Source of the DNA: Vicinamibacterales bacterium
Lineage (GTDB): Bacteria > Acidobacteriota > Vicinamibacteria > Vicinamibacterales > SCN-69-37
DNA: 64,000 nt
Assembly (NCBI GenBank): GCA_038319675.1
Contig: JBBQDM010000008.1
Span: 59,185-123,184, forward strand
Direction of reading: 5' to 3'
Each line of letters begins with the position of its first letter. Within the stretch, counting starts at the first letter, position 1. The position numbers and the translations under genes were made by a program. Positions 1 through 64,000 of the stretch are shown here, in pieces. Below the pieces are notes generated by a model. That model did not search any database and was not told where the DNA came from. It was given only the letters and a program-made list of their open reading frames with translations.

Positions 1-1
1 C

Positions 2-808
2 CTCTCGGCTCGATTTCCAGCATTTCGAGCGCTCCAGGACGCAAAGATCGCGGTTGTCGGTGCTGGATGCCTGGGTGCCCCTAGCATTTTGGAGTTCGCA
101 AAAGGGGGCGTCGGCGAAATCAGAATTCTTGAGCCAGATATCGTTGATGCTGGGACCATCGTTCGCTGGCCTCTCGGTCGCCCCGCGATAGCAAGGGAGA
201 AAGCAAGAGTCCTTCTTGAACAAATTCGATTCAACTATCCGTGGGTGAAAACCATCGGATGCAGCAGCCGACTGGGCCTAGCTTGCGAGAACCCGCAACT
301 CACTGAGCGAAAAGCGCTCGCGACAATGTTGGACGGAGTTGACCTGTTATTCGACGCTACGGCTGAGCCGGGGATTCAGTATTTCCTCGCGGAAATCGCT
401 CGCAGCCGATCTATTCCTTATGTCTCTGTCGACGCCACTCGAGGTGGCCTTGGAGGCACTGTGCTTCGGCTCAAGCACGAGGGAGGCGCCTGCTGGGGCT
501 GTTTGCAGCTGGCCCTAGAACATGGTGATATCGGGAAGCCGCCTGAAGATGAAGACGGTTCGGTTCAACCAGCCGGCTGTGAGGCGGTCACCTACGTGGG
601 CAGCCACTTCGATCTGCAAGAGGTAGCCCTACAGGGCGTGAGGCTTGCTATGGCCAGCCTTTGCGGGAAGTACTTCCCAGCGTTCGGGAACTTCGAGTGG
701 GATGTGGGGGTCCTGAGCATGCGCGACGCCGGCGGTCAGAGGACCGAGCCGCGTTGGTCAGTGTTTCCTCTTAAGAAGTACGCCGATTGTCCAGTCTGTA
801 ACCGATGA
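2..808 (+). CDS. E1-like (ThiF/MoeB-fold) adenylyltransferase domain protein; 5' end lies off the window
   Basis: The frame is open from the window edge. It has the Rossmann loop KIAVVGAGCLGAP...GVGEIRILEPDIVD and two CxxC pairs (CWGC, CPVC). Its stop overlaps the JAB gene start by 4 nt. Confidence 0.8.
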   Translation, partial: LSARFPAFRALQDAKIAVVGAGCLGAPSILEFAKGGVGEIRILEPDIVDAGTIVRWPLGRPAIAREKARVLLEQIRFNYPWVKTIGCSSRLGLACENPQLTERKALATMLDGVDLLFDATAEPGIQYFLAEIARSRSIPYVSVDATRGGLGGTVLRLKHEGGACWGCLQLALEHGDIGKPPEDEDGSVQPAGCEAVTYVGSHFDLQEVALQGVRLAMASLCGKYFPAFGNFEWDVGVLSMRDAGGQRTEPRWSVFPLKKYADCPVCNR

Positions 809-1278
809 GCTCCTGCTACATCTCTTCATCAGCGATCGAGTTGATGACGTACCAGGCTGATGTCCATGAGCCGTTGGAGACGGGAGGCATCTTATTGGGC
901 ATTGCATCAAGGGAGGACATCTGGATCGAGGAGGCAATCGGTCCTGGTCCATTGGCTAAACATGAGAAGAGCTGTTTCGTTCCCGACCACGAGTATCAAG
1001 AAAGAGCCATCGAGGCTGCCTATGTTGAATCGGGACACCGGATCCAGTATCTAGGCGACTGGCACACACATCCAGGCGGACCGCTGGTCCTCAGCCGGTC
1101 CGATCGGCGAACGTTCAAGGCGATCGCTCGATACCAGCCGGCGCGGCAGCCGCGGCCAGTGATGCTGATACTCGCAGGTGGCTTTCCCTGGAAACTTGGA
1201 GTCTGGCGGATTACACGCAGCCAGTGGACGCTGAGCCTTTCTGTGGACGAGATGAAACGCGTTGTCGTCGCCGATTGA
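805..1278 (+). CDS. JAB/MPN (JAMM) metallo-isopeptidase
   Basis: Carries the ETGG glutamate plus HTHPGGPLVLSRSD (HxHx7Sx2D JAMM motif). It is translationally coupled to the E1 gene. Confidence 0.85.
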   Translation: MSSCYISSSAIELMTYQADVHEPLETGGILLGIASREDIWIEEAIGPGPLAKHEKSCFVPDHEYQERAIEAAYVESGHRIQYLGDWHTHPGGPLVLSRSDRRTFKAIARYQPARQPRPVMLILAGGFPWKLGVWRITRSQWTLSLSVDEMKRVVVAD

Positions 1279-1457
1279 CCCGAGAGTCCGCAAGACAACC
1301 GGCCTCGGAGGCGCGGACGAGAAGCCGAAACGGAAACAGAAGGGCAGCAAGAGCGACTGCATCGGGATCGAAGGGGTTCAGGCCCATCGGACAGCTATCG
1401 TTGAATAACGGCGTGGAGCACACAATTCATGCGATAAGACGTAGGCGGTGGAGGGTG

Positions 1458-2408
1458 ATGCCCCTGGCGATTCCAAGTTTCGAGCTATGTGGTTACCCGG
1501 TTGCAGTCGTCGAGGCAAATAGTACGGATCTTGAACCAAATGGAACAGCGGACACTGGGCGCGGGCCCGGCGCAACGCCAGGCGCTTTGCCCCTCTTTGA
1601 GGGAGCACCACGAGACCACGCCAACGTTCATGCGTGCTTCAGTGCTGCGGAGACTGCCAAGCTGGAACGTCTTGGAGTCACGTTTTCGATGCAGGGTCTT
1701 CGCTTCGCGAGAGAACTTGCTGATCCGGAACTCAGGTTCACCTGGCAGGCCATTTCCGCGTTGGGACGTCGGGCTCCGAATTTGAAAGATACGGCCAGGT
1801 GGATGATTGGCGATTGGATGAACGCTGCTTCCCGAGGTCATGACGAGCACTGGCCTTTGAGAATCATTCGCGAAGAAGACGAGTTCCATCAGTTCAGACA
1901 GCGCCTGCTTGAGCTATCCGGGACGGCCCTCGTTGCTCTGCAGATGTTGGAATTCACCGTTGGCGTTGCTGTCCGTGCACTAGAGCTGTCGCCAATTGCA
2001 ATGACAACTGAGGATGTGTTTAGCCCAGACAAAGTCATCAGAGGACGCACCCTGGGCCGACTGAACCGAGAGCTGAAGAATAGACGCATTTTCGTCGACG
2101 ATTTTCAAGAACGGATGGACTGCTTCGTGGAGTTGCGAAACAGGTTCATTCACAATGCATGGACGGCATCGTTTGCTGAGCGTCCTGACGATCACGTTCA
2201 ACGAATGAAAGCACTTCACGGACTGCAGAGGTTGCTGTTGTCTCTTATTCGCGAGACAGATGCGATTAATACGGTGTTTAGGGGGCTTGTGGCGACAATA
2301 GGTGAGTCCATAACAGATCAGACGAATAGCGTCCGAGATTGGCTGGACGATTCCGATGGCAGCCTAGCCGCGTTCAATCGAGTGCTTAGAGCTCCATCGG
2401 AGCCGTAG
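1458..2408 (+). CDS. HEPN-motif protein (putative RNase effector), otherwise unknown
   Basis: ATG at 1458 is preceded by GGAGGG. The C-terminal FVELRNRFIHN fits the Rx4H HEPN signature. The upstream part of ORF 1224 is Arg-rich and overlaps the JAB gene, so it was discarded. Confidence 0.6.
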   Translation: MPLAIPSFELCGYPVAVVEANSTDLEPNGTADTGRGPGATPGALPLFEGAPRDHANVHACFSAAETAKLERLGVTFSMQGLRFARELADPELRFTWQAISALGRRAPNLKDTARWMIGDWMNAASRGHDEHWPLRIIREEDEFHQFRQRLLELSGTALVALQMLEFTVGVAVRALELSPIAMTTEDVFSPDKVIRGRTLGRLNRELKNRRIFVDDFQERMDCFVELRNRFIHNAWTASFAERPDDHVQRMKALHGLQRLLLSLIRETDAINTVFRGLVATIGESITDQTNSVRDWLDDSDGSLAAFNRVLRAPSEP

Positions 2409-2530
2409 AAGGCCGATTCCTCGGAGCAACCATTTTGTTCGCCATCGCCTCACGGCCGGAGGCGCCTTCCTAAAGCAGCGTACACGGCCGCTCCCTAGCG
2501 CTGGTTCTCACCTACATTCGATGCGCGAAA

Positions 2531-4546
2531 TCAGTGCTCGATCTGCAACTTCCTGAATAAGACACGATTCCGTTTCTTAGCATCACCCAACATCTTGTTG
2601 TAAGGAATTATTTCGACATAGGTCTGGAGAAGATCGAAATACCCGAAGAATCCGGCGCCATCGGAAGATCGCCTCAGGCCTCCCCGCGCGGCCAATTGAA
2701 GCAATTCAGGACTATCGTCACAAACGATGTAGACGAACGCAGGAATCATCGGATTGTTCACAGAAATCGCTCGCCCATCATCCATCTTCCTTTTCCCTGA
2801 GCGAATCTCAGAAACCATGCGGTGCGCTTGATCGATCGGGTCTTCATCGCCAAAGTCGGTGCGACCGGGCCGTTTGAACTCGACCACCACGACAGAGCTG
2901 ATAACGTCGTCATCCGGCGCGAAGCTGGTGGCTTCGCCGAAGATCATCATGTCGGGGCGCGACTTTGAGGCAGAGGTGATCGTCGACACGTTTGACAGTT
3001 GTTTGTCGGAGGCAAGATAGCCGTGAAATGCGAGGCGTTCGTCGATGATCCATAAGTTTTGCTGCTCGTACGGCACGTCCGTGGATTCCACCCGCATGGG
3101 ATAGATGATTTCGTGGAGCACGCGCTCTAGATCGTAGTCGGCGGTCGTTGGGTTTATCGCCAGACTCTTGGCCAAAAACTCAAGCATGACTTTGCGATGC
3201 ACGATGTATCGCGCTAGGGACGACTTTCCAAGTTCGTTGGCTCGAACAAGATAGTTTTCGACCTGTTGCTCATAATCCTCTGGCCGCTTTCCGACCGCTG
3301 TCACCTGTTTAATGATGCGCGCGTGAGCCTTTCGCAGCTCTCGCTCTTCGACGTAGCGTTGTTGCTGGAGGACTTCGTTGATTTTCGATTCGGATGCGTC
3401 ACTCGGGACAAGGTGGATGAATCGTTCGAGGTTCTTCAACATCGGGCGCAACTCGGGCGTCTTCTTGATGAAACGCCGCACGCGCTTCTCGGCCTCATCA
3501 GCAGCTTGCTTTAGGAACGGTGCGAGGTCGAGCTTGGCAGCCTCGATAGCGGCGGAGCGGATCGCAGGAAACCTGATCAAGTCAGGGTCGTCTTGAAAGA
3601 GCCCGTGGCTGCTCGCGTCTGTCATCGGAAACGTAAAGTGCAGTCGGTCAGGGTTTGTGTGCTGATTCAGGTACTCGCCTTGCACAAACCCAACATATAC
3701 AAACTTGTCGCCATCGTCGCCCGAGAGCTGCTTGTCGCCGATACTGGGTATGTCGTTGGTCAGTGCCTCAGAATGAACGGCTCGGTAGTTGCTCGCATAG
3801 ATCAGCCGATGCTTACTGTCGCCACGGCCTCCGGTCTTTAACTTGAATCCGGTGAGCTCGAATCGCTGGCCTTGGATCACAAACTCCCGCGCCTCGACCT
3901 TTTGAAACGTCGCCTCGAATTGATCATTCATTCGTAGCTTTTCACCATCGTCGATAATCTCGACAATTGGGCCGTCTGGATTCAGGAAGTACGGCACACC
4001 ATGCGCCAAGATGCCGGTGGCGATCGCCTCCGGCGTGGATTCGCAGTGGGAACGCCACGGCTCCCTCATGCCGCGCAGTTCAACTGTGGTCCTGTTCGTC
4101 CGCTCATGTGACGGTGTTGACGGAGGAACGTCAATTAGCCGGCCGACTTTTGGGAATGACAGCTGTTGATGGAGCATGCTGCCACCTGCGTGGAAGTGAC
4201 TGTCAATTTCAACGGAATTGAATACCTTCAAGTACGTGAACCGGCCGATGCCTTTCGCACCCAGTCTGAGTTTGTGTTGCGAGTATGCGGTGAAGAAAGA
4301 CTTCAGATTGTGCTGCGTGAAGCCTTCACCGTCGTCTGTGATCGTAAATCCAGTGACACAGCCTGGCCAGGCGGGATCCAGAGTCGCCTCGCGATGGATC
4401 ACGATTTCAATTCGGCCGCGGCCCTTCTTGGACTTCAGTTCGGAGATCGCCTGGAACGCATTGACCACCGCCTCGAACAATGGCTGTAGCGCCTTGCTCT
4501 TGGGCACGTCGATTGAGGCGAGCTTCCCATCGAGACTGAAATCCAT
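2531..4546 (-). CDS. GHKL (Bergerat-fold, HATPase_c-like) ATPase with C-terminal PD-(D/E)xK-like nuclease region
   Basis: The N-terminus has ITDDGEGF and GAKGIGRFTYLKVF motifs typical of GHKL/MORC-like ATPases. The C-terminus has RPDMMIF...VVVVEFKRPG, resembling PD...ExK. Confidence 0.65.
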   Translation of the reverse strand: MDFSLDGKLASIDVPKSKALQPLFEAVVNAFQAISELKSKKGRGRIEIVIHREATLDPAWPGCVTGFTITDDGEGFTQHNLKSFFTAYSQHKLRLGAKGIGRFTYLKVFNSVEIDSHFHAGGSMLHQQLSFPKVGRLIDVPPSTPSHERTNRTTVELRGMREPWRSHCESTPEAIATGILAHGVPYFLNPDGPIVEIIDDGEKLRMNDQFEATFQKVEAREFVIQGQRFELTGFKLKTGGRGDSKHRLIYASNYRAVHSEALTNDIPSIGDKQLSGDDGDKFVYVGFVQGEYLNQHTNPDRLHFTFPMTDASSHGLFQDDPDLIRFPAIRSAAIEAAKLDLAPFLKQAADEAEKRVRRFIKKTPELRPMLKNLERFIHLVPSDASESKINEVLQQQRYVEERELRKAHARIIKQVTAVGKRPEDYEQQVENYLVRANELGKSSLARYIVHRKVMLEFLAKSLAINPTTADYDLERVLHEIIYPMRVESTDVPYEQQNLWIIDERLAFHGYLASDKQLSNVSTITSASKSRPDMMIFGEATSFAPDDDVISSVVVVEFKRPGRTDFGDEDPIDQAHRMVSEIRSGKRKMDDGRAISVNNPMIPAFVYIVCDDSPELLQLAARGGLRRSSDGAGFFGYFDLLQTYVEIIPYNKMLGDAKKRNRVLFRKLQIEH

Positions 4547-4707
4547 AGCAGTATTGAGAGATTAACATTGTGGCCGGGGTATGACAGGGCTGGTCCCGCC
4601 GACGACAATCGGTCAGTGTGTCAGCGTCGAGCCTGAGCATATCCACGGCCGACCGCTTAGATCGGGGAAAGGCCTGGCTGAATGGTGATCAGTTGGGAAG
4701 GCTGATC

Positions 4708-4731
4708 CTCATCCCCGCGTTGCCTTTTTCC
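4708..4731 (+). repeat. 24-nt box CTCATCCCCGCGTTGCCTTTTTCC, copy 1 of 3
   Basis: Identical 24-mers occur at 4708, 12098 and 17453, each at the 5' end of a double-HTH gene whose remaining sequence is strongly diverged. Confidence 0.9.
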
Positions 4732-5154
4732 AAGTTGACTATCAATGCCCAGAAGCCCAGAGATTCCGCATATCCAGCCAAACTTGTGACCATCGGCGAC
4801 CACATCCGAGCACGCCGCCTCGACTTCGGCCTCCAGCAACGCGAGGTCGCGACCCGGCTCGGCGTTTCGCCGTCGGCGGTATTGAACTGGGAAAGAGGTA
4901 GAACAGAGCCGGTAATCCGATCCCTGCCCGCAATTATCGATTTCCTTCAAATGGACCCTCGACCAGAACCAGAGGCAATCGGCGGGAAGCTGCGGCACCG
5001 GCGTCAGGCTCTTGGCCTGCCGATTGAGGCACTCGCTCTGGAGGTTGGTATCGACCCGGGGACGCTCAGAGGGTGGGAGCGAGGTCAGCTGCCAGCGACC
5101 GGCCAACTCAAAGAAACTCGTGCCCGATTGTACAGGTTGCTCGCCGTTCCGTGA
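4720..5154 (+). CDS. XRE-family transcriptional regulator with two tandem HTH modules
   Basis: Contains LQQREVATRLGVSPSAVLNWERGRTEP and LGLPIEALALEVGIDPGTLRGWERGQ. The TTG start is inferred from paralog 17465, where an upstream in-frame stop forces TTG. The ORF could also start at 4618. Confidence 0.75.
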   Translation: MPFSKLTINAQKPRDSAYPAKLVTIGDHIRARRLDFGLQQREVATRLGVSPSAVLNWERGRTEPVIRSLPAIIDFLQMDPRPEPEAIGGKLRHRRQALGLPIEALALEVGIDPGTLRGWERGQLPATGQLKETRARLYRLLAVP

Positions 5155-5466
5155 GCCCGGGCGAGGAGGCGTGCTTCTCGACGAAATCGGCGCTGAGGCT
5201 GCACGGAAGAGGTTGGTGGGGCGTGCTCAGAAGGTGAGCGAAGGAACTAGTCATCCCCGAAATGGGCTGACCCAATTCCGCCCTTGAGAATTCCGCGAGC
5301 GACCCCTTGAATGCTGAAGCCCGAGCGTACGACGATCGGTTCGTGATGCTCAGTTGAATCGGGCATTAGAACATCATAGCGCCACCCGGAACGTACCTTT
5401 TCAAGGTAGCTTCGCCATCGACAAGGGCGACGACGATCTCGTTACGCTCCGCCCTTGTTTTTTTTC

Positions 5467-7677
5467 CTATCTGAGGGTCTCCAACACTGCGGAATACCGA
5501 TCCGTCCACACATGGCCGCCCCAATTCCCGACAGCCGGCACCCATGCCGATCCGAGTTGCCCAGCCTGGCTGGCGAGGCCTGAAGAATTGCCCAAGTTCA
5601 AGCTAGCGGCGTCGGCTCTAAAGAGCAGCCAGTCGGACGCTTCAGACCCTCTACCGGGAAACTCCCCGCTGAACTGAGCGGCCCCGAGGCCAAGGCCAGT
5701 GCCGACAGCCACGATAGCGGGACCAAGATCTAGATACTTGTTCGATATGTGAACTAGCAGCATGCCTCCATCTCGCAGTTTTCGAAGGTACAACCTGAAC
5801 GCCTCCATCGTCACCAAGTGTACGGGAATCGAATCACCACTGAATGCATCGACAACGATCAGGTCGACCGCACCGTCGGCCAACTCTGACACTCCTTTTC
5901 GCCCATCGATGTTCCGGACATTGATGGTCACGCCAGAGTCTGCAGCCTCGGACAAATAGTTGAATCCGTCTGGCCGCGTAGCCAGTTCGATAACTGCAGC
6001 ATCAATCTCAAAGAACGTCCACTCACTTCCTGGAGCCGCATAGGCAGACACAGTTCCCGTTCCCAGTCCGATTACAGCTCCGTCTGGTGGACTGGAATAG
6101 CTGCCAACTACGTCTCGTACGGGACCATAATATGTCTCACGGAGCCTGTCGTTTGAAGCCACGCCCTGGCTTCCGTGCAGAATTCTCCCATTGACGAGCG
6201 CCCGCGTACCTCCAGATTCAATAACCTGGAGCGTTCCGTAGAACGTTCTCGTCCGCCACACCTCTACGGGGTTTTTGCCAGCCACTATTAGTGTTGCTAC
6301 GATCAAGCCGAGGATGCCTCCACGGAGTAACCAATGCGGCCGGGCCATGAAGGCCAAAGAGAGCGGGAGCGCCAACCGAACAGCAGTTGTAGCCAACCTT
6401 GTCTGTGATCCCAGCGCCCGCAGGATTTCCTCTCCGATCAGCACAAGCGCCAGTCCACATCCGACCAGCGCAACCGCCTCGAGTCCGTCGCGCCGAGACA
6501 CGCTCGGCCCACGAACACTGAGACACATGTGTGCGACGACCAAGGCGATCGGGTATTCGAGGAATCCATTGAAGATTAGCGGCGCTATGACGCTGTTTGC
6601 GATTCCCCCGAGAGTCCCCCCGACTGCCAAGCACAAATAAAAGGCCGTAATCCGTTCTTGAGTTGGCGCTGAACAGGCCAGCCTTACTGCTAATGCCAAT
6701 TGAACAACTGTCGACAGCAATAGGTGGGCGCCGAGCGACCTCAGCGGATAACCGGAGCTTGCCAGAAACAGCAACAACACTGCGGCAACCGTAGCAGACC
6801 GTCCCACCACAAGGTGCCAGCTAACTGATTGTCTTATCGTCGTTAGTCCAAACGCCAGCGCATGAGCAATCAGGAAGCCCGCAAGCGGAGCAACCCACAA
6901 TAACGGGACTGCAGCTACATTGTATGAAAGGTGGGCTGTAACACCCAGAAGCAGGCTGGTGCCAACAGCAGGAAGGGAGACCCATGTTACCAACTCCGAT
7001 GTAGCTACCGAGGCTGTGAGGTGCGTTCGATGAACGGAAGCCCTCGTGGTAGCGCTCAAGGACGGGATTAAACATAAGAGCGCAAGCCCCAGCCCCCACC
7101 AAGGCAGTACACCAAGCTGTTGGGTCAGGTCACTAGAGCGTTCAATCAAAGCAGGATAAGCCACCAGACCGAGAATATTCCCCAGCGTACTGACCGCGTA
7201 GAGCTTTCGGTGGCCACGGCCTTCAGAACCGCCGCCGTTCGAATCGCCATGCCAGGAGAGTATAATTGGGGCAGTGGCAAATAGCGCAGCACAGAGTGGT
7301 CCAATTGTCCGACCAACCAACAGGAGTAGAGCGATCGTCTCGTTACCCTCGGGTCGCCCCTCCAACAAGGCTGGCCACTGAAAGGCGAGCATCGCTGCTG
7401 TCGACAACACGAGAGCATGAACCCACACTTGAAATCGCCGATCGACGACACGAGTGAGGAGGTGAGCGTATACATAGCCAAGCAAAAGACACGCCTGAAA
7501 GCACAGCGCAACCGTAGTCCAGACCATCGCGCTTCCACCGAATGCGGGCAGTAGCGCCTTCGCAACCACAGGCTGAGCGATGAATGTGACTATCCCGTTA
7601 AGGGGTAAAGCGACTATAAACAGGACGCCCAGGCTAGATTGACGACGTCGCACAGGGTCGACGATGCCGGACCTCAT
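5467..7677 (-). CDS. Fused polytopic membrane / spermidine-synthase-like protein
   Basis: Has many N-terminal TM segments. The C-terminal Rossmann region carries VIGLGTGT and DLIVVDAFSGDSIPVHL, as in spermidine synthase-type transferases. Confidence 0.7.
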   Translation of the reverse strand: MRSGIVDPVRRRQSSLGVLFIVALPLNGIVTFIAQPVVAKALLPAFGGSAMVWTTVALCFQACLLLGYVYAHLLTRVVDRRFQVWVHALVLSTAAMLAFQWPALLEGRPEGNETIALLLLVGRTIGPLCAALFATAPIILSWHGDSNGGGSEGRGHRKLYAVSTLGNILGLVAYPALIERSSDLTQQLGVLPWWGLGLALLCLIPSLSATTRASVHRTHLTASVATSELVTWVSLPAVGTSLLLGVTAHLSYNVAAVPLLWVAPLAGFLIAHALAFGLTTIRQSVSWHLVVGRSATVAAVLLLFLASSGYPLRSLGAHLLLSTVVQLALAVRLACSAPTQERITAFYLCLAVGGTLGGIANSVIAPLIFNGFLEYPIALVVAHMCLSVRGPSVSRRDGLEAVALVGCGLALVLIGEEILRALGSQTRLATTAVRLALPLSLAFMARPHWLLRGGILGLIVATLIVAGKNPVEVWRTRTFYGTLQVIESGGTRALVNGRILHGSQGVASNDRLRETYYGPVRDVVGSYSSPPDGAVIGLGTGTVSAYAAPGSEWTFFEIDAAVIELATRPDGFNYLSEAADSGVTINVRNIDGRKGVSELADGAVDLIVVDAFSGDSIPVHLVTMEAFRLYLRKLRDGGMLLVHISNKYLDLGPAIVAVGTGLGLGAAQFSGEFPGRGSEASDWLLFRADAASLNLGNSSGLASQAGQLGSAWVPAVGNWGGHVWTDRYSAVLETLR

Positions 7678-9914
7678 GGGTGGTGCCGCACCCCGAGAGC
7701 AAGGCAGAGGCTTCGGCGGTCCCGACCTGCGGTGGCAAGAGAGAAAAGACCCAAAATGCCTACGCTGAGAGCCGAGGAGAGCACTGTCAGGGGCTCAACA
7801 CCACGAACGCCGAACAGCAGCGCTTCAACAGTTGAGGAAAGCCCAAGCAGAAGTAGAGCTCCCGCAGAAGTCGCGACCAACCACGAAACCCAGGCAGGTC
7901 GAAGCACTTGCTCAAATGCCACAAACCGACTCGCACCGAGAGCCATCCGAATCGCGGCGTTCTGACCAGAGGTATGAATCACAGTCATGAGGGAATACAG
8001 CCCGCTAAGCATGCACGCGAAGCAAGCAATCCCAGCCACGATAGCAAGCAGGGAGCTCACGGCGATCTGAGGCGATTGCTTTTCCGCCAGAGCTGACTCT
8101 GCGGACTCCCAATCCTCAAGCGCACTCTCGGGCGAGACTTGTTCGAGTAGATAAGAGACCATCTCTTCCGCAGCACTGGTGGGTAATGTTGAGCGAACGG
8201 TAAGGACCCAAGTATCCCAGCGGTCCTGGATCGGCAAAAACACCATCGGCTCGGTCGCCCTTAAGGGGCTGCGATGCTTCATGTCGGCCACAACGCCGAT
8301 TACCGGGGTACGTTCCCTGCTTACGGTCACGACCTCGGGCAGAACAGGCTGTTCTCCAAATAGCGCTGTGGATGCCGCCTGGTTCATTACCACGCCGGCC
8401 ATTTCGGAACGTTCGAAAGTACGTCCGGCTGTGACCCTCATTCCGACAACATCGAAATACGAGGGTGAGACCCAGGCTGCAGTAAATAGCGGGGGCTCCT
8501 CCGCCGCTAGTGTTCCAACCGGGAGACCAGATCTGCCGTCCTCGAGGAGTCGGGCTCCAGTGGAGAACGTTGCTCTAACGTCCGAACCAGCAGAATCGAT
8601 TGACGCAACTAGTCGCGTCATCGTGTCTGCGTTGGCATGTCGAATCCTAGCGGTTGACAGCCCCTCCAGCGAAAAGCCGAGATCTACTCGTGCGATAGCC
8701 AGATAACTCTGTGGAACAAGAATCAGGAGGCCAACCAAGGGAACGCTCACGAGCGCATGACAGCCTGCGAAGAACGGTCCAAGGCGCGCGAAAAGGCGAA
8801 CCGTGCGAGGGAGAACGGCCAACGCCCCTGCGGCAATTCCCGCAACCAAGACGACCATTGCCACACTCACAGTCAACATAGTTGGCGCAAGCCCCAAGTG
8901 TGGTTGTTGAAACATCCACCAGCGCCCTTGGTCAGCAAGGAACTTCTGTGCCATTGGTAGAGCCAGGCGAGCACAACCCAGCCCAATCAAGAGTCCGGGC
9001 AGGACGAGCATGCTCGCGCGTACGACGGAATCAGTCCATATGTGGCGGGCGCTCGCGCCGAGAGCACGGCGAACCAACAACTCGTCCTTTCTGCTATGGG
9101 CCTGCTGGAAGAAGGCGTGCACGACGGTAAACAACGCGAGGCCCAGCAGAATGGAGACTATCAGGTAGAGGAGAAGGATCCAGTGCCTAAAGCCTTCCGT
9201 CTGTGGAGTGGGCCAGAGATCGACATCGACTGTTGTATCGACACCTATCGGCAGGACTACACTCCCGGGGGCACGGCTCCGCTCCCTCAGTACGGCCACA
9301 CCAAACAAACGTTCAACGCTGGTGTCCGGCCCAAGAAACCGCCAAGCCAATTGACGACGTTGATCAGGCGGGAAAACCCGGTCGTCCTCAATGACTCCAA
9401 TGATCGTTTCCGTCAGCCCTTCAACCGTGACGAACTGTCCCAGGGCCTGAAACGCTGAACCAAACGCCTCTATTGCGATTGCATGAGGGATCACAACAGC
9501 CCTCGGTTCATTGACCTGGGGCCAACGACCGGCAACCAAACGAAGGCCGACCATGTCCTTAACGCTCTCCGTTACCTCCAATACCGGCAGCTCACGACCG
9601 TGTCGACTCAGTTCAATCGGCGCAGAGAAGCGGTAGCCGCCGACAGCTCGAAAGACGTCGACGCGAGACTCAAGTTGAGCGAGGTGGTCGGTCGAGAGCC
9701 CCACCGGAAGCGGGCCGACCTTCGGCGAAAGGGTCGCAAAGAGCCTGCCGGCCGGATAAGGCAGTGGGCGATAGAGAAGCGTCTCAGAGAAATGGGAGAC
9801 AAGGGCGAATGCGCCCAGCGTTGCGGCCAGTGACACAATCGCACAGGCGTAAAGGCCCGGTCTGTGCCGCACTGGACGAATCGCCCAGTGCTGAATCGCG
9901 GTCATCAGGTACAT
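7674..9914 (-). CDS. ADOP-type duplicated FtsX/MacB-like permease (no adjacent ATPase)
   Basis: 746 aa with an N-terminal TM, large periplasmic-type domains and two clusters of FtsX-like TM helices. It has a 4-nt overlap with the downstream gene. Confidence 0.75.
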   Translation of the reverse strand: MYLMTAIQHWAIRPVRHRPGLYACAIVSLAATLGAFALVSHFSETLLYRPLPYPAGRLFATLSPKVGPLPVGLSTDHLAQLESRVDVFRAVGGYRFSAPIELSRHGRELPVLEVTESVKDMVGLRLVAGRWPQVNEPRAVVIPHAIAIEAFGSAFQALGQFVTVEGLTETIIGVIEDDRVFPPDQRRQLAWRFLGPDTSVERLFGVAVLRERSRAPGSVVLPIGVDTTVDVDLWPTPQTEGFRHWILLLYLIVSILLGLALFTVVHAFFQQAHSRKDELLVRRALGASARHIWTDSVVRASMLVLPGLLIGLGCARLALPMAQKFLADQGRWWMFQQPHLGLAPTMLTVSVAMVVLVAGIAAGALAVLPRTVRLFARLGPFFAGCHALVSVPLVGLLILVPQSYLAIARVDLGFSLEGLSTARIRHANADTMTRLVASIDSAGSDVRATFSTGARLLEDGRSGLPVGTLAAEEPPLFTAAWVSPSYFDVVGMRVTAGRTFERSEMAGVVMNQAASTALFGEQPVLPEVVTVSRERTPVIGVVADMKHRSPLRATEPMVFLPIQDRWDTWVLTVRSTLPTSAAEEMVSYLLEQVSPESALEDWESAESALAEKQSPQIAVSSLLAIVAGIACFACMLSGLYSLMTVIHTSGQNAAIRMALGASRFVAFEQVLRPAWVSWLVATSAGALLLLGLSSTVEALLFGVRGVEPLTVLSSALSVGILGLFSLATAGRDRRSLCLALGVRHHP

Positions 9915-9935
9915 ATGCCTGCCTCACAGAAGGGG

Positions 9936-11063
9936 CTACGGCTTGCGCTCTCGGGTCACCAAAGGAATCCGCAGACAGCTATCAACTGCCGGAACTGTCG
10001 TCAAAACGATATCACCTCCGGTTGAATCAATTGCGATTGACGGCATGCCGGGGGCCTGGACGTACCTTAGCTGCGAACCAAAGAGGTTCGCGGTCTCAAG
10101 AAGGACGCTGTCGCCACCGTACGCAATGCCTGTCGTCAAGGCCAACAGCGGGAGAGGGCACTCAGCGCCGCCCACTCCAGCAATCTCTCCACCGGGCGCG
10201 CCGGAGCCTGTGAACAAGACGGATCGGCTGGGCCGTGAACGGGCGAGGACGACATCGATTGAGTTAGAGAGTGATGCAAACATCTTGCAGGTGGGGGCAA
10301 ATCCGACTGCAGCTACATAGACACGCTCATTCGGAGCCACCTGAGCCAAGGGAAAGCGCCCGGGGCTGATTGGTGCGATCCTCCGGAAGCCGCTCGCCAG
10401 AACTTGAGCGGCGACGGGCTGTCCATTCGGTCCACGAACTTCCAAGATGGCGTCATTCGGCGCGACAGCTATGGACACGTTCGTGGTCGCTCCCTCCTGC
10501 ACCTGAAACCTGATCGAACCCGTACCTGCAACAATCGAATGGACCATCAGGTCATACGTTCCTGAGCTTAGGCCCGCGAGCTTTGTGCCCACCGTCGACG
10601 GTTCAACTACGATTCGACTTGTCGACTGGTACAGCCTGTCGTCCATTGGCCCATTGAGCGACAAGACCATCGGAGCTGTGACTGGTGCGTCGTTCGCGTC
10701 GACAATCGAGACATTTGCTCCACCAGTAGGCAGCGCAATAGTCACATCGCTCTCGCCGCGCTGAACATCGACGACGTAGGCTGGAAAAATAATGGGATCG
10801 TTTTGAAAAAAGGCTATGGAATGTCGCCCGGTTGGCAGCGTGACCGAGAACACACCATCAACGACTGGAACATTAACTTCATCTCTCGTGTCATCGCTCT
10901 TCAGCCGAACCTCGCCGCTGGACAGTGGACTATTGCCAATGACGACTAAGCCAGACAGATCTGATTTTCCTGGTAGCCAGCTGTTTACGACGGCAGGGAT
11001 CAGAATGACCACTGCGATCAGGCCCAGGGCGTGAACAACGAGACGAATCTTTCTTGCCAGCAT
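9936..11063 (-). CDS. Signal-anchored beta-sandwich repeat protein (carboxypeptidase-regulatory-like), unknown function
   Basis: Has an N-terminal TM (LIAVVILIPAVV) and repeated V/T/S-rich beta-strand-like segments. Confidence 0.5.
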   Translation of the reverse strand: MLARKIRLVVHALGLIAVVILIPAVVNSWLPGKSDLSGLVVIGNSPLSSGEVRLKSDDTRDEVNVPVVDGVFSVTLPTGRHSIAFFQNDPIIFPAYVVDVQRGESDVTIALPTGGANVSIVDANDAPVTAPMVLSLNGPMDDRLYQSTSRIVVEPSTVGTKLAGLSSGTYDLMVHSIVAGTGSIRFQVQEGATTNVSIAVAPNDAILEVRGPNGQPVAAQVLASGFRRIAPISPGRFPLAQVAPNERVYVAAVGFAPTCKMFASLSNSIDVVLARSRPSRSVLFTGSGAPGGEIAGVGGAECPLPLLALTTGIAYGGDSVLLETANLFGSQLRYVQAPGMPSIAIDSTGGDIVLTTVPAVDSCLRIPLVTRERKP

Positions 11064-11114
11064 TCTTCAGGCCTCCCGCTTCGAATGATGTTTCGCAGAT
11101 CGCCACACACGGTA

Positions 11115-11162
11115 CGAGGTGCGCCAGCAACAGATACGACGGCTCGCAGCTGGCGCACCTCG
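11115..11162 (-). promoter_or_regulatory. Perfect 14-bp stem / 20-nt loop hairpin between peptide gene and downstream gene
   Basis: CGAGGTGCGCCAGC (11115-11128) is the exact reverse complement of GCTGGCGCACCTCG (11149-11162). No U-tract follows. Confidence 0.8.
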
Positions 11163-11188
11163 ACTTTGCGCGATACGCAGGTTAGGTT

Positions 11189-11470
11189 CTAGAACGGTGG
11201 GCAGTCTATGGAGCCACTGGTGTAAGCCGTCTTGGTCTTCGGGTCAATTTTCTTGCAGGTCGCATCGCAGTAGGTACCTTTCTGCCAGAATTCGCCAGGA
11301 CACGTGTCCTCGCCTCCACAGTTGCTCCAGCCGAATGCACCTTCCATCATGGAGCAGGTGAAAGTTGTGTCTTCGGCCTGGATGGACTCCGGAACCACGA
11401 CTGCCGCTACCGCAAGGAATGCGCCGACTATTAGAGCAAGTTTTAGTATTCGTGTCACGTTGCCGGTCAT
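11189..11470 (-). CDS. Small secreted Cys-rich peptide (93 aa, 6 Cys in mature part)
   Basis: The internal Met start (MTGNVTRILKLALIVGAFLAVAAVV) gives a signal peptide. AAAGGGG lies upstream of the ATG and a promoter-like TTGCAA-N16-TATACT lies further upstream. Confidence 0.65.
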   Translation of the reverse strand: MTGNVTRILKLALIVGAFLAVAAVVVPESIQAEDTTFTCSMMEGAFGWSNCGGEDTCPGEFWQKGTYCDATCKKIDPKTKTAYTSGSIDCPPF

Positions 11471-11558
11471 TTGTGCCCCTTTCGATTCGCATCTCTGGTC
11501 GACCAGTACCAAGGTGCGACAATTGATGCGTTTGTTTGGTTGTCTAGTCCGAGGCGGT

Positions 11559-11586
11559 AGTATACACACGCTCAGGGTATTTGCAA
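11559..11586 (-). promoter_or_regulatory. Sigma-70-like promoter for the Cys-rich peptide operon
   Basis: The minus strand reads TTGCAA (11586-11581), 16 nt, then TATACT (11564-11559), about 90 nt upstream of the ATG at 11470. Confidence 0.45.
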
Positions 11587-11823
11587 GAGGCCGTCTCGTT
11601 TGTAGTCGTGTGCAGGCTGGGCACGCCAGACCGCCCTAACTAACCCGCATAATTCATATAGAGGAACGCACGAGGCAATATCGCGCGTGTGAGCTCCCGC
11701 ACGAGTTCCCGTGCAGGGCAGACGGTCATGCCGTTCGGGTGTGAGCGGCGTGTAAGCGATTCGCCTGAAATTGTGAGACACCTCCGGCGTGTGCCGGTGT
11801 CGACCGGGGGTACGGGGCGAGAT

Positions 11824-12098
11824 TTATCGAGAGGTGGCGCCGAGTGCGCGGGCAATCTGGGCCCAGACGCGTTGCTCCGGGTGGCCGCGTGGGGCATGAC
11901 AAATCAGCCGACGTCCCTGGCGGACGATCCAGACGCCGATCGTGACGAGCGCCTGGCGCAGGCGCGGGCCTTGGGCGCCGCGCAGCGTGGTCTGGTTCGC
12001 GTAGATCTGCAGATGCTGCAGCAACGCATAGGCCGCAGCGGTGAGGAGCACCCGAAATTGATTGGCCCAGAACAGCGGACAACGGGTGCGTCCGAAGC
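11824..12098 (-). pseudogene. C-terminal fragment of a DDE transposase (IS1380/IS4-like)
   Basis: The translation ...RTRCPLFWANQFRVLLTAAAYALLQHL...TLR...IGVWIVRQGRRLICH... matches my recollection of IS1380-type C-termini. The N-terminal roughly 3/4 is missing and the break is exactly at the 24-nt box. Confidence 0.5.
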
Positions 12099-12121
12099 TC
12101 ATCCCCGCGTTGCCTTTTTCC
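12098..12121 (+). repeat. 24-nt box, copy 2 of 3
   Basis: Identical to the copy at 4708-4731. Confidence 0.9.
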
Positions 12122-12547
12122 AAGACCACCCTAATTGCAAAAAGACCAAGGAATTCAGCATATCCCGCCAAATTGGAATACCTAGGCGACCACCTTCGGG
12201 AGCGCCGGCTAAACCTCAAGCTCTATCAGCGGGACGCTGCGAAGTGGCTCGAAGTCTCCGTGGACACGGTCAACCGATGGGAATTGGGGCACGTGCAACC
12301 CAATTTCCGGCAGCTTCCGGCCATCTTGCGGTTCCTAGGGTACGACCCCAGACCTGAAGGGGGAGGGCTGGGAAGCAGCCTCAGAAGGCATCGGGAAGGG
12401 TGCGGTGTCTCCCAAGCTGAGATGGCCAGTGATCTCGGAGTAGCACCGGAAACCGTCGGCGCGTGGGAATCCGGAAAGCACCTGCAGCAACTTCGACAAC
12501 GGATGGACCTAGTGCGAACGTTAAAAAGGGGTGGCCGGTCGGGATAA
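12110..12547 (+). CDS. XRE-family double-HTH regulator (paralog)
   Basis: Contains LYQRDAAKWLEVSVDTVNRWELGHVQP and the second module CGVSQAEMASDLGVAPETVGAWESGK. It shares LPAILRFLGYDPRP with the other two paralogs. Confidence 0.75.
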   Translation: MPFSKTTLIAKRPRNSAYPAKLEYLGDHLRERRLNLKLYQRDAAKWLEVSVDTVNRWELGHVQPNFRQLPAILRFLGYDPRPEGGGLGSSLRRHREGCGVSQAEMASDLGVAPETVGAWESGKHLQQLRQRMDLVRTLKRGGRSG

Positions 12548-12675
12548 CGACGGGTCAACGCAGTTGTCGTTTGACATGGCTCTCATTCAAGGGCGAAAGG
12601 GCGCAGGAGCGGAAACTGTTTCCACCGACGCATTTGTCCAAGCCACGCCGCAGTAGTTTCGTTCTGGACTAATAC

Positions 12676-12703
12676 TTGACACTAGACGGATAGTTTATAT
12701 AGT
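12676..12703 (+). promoter_or_regulatory. Strong sigma-70-like promoter
   Basis: TTGACA (12676-12681), 16 nt, then TATAGT (12698-12703), about 40 nt upstream of the AAGGAGG-ATG of ORF 12743. Confidence 0.55.
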
Positions 12704-12742
12704 ATCCGCGCACTACAGGTTTTCTCTCAAGGAGGATATCTG

Positions 12743-12982
12743 ATGGCGTGGCTACGTCTTGTTCGTATATGCCGCTTTTGTCGTGATGGCCATCGCCTAT
12801 CTTTTTCTGCAGCGAACAGACTGCACAGGCGCAATGCACCCCGACTTCTGAACAATTACTGCTGTCCGACCGGCTCTCTCGCTGGAACCTGCAATTACGG
12901 TAACGGCGAAAAAGGATGTTGCGACTCGACAATTCGGCTCTACAACTCTTGGAGGACGCATGAGTGCAACAGCACCGCGTGA
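12743..12982 (+). CDS. Small Cys-rich peptide (79 aa); reading frame of the first ~30 codons is ambiguous
   Basis: AAGGAGG lies 7 nt upstream of the ATG. The C-terminal half has CC...C...CC...C and high GC3. The first third has low GC3 in this frame, whereas the +1 frame there encodes a signal-peptide-like VLFVYAAFVVMAIAYLFL. Confidence 0.5.
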   Translation: MAWLRLVRICRFCRDGHRLSFSAANRLHRRNAPRLLNNYCCPTGSLAGTCNYGNGEKGCCDSTIRLYNSWRTHECNSTA

Positions 12983-13757
12983 GACCGTCAGATTCTGGAT
13001 GGATGGCGTAACCACCGTGGCTGCGCTCGCTGGTGTTGCAATCCTTTTGTGGATGAACTGGGCGCTGTTGTTTCCGCCACCGCCCTCCGTGCCGGAATCG
13101 CCGGTGTCATTGGCGGGCGCCACCCTTCGCGGAGTCGACACCGCTCCCGTGATACTCGTCGAGTACTCGGACTACCTGTGTCCGTTCTGTTTGCGCTTCG
13201 AAGACGACATCCTGCCCACGCTGAATCAACGATACATCGACACTGGGCGCATGCAGTTGGCGTTCAAGCACCATCCGATTGAGCGGATACACCCAGGTTC
13301 GACACTAGCGTCTCAGGCGGCGTTGTGCGCCGGACGTCAGGACATGTTCTTGTCGATGCATACAGCGTTGTTTCGCGAAGGCGCGGGCCTGAATGAAGCG
13401 CGACTGGTGCAGATGGCGCAATCAAATGGTCTCGATACGCAGCAGTTTTCCCAGTGCCTGTTCGGCGACGTGTCCCTGCAAGTCCAGCGTGATATCAAGG
13501 AAGCCGAAGCTCTTGGGCTTTCGGGGACACCGGCATTCCTAGTCGGCAGCCGTCTGGCCGACGGTACTGTGAGAGTCGTCGAAGTCATCAAAGGTGCGCG
13601 ACCGGCGGCCGACTTCGAGGCTGCGATTGAGCGCGCCCTAGCGTCGCCAGGGTTTGCCCCATCACGGGCGCCCCTCGTATTCGTCGTCGGGGGAATAGGG
13701 ACTGCGGCCCTCGTGTGGTCTTGGTACCGACGACGTCTGGTCCGTCACACAGTCTAG
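12960..13757 (+). CDS. Membrane-anchored DsbA-family thiol-disulfide oxidoreductase
   Basis: Has an N-terminal TM, the thioredoxin-fold active site YSDYLCPFCLRF (CPFC), GTPAFLVG, and a C-terminal TM. Confidence 0.8.
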   Translation: MSATAPRETVRFWMDGVTTVAALAGVAILLWMNWALLFPPPPSVPESPVSLAGATLRGVDTAPVILVEYSDYLCPFCLRFEDDILPTLNQRYIDTGRMQLAFKHHPIERIHPGSTLASQAALCAGRQDMFLSMHTALFREGAGLNEARLVQMAQSNGLDTQQFSQCLFGDVSLQVQRDIKEAEALGLSGTPAFLVGSRLADGTVRVVEVIKGARPAADFEAAIERALASPGFAPSRAPLVFVVGGIGTAALVWSWYRRRLVRHTV

Positions 13758-13780
13758 GTAATGAATGGAGGTGAGAAGGT

Positions 13781-14089
13781 ATGAGAATGCTACGCAATGT
13801 CTCGATCGCGCTCTTTCTGTTGTCTGCGATAGCCGCAGCATCTGGTACGGCGGATGGCATTTCCGTGGAACTCGAGGCACGAGCCAGCGAATGCACCATC
13901 GTCCAGCCTAACAGCATGTGCACTCAGTGCGGCGGAGACCGGCCAAATCCGGTGTGCTGGATTCCTGTGGACGACAGCTGCAGCGCACTGGATTGTTCTA
14001 ACGAATCGAATTCTGTCTTTATGTGCGAAGGTGACCCACCAACGGCGGGCCAAGAGATCAAGTTCTGCACGTGCACGCCGTGTAGTTAA
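13781..14089 (+). CDS. Small secreted Cys-rich peptide (102 aa)
   Basis: GGAGGTGAGAAGG lies upstream of the ATG. It has the signal peptide MRMLRNVSIALFLLSAIAAASG and many Cys in the mature part (CTQCGG, CTCTPCS). Confidence 0.7.
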   Translation: MRMLRNVSIALFLLSAIAAASGTADGISVELEARASECTIVQPNSMCTQCGGDRPNPVCWIPVDDSCSALDCSNESNSVFMCEGDPPTAGQEIKFCTCTPCS

Positions 14090-14109
14090 CAACAAGAGTC
14101 TGCCACATG

Positions 14110-14153
14110 CCGGTCGAGGCTATCGAGCACCACAGCGCGGGAGCCTCGACCGG
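14110..14153 (+). promoter_or_regulatory. Perfect 12-bp stem / 20-nt loop hairpin between peptide gene and permease
   Basis: CCGGTCGAGGCT (14110-14121) is the exact reverse complement of AGCCTCGACCGG (14142-14153). No U-tract follows. Confidence 0.8.
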
Positions 14154-14161
14154 AAATCCGG

Positions 14162-16531
14162 ATGGTAGGATTCAGAGGGATGTCATTTCAAAAGATCTTT
14201 CGGGGCCGCTCCGCATTTTTCTTCAGCGTGGCGGGGCTAGTCGCGGCGTGCGGCGGCCTCAACCTCGCTGTGTTTTCGCTCGCAAATGCCCTGTGGCTTC
14301 GTCCAGTGCCGGTCAACGACGCCGAGCGGGTTTTCGTCGTAAATCCGTCGACCAGCAATCTCAAGTTTCCTGTCTATGAGTCGTTCGAGGCGATCGCGGA
14401 CCAGGTCGCCGGCGGCCAGAACCAGGAGCCGGTGTTGCGCTTTCCGGACCAGCCGTGGCCGCCCGAGGTGATGGGTGTAACGCCGAACTACTTCAGGTTG
14501 TTTGGTCTCGATATCCGGGGGCGGAACTTTACCGAGGAGGATAATCGTGTGGGCGCGGAGGTTGTGGCCGTTATCAGCGACCGTTTTTGGTCGAGAGCCT
14601 TTGATCGCCGTTCCGAGGTCATCGGAAGTGTCGTCCCGAGTGACCCCGTTTCAGTCCGCATCATTGGTGTGGCGCCGCCCGGGTTTGAAGGTGCGCAACG
14701 GGGAGAACGCACCGACATTTGGTTTCCCCGCGTCGTCTTTCCGCGACTACTGCGTCTACAGCCAGGAACGACGGCGCTACAAGGGATACTCTGGGTTCGC
14801 TTGGCCCGTGGTGACACGGTTGCAGAAGCAGAAGCACGCCTCGCCGCAGCGTTCCAGTCTCCGAGAACGTTGCTCCCGGTAAGGGAAATCTATGGGACTC
14901 CGAGCACGCGCACAACGTTACTGCGGGACGGTGGGGCGACTTGGGTCGTCGCTGGACTGGGTTGCTTGGTACTGATCGGGGCGTGTGCCGCGCTCGCATC
15001 GTTGCTTCTTGTGCATTTTGAACGCAGGCGTCTGGAATTCGGGATTAGGGCGGCGTTGGGGGCCTCATCGGGCCGCCTCATCCGGTCCGTCATTGGTGAA
15101 GTCGCGGCCATCGGTTTTGCGGGAACGCTTGGCGCGGCTGCTGTGGCCGAACTGGCACTTCGGGGCATTGGGGGCCTTCGGCTGCAGCTGCCGGCCGGCG
15201 TCGATTTCACCCGCCTGGATCTGTCTTTCGACTGGAGGGTTGTCCTTGCCGGGCTGACGCTGACCACGCTTACATTAGCGATCGCCGCTTTGCTGCCCAT
15301 GGCTCGGCTGACGCACGGGCGACTACTGTGTGACCTTGCGAGTGGCCCGACCGTAACGGCATCTAGGGCCTCTCAGCGTTTGCGGCAAGGGCTCCTTGGG
15401 GTCTTGGTCTGCGCCACGACCATCGTGCTGGTCTCCGCGATGCTGTTTGTCCGATCTGTGCATCGCGCATACTCGACATCGCCGGGATTCGACGTCGGAC
15501 GCCTGATCTTCGTCTCGGTGCCAATTACGCCATTTCGGACGTCCGTGAGCGACGATTTCCGCAGTGAGCGGGTGCGATTGGTGCGGGAGGCTCTGCGAGG
15601 CCTTCCCGGTGTAGAAGTCGCAGCGATTTCCGGTCCTCCGTTCGGCGAGACGAGGCAACTACAAGCGAGGAACACCAGAACCCTTTCAACGCGCGGCCGT
15701 GTGCACCGCGTTCGAGCCCCGATGATGCTTGCGAGTCCAGAGGTGCTTGCCGCGCTCGGTGTGCCGATCGTGGCGGGCCGCGACTTAACGCCCGCAGATA
15801 TCGGCGCCCATCCGAGGCCGATCGTCGTGACCAACTCGCTCGCACGGACTCTGTGGCCTTCGGAGACTCCACTCGGGCAATCGTTTGGCGACGGCTACTA
15901 TGTGGTGGTTGGGGTGGCCAAGGACTTCCTGTTTGGCTCGCTCGCCGCACCGGCCGACGGTGTGATAGTGGTGCCAACCTTCGACAATAGTGCCGTTGCA
16001 CAGTTCATATTGAGGGTCAGTCGGACTGACAGGGCGGTAGTGGACGACTTGCGCCGTCTGCTGAGTAATGTCTTGCGGGATACGCCACCGGCGACGGCGC
16101 TGACTGGACGGGAGCTGATCGAACGCGATCTCGGCCGACAGCGTCTTGGCGCTTGGTTCTTCTCAGGGTTCGGCTTGGTCGCCCTCTGGGTCGGGGTGGG
16201 CAGTGTGTTCGGCATGGTGGCGTACCTGATTGAATCGCGCCGTCGGGAGTTTGGCGTACGGCTAGCTCTGGGCGCGTCGTCCAGCAACCTCATTTGGCAC
16301 GGAATGAGTGCAGCGCTCCTGCCGGTCAGTATCGGGCTCGGGGTCGGCCTGGTTGCGGCGGCTGGCGTATCGCGCCTGTTCGAGGCAATGTTGGTCGGAG
16401 TTACGGGCCTGGACTTGCTAAGCTATCTGGCCGTGGCGGCGATACTACTGTCCGCGGCGGCGGCGGCGGCTCTTGTAGCAGCTTCGCGCCTCCGTCTCTT
16501 GGCTCCCGTAGAGGCACTGAGGACGTCGTGA
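14162..16531 (+). CDS. ADOP-type duplicated FtsX/MacB-like permease
   Basis: 789 aa with an N-terminal TM and two FtsX-like TM clusters (around aa 270-400 and 680-789). No ATPase gene is adjacent. Confidence 0.75.
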   Translation: MVGFRGMSFQKIFRGRSAFFFSVAGLVAACGGLNLAVFSLANALWLRPVPVNDAERVFVVNPSTSNLKFPVYESFEAIADQVAGGQNQEPVLRFPDQPWPPEVMGVTPNYFRLFGLDIRGRNFTEEDNRVGAEVVAVISDRFWSRAFDRRSEVIGSVVPSDPVSVRIIGVAPPGFEGAQRGERTDIWFPRVVFPRLLRLQPGTTALQGILWVRLARGDTVAEAEARLAAAFQSPRTLLPVREIYGTPSTRTTLLRDGGATWVVAGLGCLVLIGACAALASLLLVHFERRRLEFGIRAALGASSGRLIRSVIGEVAAIGFAGTLGAAAVAELALRGIGGLRLQLPAGVDFTRLDLSFDWRVVLAGLTLTTLTLAIAALLPMARLTHGRLLCDLASGPTVTASRASQRLRQGLLGVLVCATTIVLVSAMLFVRSVHRAYSTSPGFDVGRLIFVSVPITPFRTSVSDDFRSERVRLVREALRGLPGVEVAAISGPPFGETRQLQARNTRTLSTRGRVHRVRAPMMLASPEVLAALGVPIVAGRDLTPADIGAHPRPIVVTNSLARTLWPSETPLGQSFGDGYYVVVGVAKDFLFGSLAAPADGVIVVPTFDNSAVAQFILRVSRTDRAVVDDLRRLLSNVLRDTPPATALTGRELIERDLGRQRLGAWFFSGFGLVALWVGVGSVFGMVAYLIESRRREFGVRLALGASSSNLIWHGMSAALLPVSIGLGVGLVAAAGVSRLFEAMLVGVTGLDLLSYLAVAAILLSAAAAAALVAASRLRLLAPVEALRTS

Positions 16532-16576
16532 GAGACGGTTTCGGAGAATCCTTGGTCGTGAACTTGAGGTGATCGT

Positions 16577-17053
16577 ATGAGTAGGCGCCTGATGATGACT
16601 ATGACTGCGTTGCTCGTTTTGGCTGAGGGCACCCGTATCGTTTACGCGCAGCAGAAGACGGACTTTTCGGGCACGTGGAAGCTAATGGAGTACCGTTACG
16701 GCGATAAGGTGATGTCGACGAAGAATCCGATTGTCAGCGGAGCGCCCCTCAACTGCGGCGTCCAGTGCACGATCACACAGACGGCTGAGTCGCTGACCGT
16801 CTCTCGGAAACCTTCTCCGTCAGGTGAGACGCCTCGCGGCGAGTCCGTCTTCCTCGACGGACGGTCCATGGCTAACCGAATGACCGCCACCTTGGCGGGC
16901 CCCGTATTGCGCCTCACGCAGGCGTTCGCCCATATCACGGTGACGCAAACAGTCGTGCGTGAGGGTAACAAGTTGATCATGGTCACGACCGTGGCGGAGA
17001 GTCCGACAGCTCCTTACTCTCTGACGTACGAGCGGTCGCCAGTCGGCCGGTAA
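16577..17053 (+). CDS. Small secreted protein, unknown (lipocalin-like impression)
   Basis: Has the signal peptide MTMTALLVLAEGTRIVYAQQ and a beta-rich sequence. Confidence 0.55.
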   Translation: MSRRLMMTMTALLVLAEGTRIVYAQQKTDFSGTWKLMEYRYGDKVMSTKNPIVSGAPLNCGVQCTITQTAESLTVSRKPSPSGETPRGESVFLDGRSMANRMTATLAGPVLRLTQAFAHITVTQTVVREGNKLIMVTTVAESPTAPYSLTYERSPVGR

Positions 17054-17054
17054 G

Positions 17055-17078
17055 AGCGCGATGCTCCGGCGCTTTTTT
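17055..17078 (+). terminator. Weak Rho-independent terminator candidate
   Basis: AGCGC, a 9-nt loop, GCGCT, then TTTTT, immediately after the stop at 17053. Confidence 0.4.
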
Positions 17079-17281
17079 GACAGAACTACTTGGAGTCGCC
17101 AGTCCTTCGTACAGCGTCGCCACCATGAGATGCAGGTCGACGAGGCGTCGACGAGGCCAGGCACCTTGCGCGGCGTATCCCTGGTTGTAGTGACCACCCC
17201 AGTTGGGCGTCAGGCCGGGCGTCAGGAGCCGGGGCGCGAGGGACGCCCACCGAGGAAATTGTGAATTTACAGAGTGAATAT

Positions 17282-17326
17282 TGGAGCCGGCGAAAGGACT
17301 CGAACCTTCGACCTCCTGATTACGAA
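17282..17326 (-). tRNA. 3' fragment (anticodon loop to CCA) of a tRNA-Thr(CGU); not an intact gene
   Basis: The minus strand reads TTCGTAA-TCAGG-AGGTC-GAAGG-TTCGAGT-CCTTT-CGCCGGC-T-CCA. The sequence 5' of it cannot form the anticodon, D or acceptor stems. Confidence 0.55.
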
Positions 17327-17452
17327 ACGTCACCACGCTTCCAGGAGCTCCGCATCCTCTGCAAGGGCACCCTCGCCACCATGGTGCCCGCACGACGACG
17401 ATCGCAGACAACCAGAGCCAGGCTGCCTTAATAGTCGTCGGTACGATGGCCC

Positions 17453-17476
17453 CTCATCCCCGCGTTGCCTTTTTCC
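17453..17476 (+). repeat. 24-nt box, copy 3 of 3
   Basis: Identical to the copy at 4708-4731. Here the first 12 nt lie upstream of the only possible start (TTG 17465), because an in-frame TAG precedes it. Confidence 0.9.
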
Positions 17477-17908
17477 CATGCGACCATAACCACGAAAAAG
17501 CCAAGGAATTCTGCATATCCACAGAGCCTTGAGCACATCGGCGACCACCTGCGCCAATGGCGGCTCGGCCTCAAGCTGAGTCAGCGAGAAATGACGCAGC
17601 GGTTCGGCGTTTCCGTGAACACCGCCGCTCGGTGGGAACTGGGTCAACGAGAACCCGCCCTCAGGCACCTGCCGGCCATCTTTCGCTTCCTCGGGTACGA
17701 TCCACGCCCGGTAGCAGGAGGTCTCGGACAGCGGCTCCGTCAACACAGGCGAGGCCTCGGAATTTCTCAGTCAGAGATGGCTAAAGAATTCGGTGTGGGC
17801 CCAAGCACCCTGCGCGCCTGGGAGTCGGAAAGGAAAGTGCCGAATTCACGGCAGCGAGCCGAGCTACTTCGGATGTTGCGTGGCGCTTTCGGTCCAGGTG
17901 CGGTCTGA
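17465..17908 (+). CDS. XRE-family double-HTH regulator (paralog)
   Basis: Contains LSQREMTQRFGVSVNTAARWELGQREP and LGISQSEMAKEFGVGPSTLRAWESERK, plus LPAIFRFLGYDPRP. Confidence 0.75.
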   Translation: MPFSHATITTKKPRNSAYPQSLEHIGDHLRQWRLGLKLSQREMTQRFGVSVNTAARWELGQREPALRHLPAIFRFLGYDPRPVAGGLGQRLRQHRRGLGISQSEMAKEFGVGPSTLRAWESERKVPNSRQRAELLRMLRGAFGPGAV

Positions 17909-17985
17909 CCTGCGGACTACCCTTTGCAACGTCGGCCTCGGTCTACCGCTATGACGAAGTCGCGCCGGCTCAAGCACCGAGAAAC

Positions 17986-18615
17986 TCACTTCACCGGATC
18001 GACCAACACTTGAGCATCATTGACCGCATCCTGGAACCGGCCGCCCGTGAGGACGTTCAGCATCTTGACTAAGTCCGCGATGTCGGCGTATTGAATGTTG
18101 GCTGGGTGAGTGAGGCGATAGGCGGTCGCCGCCTCTGTTAGGTGATGGGCAACCCCATACCGCTCGCTCATCGACCCGCTGCTGGAATTCGCAGCCCGAG
18201 AAATCGGAACCACGCGAACATATTGCATCCCTTTAATTCCCGCGACACGTCGATTCATGACGTGATCGATGACCTCATCCCGGCTCAGCGATCCAAAGAC
18301 GTCGCAATACGCGCGCCGATATTTTCGATAGTCAACGTGCACCCAGATTTGCTGCACCGCATGAAATACACTCGATGCCGGCAAGCGCCAGATCGGCAAG
18401 CGATCATCGAGTGGAGCCGGATCGTACGCCGAAACCAGCAAAGCTTTCGCAGGATCGCCGGGTGTTAGCACCCGCTCGATGCTTCCGATGAAGGATTCAA
18501 TCGCAGCTCGGTCACGCGCCCCAATGGGCACATGGAGGCACGGGGGCAAGCCGAAGCTTCTCGATGCGGTGATGCCAGCTTGGTGATCCTTCTGGGGAGG
18601 TTGCATCGGCGCCAA
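17986..18615 (-). CDS. Hypothetical protein (209 aa)
   Basis: The ORF has coding-like composition. I recognise no motif. Confidence 0.45.
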   Translation of the reverse strand: MAPMQPPQKDHQAGITASRSFGLPPCLHVPIGARDRAAIESFIGSIERVLTPGDPAKALLVSAYDPAPLDDRLPIWRLPASSVFHAVQQIWVHVDYRKYRRAYCDVFGSLSRDEVIDHVMNRRVAGIKGMQYVRVVPISRAANSSSGSMSERYGVAHHLTEAATAYRLTHPANIQYADIADLVKMLNVLTGGRFQDAVNDAQVLVDPVK

Positions 18616-18656
18616 GCTTCGGTCACAAGCTCAGCAGACCCCGACGGGAGCCGCGC

Positions 18657-18848
18657 CTAGTCTCTTGTGATATGGATGCCGAGCCCAAATGCCCCTAGCA
18701 CCACGGCCAGAATCGTGGTCAAACAATTGCCGTCGTATTTGCCTTCGAACAGCATCTCGGCAAACAGTGACAGTCCGAAACCCAGCACGAGTCCCGAGGC
18801 GGTCCCAAAGTGCCGATATGGCCCGCCTCGCGAGACACCGGAGATCAC
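18657..18848 (-). CDS. Small two-TM membrane protein (63 aa)
   Basis: The GTG start overlaps the TGA stop of the upstream gene (GTGA). It has two hydrophobic helices (GLVLGFGLSLFAEMLF, TTILAVVLGAFGLGI). Confidence 0.45.
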   Translation of the reverse strand: MISGVSRGGPYRHFGTASGLVLGFGLSLFAEMLFEGKYDGNCLTTILAVVLGAFGLGIHITRD

Positions 18849-19537
18849 AGAACGTTGACTCCGCCGCAAGCGATTGTCTGCTGCGAACCGTCGCTCCTGA
18901 CAATCGTTATCGCGCTGCGCCCAATATTTGTCAAAACACGCCCATTCCAAAATACGCCGCCATCCTCAGGGATACACAGCACTGACTCGCCCGATTCACA
19001 TGCCAACGCGGCAATGTCGCCATAGTCATCAGGCGAGTAGTGACAAAACACACTTGCACCACAGAGCAGATCGAGCCCCGCCAGGTCCCGCAGGCCAACC
19101 ACATTCTCGTCGCGCTCGCGGCCGAGCGCTGCTGGTGCGATTGTGCGGCCCATCAGAATCGCGCCAGCGCTGCAGCCATAGACCACGTGCGTGCCCGTCG
19201 CAATACAGCGGCGCAAATACGGGAGGTGGCCTTCACGCCGAAGCCAGTCGAGCAGGCTGAAAGTGTTGCCGCCCATTATGAACACAGAGCCAACCTCATC
19301 GAGGCCCTCGCTGAATGAACTGGTGTCCATCACCGTGCGGATGCTGACCTCCGCCAGAGCTGGGCGATCTGCAAGCCATGCCTCGGCCTGATCCAGAGTC
19401 CATATGCCAGGAATTACTACGGCTTGTGGCAGGAAACCAATCGATGGATTTGGACCTAATATAGATCGATAGTAGTCATCGACCTCCAGAGACTCCGGCG
19501 CATCGCCTCCTCCCGCCAGAATTAGTCTTATTGACAT
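18845..19537 (-). CDS. Peptidase S51 (dipeptidase E / cyanophycinase)-like, class I glutamine-amidotransferase-like fold
   Basis: The start is MSIRLILAGGG. It carries the IMGGNTF and GCSAGAILMG (GxSAG nucleophile elbow) motifs. Confidence 0.65.
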   Translation of the reverse strand: MSIRLILAGGGDAPESLEVDDYYRSILGPNPSIGFLPQAVVIPGIWTLDQAEAWLADRPALAEVSIRTVMDTSSFSEGLDEVGSVFIMGGNTFSLLDWLRREGHLPYLRRCIATGTHVVYGCSAGAILMGRTIAPAALGRERDENVVGLRDLAGLDLLCGASVFCHYSPDDYGDIAALACESGESVLCIPEDGGVFWNGRVLTNIGRSAITIVRSDGSQQTIACGGVNVL

Positions 19538-19569
19538 ACTATTAAGTCTAGCATCTGGCCTAGCAAAGT

Positions 19570-21153
19570 CTATTGACGCGATGCCATCTGCTGCACTCGG
19601 CCATCGACCAGCGCTACGCGGAGAGTCACACCTCGTCTGCGCCCTGCATTCTTGATTGCACGCTGAACTTGCGCGACGCGCCTGTCCCACCGGTCGCCGC
19701 TCTGTAATCGAACGACCAGGAGCCAGCCATGTGTCACATCGTCGCTCTTAAGATATGCCGGGAGTTGCGCCCTGAGGCCTCGCCAGAAACGAGGGTGTTC
19801 GAGCTTCTTAACCTCAATATGAACTCTTTGGGAGAATCCGCTCGAAAGGGTGAAGTCAATCCGTCCTACTCCCAGTTTCACCTCCCGGCTCAAGATCACG
19901 CCGGTCGCCGCGCACTTTGCCCTCGCCACCATCGCAAAAACGTCCTGGACAACGCTCTCCGGTCTTTCTTCTCCATTGTCGTCACGGAACAATATCCATC
20001 CGCCTTCGACCTCGACGTAATGGCGAAAATCGGCAATCAAGGATTCGATGAACTGAATGAGCGCCGGCATACTGGCTGCGCCAGTTCCCGAGCCTCTACC
20101 AAAGTACGTCCACTTCGAGGAATGCAATCCGGATTCCCGTGCTGGCTGGACAGCACTCTGGGGCATCGGCAAAAGGATCGTGGAACCTTGGAATCCCCTG
20201 CGCGCGCCAGGAATCGCACGCACGGCGCGCGAGAATCGCTCTAAATTTCCTAGAAATAGTGCCTTTAGGACCGGCTGCATCGCGTCGCAGATCGGTCGCA
20301 GAACACCCTCAAGGTCTCTTGGCATACCCAGCTGAAATACGTGGCCCCGAGTCGAACAAATCGTATATTCCGCCAACTCTTTGTTGCCAAGCAGGGCTGA
20401 CTCTGCCACGTAGAAGCCCAGGTCCTCGTGCTTACTCATGAAACTGTCGGTCGGCAGGTACAGTGCGCGCCGTTCGGCAAAATCGTGCATGAGCACGTTG
20501 ATGGTGTGACCTGCCTCGCCCAGAACAAGGGCGAGTATTAGCGCCAGGGGCGAATGGACCGGATCACGCGCGGCCTTAAACCGCTGAAGGTGGGCGCGCA
20601 CAGCCTCTTCAGTGAGGTAATACTTGAATCGAATCTCTGGCAACCGGGAGACCGTGGGAGTGAGATCGGCCCCCAGCTCTTCGGCTCCACCTTCAGATAG
20701 GTGCCTCCGGATCGCGCCGTGTACGCCTTCGAGTAGAAGGCCGTAGGCTTTACCATACGCGGCCAGGAAATGTGCCTCCAGTTGCGCGTACTCATGCTCC
20801 ACGTGTCGGCGGAGATGCTCAGGTAGACCCGATAGAATCCTCGCGACCGCCGCGGACCAGACAAGCTCAACGGCATGGAGTTTACCGGCTGACAGCACTG
20901 TAAAGCGTGCCTTAATCAGTGTTTGGCGGCGGCCCGTGCGCGGTTGGAAGTGCACCGCAAGGCACCTGCCCAGATCAACCATTTCTGTCACCAACTCGAC
21001 TACGTGACCACCACGTAACTCGATTGTGTGCCCAGCGATCTTAGCGTCTTTGGCCCTGAGGAACGCTATCAGGGAGCCGATAGTGCCTTCGATGACCGCG
21101 TTCTCCACTGAGTCCAATTGCTCTGGCCAACTCTGATCGAGAGTGTCAATCAT
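19570..21153 (-). CDS. Hypothetical 527-aa protein with C-terminal PD-(D/E)xK-like nuclease region
   Basis: The C-terminus has GVGRIDFTL...RVHIEVKKLEH (D...ExK pattern). The N-terminal ~350 aa are unrecognised. Confidence 0.5.
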   Translation of the reverse strand: MIDTLDQSWPEQLDSVENAVIEGTIGSLIAFLRAKDAKIAGHTIELRGGHVVELVTEMVDLGRCLAVHFQPRTGRRQTLIKARFTVLSAGKLHAVELVWSAAVARILSGLPEHLRRHVEHEYAQLEAHFLAAYGKAYGLLLEGVHGAIRRHLSEGGAEELGADLTPTVSRLPEIRFKYYLTEEAVRAHLQRFKAARDPVHSPLALILALVLGEAGHTINVLMHDFAERRALYLPTDSFMSKHEDLGFYVAESALLGNKELAEYTICSTRGHVFQLGMPRDLEGVLRPICDAMQPVLKALFLGNLERFSRAVRAIPGARRGFQGSTILLPMPQSAVQPARESGLHSSKWTYFGRGSGTGAASMPALIQFIESLIADFRHYVEVEGGWILFRDDNGEERPESVVQDVFAMVARAKCAATGVILSREVKLGVGRIDFTLSSGFSQRVHIEVKKLEHPRFWRGLRAQLPAYLKSDDVTHGWLLVVRLQSGDRWDRRVAQVQRAIKNAGRRRGVTLRVALVDGRVQQMASRQ

Positions 21154-21180
21154 GATCCGGCAGACACCAAACCCGAACGA

Positions 21181-21813
21181 TCAGACCCGTCGGGCAACTG
21201 GGATGATCATGTGGTCGGCACTCCAGTACTCACATCCCTCATACGGGTGCAATCCGTCAACGCGCACCAGGCGAACATCGGCGAAGGACGCCAGCAGTTT
21301 GCACAAATGCTCGTGGCGAAAATCAATCGTCTCGTCCGAAAAATACGTCAGCACGCCCCCAGGACGCAGTAGGGAAGGGGCCACGGGAATGAACGGATAG
21401 TGATTCGATTGCCACTCCTCTTCGGTCAACGGATAGGTGTCGAAGAGGATGCCATCAAACTGAACTTCCAATGTTGGGACAACATCTTGCCAGAATCCCT
21501 CTATGACCTTCGTTGGCGTCGTTTGAGACATGGCCCACTGTCTCGCTCGGTCTGCGATCGTTGGGTGGGCTTCGATGATCGTGTAGGTCCTGCAACCGTG
21601 CTTGAGAATGGCGTCGGCTGATATTCCCATGCCGAAGCCGACTTCGAGGATGTCGCCGTGGTTCTCAGTAACGAGTTCAGCAAGTTTTTCCATCAACGGG
21701 ACTTCCCAACGTTGCATTACCTGCCAGCTCCCGATCAGAAGCTGAGTGTCCGACTCCTGGACCGGTAAGCTTGGCCATGCCGCGCGCCCCCCGGGATATT
21801 GCGAAAGCTTCAT
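21181..21813 (-). CDS. Guanidinoacetate N-methyltransferase (GAMT/RMT2)-like SAM-dependent methyltransferase
   Basis: VMQRWEVPLMEKLA...ILEVGFGMGISA...FDGILFDTYPLTEEEW...LLRPGGVLTYFS closely parallels the animal GAMT sequence as I recall it. Confidence 0.75.
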   Translation of the reverse strand: MKLSQYPGGRAAWPSLPVQESDTQLLIGSWQVMQRWEVPLMEKLAELVTENHGDILEVGFGMGISADAILKHGCRTYTIIEAHPTIADRARQWAMSQTTPTKVIEGFWQDVVPTLEVQFDGILFDTYPLTEEEWQSNHYPFIPVAPSLLRPGGVLTYFSDETIDFRHEHLCKLLASFADVRLVRVDGLHPYEGCEYWSADHMIIPVARRV

Positions 21814-21814
21814 T

Positions 21815-22591
21815 TCAATTCCTCTCAATCTCTTGCGCACCGCGAATCCGGAGCGGGCAGGCGGCACCCGTGTCGGAGTCGAGGTCCGGCAACCAGTACT
21901 GCCGCCAGTCCCAGGTTAGATCTGCTGGCTTCGCTCCCAGAGCCGCCGCTGGGGGCATGCCATCGTAGACCACGAGATCTCCTCTAATCCGACTGCGGAC
22001 TTCAGAAGCGCGAGTTGAGCCACCCACGATTTCGTCGAGGTTGTCGAGCCGCTGAATGATGAGCATCAACCCATCGGCCGAGTACCGGCTGCGCCGATTC
22101 GTGTAGTTGGACGAGTGACCGTTGACAAACACTGGAGTGCCTGCAAAGCAGAACGACCACTTGGGATCTGACGGTGCAGTGGGCACCGAGCTCGGCCAAG
22201 GCATGGCGTCAATGTCATGAAGCTGCTGGAGAATGACCCAAAATGCGGCCTCATGCATGCGCAAGTCAAAGACGTTTGCCAGTGACCTCTCGAATACGGC
22301 GAGCACTGGCCGACGTCCATCAGTCTTCTTTAGTGCCAGGAAGGACATCAATGCGGCTCCGAGCGGCTCAGCACTTCGATAATCGTCCAGGAGAAAGAAG
22401 AAGAAATCGTCAGTTTTCAGTGCTGTTCTTGCAAAGAAACACGGGAACCGCGGCACGGCGTCCTGCACCGTTCGAATCAATCGAGAGTGCGCCGAGACAA
22501 GGTAGTCTGGGATGCGCTCAAGCGCGTTGCTAAAGGTGCTGTGGCGGAATAGACCTTGGTCGTGCAAAGCATCGCTATCGTTAACTAGCAT
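21815..22591 (-). CDS. YqcI/YcgG-family protein (family includes the heme-dependent guanidine N-hydroxylase GntA)
   Basis: Has the FPCFFA motif and the later FVNGHSSNYTNRRSR segment typical of the family. Its stop is 1 nt from the methyltransferase start. Confidence 0.65.
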   Translation of the reverse strand: MLVNDSDALHDQGLFRHSTFSNALERIPDYLVSAHSRLIRTVQDAVPRFPCFFARTALKTDDFFFFLLDDYRSAEPLGAALMSFLALKKTDGRRPVLAVFERSLANVFDLRMHEAAFWVILQQLHDIDAMPWPSSVPTAPSDPKWSFCFAGTPVFVNGHSSNYTNRRSRYSADGLMLIIQRLDNLDEIVGGSTRASEVRSRIRGDLVVYDGMPPAAALGAKPADLTWDWRQYWLPDLDSDTGAACPLRIRGAQEIERN

Positions 22592-22778
22592 TCCGGCCCG
22601 CTCCTATCAGGCTGCCAACGGACTACCGAGAGTTATGTGTGCCAACCTCGTATGCACTTAACTACACTGGGGGGCGTATCTTTCTATCACAATAGAGGTT
22701 GTCTGTGGCGTCCGCGCGGCCCACTAACCCGGATAGTTCATTAACTCATCTGACCAAGGCATCGTAGCAGTTGAAGAA

Positions 22779-25700
22779 CTACTTCATGCGGAGTCGTGTC
22801 AGCGCCCCAACGACGGTCTGTGCAATCGACTGATTCTGGGCAGCCCGTCCGGCGGCCTGTAGTTGCCTCACGCGGACGTTGTACCCGCGAACCGATTTGT
22901 CGGCCGCTCCCGGAGCGACGTCGAATTGACTCAAGTGGGCAAACAGTTCTTCGGGTGCGAGGACGTGAACCCTTTCGGAGCCAGGTGTCTCAATATCCTT
23001 CGAAACTGCCGCTCTCAATTTGCCGAGCGACCGACGTTCAACGACGACTGAGATAACTTCGCCGATTCCTGCGGCCAGGCACTTCCGAATGTTGCCGATC
23101 TCGTAATCTGTCCTTGACGCGACAGACACCTCGCAGGCAATAGAGCGACCGCCCCTTTCAAGAAGGACGTCAATGCTTCCGAGGCCGTCGAGAATTGGCT
23201 TTTCGACCGTGGCTTTCCAGCCATTCGCGTCAGCCCACCTCCGGATCAAGTTCTGGAGGTATTTGTGTTGCGCACCGCCACGACCCGGCAGGGCCAACGG
23301 CACCTCGGGTACCACATGATGGTCACGGACAGGCGGCGGATCAGCTGTCGGTGGCTGTTCTGCATCGCGACTTGGTCGTGGTGGACGTCGTTCGACTACA
23401 GGTTCTTCCCGACGGGCGTGTTCCGGTTCGACCACGACAGGCCGGCTTGCATACTGTTCGCGCGACGACCGTACGACGCGCTGGTGGCGGTCCTCCGCAT
23501 CGGCAACGCGCGGAAGCGGCGGCGGGGCATCCAACGAGAAATCGGTGTCCGCTCGGTCCACTCGGCAGATCGCCTGCCCGACGCCAAGATTCTGGATGTC
23601 CCTGGTAGTGAAGCCCGAAAACCCGTCTTCCAGTTTTCGTGCATCGTCGTCTCCAACACGGAAGCAGATTCGGGTAGCAGCGTTCGCCAGAACAGCGCCG
23701 GCAACATCGCGGTCCTGGTTCCACAGTTGTCGGAGTTCTTGATGAGCGAGCACCAAGCCGATCCGGTACTTGCGCGCGCCCGTGAGGAGCGTGGCCATCG
23801 ACGGTGTCACGAAGTGCTGGAACTCGTCGAGGTAGACGAAGAACGGTCGACGGTCCTGCTCCGCAATGGACTGCCGACCCAAGGCAAGCTGATGGATCTT
23901 GGCGACAAAGAGACTGCCGAGCAGCGCCGCGTTCTCCTCGCCGATTGCACCCTGTGCCAGCTTGACGAGGAGAATCTTCCCCTCGTTCATGATGGCGGAG
24001 AAGTCGAGGCTCTTTGGCTGAGTGACCATACTGCGCACGAGTCGCGGACGCAGGAACGTGTCGAGGCGTGTCAGTAGCGGCGCTTGCGGTCGTCCCGCGA
24101 GGAGCGGGAATTCCTTCTGCCAGTAGTACACGACCTCGCGGTCCTGGACGGTCTGCAAGAACTCCTTCCGGAATTCCGCTTCAACGAGGAACCGACGGAG
24201 TTCAGCCAGCGTTCCACCTCGTGGACTTTCAAGGAATGCCAGGATCGCGTTAGAGAGCACCGATGTCATCTGGTCGCCCCAGCTTGTCGAGAGCCGGCGA
24301 AACACGGCGACGAGGTCGGATGCAAGGAGCGTTTTTTCGAGCTCAGAATTAGCCGACAGGATGTTGAAGGCGATCGGGAAATCCGTGTCGGCGGGATCAA
24401 CTAGGATGACGTCATTGATTCGGCCATCAGGGACATGAGCGAGCACGTGATCAATGAGATCGCCGTGCGGATCGATCAAGGCGAACCCATGTCCGTGTTC
24501 CATGTCCTGGGCGAGCATGTTCAGGAGCAGGGTTGACTTGCCAGTCCCTGAAGCTCCAACGAGGTGGGCATGCCGCAGCCGCTGGTCCAATGCGACGGTT
24601 ACGTTCTGCGTGACGCCACCGTGCGTGTTGGTCCCGAGACACATCTCGTGGCCGAGAAGCACCTTCGGCACGGCCCTCGTCCGTCGATGTTCGCGGGTTA
24701 GCCTCCTGGCTCTGACGACTGTCGAGGGAGGATGAACGAGGGACACCAGTTCCTCGCTGTTGAGGAGCATGCCGGTGCGGTGGCTTTGCCGTGCAAGCAC
24801 GTCGCCCACATGCACGTCATCGGGGTAGTCATCGTTTGAGAGAGCGATTAGCTCATTGCTCGACGGATTGCCCAATTGCGCGAACGATCCGCCAATCCGT
24901 TTCGCGACCTGCCACGCCCGTTCGTGGGCAGGACCTCGCACTGCCAATCGGATGACGGCAGCAAAGAGCGGTCGGTCGGTCTTGTCTTTAGACAGTGGAA
25001 GAAGCTCTGGCGCATCGGCGAAGAAGGCATCACCTTGCCAATCCGTCACCGAGCGCATGATGCTCGCCGCCCAGGGTGCGCGCGTGGCCTGGAACAGCAC
25101 CTGGACGACGGCCACCTCGCCGTCCGCGAGGTCCCCCAGAGAACCCAACACGCCTATGAGCGGATCTGTGTCAAAACGAGGGAACGTCTTGATTGGACGC
25201 ATGAACTCTTGCGACAGGCCGAAATCAACAACGACCGCAGGCCCTCGTCCAAATGTCCACGCATCCACAAGAGCGTTCGTCTCTTCAGAAATGACCGCCT
25301 CTGGAAAGTATGCTCGGACTTGTTCCTGCACGTGACTGGCGTCGGACAGGGCAGAGGCCATTTGGAGCCTGATCGATTCCGATGTCGCTAACACCTCGAA
25401 GCTAACTGGCGCGACACACGTCGATAAACTGAGCAGGAAGTGCTCGGCGAGTTCGGGAGCAACCTTAACGTCTGGCGGCAGAGCGACCTGGATTTCAGTG
25501 ATGTCGTGATCGCTAGCAGGTTCCGGTTCAGGTTCGGTGACTTCTTGAGATTCGACGTGTACTTCCCGCACACCCCCACCTACAAGCCTGCTGAACCAAG
25601 CTCCTAGTGGAGTCGGCTTGCGAGCATCATCAGTGATGGGAACAACTGGAGCGGGATCAAAGACAAATGGCCTGAAAGGTGGTTCAAGTTGAACGGCGTA

Positions 25701-25814
25701 CGGCGCGAGATCCCAACCGCGTCCACGCCGTTCCCACTCGTAGAACGAAGAGGTTAGTCGGACGGCCTGGGCGAACGTTGCGGAGTCGTCCTCTTCAAGC
25801 TCCAGAGACATCAC
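22779..25814 (-). CDS. TraD/VirD4/HerA-like P-loop ATPase with unknown N-terminal domain and C-terminal PD-(D/E)xK-like domain
   Basis: Walker A is VGASGTGKST. It also has DPHGDLIDHV, VILVDPADTDFPIAFNIL, Walker B FFVYLDEFQHF, and ARKYRIGLVLAHQ. The C-terminus has GSIDVLL...IACEVSV. Confidence 0.7.
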   Translation of the reverse strand: MMSLELEEDDSATFAQAVRLTSSFYEWERRGRGWDLAPYAVQLEPPFRPFVFDPAPVVPITDDARKPTPLGAWFSRLVGGGVREVHVESQEVTEPEPEPASDHDITEIQVALPPDVKVAPELAEHFLLSLSTCVAPVSFEVLATSESIRLQMASALSDASHVQEQVRAYFPEAVISEETNALVDAWTFGRGPAVVVDFGLSQEFMRPIKTFPRFDTDPLIGVLGSLGDLADGEVAVVQVLFQATRAPWAASIMRSVTDWQGDAFFADAPELLPLSKDKTDRPLFAAVIRLAVRGPAHERAWQVAKRIGGSFAQLGNPSSNELIALSNDDYPDDVHVGDVLARQSHRTGMLLNSEELVSLVHPPSTVVRARRLTREHRRTRAVPKVLLGHEMCLGTNTHGGVTQNVTVALDQRLRHAHLVGASGTGKSTLLLNMLAQDMEHGHGFALIDPHGDLIDHVLAHVPDGRINDVILVDPADTDFPIAFNILSANSELEKTLLASDLVAVFRRLSTSWGDQMTSVLSNAILAFLESPRGGTLAELRRFLVEAEFRKEFLQTVQDREVVYYWQKEFPLLAGRPQAPLLTRLDTFLRPRLVRSMVTQPKSLDFSAIMNEGKILLVKLAQGAIGEENAALLGSLFVAKIHQLALGRQSIAEQDRRPFFVYLDEFQHFVTPSMATLLTGARKYRIGLVLAHQELRQLWNQDRDVAGAVLANAATRICFRVGDDDARKLEDGFSGFTTRDIQNLGVGQAICRVDRADTDFSLDAPPPLPRVADAEDRHQRVVRSSREQYASRPVVVEPEHARREEPVVERRPPRPSRDAEQPPTADPPPVRDHHVVPEVPLALPGRGGAQHKYLQNLIRRWADANGWKATVEKPILDGLGSIDVLLERGGRSIACEVSVASRTDYEIGNIRKCLAAGIGEVISVVVERRSLGKLRAAVSKDIETPGSERVHVLAPEELFAHLSQFDVAPGAADKSVRGYNVRVRQLQAAGRAAQNQSIAQTVVGALTRLRMK

Positions 25815-26587
25815 GCCGCCTTACGTGCGTAGAACTCGCGCATGACGGGTTTTCGCGCGGATTCGGTGAGCGCCCGGATGCCCTTCTCAGCCGTCATGGT
25901 GTCGATGACTTCGAGCACCGCGTTATGCACTGCGGTCTGAAACATCTCCATCGTGTCGAGGCGGTAGAACGTTGCCGGCTTGAAGAGCCACGCATACAGC
26001 GGACCGAGCAGAGGCAAAGCCCGAATATACTTGTCGTCGAACTGACCATCAGCAGCGAGCGTGTTCGCCGCGACTAATCCACCAAAGACCACTACCAGGA
26101 GAATGACGGTGCCCCACGTAAAGCCGAACGAGACCAGCATCCAGAGGGCCACAATGAGCATGCAGATGAGCACCAGAGCCCTCAGGATCGGATTCATCGT
26201 CGGCAGGTCTTCCGTGAGCCACCAGGACACAAAGAAACCGGTGCCGAACGGGGCACCGCAAACATCGAAGCTAAACGATTCGCGCGTGACGTGCAAATAC
26301 TCCCGCTTGGCGGACAGGATTCCGGCTTCCTGATAATCGACACGGGAGTTCTTCGTTTCCGGGACCTGCCGGCGGGAAAGTGCCGCCTCAACTCCTTGAT
26401 AGAAGGCCAGAGGTGAGGCCTGGAAATTCTCGATGAGTGTGGACCAATGAGAGACGACGCTATCCAGGCCTTGAGCAGCCATGCAGTCCTCCGGATGGAT
26501 GTGGACGCCGCTTAGTTCCAACCGCGAGACTAAACCGCGATAGCCATGACGCCGAAATCCTACACCAGAAGCAAGGAGGTTTCTCAA
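25811..26587 (-). CDS. Membrane protein (cytosolic N-domain plus 3 TM), partner of the ATPase
   Basis: Has a 4-nt start/stop overlap with the 1011-aa gene and the TM helices FFVSWWL, ALVLICMLIVALWMLVSF and VILLVVVFGGLVA. Confidence 0.6.
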   Translation of the reverse strand: MRNLLASGVGFRRHGYRGLVSRLELSGVHIHPEDCMAAQGLDSVVSHWSTLIENFQASPLAFYQGVEAALSRRQVPETKNSRVDYQEAGILSAKREYLHVTRESFSFDVCGAPFGTGFFVSWWLTEDLPTMNPILRALVLICMLIVALWMLVSFGFTWGTVILLVVVFGGLVAANTLAADGQFDDKYIRALPLLGPLYAWLFKPATFYRLDTMEMFQTAVHNAVLEVIDTMTAEKGIRALTESARKPVMREFYARKAA

Positions 26588-26626
26588 CCCCTCAGGTGAG
26601 TCCCACTTTCGGTTATTCTCTCGAGC

Positions 26627-26845
26627 ATGAACGACGACCCAGAAGCGGCGGTGGTCCGGTCATACCGGAGCACGGTGGAAGCATTCAGAGGACTTCTGAC
26701 AATTGCTGAGGGCCTCGTAGCCGCACATCGCACTGGCCAGATTCCGACTGCAGATGACTTGGCGCACATCGAGAAGCAACTTCTCAGTGGGAAGACAAAG
26801 GTGGAGAAGCTCGATGTGTTCCTTGCTCTGTGGCGCAAAAACTGA
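26627..26845 (+). CDS. Hypothetical small protein (72 aa)
   Basis: The ORF is divergent from 26587 with a helical-looking sequence. No clear RBS. Confidence 0.3.
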   Translation: MNDDPEAAVVRSYRSTVEAFRGLLTIAEGLVAAHRTGQIPTADDLAHIEKQLLSGKTKVEKLDVFLALWRKN

Positions 26846-27044
26846 TGACCAGGTGCACTGAGCCCAGTCGATGGGCGGCTGACACGGCTTCCCGGAGTCG
26901 AACCGTGTGCTCAAGTGTGGGGCCGCGCTATGGATATCCTCGCACGTTGGCAGCGATGTCGGCGGCGAGTCTGAGGCGTGTCCGATGCGGGATCAACCCT
27001 GGGCTTGCGTCAGATAGTGTGACCTCCGAGATTCCCAGGTCGAT

Positions 27045-27257
27045 TCATTTGTTGCGATTTACATTATCCCGCTTTGAAGAATCAGGATTGTCCCTGACGT
27101 ACTTGCGTCCCTCAACCTTGATAACGTGCGCATCTGGGTGCTTGCCTGCCTCTACTTCTTTGACTGCCGTCGTTCTTGGGACTTCTGGGCGATTGCCAAT
27201 CTTGTAGGTTTCGTTTCTGCCCCCGGGGCCGTCGTTGTTGCCAATGATCTTTGTCAT
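27045..27257 (-). CDS. Small protein, DUF3892-like impression
   Basis: The C-terminal ...GRKYVRDNPDSSKRDNV resembles the YxRTxPDxxxxDNL ending I associate with DUF3892. Confidence 0.4.
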   Translation of the reverse strand: MTKIIGNNDGPGGRNETYKIGNRPEVPRTTAVKEVEAGKHPDAHVIKVEGRKYVRDNPDSSKRDNVNRNK

Positions 27258-27309
27258 AGTCTCCTCTTGTATCGTTCAGGTTCGATGGTATTGCTCTGAA
27301 TCTTCGCCG

Positions 27310-27504
27310 CTACCGCCCGCAGCAACTGCTCGCGGAGAACTGACCATTGCTCGCTCTGCAACGCTGCACATTGCTGTCGAAGGTATAAGGACCAGCGGTG
27401 CAGGAGGCGGGCGATGTCGGACTGGGCTTGCAAGACAGCGTGCCGCCCAGCGAAGCGAGCCACAGCGCCGCCAGAACAACGAACATGAACGGTCTTCTTC
27501 TCAC
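27310..27504 (-). CDS. Small secreted Cys-rich peptide (64 aa)
   Basis: Has the signal peptide MRRRPFMFVVLAALWLASLGG and 5 Cys in a ~40-aa mature part ending in CCGR. Confidence 0.5.
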   Translation of the reverse strand: MRRRPFMFVVLAALWLASLGGTLSCKPSPTSPASCTAGPYTFDSNVQRCRASNGQFSASSCCGR

Positions 27505-27559
27505 TGAAGATTCTCCAAATCTAACGAGCTCCGACCTCGATTACGGCAAAGCTCCGATT

Positions 27560-28015
27560 TCAGGACCCTGCCAGTCCGCCTCTCGACCGTTCGGCTGGCA
27601 CCGGCCCCAACAGCAAGTCCCCGCCGCCACCCTTCTTGCGTGGATATCGCGCCCTGAACTGTTTGACCGCGGCCTCGCTCACATCCGAGGCGTAGCACAT
27701 GGGAGAGGCACCGCCGGGGCGGCTGTACGCGCTCCTCGCGCCGCAACTCCGCCCAGCACGGTCTCGATTGAACGGGCAAGGGCAGCTACCGGCATGCCCT
27801 GCAATCGATCGCGCGACGAGTGCCCCTTTGGCCTCGTCATCGGTCGCGTCGGCCACCGTCACACAGGCTTCGGCCCGCTTGAGGAAACCATCGTTACAAG
27901 TCCATCCGCCGCGCCCATCCGACTTGGCGTTGACAGGAAGGCCGCGCTGCGCCTCAGAGGCTCCAACTGAGGCCGCGAGGAACGCGAGCAACACGAAGAG
28001 GCGCAGCCTGAGCAT
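27560..28015 (-). CDS. Secreted protein, unknown
   Basis: Has the signal peptide MLRLRLFVLLAFLAASVGASEA and the Cys-containing motif GSCPCPFNRDRAGRSCGARSAY. Confidence 0.55.
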   Translation of the reverse strand: MLRLRLFVLLAFLAASVGASEAQRGLPVNAKSDGRGGWTCNDGFLKRAEACVTVADATDDEAKGALVARSIAGHAGSCPCPFNRDRAGRSCGARSAYSRPGGASPMCYASDVSEAAVKQFRARYPRKKGGGGDLLLGPVPAERSRGGLAGS

Positions 28016-28041
28016 GAGGATTCCTCGAACGTCAACCGCGG

Positions 28042-28251
28042 CTATCGGTTGTGACAGCTAGGTGAGCAGATCTTGCAGCCGTCTGCTGTGGGGTAGGTGA
28101 GTTTCGCCTTGGCCACCGCACTCTGGCAAATTGCATGCTCGCCGAGGGCCACCCGGTTGACCGGATCCGGCAGTTCTAAGCAGGTTTCGAGATTATGGAC
28201 TTCATGCTCGCCTTCGGGTTGAGCATTCCTATTGACGCAGTACAGTGCCAT
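28042..28251 (-). CDS. Small conserved-type hypothetical (EVH...C...GC.IC..CH motif)
   Basis: MALYCVNRNAQPEGEHEVHNLETC...DGCKICSPSCH. A paralog-like gene lies at 50312-50542. Confidence 0.5.
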   Translation of the reverse strand: MALYCVNRNAQPEGEHEVHNLETCLELPDPVNRVALGEHAICQSAVAKAKLTYPTADGCKICSPSCHNR

Positions 28252-28555
28252 TTTGTCTCCTCGCGATAGATGTCGCCCATCAGAAAATGCACTCAGTAGC
28301 GGCCGGATGGGTCGCCTAGTCTAGCTGGACGCCGCAGTATAGTCTTAGTGTTCGTTCATTTCAAGCGCTCGGCTGAGGCGCACCGCCCCAGCTATACAGC
28401 TCTTGCCCAGGTAGGTGTATTGTCATTTCCAGCGTGTTCACTGTGCGCCCCGGGCGAACGCTATTTGGCGTCTTCCTGCCATCCATATAGTCTCGTGCTA
28501 CAATTCGCCGCCTATTAGGCTTACCAGGAGTAACCCGATTCCCTTTTACAACTAT

Positions 28556-29743
28556 TTGCGCACTAAAGTCCGTGACTCCAGTGAGCGCCAGAGGGCGATC
28601 GCGAATCTTTCAGCGCTTCGAGGGCAGCTTGACGCTAGCGTGCCCAACAAGGATTCAGACGACAACCTCTTGCTGGCGACCTGGAACATCCGCGATTTCG
28701 GAAAACCCGGCATACGCAGAGGTTGGGGCAGACGCTTGCCCGAAACCTGGTTTTACATTGCAGAGGTCATTTCTCGCTTCGACTTCGTGGCCGTGCAGGA
28801 AATCGGCTCGATCCGCCCTGAATGGGAGCACGTCATGGATATCCTCGGCCATTCGTGGCGGTACTTGGCATCAGATATCGGCCATACCGGCCTGTGATCG
28901 AACGGGGAGCGGCTAACCTATGTTTACGACACCCGCAAAGTGTCATTTCAGTGCATCGTCGGCGAGATCGTCTTGCCGCCGAAGATGCTGATCAGTCAGA
29001 CCACCGCCAGCGTCGACGGGAAGAAGGTCACGGCTGGCAAGCAGTTCACTCGTGCTCCCTTCTTTGCGTCGTTCCAAGCGGGGTGGTTCAAGTTTGACAT
29101 CTGCACCGTGCACCTCTACTACGGTTCTGCGTCGGGCGCAAAGCTGGAACAGCGGATCGAAGAAATCGACCGTATTGCGAAGTTCCTGAGCACAGAAGCG
29201 GACCGCGCGCTTGGCGCCGAGCGAGCGCTGATCCTGCTCGGGGATTTCAATATCGTCAGCCCCGAACACCGGACGATGGAGGCGCTGACTCAACACGGGT
29301 TTGTGGTACCTAAGGCTCTGCAGGAGAAGCCGTCGACACCTACGGCAAAGCACTATGACCAGGTCGCGTTCAAGACGAAACCCGACGTCATCGAATACAC
29401 AGAACGCAAATCCAATGATCCGCTTCAACGCAACGCCGGGGTGATTTCTCTTTTCGACTCCATTTTCTCAGACGCGCAGTTCAAGGACTACCGCGAGCGT
29501 GTTGCCCTGGACAGCACAGCGGGCAAGAAGGCTGATACGGCGGCCAAGCTCCGTGCGGCACATCAGCAATGGCGAACGTACCAATTTTCTGACCACTATC
29601 CGATGTGGGTGAGGCTTCGGGCCGACGACAGCGACGCCTATTTGGAGCGCCTGCGGCGGAGACTTCCAGGGGCTAGCAGACTACGGTGGTTGCTTTGTGG
29701 CACAACGTCGGGGCCAGGAACGCCGGAAGGTCGGATGGCGTGA
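28556..29743 (+). pseudogene. Endonuclease/exonuclease/phosphatase (EEP, DNase I-like) family gene interrupted by an in-frame TGA
   Basis: ORFs 28415-28897 and 28940-29743 are in the same frame. TGA at 28895-28897 sits inside ...DIGHTGL*SNGERLTYVYDTRKV.... EEP motifs are LLLATWNIRDFG, FVAVQEI, LGDFN and SDHYPMW. The start is uncertain. Confidence 0.7.
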
Positions 29744-29862
29744 TTCTCGAAGCTGAAGGTCGCTCGGCGGTCAACGCCAAGACTTGACGAAGATGTGCGA
29801 GCCTTTGTCGCTTCTTCCGACCACAAACAACATCGTGGGGTTGGCAACGATGAGTATACGCG

Positions 29863-30204
29863 ATGACGAATGGGGGCAAGGTATTTTGTGTTGCGGTGAT
29901 GATGCTGGGGCTCTACGTGTACGGGAGGTCAGGCCAAGGCATCGAAAGCGCGATTGAGGCCGAGTCCTACGTTGGTGTCTTCTCGAGCCCGCAGGTATTC
30001 CTAGCGGCTCCAGGCGGCAGTGCGACCAGCATCAATTTGCGTCGAGGTCCTGGCCGCGAATTCCGCGCATTCAGCGAGGCCAAGCGCGGAGTTCGTCTTA
30101 TTGGCACCGCGAGGAGACTCGATTCTGAGGGTGCTTCGTGGATCGAATTGGAATCGGGACAGGGGTTCGCCAAGGAATCAGTCTTGGTGAAAGAAGTGAA
30201 ATGA
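29863..30204 (+). CDS. Membrane-anchored SH3b-like domain protein
   Basis: Has an N-terminal TM (VFCVAVMMLGLYVY) and an SH3-like segment INLRRGPGREFRAF...GASWIELESGQGF. Confidence 0.5.
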   Translation: MTNGGKVFCVAVMMLGLYVYGRSGQGIESAIEAESYVGVFSSPQVFLAAPGGSATSINLRRGPGREFRAFSEAKRGVRLIGTARRLDSEGASWIELESGQGFAKESVLVKEVK

Positions 30205-31542
30205 GCTCAACCACTGCGCCAGGGGTCACAGACTCCGTCGATTTTTTTGGCACCGCGTGTGTCATGCCCAGGCCATGGACACTTGGGTGGTTCGGTCGCA
30301 TCTTCTTCTACTCTTCGATTGGGACGCTGTTGATTTTGGCGAACTTCCCGAAGTTCCTGACGACGTTGGTCATGGTCAACGTTTCGAATCCGGACTGGCA
30401 GGCTGCACTCCTTGCGCCTCTTCAGGTTGTCGAAAGCACGCTTGGGCTGGTCATCGGCGGCCAGCCCCTCCAATTCTTCGAAAGAACAATGACGGCCGCA
30501 CTCTTGTTCTCGTGGCTCTTCTTTGGCACCTTGACCCTTTTCTGCGTGCGGCGCAGGAGCTTTCGAATGCTCTTGTATTCAGGGATGGGCCTCATCGCTG
30601 GTTTCTTCGTCTTGCACATGGCGGCTTGGATTGCCGCGACAGTGGTGGTCACGGTCAGTGGTGTCATTTACGTCGGACGCTGGGTCGCTGGCGGGATTGA
30701 GGCTATCGTCGGATTTCTGGTGTCGAACGGATGGGTGTTCGGCGGGCTTGGATTGCTGGTCGCCATAGCGCTGCTGCGCTCACAATTCGCTCTGATGCCG
30801 CGACTATTTGCGCGTTATTTCGTTCAGATCTTCGGCGGTGTTGCCCTGGTGGTTGTCTTGGCCTTCGCGGTCCCGGCATTTTATAACTGGGTCATCGCTC
30901 CTGTCCTGAGGTTCTTCTGGAGGTTGTTGACGCCCTTGCTTGCGTGGGGAGGGAGCCTGGCTGTTCCGTTGGATCGCGGCTGTGGTCGCCACAGTCGTCG
31001 TCGTGGCCGGTGGACTGTTTACCCTGGCTATTGCATTGGCGGCGCTGGGCAGTTTGCTCGTATCGCAACTTCAAGCAGGTTGGCACGCGGCGCGAAGCAA
31101 TCGGCATGCCTTGATCGCCGGCTTTGCAATTGGCGGATGCTTGGGATTCGTTGTGCTCGTGAGCATCGCAACGCCCGGCGTAGCCCTCGCGCTGAACGCG
31201 GGTTGGGACAACGTGTTAGGCCTCGTCGGGTTCGGAAAGGAGTCTGCGTCAACATTTATGACTGATGCGTTTCAAAGTTTGCTGCCCGGAACCGTTACAG
31301 GCTTCGCCTTCACGCATCTGACTGATATACAAGCACCGGCCTTGGATGGTCTCGTTTTCGCGACGGTAATGGCCGCAGCCTTCGTGAGTGGCGTGAATAG
31401 ATTGTTCTCGTCTACCGCTGCCCAGATCGAAGAGGTCCCGGTGAAGTTTATCGTCCTGGAGTTCGGCAAAATGGCTCTGGGGACTCTTGCCGCTGTGCTC
31501 CTGGTCTTTCTGGCGGCCGTCACCGGTGATTCGGACGCCTAA
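30201..31542 (+). CDS. Polytopic membrane protein, apparently split by a +1 frameshift near 30940-30955
   Basis: An ATGA overlap joins it to the SH3b gene. Frame 0 turns Arg-rich after ...LLAWGG, while frame +1 (open from 30931) continues TM-rich to 31542. The junction lies in the G-runs GCGTGGGGAGGGAG. Confidence 0.5.
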
Positions 31543-31639
31543 ATGGGACTCCGTCAGAAGCTCACTTGGTGCCCGGGGTCATTGACCCATTCTTTCTAGA
31601 GGGGCGTCGATCTCCCCGCCGCCGGTGCCACTTAGTCTG

Positions 31640-31876
31640 TCAGGAGAGCTCCTCTTCACGACGAGCCGCCGCAAAAGACGCCTCCGGTCGCTCCGCCGAG
31701 CGCATGGGAACCAACGGGTACACAATCCGGGTACTTGGGAACACGTTACCCATACAGGTGTCGCATTCCACCGTCGGCGCGTCTTGAATATCCTCGAAAG
31801 CACGCCGCAAAGCTATTCCGCAGCGCCCACAATTCAAGTGGAGGAATATCATCACATGTCTCCTTGCATTTTCCAT
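31640..31876 (-). CDS. Small zinc-ribbon-like protein
   Basis: Has CGRC...CDTC pairs and lies downstream of the membrane gene on the same strand. Confidence 0.35.
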   Translation of the reverse strand: MENARRHVMIFLHLNCGRCGIALRRAFEDIQDAPTVECDTCMGNVFPSTRIVYPLVPMRSAERPEASFAAARREEELS

Positions 31877-31916
31877 ACCGTGACCGTCCCCTGTCGCAGA
31901 GCATGAGGTTCTGACG

Positions 31917-33419
31917 CTAGCGAGAAGAGCGACGAGCAGGTGCCGGCCCAGAAACCGACCTTTCCAATCCCAGCGCACGGCGAGAGGCCCGAACTGGACC
32001 CAGAGCTGCGATCAAGAGAACAAGAACAACTTGCACCACAGCTGCGGAAAGGTCGCCAACCGAGTGGACCTGAGGCTGGACGGCGGCGCTATCAAATTGC
32101 GGGAGTTCAGAGTGCGGTCGGACTGCATGCCAGAAGTGGGTCCACGAGACCGATGTGTCATTCCAAGGTAGCCTCAAATTCAAGGTGCCTCGGTCGTCGA
32201 AGAGCTTCCGATTGAGAGCGACCTCGTGGGCCGCAATCGCATCTTCCCACTCCCTTCGAGCCTCCCACCCTTGTCCGCTGATGTCTGCCAGCGAAGACTG
32301 GAGCAGAGTGCCTGGAGTCAGCCTCAGAATGAACCGAACCGCGCCAAGCCAGCGCCGTTGATCGGCCAACCAGGACCTCAAAGTCTCGTCAGCCTGCGCA
32401 CGAGCAGCGCGCATTTCCTTCCTCCACTCTTGTTCGATATGGGGAAACGCGGCCGTGGCGGCTCGGTCCAACTCGAATACTGAGGCGGAAGGTGGAGCGG
32501 ACGCCACCAACTGCTCGACCAAGCGCTGCTCGGCTATGCGCTGCTGGTCGGCGTAAGTCTCGCGCCGTTCCTGCTCCATTCGCACACCGGGCGTCGCATT
32601 CGTTGCGAATCCTGCTATCGCTGAGAAGAACTGTGGTCCCAATAGGATGAGCACGGTCCACGTAGCGGCCGTCATCGCTGTGGCGGCAATCGGACTGCGG
32701 GTAAGTCCAGCAACCGCCGCACCGATACCGAACATGGTTGCCAGATACCCCCATACAAAGAAAACTGTCGGCCACAACGAGACGGCAAGATCGTGCTCAG
32801 GGCCGAGCAGTCGCGCCGCGAACACCAAAACAGCCGTCACCCAGACCATGGAGATCAGCGCCAAGGTTAGGCATCCGGCAAATAGAATTGCGCCGGTCAG
32901 CTGCCAGTCCGGCACAGGAAACACCGTCGGCAGTCGCAGCCAGCCGTGCTCGCGGTCGATAGAAACCATCCAGAATCCAAGGGACATCCCCAGCAACCCG
33001 CCGAGGACTCGGATCACCGCCTCGGGATCAGTCAGCACATCAAGGGCACCGAGAGGATCCTGGGAAGAGTAAGGCGCGCGCGACTCTGCACCTGCCGGCC
33101 CAAAGTCCCACCCGGACGGAATAGTAGGCTCGACGCCCGCAATCAGTAGGGAGGCTGGATTCGGCGGCCGGAGAACGCGGAGTGAGCGATCCAACTGTCT
33201 CCCACTCGGCCCGACCGCTGACTGCAGACGAAGGCGGAGGCGCTCCTGAAGTTCGACGGAGTACCGGTCGAGAGCATCCTGGTAAGCCGAGTGCCTCGAT
33301 GCGGTCGCAGAAAAGGAGCTGAGAATGCATATGAAAAACATCCCCCACAACCACCAGGCATAGAGTGCCTGCAGGAAATGGGCACGAACGAGGCCGAGGT
33401 AGCCGACAAATCGCGTCAT
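31917..33419 (-). CDS. Multi-TM membrane protein (ABC-2-type permease-like impression)
   Basis: The start MTRFVGYLGL overlaps the upstream stop (ATGA). It has an N-terminal TM, a long extracytoplasmic segment and a C-proximal TM bundle. Confidence 0.55.
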   Translation of the reverse strand: MTRFVGYLGLVRAHFLQALYAWWLWGMFFICILSSFSATASRHSAYQDALDRYSVELQERLRLRLQSAVGPSGRQLDRSLRVLRPPNPASLLIAGVEPTIPSGWDFGPAGAESRAPYSSQDPLGALDVLTDPEAVIRVLGGLLGMSLGFWMVSIDREHGWLRLPTVFPVPDWQLTGAILFAGCLTLALISMVWVTAVLVFAARLLGPEHDLAVSLWPTVFFVWGYLATMFGIGAAVAGLTRSPIAATAMTAATWTVLILLGPQFFSAIAGFATNATPGVRMEQERRETYADQQRIAEQRLVEQLVASAPPSASVFELDRAATAAFPHIEQEWRKEMRAARAQADETLRSWLADQRRWLGAVRFILRLTPGTLLQSSLADISGQGWEARREWEDAIAAHEVALNRKLFDDRGTLNLRLPWNDTSVSWTHFWHAVRPHSELPQFDSAAVQPQVHSVGDLSAAVVQVVLVLLIAALGPVRASRRALGLERSVSGPAPARRSSR

Positions 33420-33919
33420 CTCGCACCATCGGCAGTTGGAGGAAGGCTCAACGCGCCCAGCGACAATGCATCCTCCGCACGGTCGGTCACGATGAAAATG
33501 TGGCGGTGGTGCGCAAGCGATTCCCTTAGCAGACGCCCGAACTGGGCGCGGCCTTTCGGACCAACTTCTACCAGGGGATCTAGAATCGCCAACACCGGCG
33601 ACACCGTTAGGCGGGCGATCGCAAGCCAAGTGAAAGACCGCAGTTGAGCGTCCAGGTGCCGAGCCGGCTGGCCTAGAAAATGATCCGGAATCTCAAGCGT
33701 TCTGAGCACCTTCCGAATGCTCTCGGTGGTTGGAGTCGTTCCGCCGAGCTGGCAGTAGATCCGGCAGTTGGCGACAGGGGTCAGTCGCTCGAGCAGTGGA
33801 GCAGTGGGAGGTGTGACGAGCACCCGCCGCCCACCAGCCTTGGCGGCCGTTAGGACCTTCGACGCCCTCTCGTCTGAACACCACCAGAGCCCTGCGCCGG
33901 TTTCCAGCCACTCAGGCAT
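33416..33919 (-). CDS. Degenerate ABC-ATPase-like protein (no recognisable Walker A)
   Basis: The segment HLDAQLRSFTWLAIARLTVSPVLAILDPLVEVGPKG resembles the ABC signature/Walker B region with catalytic residues replaced. Confidence 0.4.
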   Translation of the reverse strand: MPEWLETGAGLWWCSDERASKVLTAAKAGGRRVLVTPPTAPLLERLTPVANCRIYCQLGGTTPTTESIRKVLRTLEIPDHFLGQPARHLDAQLRSFTWLAIARLTVSPVLAILDPLVEVGPKGRAQFGRLLRESLAHHRHIFIVTDRAEDALSLGALSLPPTADGAR

Positions 33920-33929
33920 CGCCACGTGG

Positions 33930-34520
33930 CTATTGTGGCCTAGAAGACGGCTCCTCGTTTGCTCTGTGAATCGGCTGTAATCCTGGCAGGTTGACGCCAA
34001 AGAGATCTTCAACCTGGCGGGCGATGCGACCCGAATACGCGCCCGACCAGTCGTGGGTCACGACCCCGTCGGCTCCGATGGCAATGGTGCGAGGTGTGCC
34101 GCCCAAGTTGAGTGCTCGCACGGCACTGCTATCAAGCTGCTCGATAACCTCGACCTGCAGGCCTCTCGTCTCGGCATATGACCGAACGCCGGCCTCTGTG
34201 GTCACGACAACGACCTTATAACGTCCCTCGGCAGCTCGCGCTACAGCTTCTAGATTGCTCCAGTTGCGTTCGCACCATGAGCAGGCCGTGCTGAAGTGGT
34301 AGACGATGGTCGGCACTGAGCCTTTAAGCTGGACTTCGACAGTTTGGCCGGAAATCGACTTCCCGCCGATTGCGGACAGCTGCTTGCTCACCAAACTGAC
34401 TGGCGTCGCGGAGCGATTCACCAGCGCGAGGATCTTCTGTGCCTGAAGCACGTTGACCCCCATCGACACGATGAGCAACAACATCACCACCGGCATCCAA
34501 ATCGACGGACGAATTCGCAT
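33930..34520 (-). CDS. Membrane-anchored TlpA/redoxin-like thiol-disulfide oxidoreductase
   Basis: Has an N-terminal TM and the thioredoxin motif FSTACSWCERNW (CSWC). GGAGG lies upstream of the ATG at 34520. Confidence 0.75.
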   Translation of the reverse strand: MRIRPSIWMPVVMLLLIVSMGVNVLQAQKILALVNRSATPVSLVSKQLSAIGGKSISGQTVEVQLKGSVPTIVYHFSTACSWCERNWSNLEAVARAAEGRYKVVVVTTEAGVRSYAETRGLQVEVIEQLDSSAVRALNLGGTPRTIAIGADGVVTHDWSGAYSGRIARQVEDLFGVNLPGLQPIHRANEEPSSRPQ

Positions 34521-34544
34521 CTAAAACCTCCACTGCCTGTCTCT

Positions 34545-34559
34545 GCAAGGCCGGGGCCA
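34545..34559 (-). promoter_or_regulatory. Sigma-54 (-24/-12) promoter for the oxidoreductase operon
   Basis: The minus strand reads TGGCCC-CGGCC-TTGCA with correct GG/GC spacing, about 25 nt upstream of the ATG at 34520. Confidence 0.6.
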
Positions 34560-34601
34560 TATTTGCCTCCGCCAATGCAACCTCCAGAAGCAAAAGACAG
34601 C

Positions 34602-34625
34602 GCAATCGATTGCAGCCCGGCTGCA
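34602..34625. promoter_or_regulatory. Overlapping palindromes, candidate enhancer (UAS) for the sigma-54 activator
   Basis: GCAATCGATTGC (a perfect 12-bp palindrome, 34602-34613) overlaps TGCAGCC-C-GGCTGCA (7-1-7, 34611-34625), between the two divergent -24/-12 elements. Confidence 0.5.
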
Positions 34626-34686
34626 AGAATCTGCAGGCACCGGACGGAGACGACCGTGAAAGCGCTGAATGGTGTCGTCCACCACC

Positions 34687-34701
34687 TGGCACCGTCGTTG
34701 C
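34687..34701 (+). promoter_or_regulatory. Sigma-54 (-24/-12) promoter for the Cys-rich peptide gene
   Basis: TGGCAC-CGTCG-TTGC is an exact consensus, ending 13 nt before the ATG at 34715. Confidence 0.7.
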
Positions 34702-34714
34702 TCTAGCCGACTGT

Positions 34715-34957
34715 ATGAACAAACTCCCCAGTCGTGGAATCGCTCTTCTGATGGTGACCTGCCTGCTTGCGATTGGCTGGTCCAGTTTGTCACTGCGGGC
34801 TGAGCCAGAGGCTCTTTTGTTGTGTTGCGGGGGGCTCGGCGATTGTGAGTCTGGGAAAATCTGTTGCCATCCGGACGGTCTCGGCCTGGACCCCTGCGAC
34901 GACGATGACCGCCCAGGGTACTGCATGGCGACCTGTGTCCCGCCGGCGGTCACGTAA
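34715..34957 (+). CDS. Small secreted Cys-rich peptide (80 aa)
   Basis: The internal Met gives the signal peptide MNKLPSRGIALLMVTCLLAIGWSSLSLRA. The mature part has CCGGLGDCESGKICC...C...C...C. The transcript would be near-leaderless. Confidence 0.65.
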   Translation: MNKLPSRGIALLMVTCLLAIGWSSLSLRAEPEALLLCCGGLGDCESGKICCHPDGLGLDPCDDDDRPGYCMATCVPPAVT

Positions 34958-35170
34958 TGGACGGCGGATCAGAGAGGAAGGGGAAGGTCCTGCTGTTCCA
35001 GACAGCTGATGAGCTTGCTCTCTTGGGAGCGGCAGCCAGACTTTACGAACTACAGGTCGAGTTGGCGGAACTCAAGTCGTTCGTGCGCCAGGCGCAATCC
35101 GAGTTGCCGCAGTCTGTTACGGGACCTCGTAAAGATGACTGGCGCTCGACTGCTCGTGTTCATGTCGGCC

Positions 35171-36586
35171 TCAGCGGCCACTAATCCCATTCTCGATGAG
35201 TTCATTACCTTCTGATGCCTCGTCAAGTCGGTGTTGCTTCAGTTTATAGAACAGAGAGCGCTGACTAATGCCGAGCGCTACGGCCGCAGCAGCGCGGTTG
35301 CCCTCAAATCGACGGAGAGCAGCCTGGATCAATCGGCGATCAGCGTCGGCTCGCGCTGTCTTTAGGTGTTGGTCCTTTCCACTAGGTAATGGGAGGTTCG
35401 GTATTGTTTCCGCTGATGTCTCCAAAAGATCCTGTGGCAAGTCGAGCTCACCAATCATTGCACCATCGGCCATGATCGCACCGTGCTTGAGAACGTTCAA
35501 AAGTTCACGCACGTTCCCCGGCCATCCGTGCTGCTGCAGGCGACGAAGGGCTTTTGGCTTCAGACCGAGAATGGTCGTCCGGCACTCAGCATTGACCGCC
35601 TGGAGAAGATGGTCGATCAAAAGTGGTAGGTCCTCGATGCGTTCGCGGAGCGGGGGCATCTCGACGGAGAAAACCTTCAGGCGCCAGAACAGATCCTCGC
35701 GGAATCGCCCCGCACGCACCTCGTCCGAAAGATTCTTGTGGCTGGCGGCGACCACCCTGACGTCGACCGCGACGGCCTTGCTTCCTCCGAGACGAACAAC
35801 TTCTTTTTCCTGAAGGACGCGCAAGAGTTTTACCTGAAGATCAATTGGGAGGTCTGCAATCTCGTCGAAGAACACTGTGCCTCGTTGCGCACGTTCGAAA
35901 ATCCCGCGCCGATCCTCCCGGGCGTCGGTGAACGCTCCTTTTTCATGGCCAAAGAGCTCGCTCTCGGCGGTGGTAGGAAGGATCGCGCCACAGTTAACCG
36001 GCACAAATGGTCCAGCAGCTCTCGCGCTACGCTGGTGAACTAAGCGGGCGGCGAGCTCCTTACCCGTCCCGCTCTCGCCGGACAGCAGCACGGTTACATC
36101 ACTTCCAGCCACTCGGGACAAGCGGCCTACCGCCACGCGAATCGACTCGCTGCGCCCAACAATGCCGGAAAATGAGGTCTGTGCTTCGAGTTGCTCCTCG
36201 AGTTCAACAACGCGCGCGCTCATTCTTCGATGGTTGAGCGCGCGCTCGATTTTGAGAACCAGTTCGTCGTTGTCGAAGGGTTTCGGGAGGTAGTCAAAGC
36301 CGCCTGTCCGGATCGCTTCGACGGCGGAGGCAATGGAGCCGTGAGCCGTGATGAACACCGCGACTACACCTGGACTGAATGCCTTGATGGCAGCGAGCGT
36401 CTCCACTCCGGACATGCCAGGCAGCGCGATATCCAAGACGAGCGCGTCGTACGGCTCCAGCCGATAAGCTTCAACGGCCGCCTCCCCGTTATCAGCCGTC
36501 TCTACAAAATAGCCGGCGGTCCTGAGAACTATGCTAATGGCCTCACGTAGGTGCGGCTCGTCGTCAACGATCAGAATGCGGGGCAT
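35171..36586 (-). CDS. NtrC-family sigma-54-dependent response regulator (REC-AAA+-Fis HTH)
   Basis: Has ILIVDDE...DALVLDIALPGMSG (REC), GESGTGKE, the GAFTDA loop, and a C-terminal HTH (AAAVALGISQRSLFYKLK). Confidence 0.9.
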   Translation of the reverse strand: MPRILIVDDEPHLREAISIVLRTAGYFVETADNGEAAVEAYRLEPYDALVLDIALPGMSGVETLAAIKAFSPGVVAVFITAHGSIASAVEAIRTGGFDYLPKPFDNDELVLKIERALNHRRMSARVVELEEQLEAQTSFSGIVGRSESIRVAVGRLSRVAGSDVTVLLSGESGTGKELAARLVHQRSARAAGPFVPVNCGAILPTTAESELFGHEKGAFTDAREDRRGIFERAQRGTVFFDEIADLPIDLQVKLLRVLQEKEVVRLGGSKAVAVDVRVVAASHKNLSDEVRAGRFREDLFWRLKVFSVEMPPLRERIEDLPLLIDHLLQAVNAECRTTILGLKPKALRRLQQHGWPGNVRELLNVLKHGAIMADGAMIGELDLPQDLLETSAETIPNLPLPSGKDQHLKTARADADRRLIQAALRRFEGNRAAAAVALGISQRSLFYKLKQHRLDEASEGNELIENGISGR

Positions 36587-37736
36587 GAATAGTCACCGGC
36601 AGTTCAACAGAAACAACCGTCCCAACAGACGGCTCGCTCAGCACAGTGATGTTGCCGCCGTGCCGGTGGATCGAGTCCCGACAGATGGACAAGCCCAAGC
36701 CGCCACCCTGCGGCCTTGTGGTGAAGAACGGCTCAAAAATACGTTCCAAGGCTGGGCGAGGGATGCCCTCGCCACGGTCCGTCACTCTTACGCGAGCGAC
36801 CGGCCGACCCTCCTCATCAACGATCGCATCGCACTCTACACCAATCGCGTCGCCCCTGCGACTCGCCTGGCAAGCGTTCATTAGCAGATTAATCAAGACC
36901 TGACGCAACTCGTGAGCGTCCCCGAGGACCCAATGACTCTCAGCGACGGAGGCGTGAATTGTCTCACCTCGGTGCTTGGCGTAAGACTGGCAGAACGTGA
37001 CGGCATCAATCGTCAATGCGGTGAGATCTATGCGCTCGTCCCTCGATGGAGTCGGTCGGCCGAGGCTTAGCATCCCAGAGAGAGCGCGATTCACCCTATC
37101 CACTTCGGCGATGACCGCACCGAGTAGCCTCTCGCGCTCGCCGGCTGGCGCCTGGTCATTTTGCACAAGCTGGACCATCGAACGTACCGCCGCAAGCGGG
37201 TTTCGAATCTCGTGCGCGATCCCGGCCGCCATCTCACCGGCAACGCTCAGCCGGTTCGAGCGGACCACCGCCCGCGACCGAGCCCGCTCGTTAGCGGTCT
37301 GTTTCGCGGAGTGGAGAGCGGACGCTACTTCGGATGCCTCAATCGGCACCTTCGATGGCACGAGGCTCGATCGCGACGGACGACATAGGCCAGCCCATGC
37401 GACCAACTCTCCGTCCACAATGAGCGGCACAGCCAAGTCCGCCGTCCAATATCGGAGAGCCTCCCGTTCCTCTGGGCCAAGAGCAGCGCAGACACCAATT
37501 GAGTCTGGAATCGGAAGAACGCTGGCATTCACGCGAAGCCACCGGGGCAAGAGGCTCCAAGAAGGGAAGGGTACAGTGCCGGTCGCGAGGTGCCGCGCCA
37601 TGCCAAGAGTGGCCGTCGGCGTAAAGCCCTCATCGGCTGTGCCGTCCACTTCGAAGAGTGCACCGCCAGAAGCGTCGAACAGCTCGACGATCGCCCGAAG
37701 GGAACGGTCCGCCGCCGATTCAGACAACTTGTCCAT
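36564..37736 (-). CDS. Sensor histidine kinase (GAF-like N-domain, HisKA, HATPase_c)
   Basis: Has the H-box AAGIAHEIRNPLAAV, the N-box LINLLMNACQA, and the G-boxes DRGEGI and GGGLGLSI. Confidence 0.85.
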   Translation of the reverse strand: MDKLSESAADRSLRAIVELFDASGGALFEVDGTADEGFTPTATLGMARHLATGTVPFPSWSLLPRWLRVNASVLPIPDSIGVCAALGPEEREALRYWTADLAVPLIVDGELVAWAGLCRPSRSSLVPSKVPIEASEVASALHSAKQTANERARSRAVVRSNRLSVAGEMAAGIAHEIRNPLAAVRSMVQLVQNDQAPAGERERLLGAVIAEVDRVNRALSGMLSLGRPTPSRDERIDLTALTIDAVTFCQSYAKHRGETIHASVAESHWVLGDAHELRQVLINLLMNACQASRRGDAIGVECDAIVDEEGRPVARVRVTDRGEGIPRPALERIFEPFFTTRPQGGGLGLSICRDSIHRHGGNITVLSEPSVGTVVSVELPVTIHAPHSDR

Positions 37737-37757
37737 CTTCTAGGCGGGTTCGTCGGA

Positions 37758-38024
37758 CTAGTTCTTTGCGGTGTTCTTGGCTGCCTTTGCGGCCAAAGCT
37801 TTCCGCCTGACCCAGTACTTACGCATTCCCTCGCTGATGGCAGCCTTGCCTTTGGACGAGAACTTCCGCGTTCTCGGTTGTTCAGCTTGCCCCTGGGCCC
37901 GCTGCCGACCCCGCAACTCCGGGAACACTCGATAAATTTCGGCGATCTCGGCTTGAACCTCATCGAGCCGAGCCTGGGCTCCAACCAAGGCCCACTTCTT
38001 GTGTAAAGTCTCAGATTTGCTCAC
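37758..38024 (-). CDS. Small basic coiled-coil protein, unknown
   Basis: An 88-aa Lys/Arg-rich ORF directly upstream of the kinase. Confidence 0.45.
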   Translation of the reverse strand: MSKSETLHKKWALVGAQARLDEVQAEIAEIYRVFPELRGRQRAQGQAEQPRTRKFSSKGKAAISEGMRKYWVRRKALAAKAAKNTAKN

Positions 38025-38843
38025 GCGGGAGGCCTCCTACCTCTGGCAGATTAGTGTACTACAGGTCGCTTTCGTCTGGGCCGAACCGCAGCCGCTACCG
38101 CCAATAGCACCGGCAGCACTCATACTGCCAGCGCAGCCGGTGAGGGCTTTTGAGGAGACCTGCATGGCTGGTGAGTTCTAACATCAGCTTGGCGCTTGCA
38201 TCGTCGAGTACTGCGCCAATGAGGAAGTCCAAGTCTGCATCGACGGTGTTTGGACCGGTTGTCAGAAGGAGTGCGAACCTCCCCCGCATCTGTAAGCGGC
38301 GGCCTTGTGGGCGTTCCCACTGTTGTGTGACACCTCTGCGGGCCAGAACACGGTGTCGGGTCGCTGGAGCCGGCGTCAGACGAATCGCTCTCGATGCAAG
38401 TTGCTAGGTATCTTGTGACTGGTGCTTCGCTCGCAAACCTCCTTCGTGGCAGTCGACTACCGCAGTGGTCGGGCCGGCATTGGAAGCGACAGTAGCTGAC
38501 TTGGCAAAGAGTCCACTGGAGATCGCTCGTCATCAACGCGTCCGGCTTGAGGCTCGACAGTGGCATCTCGGAGCCCGCTCCGAAATGTCCCATCTTAGTT
38601 CGGGCAAGGCCTCGAAGAACGGTTACGAGCCAGCCGAGAGGAGTTCCTTCGAAGATTCTATGCGGAGAATCGCCTGTTGCCATTGCGTGCCGCGGCCACG
38701 AGTGGTTGGGTCCAGATGCGAACGAGCGTGCCTCGGACGAGGCCGACGGGCGAATAGCGAGGTCGATCGCTACTGGAAAGCACAACCACAGGCAGCGCTA
38801 CCGGCGCGTTGGGACGTCGGACCAGTGAGGAGAAGGCTGCTAC

Positions 38844-41264
38844 TCATTCGGACTCGTTTGCACGGAGTAGTACACTCGGCGGTGTCACAATCGTTCGCGT
38901 CGTGGTTGCGACAGTAGCGAACGCGGCTACTGCGACAAGAAAGCCTGCAGCAAGCATGAGATCGATAAGCGACGGAAGGGCGATCGGCCCAACCGTTGAC
39001 GTAAGGCCGCGAACGGCGAGTGAAGTTCCAATCACTCCAGCACAGGCGCCAAGTGCCCCTGAGATCAGAGGCTCCTTGGTGAGTTGCGCCACGATACGGC
39101 GGCGACCCGCTCCGAGTGCCATTCGCAGTCCGACCTCTCGCCGTGCACGATAAGCGCTCTGTCTCGCCATTGACATCATCGTTAGAACCGCCACCCCAAT
39201 CGCGAGTGCACCATAGATGCTCCATAGAGTAGCAACCACAACTGAGTTGCCCCGAGCTGCATCGATCGCGGCTTGAAGGGGTTCAGCTCGAAGGACGGTG
39301 ACTCCTGCCATCGAAGAAAGAGCCTGAACCAAGTTATCAAGCGTGCGCATGCAGCCTTGACCACATGCGCCTAAGAGTTGGACCTGAACCGCACCGGTTG
39401 GGTCAATGGAGCCGTCGATTGCTGCGTGGCGACGATAAACTTGAAGAACCGGGTTGCTGGTTTGGTCGACAGTCCGAAGGTCCGGAGCAATCCCGACCAC
39501 CCTCATCGGTTGTGGGTCACCATCAAATGTGACCGTTTTCCCCACTGCGCCTTCGGGAAAGAGACTCTTGGCAGCAGAACTGTTGATTACCACCTCGTAC
39601 TCTGAATCTGAAAAGCCCGGACCATTCAGGGCAAGACCGATCACGTCAAAGAAGGCAGCGTCAACAAGTGAAATCGCCGCCATGATCTTTCGCTCGTCTG
39701 ACCCGAGGAAAACGAAACCACGCTCGTTCGCCTTGATCGGCAACGCATTCACGAGACTGACGCGCGCCAACCCGGCCGCTCGAGCCAGGTCGGCGATCTC
39801 AGCACGTCGATGCCTGTACCGGGCGCCGTCGATCATTGACCGCTGTATCACCAAGCGAACGGACGCGACACCATCAGGGGAATATCCGAGATCCACGTTT
39901 AAAAGCTCTCGCATCGCTGAGAGGGCGACGAGCGTTCCTCCAAGGAGCACCGTTGCAACGAGTGAAGCAAGTCCGACGAAGAGCCTGCGGGCGACCTTTA
40001 CCGCCCTTCCATCACTACTAGGGACGAGCCGACCTTCAGCACGTCCGACAAGTGAAAGCTTTCGGCTCGCTACAAGTCCAGCAAGAACGACAGTGACAAC
40101 AACGAGCGCGAAGAGAAGGAGTGCCACGCCGATCCAGAGAGGAAAGGAGTCCGACGCAAGGAAAATGAAAGTGCGAAACTCCGCCAGATAACCTTCAGCG
40201 AGGTGCAGGCAGAATGAACTCAAAGCAAGGGTGCCTGCTACTACCACAGCAGCCAAGAGCACCGCCTCGGCAAAAATGACGTTTCGCTGATGTCGCTTTG
40301 GAGCGCCCAAGCAGACGTGGACCGCGAAGTCCCGCTGTCTGGCCTGAAACGACTCCATGGCGAAAATGCCAACGTTTCCCAGGCAAAGCGTGAAGGCTAC
40401 CAGTGTCGAGAGGAACAATACGAATAGCCCTGGACGCACTGCCGCTGTGAGACTTTCCGAGAGCAGCACCCCACTGACCATCTGGCCGTATCGGACCCCC
40501 GTCTTTGGCGTCAACGTAGTGTTCGCGGCTTCTAGAAGTTGGCGCATCTCGACCTTGAGCCGGTCGAGGCCTACTCCGCGCTTCGGTAGTGCGATCCACC
40601 CCGTTTGCGAACGCACAGGTGGCAGCCCAGGAGCACCTTCTACTAAGGGCGGTCGCGAAACCGCGGATTTAACTCGCGGGATCCAGGCTTGCGCTCCAGA
40701 CGGGAATCGCAGCCTGGAATCGGTGGTACCAACAAGCCTCAGATTGTGGGGCCCTATCCGGCACTCAAGAACCCCTACAGTTCCTTTAAGTTGCAGGAAT
40801 AGGTCCTGGCTTATAACGATGACCCTGGGATCTCCCACCTCATCGTCTGGCAGGAGCCGACGGCCGGTGAGGATAACGTCATCAAAAATGTCAAAAAATC
40901 CACTCGACACCTCGGCCACACGGAGCCACTTCGCCAATCCTGCGCAGCTGACGTGAGCGTCGCCAACTCTATAGATAGAAATGAAGTCGAGTCCCGGAGC
41001 TTGCCCCCACCATTCAACAGGATCGGTGAAACCGGTTCCGTGAGCTAGGCCGCCTAGCGTGACCACCTCGTTCGCCCTCGTACCTGGGAACGGGTTTAGC
41101 ACAATCGTACGATAGGCGAGCCCGACAGCTATCGACACCGCACCCGTTGCAGCCAAGAGGAGAATCGCGGCCCACCAAGACGCATTCGTCCTTGCTCTAC
41201 GCCACGCGTGGGATATTTGCCTCACGATCACGCCCTTCTGGACCGAGTCCAACATCGCGCGCAC
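38844..41264 (-). CDS. ADOP-type duplicated FtsX/MacB-like permease
   Basis: 806 aa with an N-terminal TM (WWAAILLLAATGAVSIAV) and two FtsX-like TM clusters. No ATPase gene is adjacent. The start is GTG 41264 or ATG 41255. Confidence 0.75.
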   Translation of the reverse strand: MRAMLDSVQKGVIVRQISHAWRRARTNASWWAAILLLAATGAVSIAVGLAYRTIVLNPFPGTRANEVVTLGGLAHGTGFTDPVEWWGQAPGLDFISIYRVGDAHVSCAGLAKWLRVAEVSSGFFDIFDDVILTGRRLLPDDEVGDPRVIVISQDLFLQLKGTVGVLECRIGPHNLRLVGTTDSRLRFPSGAQAWIPRVKSAVSRPPLVEGAPGLPPVRSQTGWIALPKRGVGLDRLKVEMRQLLEAANTTLTPKTGVRYGQMVSGVLLSESLTAAVRPGLFVLFLSTLVAFTLCLGNVGIFAMESFQARQRDFAVHVCLGAPKRHQRNVIFAEAVLLAAVVVAGTLALSSFCLHLAEGYLAEFRTFIFLASDSFPLWIGVALLLFALVVVTVVLAGLVASRKLSLVGRAEGRLVPSSDGRAVKVARRLFVGLASLVATVLLGGTLVALSAMRELLNVDLGYSPDGVASVRLVIQRSMIDGARYRHRRAEIADLARAAGLARVSLVNALPIKANERGFVFLGSDERKIMAAISLVDAAFFDVIGLALNGPGFSDSEYEVVINSSAAKSLFPEGAVGKTVTFDGDPQPMRVVGIAPDLRTVDQTSNPVLQVYRRHAAIDGSIDPTGAVQVQLLGACGQGCMRTLDNLVQALSSMAGVTVLRAEPLQAAIDAARGNSVVVATLWSIYGALAIGVAVLTMMSMARQSAYRARREVGLRMALGAGRRRIVAQLTKEPLISGALGACAGVIGTSLAVRGLTSTVGPIALPSLIDLMLAAGFLVAVAAFATVATTTRTIVTPPSVLLRANESE

Positions 41265-41296
41265 GCGGGCTGGCCACAGATTTCTGGCCAGCCCGC
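41265..41296 (-). promoter_or_regulatory. Perfect 12-bp stem / 8-nt loop hairpin between peptide gene and permease
   Basis: GCGGGCTGGCCA (41265-41276) is the exact reverse complement of TGGCCAGCCCGC (41285-41296). It abuts the permease start, so it would occlude any RBS. Confidence 0.8.
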
Positions 41297-41311
41297 AAGC
41301 GTTCCCACAAT

Positions 41312-41554
41312 CTAGTCAAGCGGCGGGTCTTCTCCGCAATTCGAGCATGTCGTCCAAGTTCCACCCGCTAGGCACATCTGGGCCTTGGGCGGGGTGCACA
41401 CTGACGCAATGCAGGCACCCACGCTGTACGGCTGACCAGCATACAGGCAAGTCGTCTGTGCGTCAGCCGTGGCAGGCACCGCAAACACGAGTGCGCCTGC
41501 CAAGCTCGGGAGTAATAGCGCACCGCCCAAGCCGAGTTTCTGTTTCAGAAGCAT
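41312..41554 (-). CDS. Small secreted Cys-rich peptide (80 aa)
   Basis: GGAGGTG lies 8 nt upstream. It has the signal peptide MLLKQKLGLGGALLLPSLAGALVFAVPATADA and 7 Cys in the mature part, including CLAGGTWTTCSNC. Confidence 0.7.
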   Translation of the reverse strand: MLLKQKLGLGGALLLPSLAGALVFAVPATADAQTTCLYAGQPYSVGACIASVCTPPKAQMCLAGGTWTTCSNCGEDPPLD

Positions 41555-41601
41555 AGTTCATTCACCTCCTCTCTGTTAGGAATTCTGGAGGAAGTGAAAA
41601 C

Positions 41602-41880
41602 CTACTCTGGTTCTGGCTCTCCAGTTACCGGGAGGCACTCGAACCAACATTGCGACCATGTTCCGTCCGGCTTACAGGTCGAGTATATGAAGCCCCACTC
41701 GCAAGACGGAACAATGATGCACGCCCCTGGAGAGTACCCACCGGGGCACTCAGCCTCACCCTGCTTAGCATCAAACAGCGCCTTCGCATCCACTGCGTAG
41801 GCCGCCGTGACGAACATCACAACCGACAGGGCACCGATGATTTTTTGCTTCACTGCTGCTCCATTCTCAACCGAGACCAT
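41602..41880 (-). CDS. Small secreted Cys-rich peptide (about 83-92 aa)
   Basis: Has the signal-like segment KQKIIGALSVVMFVTAAYA. The mature part has 7 Cys, including CKPDGTWSQCWFEC. A likelier start is GTG 41853, which is preceded by GGAG. Confidence 0.65.
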   Translation of the reverse strand: MVSVENGAAVKQKIIGALSVVMFVTAAYAVDAKALFDAKQGEAECPGGYSPGACIIVPSCEWGFIYSTCKPDGTWSQCWFECLPVTGEPEPE

Positions 41881-41898
41881 AACGACAATAGTTGCTGC

Positions 41899-42519
41899 CT
41901 ACGGAACTGCACTGCCAGGAGCGCTAGTCAGGCCAGGTAGCCGGAGGTTAAATGTCGCCTCAATCTGGCTTTGGCGAATGTCAATGAAGGCGCCCATCCA
42001 CGCACGCTTGATTTGCCCTGAGCGATCTATAAAGAGAGTCATCGGCGTCGCATCTAGTAACGGAAGATCCCCAGCCAGCTCACGATCGATAAGGAACACA
42101 TCGAACGGAAGCGGCTGGGTCAGAAGATGAGCCCGAAGGTCTTCGATCGACCCCGACGCGCTGAGGCCGATCACCCGGTAGTCATCGCTGACGTGCTTAC
42201 CAAGGGCGACAATATTGGAATGGTTTGCCGTGCACCATCCACAGGAAGGCGAGAGCACGTAAACCAGTGTCTCTCTTGACCACGCTGACTTAAACGAGGT
42301 CTTGCGGCCATCGAGAGCAACCAATGCAATATCAGGCAGCGTTGAATCGATCTGAATACGACCAAGAGCCGGCGCTTGGCGTCGGTTCAACTCGGCGCGG
42401 CCAAGCCACACGTTTATCGACAATGAGGCGGCCAAGACGAAAAGTAGCACCGTCGTGCCAAGGTTTGCAGTGAGTACGCCAGCGGCCACGCGGACAGCTT
42501 TTGTCACCGATAGCTTCAT
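41899..42519 (-). CDS. Membrane-anchored TlpA/redoxin-like thiol-disulfide oxidoreductase
   Basis: Has an N-terminal TM and the thioredoxin motif LSPSCGWCTANH (CGWC). Confidence 0.75.
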   Translation of the reverse strand: MKLSVTKAVRVAAGVLTANLGTTVLLFVLAASLSINVWLGRAELNRRQAPALGRIQIDSTLPDIALVALDGRKTSFKSAWSRETLVYVLSPSCGWCTANHSNIVALGKHVSDDYRVIGLSASGSIEDLRAHLLTQPLPFDVFLIDRELAGDLPLLDATPMTLFIDRSGQIKRAWMGAFIDIRQSQIEATFNLRLPGLTSAPGSAVP

Positions 42520-42529
42520 TTGTCGTTCC

Positions 42530-42946
42530 TCATTCTTGTCCAGCCGTCATCCAGCGCCCGGCCTCACACCGCTCAAACGCGTTGTCAACAGCACGGTAAA
42601 GGCCTGAGTCGTATGTTTCTCCATGTTCTCCAGTGCATGCCTTCTGCGCACTGCCGGGCGAGCCATCTGTCGCACCAAAACCTGGAGCGAGCACCCATCG
42701 GTTTCCCGCAGCACACAACTGAACCTGATCGTTTATTCTTCGCATAGCCCCCTGCGAGGACAATAGCCCAGCTTCATCTTTGCACTGGGTTACGCTACTC
42801 TTCACGTCATTGCCGTCATTGCCGTCTTGGGTGTTGTCAGCCGCTCCACAGCCCAACGGGAAGACCAGAACGAGAAACAGCGCGGCGCAAATAGCTCCTT
42901 TCTTAAGAACGAGTTGAGAGCTTGGATAGGGACGAAGAACACTCAT
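42530..42946 (-). CDS. Secreted (possibly lipo-)protein with 4 spaced Cys after the candidate lipobox Cys
   Basis: The internal Met start gives KKGAICAALFLVLVFPLGC, a signal peptide with an imperfect lipobox. Its motifs LCAAGNRW and RCEAGRW echo the C..G.W motif of the two peptides downstream. Confidence 0.55.
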   Translation of the reverse strand: MSVLRPYPSSQLVLKKGAICAALFLVLVFPLGCGAADNTQDGNDGNDVKSSVTQCKDEAGLLSSQGAMRRINDQVQLCAAGNRWVLAPGFGATDGSPGSAQKACTGEHGETYDSGLYRAVDNAFERCEAGRWMTAGQE

Positions 42947-43722
42947 TGATGAACTCCCAAAACCGACACCTGAAATTCCCGGTCCTGGCCCCCAGCAATT
43001 TCTCCGGTCGCCCTCGGACACTCGTGCGTCTAAGTAGGTAAACTACAAACAGAGGTTAGTCAGTCAGCCTGGCGGTGTCAAGCAGAAACTGCTCAGACGT
43101 TTCATTCATGGCTATAGATAACAACGGACAAGCTAAGCGGACGATGAGACTTCAATAGTTGGTGTTGGTCTCGACTTCCCCCCACCACATCTGCGAATGA
43201 AGTCTGCCGCAAAGACGGCCTGAATGTCCGCGGACAATCGGCCGCCCCTGGATCCGAGGTCGAGGCCGCCTTGCACAAAGTGTTAGCGAACGGTTAAAAC
43301 CCGCCACGGCAGGTAACGGAAATCAGGCATCCTTTGGAGTGCGAGAAATGAAGCTGTGCCAGCAATTGTTGATGAGTTGTGGCAGGTGTAGGTTTATTCG
43401 CTGATGGCTCAGAACGGCGGGGGCAGAATGGGTGAAGTAGGTGAGCGGGCGGCCGCTGAACGGGCCACCCGCTCCATTCAGGGGCGCGGATTTCTTTTTG
43501 ATTCCGCAACGCAGTCGGCTTCTTGGCTTTCTCGGCCCCAGGGTCACCGCACCAATTCTGTGGCCTCTGGTTTCCTTGAATTACTTCTGTGGGGCGGCAT
43601 GCACCGCTTGCATATTCATTAGAGTATTGACTTCCGCAGCGGTCTTGCCGGTCAAGGTCTGGATCGTGGAATTTATGGCCGTCATGTCGTTGGCCACTAG
43701 AGTGGCCGCGTAGAATGGGAGT

Positions 43723-44007
43723 ATGGCAGTTTATCTAGTTACTTGGGACTTAAACCGCGAAAAACCGAACTACGCGGCGGCGCGCGCGGCTTTCATGGCT
43801 CGGCTTGAACGGTACGCAAATATCCACGATCCGAACTTGGACTCCGTGCGATTTATGTCGACAGAGAGAACACCCAGTCAAATTGATGCCGACTTGCGGC
43901 AGGGAATGGACGCAAACGACCGCCTGGTCGTGACTCGAATGAGAGAAGGCGAGCACCAAGGTTGGCTGCATCAAACTGTATGGCAATGGATAAACGCAAG
44001 ACTTTAA
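43723..44007 (+). CDS. Small hypothetical protein (94 aa)
   Basis: The ORF is tightly followed by the DUF4917-like gene. The beta-alpha-beta start MAVYLVTWDL... gives only a vague Cas2/ferredoxin-fold impression. Confidence 0.5.
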   Translation: MAVYLVTWDLNREKPNYAAARAAFMARLERYANIHDPNLDSVRFMSTERTPSQIDADLRQGMDANDRLVVTRMREGEHQGWLHQTVWQWINARL

Positions 44008-44069
44008 GCCAGGCACCTGCGGCTCGTAGACGACTGATGAAGGAACGGCATGCACGAGGTAAACCAAGA

Positions 44070-45086
44070 ATGCTCAGTTTCGATGAAGCTCTCCAGCAAT
44101 CACAAACCGCGCCTCATCTCTTGCTAGGGAACGGGTTCAGTCGCGCCTGCCGAAATGAGATCTTTGCGTACAGCGCCCTCTTTGATCGTGCTGATTTCGC
44201 TGCTCTCTCTCCGACGGCCCGAGCCGCATTTGACGTCTTGAATACACGGGACTTCGAGGTTGTAATGCAAGCGTTGCGGAGCGCTGCGTCTTTGATGCAG
44301 GCCTACGACCCAACAAACCGTTCCCTGATAGATCAACTTTTGGTTGACGCGGCCGGCCTGCGTGAGGTTCTCGTCACAGCCATCGCTGACAATCATCCTG
44401 AATTGCCGTCGGATATCGAAGCCAGTCGATATGCCGCATGTCGACAGTTTCTCTCTGGGTTCAAGACCGTTTACACACTCAACTACGATCTGCTGCTTTA
44501 CTGGGCGCTAATGAATGACGAGGACGGTCTCGAGGTCGAGTGCGATGACGGTTTCAGAACCTTGGACGATCCAGAAGGAGACGGCCAGGAGGACTATGTG
44601 ACATGGGAGCCAGGGAGACCTGGACAGAACATTTTCTACCTGCACGGGGCTCTTCACATCTTTGACGCTGGCGCTGAAGTCCAGAAGTACACATGGACGA
44701 GAACTGGCGTGCGACTCATCGAACAGATCCGAGCCGCCCTTAACAACCATCTGTACCCGATTTTCGTTGCTGAGGGTGAAAGCAAGGCTAAATTCACAAA
44801 GATCAGGCATAGCGATTTCTTGGCAAAGGCGTACCGCAGTTTTCAGGCGATTGGCGGCACCTTATTCATATTCGGCCACTCGATGGCGACCAGCGACGAG
44901 CACATCATCAAATTGATTGAGAAGGGCAAGGTGAAACAGGTCTTCATCAGCATCTTTGGGGATCCTGAGAATCCGGCGAATAGGGCGATACAGCGGAGAA
45001 TGGACGTGATGAAGGCATCAAGACCAGCAAAACGCCCGCTCGAGGTGCAGTATTTCTCAGCGGAGACGGCAAAGGTGTGGGGCTAA
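44070..45086 (+). CDS. DUF4917-like (SIR2-superfamily-related) protein
   Basis: LLLGNGFSRA..., YTLNYDLLLYW and FYLHGALHIF match my recollection of DUF4917. The start is ATG 44070 (or 44037). The 43962 start overlaps the upstream gene. Confidence 0.6.
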   Translation: MLSFDEALQQSQTAPHLLLGNGFSRACRNEIFAYSALFDRADFAALSPTARAAFDVLNTRDFEVVMQALRSAASLMQAYDPTNRSLIDQLLVDAAGLREVLVTAIADNHPELPSDIEASRYAACRQFLSGFKTVYTLNYDLLLYWALMNDEDGLEVECDDGFRTLDDPEGDGQEDYVTWEPGRPGQNIFYLHGALHIFDAGAEVQKYTWTRTGVRLIEQIRAALNNHLYPIFVAEGESKAKFTKIRHSDFLAKAYRSFQAIGGTLFIFGHSMATSDEHIIKLIEKGKVKQVFISIFGDPENPANRAIQRRMDVMKASRPAKRPLEVQYFSAETAKVWG

Positions 45087-45367
45087 AGGTTTGCTTCAGT
45101 GGGTGGGCACCTGATCCAAGGCAAACGTACACAGGTAGTGCGGGCGGGCGGCCACGTCCGTCTTTTGCAACGAACGGCAGGTATTGGTACGATAGATATG
45201 TGCGAGCTTGGGAACCTGAGCGGTTCCTCCGCAATGATCTGGACCACTCTGGGGTGGGAGTCAACTCGCCACCCACGCCGCTAAAGGAGACAGCTATCCC
45301 GTGAGAGCGCCGTGTGATGTCTCGAAGACAACCGCAATCCCGTGCACGAGACTCATCCAATCCGGCA

Positions 45368-47734
45368 TCAACGTAGGACGGTAATGACTGCCATAGCGTC
45401 CAATACCAGAACGCTCCACATCAGCCGTATGACTTGAATACGTCGGTCGACCAGCCTGTACCAAGAAATGCACAACAGGAGGGTCACGAGAACGGCCAAC
45501 ACATGCCAAGGATTGTAAAGGAGACTGGGGAAGCCGCCTGCCTGATATAGGGCCACGCTAAAGACAATCAACGAGCAGAGCTGGAATACAACGCCGATCG
45601 CCGAGGTCGCCGACTCTCCAACGAGCAATGGAACCGTACGCGAACCCACCGATTTGTCACCGTTAGCATCAAGGATGTCCATGAGGAGTTCACGGCCCGC
45701 GATGAAAAGAACGGCGGCGATTACAAACCCTGCCGGATTAATTTCAGTGCGACCTAAGACGAGCCACAACGGGGCAGCGGACATCAACCCGGTTAGAAGG
45801 ACTTTGAAAGCAGCGAAATGCTTGATGACAAGGTTGTAGCTCACGACACCGATCAGCGTGGCTGCGAAGAGCAGCGTTTCGCCTGCTGAATAGCCACTGA
45901 AGAACCAAGACGCAACCGCACACATGAGCATCGCAATACCGTATCGACGAACGGCACCGGCGGACACCATTCGAGCGGGGATCGGTCGCCACGGTTTGTC
46001 AATAGCGTCTCGATCGCGGTCGAAATAGTCGTTTAAGGCGAACCCGCCCAGGGCGCACAGGACGAATGGCAGTGTTGCTTGTGCCGCGACGGCCGCCGGC
46101 AGGCCAAGAGTGGTCAATCCTAGATACAGGACTAAGCCAATCAGCGATGTGGACACGATGCGAGTCGACGAAATGAGAAGTGTGACGACAGTAATAATCG
46201 AATTCTTGATCGCGTTCTTCCTCTCACGGTCGGAGTTCAATCCCTCCACAATCAACGCAACAATGACAAAGGCGAGATAGGCCATAAAGCCAGGGTCCGA
46301 CTTGAAATAAGTCGGCGAATCAGGACTGAGAATTGTGCGTTGCACGACGAACAGAACTAGCATCGAGATGTAAGACAGCCCACTAAGAACGCGCAAAGCG
46401 TTCATGCGCTCGGAGAACACGCGATCGGCTCCAGCGATATCAAGCGTGCGGCTCTTCCAACCAGGACTGTCACGAAGCCGTGGATACACAACCAACCCCA
46501 ATCCCACCGCGCACGCGGTCAGAATTGCAGCTGAAACATTATCCCGCAGCCACGGGTCCGTTAAGGGGTACTGAAAGCGCCAATCAACAAAAACGCAGCC
46601 AAGTAGAATGCCGGAAAACGCAAGTTTCCAAAATAGCCACTCATAATGCGAACGCCCACGAAGTTTCTGAACGGTCGCCGCCTGTTGGGTCCACCACCAG
46701 AGCGCTGTCAGAACATGAATTGCGAACAACGCTACGAACCACAGGCCCCGCTCCGAAAAAGTGTAAAAGGCCGGAACTATCCAGGCGGTCAGAGTGAGAA
46801 CACTCAACGTTGCAACGTAATAGCGTCGTGAATGCGAAGTCCTAGCGCACTCCGTTATGAGACCCGCCTTGTCTTCCAAAAACTCGTTGGCAGCGAGACG
46901 TCCAGTGATCTGCCACGCCTCGAAGACAGCTAGATAGCCTGCGATAGCTATTGCAAATATCAGCGAACTTACGTTGTCCGCGTGAGGCCTCAACCAGTCC
47001 ACATGAAAAGCTCTGCTGACAATGACGAGTAATAAACCGGCCCCGGCGACGAAAATGTTTAAGCGGAGTCTCCAGTCGCTGGATCGCGTCACCACTTCTG
47101 ATGTCGCGAATGTCGCCATCAGCACACACAACGGCCAAAGCGGAGCGAGGGAATGGTGGAGGGTGTTCAGGGACAACCCAATATAGAGGTTGGTGCCTAC
47201 GAAAAGCGCAGCTGGCCAGGCGAGAACATGCCGAATGGGAGGGTCCGGACGATCCCGAAACTTCCAGAACAGAACTAGGCCGTATCCAACGACAAGCGCT
47301 GCATGGGTCGCGAAACTCAGCAACAGAGTGGCGCTAGGCGGGTTGTCGAACACGAAGTGGCTGAGCAGCAGAACAATGGCCGACGTTTCGAGCCAGATCA
47401 CAACACTCAACGCGATCAGCATCACTTGGGCAGGCAGGTCATCGTGATTGTCGGTCACGGCGGCAGCCCGCGCGACATCAGGATCGCTAACTGCAGTTTG
47501 GCGACCTGCCGCAGCAGCCTCGCGATTGAAGGAGACCGCATAGCAGAGCGCGAAAACTGCCGACGAACCCAAAGGAATAACCAGTAGGAGCCAGTCGTTC
47601 ATTCCCGCCTGAGGCAGCGCTATGACAGCTCCACTGACCAACGCCAAAGCCGACACAGCCAAGTAGCCCAGCGCGCGAAAAAGGTATGTCCAAGGATTCG
47701 CCGCCGCTGTGAGAAGTACAGGACGTGCCGTCAT
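45368..47734 (-). CDS. Large polytopic membrane protein with C-terminal UbiA-type prenyltransferase domain
   Basis: About 500 aa of extra TM helices are followed by NDYFDRDRDAIDKPWRPIP (the UbiA NDxxDxxxD motif). Confidence 0.7.
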   Translation of the reverse strand: MTARPVLLTAAANPWTYLFRALGYLAVSALALVSGAVIALPQAGMNDWLLLVIPLGSSAVFALCYAVSFNREAAAAGRQTAVSDPDVARAAAVTDNHDDLPAQVMLIALSVVIWLETSAIVLLLSHFVFDNPPSATLLLSFATHAALVVGYGLVLFWKFRDRPDPPIRHVLAWPAALFVGTNLYIGLSLNTLHHSLAPLWPLCVLMATFATSEVVTRSSDWRLRLNIFVAGAGLLLVIVSRAFHVDWLRPHADNVSSLIFAIAIAGYLAVFEAWQITGRLAANEFLEDKAGLITECARTSHSRRYYVATLSVLTLTAWIVPAFYTFSERGLWFVALFAIHVLTALWWWTQQAATVQKLRGRSHYEWLFWKLAFSGILLGCVFVDWRFQYPLTDPWLRDNVSAAILTACAVGLGLVVYPRLRDSPGWKSRTLDIAGADRVFSERMNALRVLSGLSYISMLVLFVVQRTILSPDSPTYFKSDPGFMAYLAFVIVALIVEGLNSDRERKNAIKNSIITVVTLLISSTRIVSTSLIGLVLYLGLTTLGLPAAVAAQATLPFVLCALGGFALNDYFDRDRDAIDKPWRPIPARMVSAGAVRRYGIAMLMCAVASWFFSGYSAGETLLFAATLIGVVSYNLVIKHFAAFKVLLTGLMSAAPLWLVLGRTEINPAGFVIAAVLFIAGRELLMDILDANGDKSVGSRTVPLLVGESATSAIGVVFQLCSLIVFSVALYQAGGFPSLLYNPWHVLAVLVTLLLCISWYRLVDRRIQVIRLMWSVLVLDAMAVITVLR

Positions 47735-47912
47735 CTATCGCCTAGTCCTATCGCTGGAAGCGGCACGGGAACATGTCGCCCGTGAAGGGTGATGATCCGG
47801 GCGCACCCCCGTCTTTGTCAAGGACAGGAACCGGGGTGCGTCTGGATATGAAACCGACGTTCCGACGATGCCAAGGTTATGGCGCGTCATCGAGCAGTCA
47901 AGAGGAGTTGGC

Positions 47913-48020
47913 ATGGTCCGTCTACGAAGTTGGAGCTATCTTGCTCCGGCACTGGTCCTTGGATTGGTCGCCATAGTGTTACTAGCGGTCATTCTGTCGT
48001 TGCCGTGGGGGGGCAGGTAG
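47913..48020 (+). CDS. Tiny single-TM peptide (35 aa), speculative
   Basis: GAGGAG lies 6 nt upstream of the ATG. It encodes MVRLRSWSYLAPALVLGLVAIVLLAVILSLPWGGR and is below the ORF-track size cutoff. Confidence 0.3.
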   Translation: MVRLRSWSYLAPALVLGLVAIVLLAVILSLPWGGR

Positions 48021-48228
48021 GGCTGACATTGGTCATCGTCTGCGCGCGAAGCGTGACGGTGGCCATTTTTTTTGCCTACCATCGAGGCTGCCATCGGCTC
48101 AGGGTGAGTGCTGGCAAGAAGCGACCTGCTCGTTATTCCAGAAGCGCTGCCGGGCCGAGCGGAGTGCGATGGCTGGCTCGAGCGGCACCTGAGGAACGTC
48201 ATGCGCATTGTGAAAGAGGGCGAAACGC

Positions 48229-49308
48229 CTACCGCAGCAATCCGATGGCGGCTCCGACGAACAGGGAGGCGGTCACTTCTTTCTTATTGGAGCGCCAACC
48301 AAATCTGATGCCGCCGAGCGTACCGCCAGGGCCCTCGATGAAGTACATGGGGACATCGACCGACCACACTCCCTTCCACTCGCCATCCTTGGTTCTCTGG
48401 CGGCCATAGCTCACGGATGGCGTGATGGCCTTGTACTCAGAAAAGAACTTTCGGATTTCCAACGTTCCCACTAAGCCCTCAGTCAGGATGGGCTTGCCGC
48501 GAATGGCGGATATGCACGTTGTCGCGGTTTCATCGTCTACGTTCTCCAGTCGCCGGCAAAGGTTCTCCGACCTGCCGGCAGGTTCGTAATTGCGGGTGCC
48601 GGTAAGCGAGCCAATCACGAATCCAGTCGGCACAGTGTACCGACCGATGCGGGCGGTGAACCCGACGTTGCCGTGATTCTCCGATTGCGATTCGAGCGTT
48701 ACCGGTAACAGGAACGCGTACTTCGCTTGACTCACGCCGACCTCAACTCCACGCAGCCAGATCGGTTCGTGTAGGCCCTGATAAAAATCGAACAGCGACA
48801 ACTCGTCGATACCACCTCGCTCGAACACGTAGGCGCGATCGCAATCCTCGAGCGTCTTCAGTGGGTGCGGAGGCGTTGCCTCCGAGTTGTGCGCCTCGAT
48901 CAACTTCTTGCAGAGCAGTTCCAGATCCCTTCTTTCGACAGGATTCGGACCTGGATTACTGAAGGAGCTCAGCGCGTAGCGGAATTCGGCGCCACTACTG
49001 AGCCCGGTCAACGTCGCCGGGCTCGTCTCCTGGGACGTGTTCAGCGGGCTAGACAGTGATAACCGCATCTGCGTGGTGCCAGTGCCCCAGTCGAGCGCCA
49101 CGGTCCCCATTTTGTCCTCACGCTCGGCGTTCATTACCAACTGAACCCCTGGGGCCGCGATACCAGCAAAGGTCACCGTCGATGGTCCGGCTCCTGTTCC
49201 CGATCCGGCTGGTCCGGTCTTCGGGGGCGGCGGCTGAGGTGCTTCCTGCGCTAATGAAGAGGACGCCAATATCGAGAACAGCAAGAGCGGCGAGAGGACC
49301 TTCGTCAC
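48229..49308 (-). CDS. Secreted protein, possibly outer-membrane beta-barrel
   Basis: Has the signal peptide MTKVLSPLLLFSILASSSLAQ, a Pro/Gly-rich linker and alternating beta-like segments. Confidence 0.55.
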   Translation of the reverse strand: MTKVLSPLLLFSILASSSLAQEAPQPPPPKTGPAGSGTGAGPSTVTFAGIAAPGVQLVMNAEREDKMGTVALDWGTGTTQMRLSLSSPLNTSQETSPATLTGLSSGAEFRYALSSFSNPGPNPVERRDLELLCKKLIEAHNSEATPPHPLKTLEDCDRAYVFERGGIDELSLFDFYQGLHEPIWLRGVEVGVSQAKYAFLLPVTLESQSENHGNVGFTARIGRYTVPTGFVIGSLTGTRNYEPAGRSENLCRRLENVDDETATTCISAIRGKPILTEGLVGTLEIRKFFSEYKAITPSVSYGRQRTKDGEWKGVWSVDVPMYFIEGPGGTLGGIRFGWRSNKKEVTASLFVGAAIGLLR

Positions 49309-49318
49309 GCTTTAGCTC

Positions 49319-49633
49319 CTACGAGACGGTGAGCGTGCGGAAGCCTGCCGCGACAGCAGTGTCGTTTATCGGTGTCATGATGGCCCCGGACGCCGTCAGC
49401 GTAAACGGCGTGCCTTCCCGGCCTCGCACCTGCCACGTCATCGTGTGTTTGCCCGATGGCAGCGTCATGCTTCCCGTCTTGACGAACGTCGCGCGGTTCA
49501 GTCCGGCCTGAACAGTCACAATGCAGACTGACGAAGAGCAGTTGAAGGCCACGACCGCAGTCGCCTTCGCGGCTGCCTTCATAGCCTTGATGGAAATACC
49601 TTCGAAGTCGTCTTCTTTTACCTTTGGCGCCAT
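49319..49633 (-). CDS. Hypothetical protein (104 aa)
   Basis: The internal ATG is preceded by TAGGAG and the gene lies upstream of the secreted-protein gene. Confidence 0.45.
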   Translation of the reverse strand: MAPKVKEDDFEGISIKAMKAAAKATAVVAFNCSSSVCIVTVQAGLNRATFVKTGSMTLPSGKHTMTWQVRGREGTPFTLTASGAIMTPINDTAVAAGFRTLTVS

Positions 49634-49743
49634 AACACTACTCCTAAGACTGCATGACAGATTGCATCGGGCCAGTCCTAAAGTCAACAGTCCCTCGGAT
49701 ATGCAAGGCCTTGACTACTCGCTTGGCCGCGCTGCGCGAGCGA

Positions 49744-49980
49744 CAGCTTTTCAATAATTCTCCCCTCGGATACGCGAGTCCTAAAGAGGCAGGGAAGCGA
49801 CACGGGTTCAGCCGCTCCGAATTCGGCCGAGTGCCGATGAGGCGTACTTCTCGGTTGCTCTCGATGGTTGCAACGGGGAAGAGCGAACCCAACATCGACC
49901 TTGATATAACGCTCCATAAGTTGTTTCCTGAGGTTTTCCCCATCGAACAGCAGAGGCACAGGACTAGCCGCAGAAACTGA
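49744..49980 (+). pseudogene. Degraded copy of the ribbon-helix-helix gene found intact at 53888
   Basis: FNNSPLGYASPKEAGKRHGFSRSEF parallels FSISLPPGYAESMEQEGKRYGFNRSEF. It is frame-shifted relative to the intact copy after SEF. Confidence 0.55.
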
Positions 49981-49981
49981 C

Positions 49982-50233
49982 CTACGGCACACTCACTTCA
50001 AGCCCCGCGGCCTCGGCCTGAGCTTTGAAGCGCAGGATGATGTCGCGGTCGGCTGGCAAGGAGAAGAGAGCGTTCCCTGCGTAGCCACGCTCCTGCATCC
50101 ACGCGTCCGCCCTAGCCGTGCTCGGCGAGAACGTGACAGAACTACCTTCTATTGTTTGAAGAATGTCGCCCATGCCTATTTCCAATCGCCCTTCTTCGTT
50201 AAATAGCGGACCCATGTCATCGGGAAAGGTCAA
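49982..50233 (-). CDS. Hypothetical protein (83 aa)
   Basis: Supported by the ORF only. Confidence 0.4.
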   Translation of the reverse strand: MTFPDDMGPLFNEEGRLEIGMGDILQTIEGSSVTFSPSTARADAWMQERGYAGNALFSLPADRDIILRFKAQAEAAGLEVSVP

Positions 50234-50311
50234 CTCAGGACCTACCCGGCTCTGAAAAGCTCAGCGTGACCTCCGCTGAGTTGACATCCCGCTTGGTGCC
50301 AAAATGCTACC

Positions 50312-50542
50312 TTAGCGAGTTGACGCTGTCAGGCACTTCGCGCAGTCGTCGTACCCGTCGGTATGCGCAGCAGTTAGAGACGTGTATGGTTTGTCATTTC
50401 CGGCTTTAATAATCTCGTCAATCTGACAAGTAGTTTTCTCGTTGTCCAGGTCGTGGACTTCCTTCTTGCTCGTCGACTTGTTCGCCAGATATTTTTCTCC
50501 ATTCATGTTTCCCTTGTTTCTTCGTGCCATGCCGCCCTCCAA
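50312..50542 (-). CDS. Small hypothetical, related in pattern to 28042-28251
   Basis: Has the KKEVHDLDNEKTTC...DDCAKC pattern. Confidence 0.45.
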   Translation of the reverse strand: MEGGMARRNKGNMNGEKYLANKSTSKKEVHDLDNEKTTCQIDEIIKAGNDKPYTSLTAAHTDGYDDCAKCLTASTR

Positions 50543-50671
50543 TTTGTAATGGTGCTAGTTGTGGCTGATCGCGACTCAGCGCGCGCGGCTGAAGTCGCGT
50601 GTTTATCCCTATAGTCTTGGTAGTCTGGCAGATTATTGTCGTTTGATCAAACTAAAGTCAACGCGGTTCGT

Positions 50672-50875
50672 CAGTGCGGTACGCGGATGGCCTGGATGTC
50701 CGCAGTCAGTCGGGCACTTCTCGAGCTTAGATCTAAATCATCCTGAACGAAATGCACTGCCACACCTGCATCAATCAATTCTGAAGGACGAGCCCAGTCG
50801 CTCAGGTTACGAGCACTGCGATCGATTTTGTGCACGATGGGCCCGCCGAATGCCCGCGTCTCAGTTCCCCCATCA
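50672..50875 (-). pseudogene. Internal fragment of a serine recombinase gene
   Basis: IVHKIDRSARNLSDWARPSELIDAGVAVHFVQDDLDLSSRSARLTADIQAI closely matches aa ~105-160 of the recombinase at 59309-60667. There is no N- or C-terminal continuation. Confidence 0.75.
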
Positions 50876-51241
50876 CCTCTTGAACCGGAGGTGGTCAGAG
50901 GGTTCGGAAGCCGGACGTTGATCCAGATGCCGGCGGCAAGATGGGCCCGGAACTGACAAAGGCTAGCGCCAAGGCGACCGCGCCTGGCTGCAGAAGTACT
51001 TGGTGAATCCGAAGGCCGAGAACCCGAAGGGAGAAGACCCCGACCACCTGGTCGCATACCTGCTCTCGCTGAAATAGCACCGGGCGAAGTCGAGCCGGAG
51101 CCAGGAGCGAAGCGACTTGTGGCGTCCCCACAGGGAACGGGCGGGCTGCAAACGGAGATTTCACGGTGGGTCGCTGCCCGATAGCAGTTCCGGGAGATTG
51201 GCGTCAGGCCCTACTTGTGCCACTTTGCCGACGACCCAGTC

Positions 51242-51535
51242 TCACCCCTGTCGGTGTGAGCGAGCTGCCGCGACATCGCGGTAGTTCATCAACAAGACGC
51301 CCACGATCCCGATAACAATGAGATAGCCAATAGCTTCTCGGGCCGGATTCTGGAGCGCCCCCTTGAACAACTCAAATGAGGACGCGAATGCCATAATCGC
51401 GGTGCCACGGAGAACCCATGCCCTGGGAGTCCGCTCGCTCGCTTCGCGCAAGAAGAACATAGCCCAAACGGCCAGGGCCACGCTTCCCACCAAGACCATC
51501 CACCACATGAGAATCTGAATTTCCGCTGAACTCAT
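51242..51535 (-). CDS. Small 3-TM membrane protein
   Basis: Three hydrophobic helices in 97 aa. Confidence 0.5.
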   Translation of the reverse strand: MSSAEIQILMWWMVLVGSVALAVWAMFFLREASERTPRAWVLRGTAIMAFASSFELFKGALQNPAREAIGYLIVIGIVGVLLMNYRDVAAARSHRQG

Positions 51536-51634
51536 GGCAACTCTCCCGTCTTCAACCTTCTGCTCCCTGTGTCATATACTGGCAGGGGCCAGCCCGGTAG
51601 GTCCAGGTGGCCCCTGCCGAACGCTCAAACTCTC

Positions 51635-52612
51635 TTATGGCCGGAACGCCAGCACGCGTGGGGCGTCAAAACTCGGCGCCTCAAGTGATGGCGAGATGTT
51701 AAGTTGGTAATTGTTCTGATAGCAATTATACGCTCCGACGGCCAACACCGCCACGCCGACGAGTACGAGAGCATTAAGGCCAGCGAAGCCCAATATGGCT
51801 CTTTTGGTAATCGCCGTTGCGGCTTGGATGTAGGAGTGGGATCCCCAAGCCCCCAGTGCGAAGGCTCCGGCACTCGCCGCGGCCAATCGAATCTCATCGA
51901 CGCAGGGAGGCGCTAGGTCTGGAGAACCACCGTCCGGGACTTGAACCGCTGCGGGCTCGAGCTCGGAACAGTTGTAGTAGTAATAGCAGTCCAAAGCTGC
52001 CTCTTCTAATGCGATTTGTTCCGCTTCAACCATTTCGCCTTCATAGGCGTAATACGCCATAAGAATTTCGGCATCCTCCTTCTCCTGTGGGGTCGCGCAT
52101 TCGGCCCAACCCTCCTCATCCTCACACAGATCGTTAGGAATGATGGGCTCGTCGGCCTTGGATCCGTCCGGTTGCTCATGCAATTCCATTTGCTGCGGAC
52201 CCGATGTCGCTTGGTTTTCAGGTTGAGCTTCAGGCAAGAAGGTTCGACTCATCAGCTTTCCTTCGACGATTGTGCTAACGAACGTCCCACCCGCCGTTGG
52301 CTCTTTCAAGAATTCCACAGGAAGGGCGCGAATCTTGCGATGTCGTTCGGCAGGATCCCTCTCTGAAGCAATGTCGAAGACCTTGAGCCACCTCCTAGCC
52401 CTCTGCCCAGCGCGGTCGGAACGCTGTGCCATCTTTGCGACTCCTTCCTTGACCTTCAGGATCTCCGCTTCGGTTTGGCTCGCGAGGGCCTCGATGCCAC
52501 GGGTCTTGTTTGATGCAACGTTGACTGACGCAGCAAACATGGGCTGCATCCCAACTGTCGCCAAACAGAAAACTGCGAATAAGGCGGCGCTCTTCTTCCA
52601 GAGTAGTTTCAT
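51635..52612 (-). CDS. Secreted/anchored acidic protein, unknown
   Basis: Has the signal peptide MKLLWKKSAALFAVFCLATVG, an acidic Cys-containing middle and C-terminal hydrophobic segments. Confidence 0.5.
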   Translation of the reverse strand: MKLLWKKSAALFAVFCLATVGMQPMFAASVNVASNKTRGIEALASQTEAEILKVKEGVAKMAQRSDRAGQRARRWLKVFDIASERDPAERHRKIRALPVEFLKEPTAGGTFVSTIVEGKLMSRTFLPEAQPENQATSGPQQMELHEQPDGSKADEPIIPNDLCEDEEGWAECATPQEKEDAEILMAYYAYEGEMVEAEQIALEEAALDCYYYYNCSELEPAAVQVPDGGSPDLAPPCVDEIRLAAASAGAFALGAWGSHSYIQAATAITKRAILGFAGLNALVLVGVAVLAVGAYNCYQNNYQLNISPSLEAPSFDAPRVLAFRP

Positions 52613-53068
52613 CGAGTAGTCATCAGCGCCTAGTACTACCGGTATTGGTAGTTATCTAAATCCTAACTATCAAGGCGGCGCGGTGCGCAACGTAGCACAG
52701 GACTACACTCTGGCGCAAGACCGTTCGGTCGCGAACGGCCTCGCGTCGGCTGCTAGTCCGGGAGAATTAATTGCCCCCAAGGCAGCAGAATGAGGTTGAC
52801 CCGATCGCGTGTACGGGCCCTTGATTGGATTGATTCCTGCCTGAACATGCCATTTATCAACTGCCCTTCATCAAGACGCTTTCGGGGGGGAAAATGACAG
52901 GCACCAGCCCAACTAAGGTGCCGATCACGACAAGTAGAAGTGGACAACACCGGTGTCAGGGCTCTGCTGAGCCATGGGATGCGAGCTGTCGCTGGCGCAG
53001 CGTCGATCTTGGCGGAATAACATTCTGGCCACCTTGACCATCCTCAAGCACCAGGTACACTTCAGCTA

Positions 53069-53833
53069 ATGGCTATTACCGTCGATCCCTTCTCTTGCAT
53101 CCCGCTCCATGTTCAGGCGTTTTTTGACGATACGCCGCTCGGTGACGGGACGGGATTCACAGTCCTCAAGGGCGACCAGCGGTATCTGATTACCAACTGG
53201 CACATTGTGTCAGGCAGAGATCCAGTGACGCGGTCCTCAATCTCGAAAGACGCGGGAATCCCGAACCGGTTGGTCGTATGGCTTCACGTGGATGGCAAGT
53301 TCGGGCATTGGAACACCGTGCAGATTCCATTGGTCAACGACAGCAACAATCCGCTTTGGATTGAGCGGGAGCATCAGGCCTCGGGGCACATGGTCGACGT
53401 TGTCGCCCTCCCGGTTCCGACATCGGCCGGAGCCGCTTTTTTTGATCTTGATCTCGGGCTGAAGGATGTTGATGTCTTGATCACGCCCTCCGAGCCTGTG
53501 TCGATCGTGGGTTTTCCACATGGCCGTTCCTCTGCCGGTAAGTTGGCGATATGGAAAACCGGCCATGTTGCCACCGACCTTGAAATCGACTTTGAACAAA
53601 AGCCCGTGTTTCTCATCGACGCCACCACGAAGCCTGGAATGTCTGGCTCGCCCGTGCTAGCCAGAAGACCTGGGAGTCGGCCGACCAGTATCGGGCTGAC
53701 AATCGGTGGAGGAACTGTTACTCGATTCCTAGGTATCTATTCGGGACGGGTCTCTGATCAGCCCGCCGACAAAGATAACTGGAACCTTGGCATGGTGTGG
53801 AAGGTGTCCGCCATCGAAGACTTGTTGCCATAG
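53069..53833 (+). CDS. Trypsin-like (S1/Trypsin_2) serine protease, cytoplasmic-looking
   Basis: Has LITNWHIVSG (His), a mid-protein Asp region and KPGMSGSPV (GxSGxP nucleophile motif). No signal peptide. Confidence 0.7.
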   Translation: MAITVDPFSCIPLHVQAFFDDTPLGDGTGFTVLKGDQRYLITNWHIVSGRDPVTRSSISKDAGIPNRLVVWLHVDGKFGHWNTVQIPLVNDSNNPLWIEREHQASGHMVDVVALPVPTSAGAAFFDLDLGLKDVDVLITPSEPVSIVGFPHGRSSAGKLAIWKTGHVATDLEIDFEQKPVFLIDATTKPGMSGSPVLARRPGSRPTSIGLTIGGGTVTRFLGIYSGRVSDQPADKDNWNLGMVWKVSAIEDLLP

Positions 53834-53887
53834 GCCTTGTACTATTCTTCGAAATCCGTATGCTCTGTGCGTTACACGCCCAGAGTC

Positions 53888-54157
53888 ATGTCCTACGACA
53901 ACTTCTCAATCTCCCTCCCACCTGGGTACGCCGAGTCCATGGAGCAGGAGGGAAAGCGATACGGGTTCAACCGCTCGGAGTTCATCCGGGTGCTTTTCGA
54001 ATCGTACCTCACGGTTACTGCCACGAAGGTCATAGGGGGAAGAGGAAGCCCAACATCGATCCTGCTACCAAACTCCCAGACTTCTTTCCTGAAGTGTTGC
54101 CCCATCGAAAAGCAGAGGCGCAGGAATGGATGCACGAATACCTACGCCTCGTGTTGA
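53888..54157 (+). CDS. Ribbon-helix-helix (CopG/Arc-like) protein; C-terminal half possibly frameshifted at a G5 run
   Basis: FSISLPPGYAESMEQEGKRYGFNRSEFIRVLFESYL is an RHH pattern. After about 54035 a second frame (open to 54282) looks more protein-like. Confidence 0.55.
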   Translation: MSYDNFSISLPPGYAESMEQEGKRYGFNRSEFIRVLFESYLTVTATKVIGGRGSPTSILLPNSQTSFLKCCPIEKQRRRNGCTNTYASC

Positions 54158-54224
54158 GAATCGTAGGGGAGGCAGAGGAACGGAAAAAGCAAACCGGCTC
54201 TGTCGACCGAGACGCTGTCGACCT

Positions 54225-55595
54225 TTACCCTCCCGATGAACCAGCCGCGGAATCGGAATCCCACCGACCGAGGATCGCCTGAATTGAATTGGGATGGTAC
54301 GCTGGAGGGGAGGCAGGTTCTGATTTCTTGGCACGCTCCTTCTCCTGACGCTCTCGTGCCAAACGTTCCTGTTCCTCTCGAGCTTTCTGCAGCTGTTCCT
54401 TCCCGATGACCCACGCCTCTTCGACGACGTCCTCGGGAGTTCGAATACTGTCATTAGAATGGCCGCCAGTTGTGACCCTCGTCTCTGGATGGGTCATTTC
54501 CGAAAAGTCGCTCAACGAGCGGCTTTTCTGTTGGAGCGGTAATTTCGCGTTCAGCGATTTTTGGCACCCCCAAGCCGGGATTCGAACTCGGATACACGTT
54601 GTAGGATCAGGGTTTTTCCTCAGGACGCCGCTCAAAAGCGCTGCGTCGATGCGATCGGTTCGAACGCACACACCCGGACAGCTTCTATTGTGGCAGCGGT
54701 AGTACACGCGGCCCTTTTTCAGTTCTCCCACGACACATCGTCCGCACCGGGTACACAGCAGTTGCCGGCGGAATGTGAAGTGGTGTCGGACTCGTGCTTG
54801 GCGCGTTGATCGCCGCCTTAAGACTTCCTGCACGCGCTCGAACAACCCCTGGCAGATGAGCGGCTCATGAACTCCCGCGAAGACCTCTCCGGTGCGCCGC
54901 AGACGCAATTGGCCGGCGTAGAAGAGGTTGTTCAAGATGCGAGACCACCCGTTGATCGAGACGGGTCTGCCGCTTCGATTTCTGAGTCCGGCCATGTGCA
55001 TTTCCAGCCGCAGCGTGCGGAGTGTGAGGTCACCCGAGGCATAGCGTTCAAAGGCGTGCCGGAGCAGGGGAGCCCGCTCAGGGTCTGAGGTCTTCGGCTT
55101 GGCCCGTCCGTTGTCCAGATATCCGAGAGGGGCCGCCATGGGATAGAGACCCTGACGAAACCGACCCCGCATTCCCTTCATCGTTTCCTCTCGGAGATTA
55201 CGTACAAAGTCCGCCGCAACCACCGCCTGGATGTCGGCGGCCAGGCGCCCGCCGCGGGAATGGAGGTCGAGGCCGTCATGGACGAAGCGGACATCGGCCC
55301 CCAGGTCAATGAGCTCGCCAATCTTGGCCCAGTCGTAGAGATTCCTCGCACCACGGTCGATGCGATGAATGAGGACACCGGCAGCCTGGTGTTTCCGGAG
55401 CAGATCCAGCACTTGTTCGAACACGGGCCGACGTCTGCCGGCAGCGCTCTGCGTTTCGGTGAGCCAGCGGCTGATGCGGAGATTCTGGACGGCCGCGTAC
55501 TGCTCGATGGCCAGCCGTTGTTCTGATAACGAGACGCCCGTAGCGCCTTGGCGAATGGTGGAGACGCGCAGGTAGGCGATATATGAGGATGACAT
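54225..55595 (-). CDS. Large serine recombinase (resolvase domain, recombinase domain, zinc ribbon) with repeat-encoded tail
   Basis: Has YLRVSTIRQ (catalytic Ser), IHRIDRGARN, and CTRCGR...YYRC. The last ~80 codons are shared with two other genes. Confidence 0.85.
   Translation of the reverse strand: MSSSYIAYLRVSTIRQGATGVSLSEQRLAIEQYAAVQNLRISRWLTETQSAAGRRRPVFEQVLDLLRKHQAAGVLIHRIDRGARNLYDWAKIGELIDLGADVRFVHDGLDLHSRGGRLAADIQAVVAADFVRNLREETMKGMRGRFRQGLYPMAAPLGYLDNGRAKPKTSDPERAPLLRHAFERYASGDLTLRTLRLEMHMAGLRNRSGRPVSINGWSRILNNLFYAGQLRLRRTGEVFAGVHEPLICQGLFERVQEVLRRRSTRQARVRHHFTFRRQLLCTRCGRCVVGELKKGRVYYRCHNRSCPGVCVRTDRIDAALLSGVLRKNPDPTTCIRVRIPAWGCQKSLNAKLPLQQKSRSLSDFSEMTHPETRVTTGGHSNDSIRTPEDVVEEAWVIGKEQLQKAREEQERLARERQEKERAKKSEPASPPAYHPNSIQAILGRWDSDSAAGSSGG
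54271..54467 (-). repeat. 197-bp direct repeat, copy 1 of 3
   Basis: Aligns without indels to 59358-59554 and 63563-63759. A 34-nt core CGGGAGTTCGAATACTGTCATTAGAATGGCCGCC is identical in all three. Confidence 0.9.
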
Positions 55596-55816
55596 GATGG
55601 GGATTGCTAGTGAATAACAGTTCTGCGCCCTTGGCTCTCGACTACGCTCCGAACAGGACGGAAGACGCGACTATTGGGCGTCGCGCTTCGACACTACCTG
55701 ACTTGCATCCCGAGCCTGACCTAGGAGAGAGCCAGGAGCACATTTGTGGTTCATCACCTGTACAGGTGCGCAAGGGTACTTTACAATTCTAGGCACCCAC
55801 AGGGGGAGTCACCGCC

Positions 55817-57556
55817 ATGCACCTAGAACAACTATCCATCAATCGGTTTCGTTCGTGCCTGTCAACAACGGTGCACTTCCACCCGGCTCTGACCGTCTTG
55901 GTGGGTGAAAACAATGGCGGGAAGTCAAATATTCTCGACGCCATAAGACTTCTGACAAAACCACTCAATGGCCGACGTGATAGGTATGCTGATGATACCG
56001 ACGTTCGACGCAGCGTAGAGCCCCATACTTTTGTAATAGAAGGAGAGTTCGCCGGACTAAGCCCTACGATTAAGGGACTGTTGATTGCTGCGGTGCCGGA
56101 CCCTGCCTCGGACCGAGCACTAGTCGGTTGCAAGTATGAAGCCCGGTCGGGTACCCGCCCCCGCGGTCGCTTCTCTCACTTGGTCGGTCCGTTGCAAGGC
56201 AGCCCAGAGGAGGGCTCCCTAGAACTGATTCGACACGTCTTCTTGCCCGCGCTTCGAGATGCTAACCAGGCCCTCGGCTCTGCCGGGGCCCTTCGTGTTA
56301 TGGCCCTCCTTCATCAGTTTCTTCCTCAAGAGGAAGAGGCTGACTTCCTGACTGCACTGCGACGCGATACGAGTCCGACGGCAGCCCTGACCAGGATGAA
56401 CTGCGATATTGATGACGCGCTGAAGTCTCTTACCACTGGCGTTCGCAGTCAGTCAGCGGCAGTAGGGTTCGGTGTTGAACGCGTTGAGGATATTGCAAGG
56501 GAACTGTCGTTTCGTCTTGGAGATTCCGATGACGCACTTGGGGACATCCGATCTTCAGGACTTGGATACGCGAACCTGCTCTATATGGCGACTGTCGTTG
56601 TTGAACTCGCCAAGGCACAGGATGCGGACTTGACACTATTCCTTGTCGAAGAGCCTGAAGCTCATCTCCATCCGCAATTGCAGCGACTTGTATTGGATTT
56701 CTTGCTTGAAAAGGCGAACGCCTCTCTTGTGCGCACCGTCGGGGCCGGCGTTCCAGAGGGTCGAATACAGGTTGTTGTAACCACGCATTCGCCCAATTTG
56801 ACTGCGTGGGTATCTCCTGCACATTTGTCGGTTGTGAGGTCTGTGGCCGAAGATCCTCCGCTCGGTGCGAGTACTAAATGTGTGCCCGTCGGACGTCTTG
56901 GCTTGGCCGATGAAGTGCTGAGGAAGATCAGTCGATACTTGGATGTGACACGGTCGGCATTGATGTTTGGGCAACGAACGATGTTCGTCGAGGGCATGGC
57001 TGAGGCTCTGTTGATCCCAATACTGGCTCGAAAGAAGGTGTTCATGCACGATGCCGATTCACTCGCACGGTTCCGGGGCGCCCTTGTTGTGCCGATAGAT
57101 GGAGTAGATTTTCGTCCGTATGTAGAGATCCTACTGACAGCGTTCGAAGGTGTTCGCATCGCCGATCGAGTTGTTGTTGTTACGGATGGCGATCCACATC
57201 TAGATGGCAACAGGAAAGAGGATCTTGAGGACTGGGCGAGGGGTGCGTCGGCATCAGGTGCTCTGGCCGTGTTTACCAACTCTCACACATTGGAACACGA
57301 GTTGTTCCTAGCTGGCAACGAAGCCGTCCTAAAACAGGTGTTCTTGAAGCTCAGGCCCAGATCTGTGCACCGCTGGGAATCTGACATTGAGGCCTTGGGC
57401 GCGGCTGAGCGGCCATTAGCATTTGTCCGTCTACTAAAGTCTTGTGACGTGCGCAAAGGCGACTTTGCGCAAGTTCTGGCGGACTGCGTTGAACGAGACG
57501 AGCCGTTCAATGTTCCAGCGTACCTAACCGACGCCATCAAGGCACTCTCGCGATAA
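55817..57556 (+). CDS. gajA: Gabija GajA (OLD-family ABC-type ATPase plus TOPRIM nuclease)
   Basis: Has LSINRFRS...LVGENNGGKSNILDAI (Walker A), FLVEEPEAHLHPQLQ (Walker B/signature region) and the C-terminal TOPRIM-like MFVEGMAE...VVVTDGD. It is followed by a UvrD-like helicase. Confidence 0.85.
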   Translation: MHLEQLSINRFRSCLSTTVHFHPALTVLVGENNGGKSNILDAIRLLTKPLNGRRDRYADDTDVRRSVEPHTFVIEGEFAGLSPTIKGLLIAAVPDPASDRALVGCKYEARSGTRPRGRFSHLVGPLQGSPEEGSLELIRHVFLPALRDANQALGSAGALRVMALLHQFLPQEEEADFLTALRRDTSPTAALTRMNCDIDDALKSLTTGVRSQSAAVGFGVERVEDIARELSFRLGDSDDALGDIRSSGLGYANLLYMATVVVELAKAQDADLTLFLVEEPEAHLHPQLQRLVLDFLLEKANASLVRTVGAGVPEGRIQVVVTTHSPNLTAWVSPAHLSVVRSVAEDPPLGASTKCVPVGRLGLADEVLRKISRYLDVTRSALMFGQRTMFVEGMAEALLIPILARKKVFMHDADSLARFRGALVVPIDGVDFRPYVEILLTAFEGVRIADRVVVVTDGDPHLDGNRKEDLEDWARGASASGALAVFTNSHTLEHELFLAGNEAVLKQVFLKLRPRSVHRWESDIEALGAAERPLAFVRLLKSCDVRKGDFAQVLADCVERDEPFNVPAYLTDAIKALSR

Positions 57557-59304
57557 TGGAACTGACTCCTGATCAGATTGCATTCGTCAGGCACCCTGGA
57601 GAGGTGTTCTTGGAAGCTTGTCCGGGCGCAGGAAAAACGTGGGCGATCTTGGCGAGAACTGTAGCAGTCTCGCAGGCCCTGCCTCCTCGACATGGTGTGG
57701 CGCTTCTGTCGTTTACAAACAAGGCCGTCGACGAGCTCGTGGCTAGAGTACCGTCTGAGTGTCAGCAGGACCTCGTCTTTCCCGGATTTATCGGAACGGT
57801 AGATTCGTTCGTCAGGTCATTTTTGTTTGCGCCCTACCACAACAGCCATCCAGGAAGAGTTCCGCAAGTTGTAGACAGCTGGGACGCTGTCGATGACGTC
57901 GCTGTGCGTCTGTCTGCGCCTGACAATTTCGGACAGGGCGCCAGTCTCGAGGCGTTCAATTCACTTTCTGGCCGAGTCTCAATCGCTCAGGTCGCACCCA
58001 CAATGCGAAACCACGTCGAGGCTCATCGTGAGCAGTATGAGGCTGCGGCGCGGAGGCTGAGAACCCGGCTTCATCGTTCTAACAGGTACAGCGCATCTGA
58101 TGTGCGGGCAATTGCGCTTTCGAGATTGGAGACCGAAGATGGCCCGTCCGCCCTGGGCGAGGCCCTTGCCGCACGATTCAAGCACGTTATCGTTGATGAA
58201 GCGCAGGACTGCAACCGTCAAGATCTCCTTTTGTTCGCGTGGCTTCGTCGACATGGCGTCTTGGTGACGATGGTGGGCGATCTCGATCAGTCGATTTTTG
58301 ATTTCCGGGACAGCTCCCCAAGTGAAATCAGAGCGTTCGCAGCTACCTACGCCGCTGGTGATCGTCAGCGGCTTACTGGCAACTTTAGAAGTGCCCCCGC
58401 AATCTGTTCGCTAGCAGCTTCACTGAGAAGCATCAAAGTGCCAGACCGGGCGGTAGGAGTGTACAGCACCTCTGACACACCAGTATTCCTATACATATAT
58501 CAACTGCGCCCAAGCATTGCAGTTGGACGGCGCTTTCTCGCACATGCTGAGTCCCTTGGAATTGATCGGCGCAATGCGATTGTATTGGCGCACAAGGAGT
58601 CAGTTGCCAGGCAGGTTGCGGGCGGCTTAGCAGCCGCCTCTGGGAATTCCAGATTGGAGCGCTTTGCACTGGCTGTTGCTGCAATTCATGGTGCCAGCTC
58701 GGCTTCTGAAAAGACGCGGGCCATCTCTGCAGTCGAGCATTTGGTGCTTCAGTTCCAGGGACGGATTGAGAGCGGCGAGTCGGTTCGCTCAGCCACAAGT
58801 CGTTTGGGTCTAAATGCTCGACTGTTGCGCCGGCAAGCGTTTGATTGGGTTTTTAGGATGCAGGCGACGTGTGACACCGAGGAGGCTTCGCTGGAGTCGT
58901 GGCTTAGAAGTGCTCAGGCTGGCCTAGAAGGACTTCGTGTGGAGTCGCCAGAGCAGACTAGCGCCCGCCGGTGGCTAACGCGCCCGAACCATGACAAGTG
59001 GAGCCGCGTCCTCATTACGTCTGCACGAGAACAGTCGCTGGCTCACTCGACGGTACACTCCGCGAAAGGAGGAGAATACGATGCGGTATGCGTGGTTATT
59101 CCTCCTGATGATCAGTCAGAACGAACGACGCGTCTCTGCAGAGCTTGGAGGGACGATCTGGACGATGAAGCGAGGCGTGTCCTCTATGTAGCCGCGACCC
59201 GGGCCCGGCGCGTTGTTGTAGTCGCAGTTCCCCATTCATTTCGCGCGGCTTGTGAGACCGCCCTAAGGACTTTCAACGTCCCGTACGCACTTCTTGATCC
59301 GTGA
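57556..59304 (+). CDS. gajB: Gabija GajB (UvrD/PcrA-like superfamily 1 helicase)
   Basis: Has ACPGAGKTWAI (motif I), VIVDEAQDCN (motif II), GNFRS and VHSAKGGEYD. Its start overlaps the gajA stop. Confidence 0.85.
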   Translation: MELTPDQIAFVRHPGEVFLEACPGAGKTWAILARTVAVSQALPPRHGVALLSFTNKAVDELVARVPSECQQDLVFPGFIGTVDSFVRSFLFAPYHNSHPGRVPQVVDSWDAVDDVAVRLSAPDNFGQGASLEAFNSLSGRVSIAQVAPTMRNHVEAHREQYEAAARRLRTRLHRSNRYSASDVRAIALSRLETEDGPSALGEALAARFKHVIVDEAQDCNRQDLLLFAWLRRHGVLVTMVGDLDQSIFDFRDSSPSEIRAFAATYAAGDRQRLTGNFRSAPAICSLAASLRSIKVPDRAVGVYSTSDTPVFLYIYQLRPSIAVGRRFLAHAESLGIDRRNAIVLAHKESVARQVAGGLAAASGNSRLERFALAVAAIHGASSASEKTRAISAVEHLVLQFQGRIESGESVRSATSRLGLNARLLRRQAFDWVFRMQATCDTEEASLESWLRSAQAGLEGLRVESPEQTSARRWLTRPNHDKWSRVLITSAREQSLAHSTVHSAKGGEYDAVCVVIPPDDQSERTTRLCRAWRDDLDDEARRVLYVAATRARRVVVVAVPHSFRAACETALRTFNVPYALLDP

Positions 59305-59308
59305 GGTT

Positions 59309-60667
59309 TTACGGCGCCACGGTCGAGTCTGCGGCAGAATCCGGATCCAATTGACCGAGGATCGCCTGAATCGAATTGGGATGGTACGCTGGAGGGGAGG
59401 CAGGTTCGGGTTTCTCGGCTCGTCGTTTCTGCTCGCGGTCTCGTATCAGACGTTCCTGTTCCTCTCGAGCCTTCTGCAGTCGTTCCTTCCCGATGACCCA
59501 GGCCTCCTCAGCCACCTCTTCGGGAGTTCGAATACTGTCATTAGAATGGCCGCCAGTTGCAACTTGTGCCACCTTGACTGTGGATAGTCGGGAATATGGC
59601 GTGGTTGAGCGACCTTTTCTGTGCACAGCGGTGTCGCATTGCGCCACCTTTTCCTCAAGACCCCCAGCGGGATTCGAACTTTCCGCGTCCATACTCAGGA
59701 GCAAAGCCAATACTTCTTCTCGAACACAGAGCCGGCATGAAGAGCCATGGCAGCGGTAATAGATGTGGCCCTTCTGGCATTCTCCGACGAGGGACCGACC
59801 GCATCGTGAACAAGACAGCGCAGCAGTGAAACGAAACGTGGATGCGCGTCGCTTGTGCCTGCCACGTCGAGCTCGCAGCAGCTTCCGAACGTCTTCAAAC
59901 AAGGCCTCCGATACTAGAGGCTCATGGTTGCCAGCGAACTCTTCGCCGGTGTGACGTAGACGCGTCACTCCTGTGTAGAAGCGATTGTTCAGCATGCGGG
60001 ACAGCGTTGCCACGAGCAAGACGCGCCCCTGTCGATTACGAAATCCATCCTTGGCGGCGCGGCCGGCCAAAGTCTTCAGCGTGTATCCCCCGGAGACGTA
60101 CATCTCAAAAAGCTTTCGGACGTATGCCGCCCGCTCTGGATCGAGACGCTTCACCTTGCCGGTTCCGCAATCGAGATAGCCAAGTGGGGCAGAGAATGGA
60201 TACAGGCCTTGGGCGAGCCGGCCCCGAAGCCCTTTACAGGTTTCTTCTCGAAGGTTGCGGATGTAATCCGCGGCCAGAATGGCTTGAATGTCTGCGGTCA
60301 ATCTGCCGCTCCGGGATTGCAGGTCCAGATCGTCTTGAACGAAATGTACCGCCACGCCGGAGTCGATCAATTCCGAGAGGCGAGCCCAATCGCTCAAGTT
60401 CCGGGCACTGCGATCAATCTTGTGCACGATGAGACCTGCCGAGTGCCCACGTTTTAGATCTTCCATAACTTCATGGAAGACCGGTCTGTCCCGATCCGCC
60501 GCCGTGTGCATTTCGGTGCGCCAGGACTGAATGAATAAATTGCGTGTCTCAGCGAATCTTTCGATGAGCCGCCGTTGTTCTGAAGGGGAAGTGCCTTGGG
60601 TGCCTTGGCGCTGGGTCGAGACGCGCAGGTAAGCAACGAATCCTTTCTTGTGCGAAATGGACTTCAT
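59309..60667 (-). CDS. Large serine recombinase (paralog) with repeat-encoded tail
   Basis: Has YLRVSTQRQ, VHKIDRSARN and CSRCGR...YYRC. The start at MKSISHKKG avoids overlap with the divergent gene. Confidence 0.85.
   Translation of the reverse strand: MKSISHKKGFVAYLRVSTQRQGTQGTSPSEQRRLIERFAETRNLFIQSWRTEMHTAADRDRPVFHEVMEDLKRGHSAGLIVHKIDRSARNLSDWARLSELIDSGVAVHFVQDDLDLQSRSGRLTADIQAILAADYIRNLREETCKGLRGRLAQGLYPFSAPLGYLDCGTGKVKRLDPERAAYVRKLFEMYVSGGYTLKTLAGRAAKDGFRNRQGRVLLVATLSRMLNNRFYTGVTRLRHTGEEFAGNHEPLVSEALFEDVRKLLRARRGRHKRRASTFRFTAALSCSRCGRSLVGECQKGHIYYRCHGSSCRLCVREEVLALLLSMDAESSNPAGGLEEKVAQCDTAVHRKGRSTTPYSRLSTVKVAQVATGGHSNDSIRTPEEVAEEAWVIGKERLQKAREEQERLIRDREQKRRAEKPEPASPPAYHPNSIQAILGQLDPDSAADSTVAP
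59358..59554 (-). repeat. 197-bp direct repeat, copy 2 of 3
   Basis: See copy 1. Confidence 0.9.
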
Positions 60668-60784
60668 GTTTGTTGGGGTTAGCTGGTAGAAGAAACGTTG
60701 CTGCCGCTTTTCAGTCAGAGGTCCTGTACAATTCCAGTTGAGCCTTGATGATTCCGTAGTTGAGCGTAGAATTGAAGGCGCGCG

Positions 60785-61957
60785 ATGCCAAAACAACTAT
60801 CGAACGAAACAACGAAGGAGGTTGCGACGCAGTCGCCGGTTCTTCCAGCTCGGGACGTTCCAGACAGAACCCGTCTATTCTTGTTTGTTCGTGCCGGTGG
60901 TCGATGCGAGTTCGACGGATGTAATAAGAATCTCCTCGAACACCACCTGACGCTCACCGCGGGCAATTTTGCGGAGATGGCTCACGTTGTGGCGTTCAGC
61001 GAACGTGGCCCACGTGGTGATGATCCACAGCGACCAGACGACATCAATGACATCTCGAATCTGATGCTCCTGTGTCCTCAGTGTCACAAGTTGATTGATG
61101 ACAATCCCGAGAACTTCAGTCGAGAGACACTCGACGCATATAAGAAAGATCATGAGGCAAGGATTGAGCAGCTGACGGCCTTAGGACCTGATCGAAAAAC
61201 TGCCGTCCTGATTTTCAAGGCTCTGATTGGAGGACAGGCGATCGCCATGCCGCTGGATCAGATTTTTGAGGCTACTGCTCCTCGATGGCCTGCATCTAAA
61301 CTTCCAATGACAATCGACCTTACTGGTATTACTGGTGGAGGTTCGGCATTCTATGAGACAGCGTGCGAGACAATCCAGCGTGGTATCGATCGACTCCTGG
61401 GGCCTGAAGGAGAGGGTGTCCGGAACGGGCACGTGTCGGTGTTTGCCCTCGCCCCGATGCCTTTACTAATGTGTTTGGGACGTCAACTTTCGAACAAAGT
61501 CCCCACCGACGTCTTTCAGCGGCACCGTGAGGATGAGCGGTGGACGTGGAGACAGGACGGGCCGCCGATAAATTATATGGTCCAGCGCGTTCGTGATGGC
61601 CGACCAGATAAAGTAACGTTGATTCTTTCATTGAGCGGAAGTATTCCTGTGGCGAGCCTGCCGGCCGATAGTGCTGATGCGACAATCTACGAAATTGCGC
61701 TTGATGGCATGGTTCCGGCACCGACGTTCCTTCGCCGCCGTCAGGATCTTGAGGCGTTTCGGCCGGTCTATCAGGAAGCTCTGGCCGTCATCCTCAAGGA
61801 ACATGGGTTATTGGCGAGTATCGATCTGTTTCCTGCAGTTCCTGCACCGATTGCAGTTCTCTGCGGCAGGGAGCTCTTGCCAAAGGTGCATCCGAAACTG
61901 AGGGTGTTCGATTACGACAGGGCGCAGGGCGGGTTTGTTTTCACTTTAGAGGTTTAA
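60785..61957 (+). CDS. cap5: CBASS effector, HNH endonuclease fused to SAVED domain (Cap5-like)
   Basis: The N-terminal HNH is GGRCEFDGC...AHVVAF...NLMLLCPQCHKLID. The C-terminal ~270 aa have a SAVED-like pattern. It is adjacent to the CD-NTase. Confidence 0.75.
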   Translation: MPKQLSNETTKEVATQSPVLPARDVPDRTRLFLFVRAGGRCEFDGCNKNLLEHHLTLTAGNFAEMAHVVAFSERGPRGDDPQRPDDINDISNLMLLCPQCHKLIDDNPENFSRETLDAYKKDHEARIEQLTALGPDRKTAVLIFKALIGGQAIAMPLDQIFEATAPRWPASKLPMTIDLTGITGGGSAFYETACETIQRGIDRLLGPEGEGVRNGHVSVFALAPMPLLMCLGRQLSNKVPTDVFQRHREDERWTWRQDGPPINYMVQRVRDGRPDKVTLILSLSGSIPVASLPADSADATIYEIALDGMVPAPTFLRRRQDLEAFRPVYQEALAVILKEHGLLASIDLFPAVPAPIAVLCGRELLPKVHPKLRVFDYDRAQGGFVFTLEV

Positions 61958-61975
61958 GAAACACACAAAACATAT

Positions 61976-62863
61976 ATGACAGATACCGAATATCTCACAC
62001 AGATCCTCGCAGATCAGAATCTCGGCTCAGATAGCGCTGAGTTGAAGGCATTGATTGAACATCGCGACGAAGTTGAGGAGTTGCTCCGCTCTTCATTTCC
62101 AGACAGTTCGCCAACAATTAGATACGGCGGCTCACGTGCTAAAGGCACGTTGATCAAAGAGTCTTACGACCTTGATATCGTTTGCTACTTCGAAAACGAT
62201 GACGTCTCGGCTGGCGAGACTCTTGAAGACATTTTCACTAATGTCGAAAAGGCCTTGGCCACGAAATATCAGGTCCAGAGAAAGCGATCTGCGTTAAGAC
62301 TGAGAGATTCAACCAGTGCAGTAGACTTTCACGTTGACGTCGTGCCGGGGCGATTCACGGACGATACGAAGACCGATTGTTATCTGTGGCAAGCAGAAGG
62401 AACGAAGCAGCGCCTTAAGACGAATCTTGATGTTCACATTGCACATGTGAGGGACAGCGGAGTTGTTCCGGCGATTCGGATTCTGAAGCTCTGGAAAGCC
62501 CGCAGAGCTCTGCCGGTCAAGCAGTTTGCGTTCGAGCTCATGATCATCGCCCTTTTGGGGAATTCAAAAACACTCTCGCTACCGGAACAGGTCAAGAAAG
62601 TGTGGACTGAAATCAGCGACCGTTCTGAAGCCGTCGCAATTGAAGATCCTGCGAATCCAACTGGCAACGACCTTTCAGATATCCTCGCGGGTGTTTGGTG
62701 GCATTTGTCAGCCACTGCCAGCGATGCCCTAGCAACACTGGAGGCTCAGGGCTGGAGTGCGATTTTCGGTGACATCGAAGAAGAGGTGACTGAATCAGTG
62801 TTGCATTCAGCTGCCGCGACCTCGTTTCCATCAAAGCCACACGGCTCCGCACTCAATGGCTGA
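61976..62863 (+). CDS. CD-NTase / SMODS-type Pol-beta nucleotidyltransferase
   Basis: Has GGSRAKGTLIKESYDLDIV (GS...DxD) and the third acidic residue in FHVDVVPG. Confidence 0.75.
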   Translation: MTDTEYLTQILADQNLGSDSAELKALIEHRDEVEELLRSSFPDSSPTIRYGGSRAKGTLIKESYDLDIVCYFENDDVSAGETLEDIFTNVEKALATKYQVQRKRSALRLRDSTSAVDFHVDVVPGRFTDDTKTDCYLWQAEGTKQRLKTNLDVHIAHVRDSGVVPAIRILKLWKARRALPVKQFAFELMIIALLGNSKTLSLPEQVKKVWTEISDRSEAVAIEDPANPTGNDLSDILAGVWWHLSATASDALATLEAQGWSAIFGDIEEEVTESVLHSAAATSFPSKPHGSALNG

Positions 62864-63491
62864 TGAATCCTCCCTGCGAGAGCTATTGCAGGGAATCCGA
62901 GAGCGGTACCCAGAGCTTGGATTCGCGAGAGATGAGCAGGGGTCGATGTTGCGGGGCTCGTTTCCGGTTTTGTATGGCTCTCGTGTGCTGAGTCGCTTCT
63001 TGATTGAAATGAGATTCCCCGAAGGCGTCGAGAACTTGCCTGCAATCAAGGAGATCGGTGGCCGCATTCCTCGAAGAGAGGGCCTGCGACATACCAATCC
63101 GGATGGCACCATCTGCGCTGGGGTTCCGGAAGTGTGGCTATTGAAAGGGAAGTCGTCACTTCTTGATTACCTGGATGGGCCAGTGCAAAGCTACTTTCTC
63201 GGGCAATTGTTCGTCGAACGAGGATTGCAATGGCCTCACGGGGAATGGGATCATGGGTGTGATGGGTACTACCAAGCGTACGGTGAGATGCTTGAGGTGA
63301 CGGTCCCGGAGACGATCAAAGGATACTTGGAACAAATTGCGAAGCCTGAAGGTCCAGACGAAAACGCACTTTGTCCTTGCCTTTCTGGGCAAGTGGTTCG
63401 AGATTGTCATCTTGAAAAAATCAATCAACTTCGCTCGAAAATCCCCATTTCGATCGCTGCGAGTGCTTTGAGTCGACTGAGGTGGTGTTAG
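62856..63491 (+). CDS. Prokaryotic E2-like ubiquitin-conjugating domain protein (E2-only Cap2 analogue) with C-terminal Cys cluster
   Basis: LRHTNPDGTICAGVPE resembles the E2 HPN...G.IC catalytic loop. The C-terminal CPCLSGQVVRDCH is SEC-C-like. It overlaps the CD-NTase stop. Confidence 0.65.
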   Translation: MADESSLRELLQGIRERYPELGFARDEQGSMLRGSFPVLYGSRVLSRFLIEMRFPEGVENLPAIKEIGGRIPRREGLRHTNPDGTICAGVPEVWLLKGKSSLLDYLDGPVQSYFLGQLFVERGLQWPHGEWDHGCDGYYQAYGEMLEVTVPETIKGYLEQIAKPEGPDENALCPCLSGQVVRDCHLEKINQLRSKIPISIAASALSRLRWC

Positions 63492-63513
63492 AGGACCGAC
63501 CTACAACAACGCT

Positions 63514-63993
63514 CTAACCATCGAAAGCCGAGCTACCGGACGAACCAGAATCCCACCGCCCAAGGATCGCCTGAATCGAATTGGGATGGTACGCTGGAGC
63601 GGAGGCAGGTTCGGATTTCTTGGCGCGCTCCTTTTCTTGGCGCTCTCGTATCAAACGTTCCTGCTCCTCTTGAGCCTTCTGCAGTCGTTCCTTCCCCATA
63701 GCCCAGGCTTCCTCGGCGACCGCTTCGGGAGTTCGAATACTGTCATTAGAATGGCCGCCCCCAGAGATGAAGGCGCGTTTCGCGATGATGGAAAGAGGAA
63801 AAGACGGCTCAACAACAACGTCTTTTCCGGTGGCGATCCGGTTCGAACTCAGGCGCAGGACCATTTCGCGCTTCGAAACGGAATCTGCCATTTCATAGCC
63901 CTGCTGAGCCACAAAAGCCAGTTCGAACCTGTTCGTGAGGAAAGTCGCCAATTCCACGTTGGGATCGACCTGGGAAGCTAGAGAATCTTCCAA
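63514..63993 (-). CDS. Gene of unknown function carrying the same repeat-encoded C-terminal tail; probably continues beyond the window
   Basis: The last ~80 aa (GGGHSNDSIRTPE...PAYHPNSIQAILGRW...) match the recombinase tails. The upstream part is unrelated to recombinases, and no stop lies upstream before the window end. Confidence 0.6.
   Translation of the reverse strand: MEDSLASQVDPNVELATFLTNRFELAFVAQQGYEMADSVSKREMVLRLSSNRIATGKDVVVEPSFPLSIIAKRAFISGGGHSNDSIRTPEAVAEEAWAMGKERLQKAQEEQERLIRERQEKERAKKSEPASAPAYHPNSIQAILGRWDSGSSGSSAFDG
63563..63759 (-). repeat. 197-bp direct repeat, copy 3 of 3
   Basis: See copy 1. Confidence 0.9.
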
Positions 63994-64000
63994 GGACCGT

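What the first reader, a model, noticed from the sequence alone, without database searches (positions are those of the whole stretch)
49744..64000. Tandem serine-recombinase cassettes, each carrying a different defence system, stacked at the 3' end of one gene
Seen:
- Three indel-free 197-bp direct repeats (54271, 59358, 63563) delimit units of the form [recombinase on minus][cargo on plus].
- Unit 1 carries Gabija, with a 5087-bp period.
- Unit 2 carries HNH-SAVED, CD-NTase and E2, with a 4205-bp period.
- The third repeat lies in the 3' end of a non-recombinase gene at the window edge.
- To the left lie a 200-bp recombinase fragment (50672-50875) and a degraded copy (49744-49980) of the RHH gene that, in intact form, sits just left of repeat 1. 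These suggest older, decayed units whose cargo includes a trypsin-like protease.

Inference: repeated site-specific integration into the same att site accretes single-system defence cassettes, giving an integron-like but serine-recombinase-driven hotspot.
Basis: partly seen in the sequence, partly recalled or inferred. Interest (0 to 1): 0.75.

Follow-up and report, generated by a model that had tools for sequence, protein, structure and literature searches.

The report
Defence cassettes docked in recombinase gene
Small DNA cassettes, each carrying a different anti-phage defence system plus a spare copy of a recombinase's tail, are stacked at the 3' end of a large serine recombinase gene; the same layout occurs downstream of about a quarter of related recombinase genes in several phyla, so it looks like a serine-recombinase counterpart of the integron.

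Summary
The three direct repeats are real: 229 nt at 54244, 59331 and 63536, 84-86% identical and gap-free. The cargo calls are correct: Gabija in unit 1, and an HNH-SAVED/CD-NTase/E2 CBASS in unit 2. One statement is wrong. The gene at the window edge is a full-length 557-aa large serine recombinase (LSR, P0005), not a non-recombinase gene. The repeat encodes a ~78-aa C-terminal tail shared by this LSR and by two short LSR paralogues (rec1, rec2) that lack the coiled-coil.

Tails show dN/dS of 0.12-0.30 and dS of 0.4-0.8, while the recombinase bodies are saturated, so tails have been exchanged. The first 11 tail codons have no synonymous change (P=0.0006).

In a survey of 75 family LSR genes, 22 have downstream, direct copies of their own 3' end bounding small recombinase-less cassettes. 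Cargo includes OLD, SoFic, PDC-M48B, HerA and PDC-S06. Near-identical Parvibaculum-type loci carry 0, 1 or 3 cassettes, with breakpoints within the first 8 nt of the repeat, at a junction motif conserved across the family (GGTGNCC...YTCGAAC).

The integron-like reading is therefore largely supported. The docking site is the recombinase's own coding 3' end. I found no published description.

The parts
63514..64000 (-). 3' 486 nt of the head recombinase T (P0005, 557 aa, full-length large serine recombinase). Its body runs off the window.
   Evidence: 100% identity over 161 aa to P0005. P0005 has Resolvase+Recombinase+Zn_ribbon_recom. The AlphaFold model shows the coiled-coil, a beta-hairpin, a disordered junction and a tail helix.
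63536..63764 (-). Repeat 3 = tail copy 3, now the C-terminus of T. The junction lies at about 63760-63766 (GG|GGCGGCC).
60785..63491 (+). Cassette 2 cargo, a CBASS: HNH-SAVED effector 60785-61957, CD-NTase 61976-62863, E2 62856-63491.
   Evidence: PADLOC Effector 1e-140, Cyclase 2.2e-66, E2 1e-45; Pfam SAVED 1.5e-36
59309..60667 (-). rec2 (P0004, 452 aa), a short LSR paralogue: catalytic domain, recombinase domain and Zn ribbon, then an unstructured linker (aa 331-378), then tail copy 2. It has no coiled-coil.
   Evidence: Pfam; alignment gap of ~160 aa against T and the family; AlphaFold model; body under purifying selection against the L001 homologue, omega 0.10
59331..59559 (-). Repeat 2 = tail copy 2. 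It is preceded (59555-59600) by the rec2-type left arm ATCCACAGTCAAGGTG..., which is also found at three junctions in metagenome contig L001.
55817..59304 (+). Cassette 1 cargo, Gabija: GajA 55817-57556 and GajB 57556-59304.
   Evidence: PADLOC GajA 7.5e-227, GajB 2.3e-155
54225..55595 (-). rec1 (456 aa), a second short LSR paralogue (55% aa identity to rec2) with the same architecture. Its linker DNA is ~90% conserved with contig L003, but the reading frame is not kept.
54244..54472 (-). Repeat 1 = tail copy 1, the distal-most copy. On the model it is the oldest displaced tail.
53069..54157 (+). Genes distal to tail 1: a trypsin-like protease (53069-53833) and a weak RHH protein (53837-54157). 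Possible older cargo.
   Evidence: Trypsin_2 4.9e-10; PDC-S45 2.1e-19 (partial); RHH_1 0.0051, below the Pfam cutoff
50686..50891 (-). Recombinase fragment (aa ~61-129 of a rec2-like gene). Remnant of an older unit.
   Evidence: tblastn 89% aa identity, E=1.4e-25. Synonymous sites are saturated.
49762..49977 (+). Degraded copy of the RHH gene.
   Evidence: tblastn 39% aa identity, E=1.6e-7; 67-nt DNA repeat D4
43962..45086 (+). PDC-S21 (DUF4917, SIR2-like) candidate defence gene. Cargo of the oldest recognisable unit.
   Evidence: PADLOC 2e-121; Pfam DUF4917 2.7e-79
43193..43282 (-). Short recombinase fragment (aa ~104-136) marking the probable left end of the island. Housekeeping-type genes lie to its left.
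   Evidence: tblastn E~1e-8; flanking annotation

Best explanation
Positions 54.2-64 kb are a cassette array docked at the 3' end of a full-length large serine recombinase gene (T, P0005).

The docking site lies in the codons for a disordered linker (around residue 478), between the recombinase's C-terminal beta-hairpin and a ~78-aa helical tail.

Each cassette has three parts:
- At the end nearest T, its own copy of the tail-coding segment.
- A complete defence system on the opposite strand.
- At the far end, a non-coding or loosely coding 'left arm'.

Insertion of a circular cassette at the junction gives T a new tail and pushes the old tail downstream, where it abuts the cassette's left arm. 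Repeated insertion at the head builds the array: CBASS newest, then Gabija, then decayed older units down to ~43 kb.

In this lineage each cassette also encodes a short LSR paralogue without the coiled-coil (rec1, rec2). Its ORF reads through the left arm into the displaced tail.

Shown:
- The repeats are coding tails.
- T is an LSR.
- Tails are younger than the recombinase bodies.
- There is DNA-level constraint at the tail start.
- The same architecture is widespread in the family.
- Cassettes are present or absent with breakpoints at the repeat edge.
- The junction motif is conserved.
- Defence cargo is recurrent.

Inferred:
- The LSR catalyses the exchange.
- There is a circular intermediate.
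- Insertion occurs at the head.
- What rec1 and rec2 do. My guess is that they are cassette-borne helpers or excision enzymes that share the tail as an interaction module with T.
For: Repeats and coding:
- Repeats confirmed. The tail is read in frame in all three genes.
- T is P0005, an LSR.
- The structure models place the junction in a segment with pLDDT below 50, before a confident 40-residue helix. rec2 lacks the coiled-coil and hairpin.

Selection:
- Tails have dN/dS 0.12-0.30 and dS 0.37-0.78. Bodies have saturated dS (rec1/rec2 pS 0.76; rec2/L001 omega 0.10). So tails were exchanged between lineages.
- The first 11 tail codons show no synonymous change in 5 copies, P=0.0006.

Related contigs:
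- Tails occur without a recombinase body, bounding PDC-S06 and helicase cassettes, in L001. L001 also has a tail-less terminal site.
- The same rec1-type and rec2-type junctions are followed by different cargo in L003 and L001.
- In L002 the T orthologue is followed convergently by a defence-type HerA.

Family survey:
- 22 of 75 LSR genes have extra copies of their own 3' end. All copies are downstream and direct. None of the cassettes contains a recombinase.
- L031 and L033 have 0 cassettes, L036 has 1, and L006, L007 and L035 have 3. Flanks are 99.1-99.8% identical and the breakpoints fall on the repeats. The crossover lies before the first SNP, at +8.
- The junction motif GGTGNCC...YTCGAAC is conserved in more than 15 lineages. 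Inverted boxes in L042 and L005 place the dyad centre ~4 nt inside the repeat.

Cargo elsewhere: OLD, SoFic, PDC-M48B.
Against: - There is no direct evidence of excised circles or of catalysis.
- Dyad symmetry at the window's own junctions is not significant (p 0.27-0.94).
- The window-type tail is extremely rare: 5 hits in 1.84 billion representative proteins, one of them a low-complexity chance match. So presence/absence polymorphism is shown for sister lineages of the family, not for this exact array.
- Only two independent deletion or insertion events could be mapped to the repeat edge.
- By inspection, the tails look mosaic, so homologous exchange or gene conversion also acts on them.
- rec1 and rec2 lack the coiled-coil. 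From general knowledge of A118, Bxb1 and phiC31 integrases, canonical serine integrases need it for attP x attB synapsis. Their role is unexplained.
- Units left of 54.2 kb have no repeat boundaries.
Confidence: 0.7

Rival explanations
1. Tandem accretion of complete LSR-bearing integrative elements into one another's att site, followed by decay, as in the ICE/CIME accretion model. On this view the 'cassettes' are deletion remnants, and later gains and losses occur by RecA-dependent homologous recombination between the 170-230-nt tail repeats. It is not a dedicated cassette-capture system.
For: - In the window each unit still has a recombinase gene, and older units have recombinase fragments.
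- The rec1 linker has weak local similarity to the 3' body of T (z=4.8 over 36 nt).
- L006 left arms align loosely to the LSR 'GKxVxVE' coding region.
- The tails look mosaic.
- Repeats of this length and identity are adequate substrates for homologous recombination.
Against: - None of the cassettes in 22 arrays contains any detectable LSR remnant. Many are only 0.2-1.5 kb.
- Left arms of different cassettes in one array resemble each other, not the LSR body.
- The mapped crossovers lie at the extreme edge of the repeat, not in its longest identical runs.
- Homology starts at the same motif in more than 15 lineages.
- rec1, rec2 and the L001 rec share the same truncated architecture yet evolve under purifying selection. 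That fits poorly with random decay.
Confidence: 0.2
2. The repeat is simply a conserved C-terminal domain of three paralogous recombinase genes that happen to be neighbours. It plays no role in mobility.
For: - The repeat is coding and under purifying selection.
- A homologous tail with a conserved Arg-Thr exists throughout the family.
Against: - Tail dS of 0.4-0.8 against saturated bodies means the tails are far younger than the genes they sit on.
- Tails occur detached from any recombinase body in L001, L005, L006, L042 and other loci.
- Cassette presence/absence polymorphism falls at the repeats.
- There is nucleotide-level invariance at synonymous sites.
Confidence: 0.03
3. The selected function is tail switching. 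Silent downstream tail copies would be a reservoir of alternative C-termini that change the head recombinase's regulation or specificity, in the manner of a shufflon. The cargo genes would be hitch-hikers.
For: The empty-site loci L031 and L033 encode the same LSR with a markedly different tail: c4 is only 68% identical to c1 beyond the first 68 nt. So exchange does change the protein.
Against: - All copies are in direct orientation, so exchange deletes the intervening DNA irreversibly unless it is re-inserted.
- Window-type tails are under purifying, not diversifying, selection.
- The cargo consists of complete, intact defence systems.
Confidence: 0.07

Closest known systems
Integrons (IntI tyrosine recombinase, attI, attC cassettes), including sedentary chromosomal integrons whose cassettes encode defence systems (bioRxiv 10.1101/2024.07.02.601686)
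   Same: - One recombinase gene heads a polar array of small, mostly recombinase-less cassettes.
- Each cassette carries its own recombination site.
- The array varies by whole cassettes.
- Anti-phage defence is frequent cargo.
- There appear to be two site classes: the head junction and the cassette left arm.
   Different: - The recombinase is a large serine recombinase, not a tyrosine recombinase.
- The docking site lies inside the recombinase's own coding sequence, and every cassette carries a replacement C-terminal tail.
- The repeat units are ~170-250 nt and partly coding.
- Cargo is often convergent to the recombinase gene, and at least here it has its own divergent promoter region rather than relying on a Pc promoter.
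- Whether recombination uses folded single strands, as attC does, is unknown.
SCC/SCCmec and related cassette chromosomes (CcrAB/CcrC large serine recombinases at the 3' end of rlmH), with tandem defence cassettes (PMC11470126)
   Same: - Large serine recombinases.
- Tandem cassettes at the 3' end of one gene.
- Cassettes enriched in defence systems.
- Some cassettes lack a recombinase and are mobilised in trans.
   Different: - The SCC target is a housekeeping gene (rlmH), the att repeats are short (~15-20 bp), and the cassettes are 17-50 kb.
- Here the target is the recombinase gene itself, the repeats are 170-230 nt of coding tail, and the cassettes are 0.2-5 kb.
- The hosts are Acidobacteriota, Verrucomicrobiota, Alphaproteobacteria and Patescibacteria.
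- Orthology to Ccr was not tested.
Tandem genomic islands at tRNA/tmRNA genes, e.g. ssrA-specific islands with serine recombinases in Dehalococcoides (PMC3146451), and the ICE/CIME accretion-mobilisation model (reviewed in PMC5704250)
   Same: - Each insertion restores the 3' end of the target gene with an element-borne copy and displaces the old 3' end.
- This produces arrays of direct repeats with decayed, recombinase-less members.
   Different: - The target is the recombinase's own ORF, not a host RNA gene.
- The typical cassettes show no trace of an integration module.
Integration-dependent immunity of mycobacteriophages, where attP lies inside the repressor gene and integration changes the protein's C-terminus. 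This comparison rests on my own knowledge; the only related paper seen here is the review PMC9262239, listed and not read.
   Same: A recombination site inside a coding region, so that recombination swaps the C-terminus of the encoded protein.
   Different: There the C-terminus is lost as a regulatory switch in a tyrosine-integrase phage. Here the tail is replaced like for like, and the gene involved is the serine recombinase.

Membership tests
Large serine recombinase (serine integrase) - gene T / P0005 | N-terminal resolvase catalytic domain with the nucleophile serine motif (YxRVST) | tested here: met
   Pfam PF00239 precomputed for P0005. 'AYTRVSTQKQ' is in the sequence. Y7, R9, V10, S11 and T12 are invariant in the 40-member alignment.
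Large serine recombinase (serine integrase) - gene T / P0005 | Recombinase domain, zinc-ribbon domain and an embedded coiled-coil motif | tested here: met
   PF07508 and PF13408. The four Cys are conserved. The AlphaFold model has long helices at 329-376 and 382-404, followed by a beta-hairpin at 447-461.
Large serine recombinase - rec1 and rec2 | Catalytic domain, recombinase domain and zinc ribbon | tested here: met
   Resolvase 1.6e-23 and 3.8e-23; Recombinase 1.2e-10 and 4.6e-15. Zn_ribbon_recom scores 6.5e-4, below cutoff, and for rec1 only. The Cys ligands align.
Large serine recombinase - rec1 and rec2 | Coiled-coil motif and C-terminal part of the zinc-ribbon domain | tested here: not met
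   There is a ~160-aa gap relative to T, P0006, P0007 and the family. In the rec2 model, residues 331-378 have pLDDT below 50 and there is no coiled-coil or hairpin.
Integron | IntI-type tyrosine recombinase | tested here: not met
   The head gene and the cassette-borne genes are serine recombinases.
Integron | Polar array of cassettes next to the recombinase gene, each ending in its own recombination site, varying by whole cassettes | tested here: met
   All extra copies are downstream and direct. 0-, 1- and 3-cassette states occur in near-identical loci.
Integron | attC sites that fold as imperfect hairpins and recombine as single strands | tested here: inconclusive
   Some left arms have strong hairpins (rec1 z=-3.6, L006 c3 z=-5.3). 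The rec2-type arms have none. The recombination chemistry cannot be tested here.
SCC-type cassette chromosome | Insertion at the 3' end of rlmH (orfX), mediated by Ccr recombinases | tested here: not met
   The target gene is an LSR. No rlmH lies at the junction. Ccr orthology was not tested.
Gabija | Adjacent GajA (ATPase + OLD-type TOPRIM) and GajB (UvrD-like helicase) | tested here: met
   GajA 7.5e-227 covering 1-578 of 579 aa. GajB 2.3e-155 covering 2-578 of 582 aa. Pfam AAA_15, OLD-like_TOPRIM and UvrD-helicase.
CBASS (with E2-only accessory) | CD-NTase, a nucleotide-sensing effector and an E2-like accessory gene in one operon | tested here: met
   Cyclase 2.2e-66, SAVED-HNH effector 1e-140, E2 1e-45. 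The three genes are contiguous on one strand.

The most novel reading that the evidence does not exclude
This LSR family defines a previously unrecognised, widespread gene-capture platform, a 'serine integron'.
- The full-length recombinase inserts and excises small cassettes at a site inside its own coding 3' end.
- Each cassette brings a replacement tail, so the enzyme stays intact.
- The arrays act as exchangeable stores of anti-phage defence systems across Acidobacteriota, Verrucomicrobiota, Alphaproteobacteria, Patescibacteria and other phyla.
- The window shows a sub-type in which cassettes additionally carry coiled-coil-less recombinase paralogues that share the tail.
Probability: 0.5. 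Interest if true: 0.9.

Novelty: new variant of a known kind. Interest (0 to 1): 0.8.

Why it matters
Integrons are the textbook example of a recombinase-headed cassette store, and all known ones use a tyrosine recombinase.

A serine-recombinase analogue would be an independent invention of gene capture. It has a neat way to target a coding sequence without destroying it, because each cassette brings the missing tail.

It would matter in three ways:
- It would explain how single defence systems move as 1-5-kb units in poorly studied environmental phyla.
- It would give a simple sequence signature for mining new defence genes: downstream direct copies of the LSR 3' end, starting at GGTGNCC...TCGAAC.
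- It could supply serine integrases with natural, short, repeatedly reusable landing sites for genome engineering.

The short recombinases without a coiled-coil pose a mechanistic question about how serine integrases control synapsis.

Tried and rejected
- Exact 35-nt core in genome contigs: no match.
- T fragment in genome contigs and tail profile in metagenome contigs: no confirmed relatives.
- Source contig beyond the window: not on record, so the DNA to the right of T could not be read.
- Tail profile against 5.8 billion and 1.84 billion proteins: only P0001-P0004 and P0124, plus one low-complexity chance hit.
- Dyad symmetry at the seven window-type junctions: not above shuffled controls.
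- Homology of the rec1/rec2 linkers to the 3' body of T: only T-rec1 reaches z=4.8 over 36 nt, one of 21 pairs tested, so it is suggestive at best.
- tRNA-like reading of the GTTCGAATCC motif in the linkers: ARAGORN finds no tRNA or tmRNA in the window.
- More tails or att sites left of 54.2 kb: none found by nhmmer.
- L004 (P0007) and L002: no tail repeats in the DNA available.
- L060: a perfect 4993-nt tandem duplication of a two-cassette block could be a real duplication or an assembly artefact, so it was not used as evidence.
- Six literature searches found no description of LSR-headed cassette arrays. The library holds open-access papers only, so a prior report cannot be excluded.


Full report
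**1. Observation**

The three direct repeats exist. They lie at 54244-54472, 59331-59559 (86% identical) and 63536-63764 (84%), in register and without gaps, with spacings of 5087 and 4205 nt. A 35-nt block, TCGGGAGTTCGAATACTGTCATTAGAATGGCCGCC, is invariant in all three. It occurs nowhere else in the window, and none are expected by chance.

The cargo calls are right.
- Unit 1 is Gabija: GajA 7.5e-227 and GajB 2.3e-155.
- Unit 2 is a CBASS: HNH-SAVED effector 1e-140, CD-NTase 2.2e-66 and E2 1e-45.
- All five proteins match their profiles end to end.

The recombinase fragment (50686-50891), the degraded RHH copy (49762-49977) and the trypsin-like protease are also there.

**2. What the repeat is**

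On the minus strand the repeat is coding. It encodes the last ~78 residues (GGHSNDSIRTPE..AEEAW.IGKE.LQKAREEQERL...AYHPNSIQAILG...) of rec1 (54225-55595), of rec2 (59309-60667) and of the ORF that runs off the window at 63514.

That third ORF is not a non-recombinase gene. It is 100% identical over 161 aa to the C-terminus of P0005. P0005 is a 557-aa protein with Resolvase, Recombinase and Zn-ribbon domains, encoded on the same 162-kb source contig. I call it T.

T is a full-length large serine recombinase (LSR). Its AlphaFold model (pLDDT 82) shows the following:
- a coiled-coil (helices 329-376 and 382-404);
- a beta-hairpin (447-461);
- a disordered stretch (471-485) that contains the repeat boundary;
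- a confident 40-residue tail helix (486-525).

rec1 and rec2 are 55% identical to each other and 53-55% identical to T. They have the catalytic, recombinase and zinc-ribbon parts. They lack the ~160 residues of coiled-coil and hairpin that T and ~500-530-aa family members have. In their place is a 45-60-aa unstructured linker that leads into the tail.

**3. Tails are exchanged, and the junction is constrained as DNA**

- The five window-type tails (three here, two in metagenome contig L001) have dN/dS of 0.12-0.30. The tail is therefore a functional peptide.
- Their dS is only 0.37-0.78, while the recombinase bodies are saturated (rec1/rec2 pS 0.76; rec2 versus the L001 recombinase, omega 0.10). 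The tails are much younger than the genes they sit on.
- The first 11 tail codons carry no synonymous change in any copy. The probability is 0.0006 as an initial run and 0.02 for a run anywhere. This points to a nucleotide-level constraint at the boundary.
- Upstream of the boundary there are three 'left-arm' lineages, each conserved across independent samples:
  - T-type (T, L002);
  - rec1-type (rec1, L003; ~90% identical);
  - rec2-type (rec2 and three junctions in L001).
- In the rec1 and rec2 types the arm DNA is conserved but the reading frame is not. There are 1-nt indels in L003, and a stop codon plus indels in L001. These arms behave as a cis element and not as coding sequence.

**4. 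Relatives with the same tail**

The tail is very rare. Profile searches of 5.8 billion and 1.84 billion proteins find only four other carriers.

- L001 (11.6 kb) reads as follows: rec2-like recombinase, tail, a PDC-S06 cassette, tail with no recombinase, a helicase/nuclease cassette, then a tail-less site that keeps only the left arm.
- L003 has a rec1-type junction followed by different cargo.
- L002 holds a 75% identical orthologue of T with a diverged tail. A defence-type HerA follows it convergently (4e-85). Genes resembling a mobile-element backbone, including a TrwB-like ATPase, lie upstream.

So tails bound cassettes even when no recombinase is present, and the same junction types carry different cargo in different samples.

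**5. The architecture is general in the family**

Ordinary family members have a different tail sequence, but it aligns with the window's and shares a nearly invariant Arg (R485 of T).

I fetched 80 genome loci that encode family LSRs and asked whether each LSR's last 170 nt recurs in the locus.
- It does in 22 of 75 genes (19 of the 71 newly surveyed).
- Every extra copy is downstream and in direct orientation, 0.2-8 kb away.
- Hosts include Acidobacteriota, Verrucomicrobiota, Alphaproteobacteria and Hydrogenedentota.
- No cassette between copies contains any recombinase homologue.
- Cargo includes an OLD-family nuclease (L006), SoFic (L021, 2e-115), PDC-M48B (L060), an IS1595 transposase, an M23 peptidase and many unknowns.

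**6.

One LSR (P0089, seen on 44 or more contigs) sits in flanks that are 99.1-99.8% identical in several genomes. The array differs between them.

| Loci | Array |
|---|---|
| L006, L007, L035 | LSR, c1, cas1, c2, cas2 (OLD), c3, cas3, c4, flank |
| L036 | LSR, c3-like tail, cas3, c4 |
| L031, L033 | LSR body joined directly to the c4 tail and the flank |

The states are nested, and the breakpoints coincide with the repeats.

In L031 and L033 the sequence switches from LSR body to c4 type before the first diagnostic SNP, 8 nt into the repeat. L036 behaves the same way. Longer identical runs of 16-20 nt, which homologous recombination would favour, lie further inside the repeat.

Across more than 15 lineages, homology between the LSR copy and its downstream copies begins abruptly at a (G)GTGNCC motif. 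This lies 20-24 nt upstream of a YTCGAAC(T)TT box. The window's version is GG|GGCGGCC...ATTCGAACTCC.

In L042 and L005 the cassette's left arm carries the inverted box. This places a dyad centre ~4 nt inside the repeat, consistent with the mapped crossover interval.

**7. Mechanism proposed**

A cassette is a circle of [tail copy - cargo - left arm]. The LSR recombines the left-arm/tail site of the circle with the body/tail junction of its own gene.
- The head gene receives the cassette's tail and stays intact.
- The old tail is displaced downstream, next to the cassette's left arm.
- Repeating this at the head builds a polar array. The reverse reaction excises cassettes.

For the window this reads as follows, from the head outward:
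- T;
- [tail 3 - CBASS - rec2];
- [tail 2 - Gabija - rec1];
- tail 1;
- older material whose boundaries have decayed: protease and RHH, a recombinase fragment at 50.7 kb, a pseudo-RHH, PDC-S21 and a recombinase fragment at 43.2 kb. Housekeeping-type genes lie to the left of ~43.1 kb.

Catalysis by the LSR, the circular intermediate and head insertion are all inferred.

The role of rec1 and rec2 is open. They are under purifying selection, keep the catalytic serine motif and share the tail helix with T. They lack the coiled-coil. From general knowledge of A118, Bxb1 and phiC31 integrases, canonical serine integrases need it for attP x attB synapsis. They may be cassette-borne excision enzymes, or partners of T that interact through the tail.

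**8. Rivals**

- Accretion of whole LSR elements followed by decay, with homologous recombination between tails doing the later shuffling. This fits the recombinase genes and fragments in this window and the mosaic look of the tails. It fits poorly with the small recombinase-less cassettes, the shared cassette-type left arms, the edge-located crossovers and the conserved junction (confidence ~0.2).
- 'Just a conserved domain'. This is excluded by the dS contrast, by the detached tails and by the polymorphism.
- Tail switching as the selected function. This is possible but unlikely, given the direct orientation and the purifying selection.

**9. Comparison and novelty**

In function this is closest to an integron. 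The match covers the recombinase-headed polar array, cassettes that each carry their own site, whole-cassette variation and defence cargo. It fails the defining feature of a tyrosine IntI.

It shares the enzyme class and the tandem defence cassettes with SCC/SCCmec (PMC11470126). The difference is that it targets the recombinase's own ORF rather than rlmH, and it uses long coding repeats.

It shares the logic of restoring the target's 3' end with tRNA and ssrA islands (PMC3146451).

Six full-text searches found no description of such arrays. The library holds open-access papers only.

I rate it a new variant of a known kind (site-specific cassette arrays). There is a substantial chance that it deserves recognition as a distinct platform.

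**10. Verdict**

One factual error concerns the third gene.
- Interest is high.

Noticed in passing
window 43193-45086: A short recombinase fragment (43193-43282, minus strand) is followed on the plus strand by two small ORFs and a PDC-S21/DUF4917 SIR2-like gene (2e-121). It probably marks the left end of the island.
   Followed up: partly
window 50686-50847: This recombinase fragment is 89% identical to rec2 at the protein level, yet nearly every synonymous site differs (pS 0.88 over 54 codons). That implies long divergence under strong purifying selection, followed by recent truncation.
   Followed up: partly
window 22779-25814 (minus strand): A 1011-aa protein with a TrwB/TraG-type coupling-protein ATPase domain and weak STAND-NTPase hits sits among housekeeping-type genes. 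It could belong to another mobile element or defence locus.
   Followed up: no
window 45368-47734 (minus strand): A 788-aa polytopic membrane protein with a C-terminal UbiA prenyltransferase domain lies inside the old part of the island, next to secreted proteins of unknown function (48229-49308, 51635-52612).
   Followed up: no
window 54500-54540 (minus strand); L003 130-160; L006 12625-12655, 15885-15915, 17262-17292: Cassette left arms of two unrelated tail families carry a similar terminator-like hairpin: AAAAG(C/A)GCGCTC...GAGCG..CTTTT (rec1 z=-3.6, L006 c3 z=-5.3). It aligns with the LSR coding region for 'GKxVxVE'. T itself has a perfect 10-bp stem there. The rec2-type arms lack it.
   Followed up: partly
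window 54590-54620 and 59665-59690 (minus strand); L001 ~545-560: The rec1 and rec2 linkers contain GTTCGAATCCCG(C/G), which resembles a tRNA T-loop and also the tail's own TTCGAACTCCCG box. No tRNA is predicted in the window. L006 cassette arms likewise keep a direct CTCGAACTT box ~88 nt upstream of the junction.
   Followed up: partly
L060 11432-21461: There is a perfect (100%) 4993-nt tandem duplication of a two-cassette block, including its tails. It is either a very recent duplication or re-insertion of cassettes, or an assembly artefact.
   Followed up: partly
L002 2228-4272 and L006 7647-9982: The T orthologue and P0089 share upstream synteny: a small ORF just before the LSR, then a divergent ~440-aa protein of unknown function and an HTH protein. 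This may be a conserved backbone or partner module of the platform.
   Followed up: no
L031 / L033 11429-11581 compared with L006 11429-11581: The same LSR (99.8% identical body) carries a markedly different C-terminal ~35 residues, depending on which tail copy is fused to it. Cassette turnover therefore changes the recombinase protein itself.
   Followed up: partly
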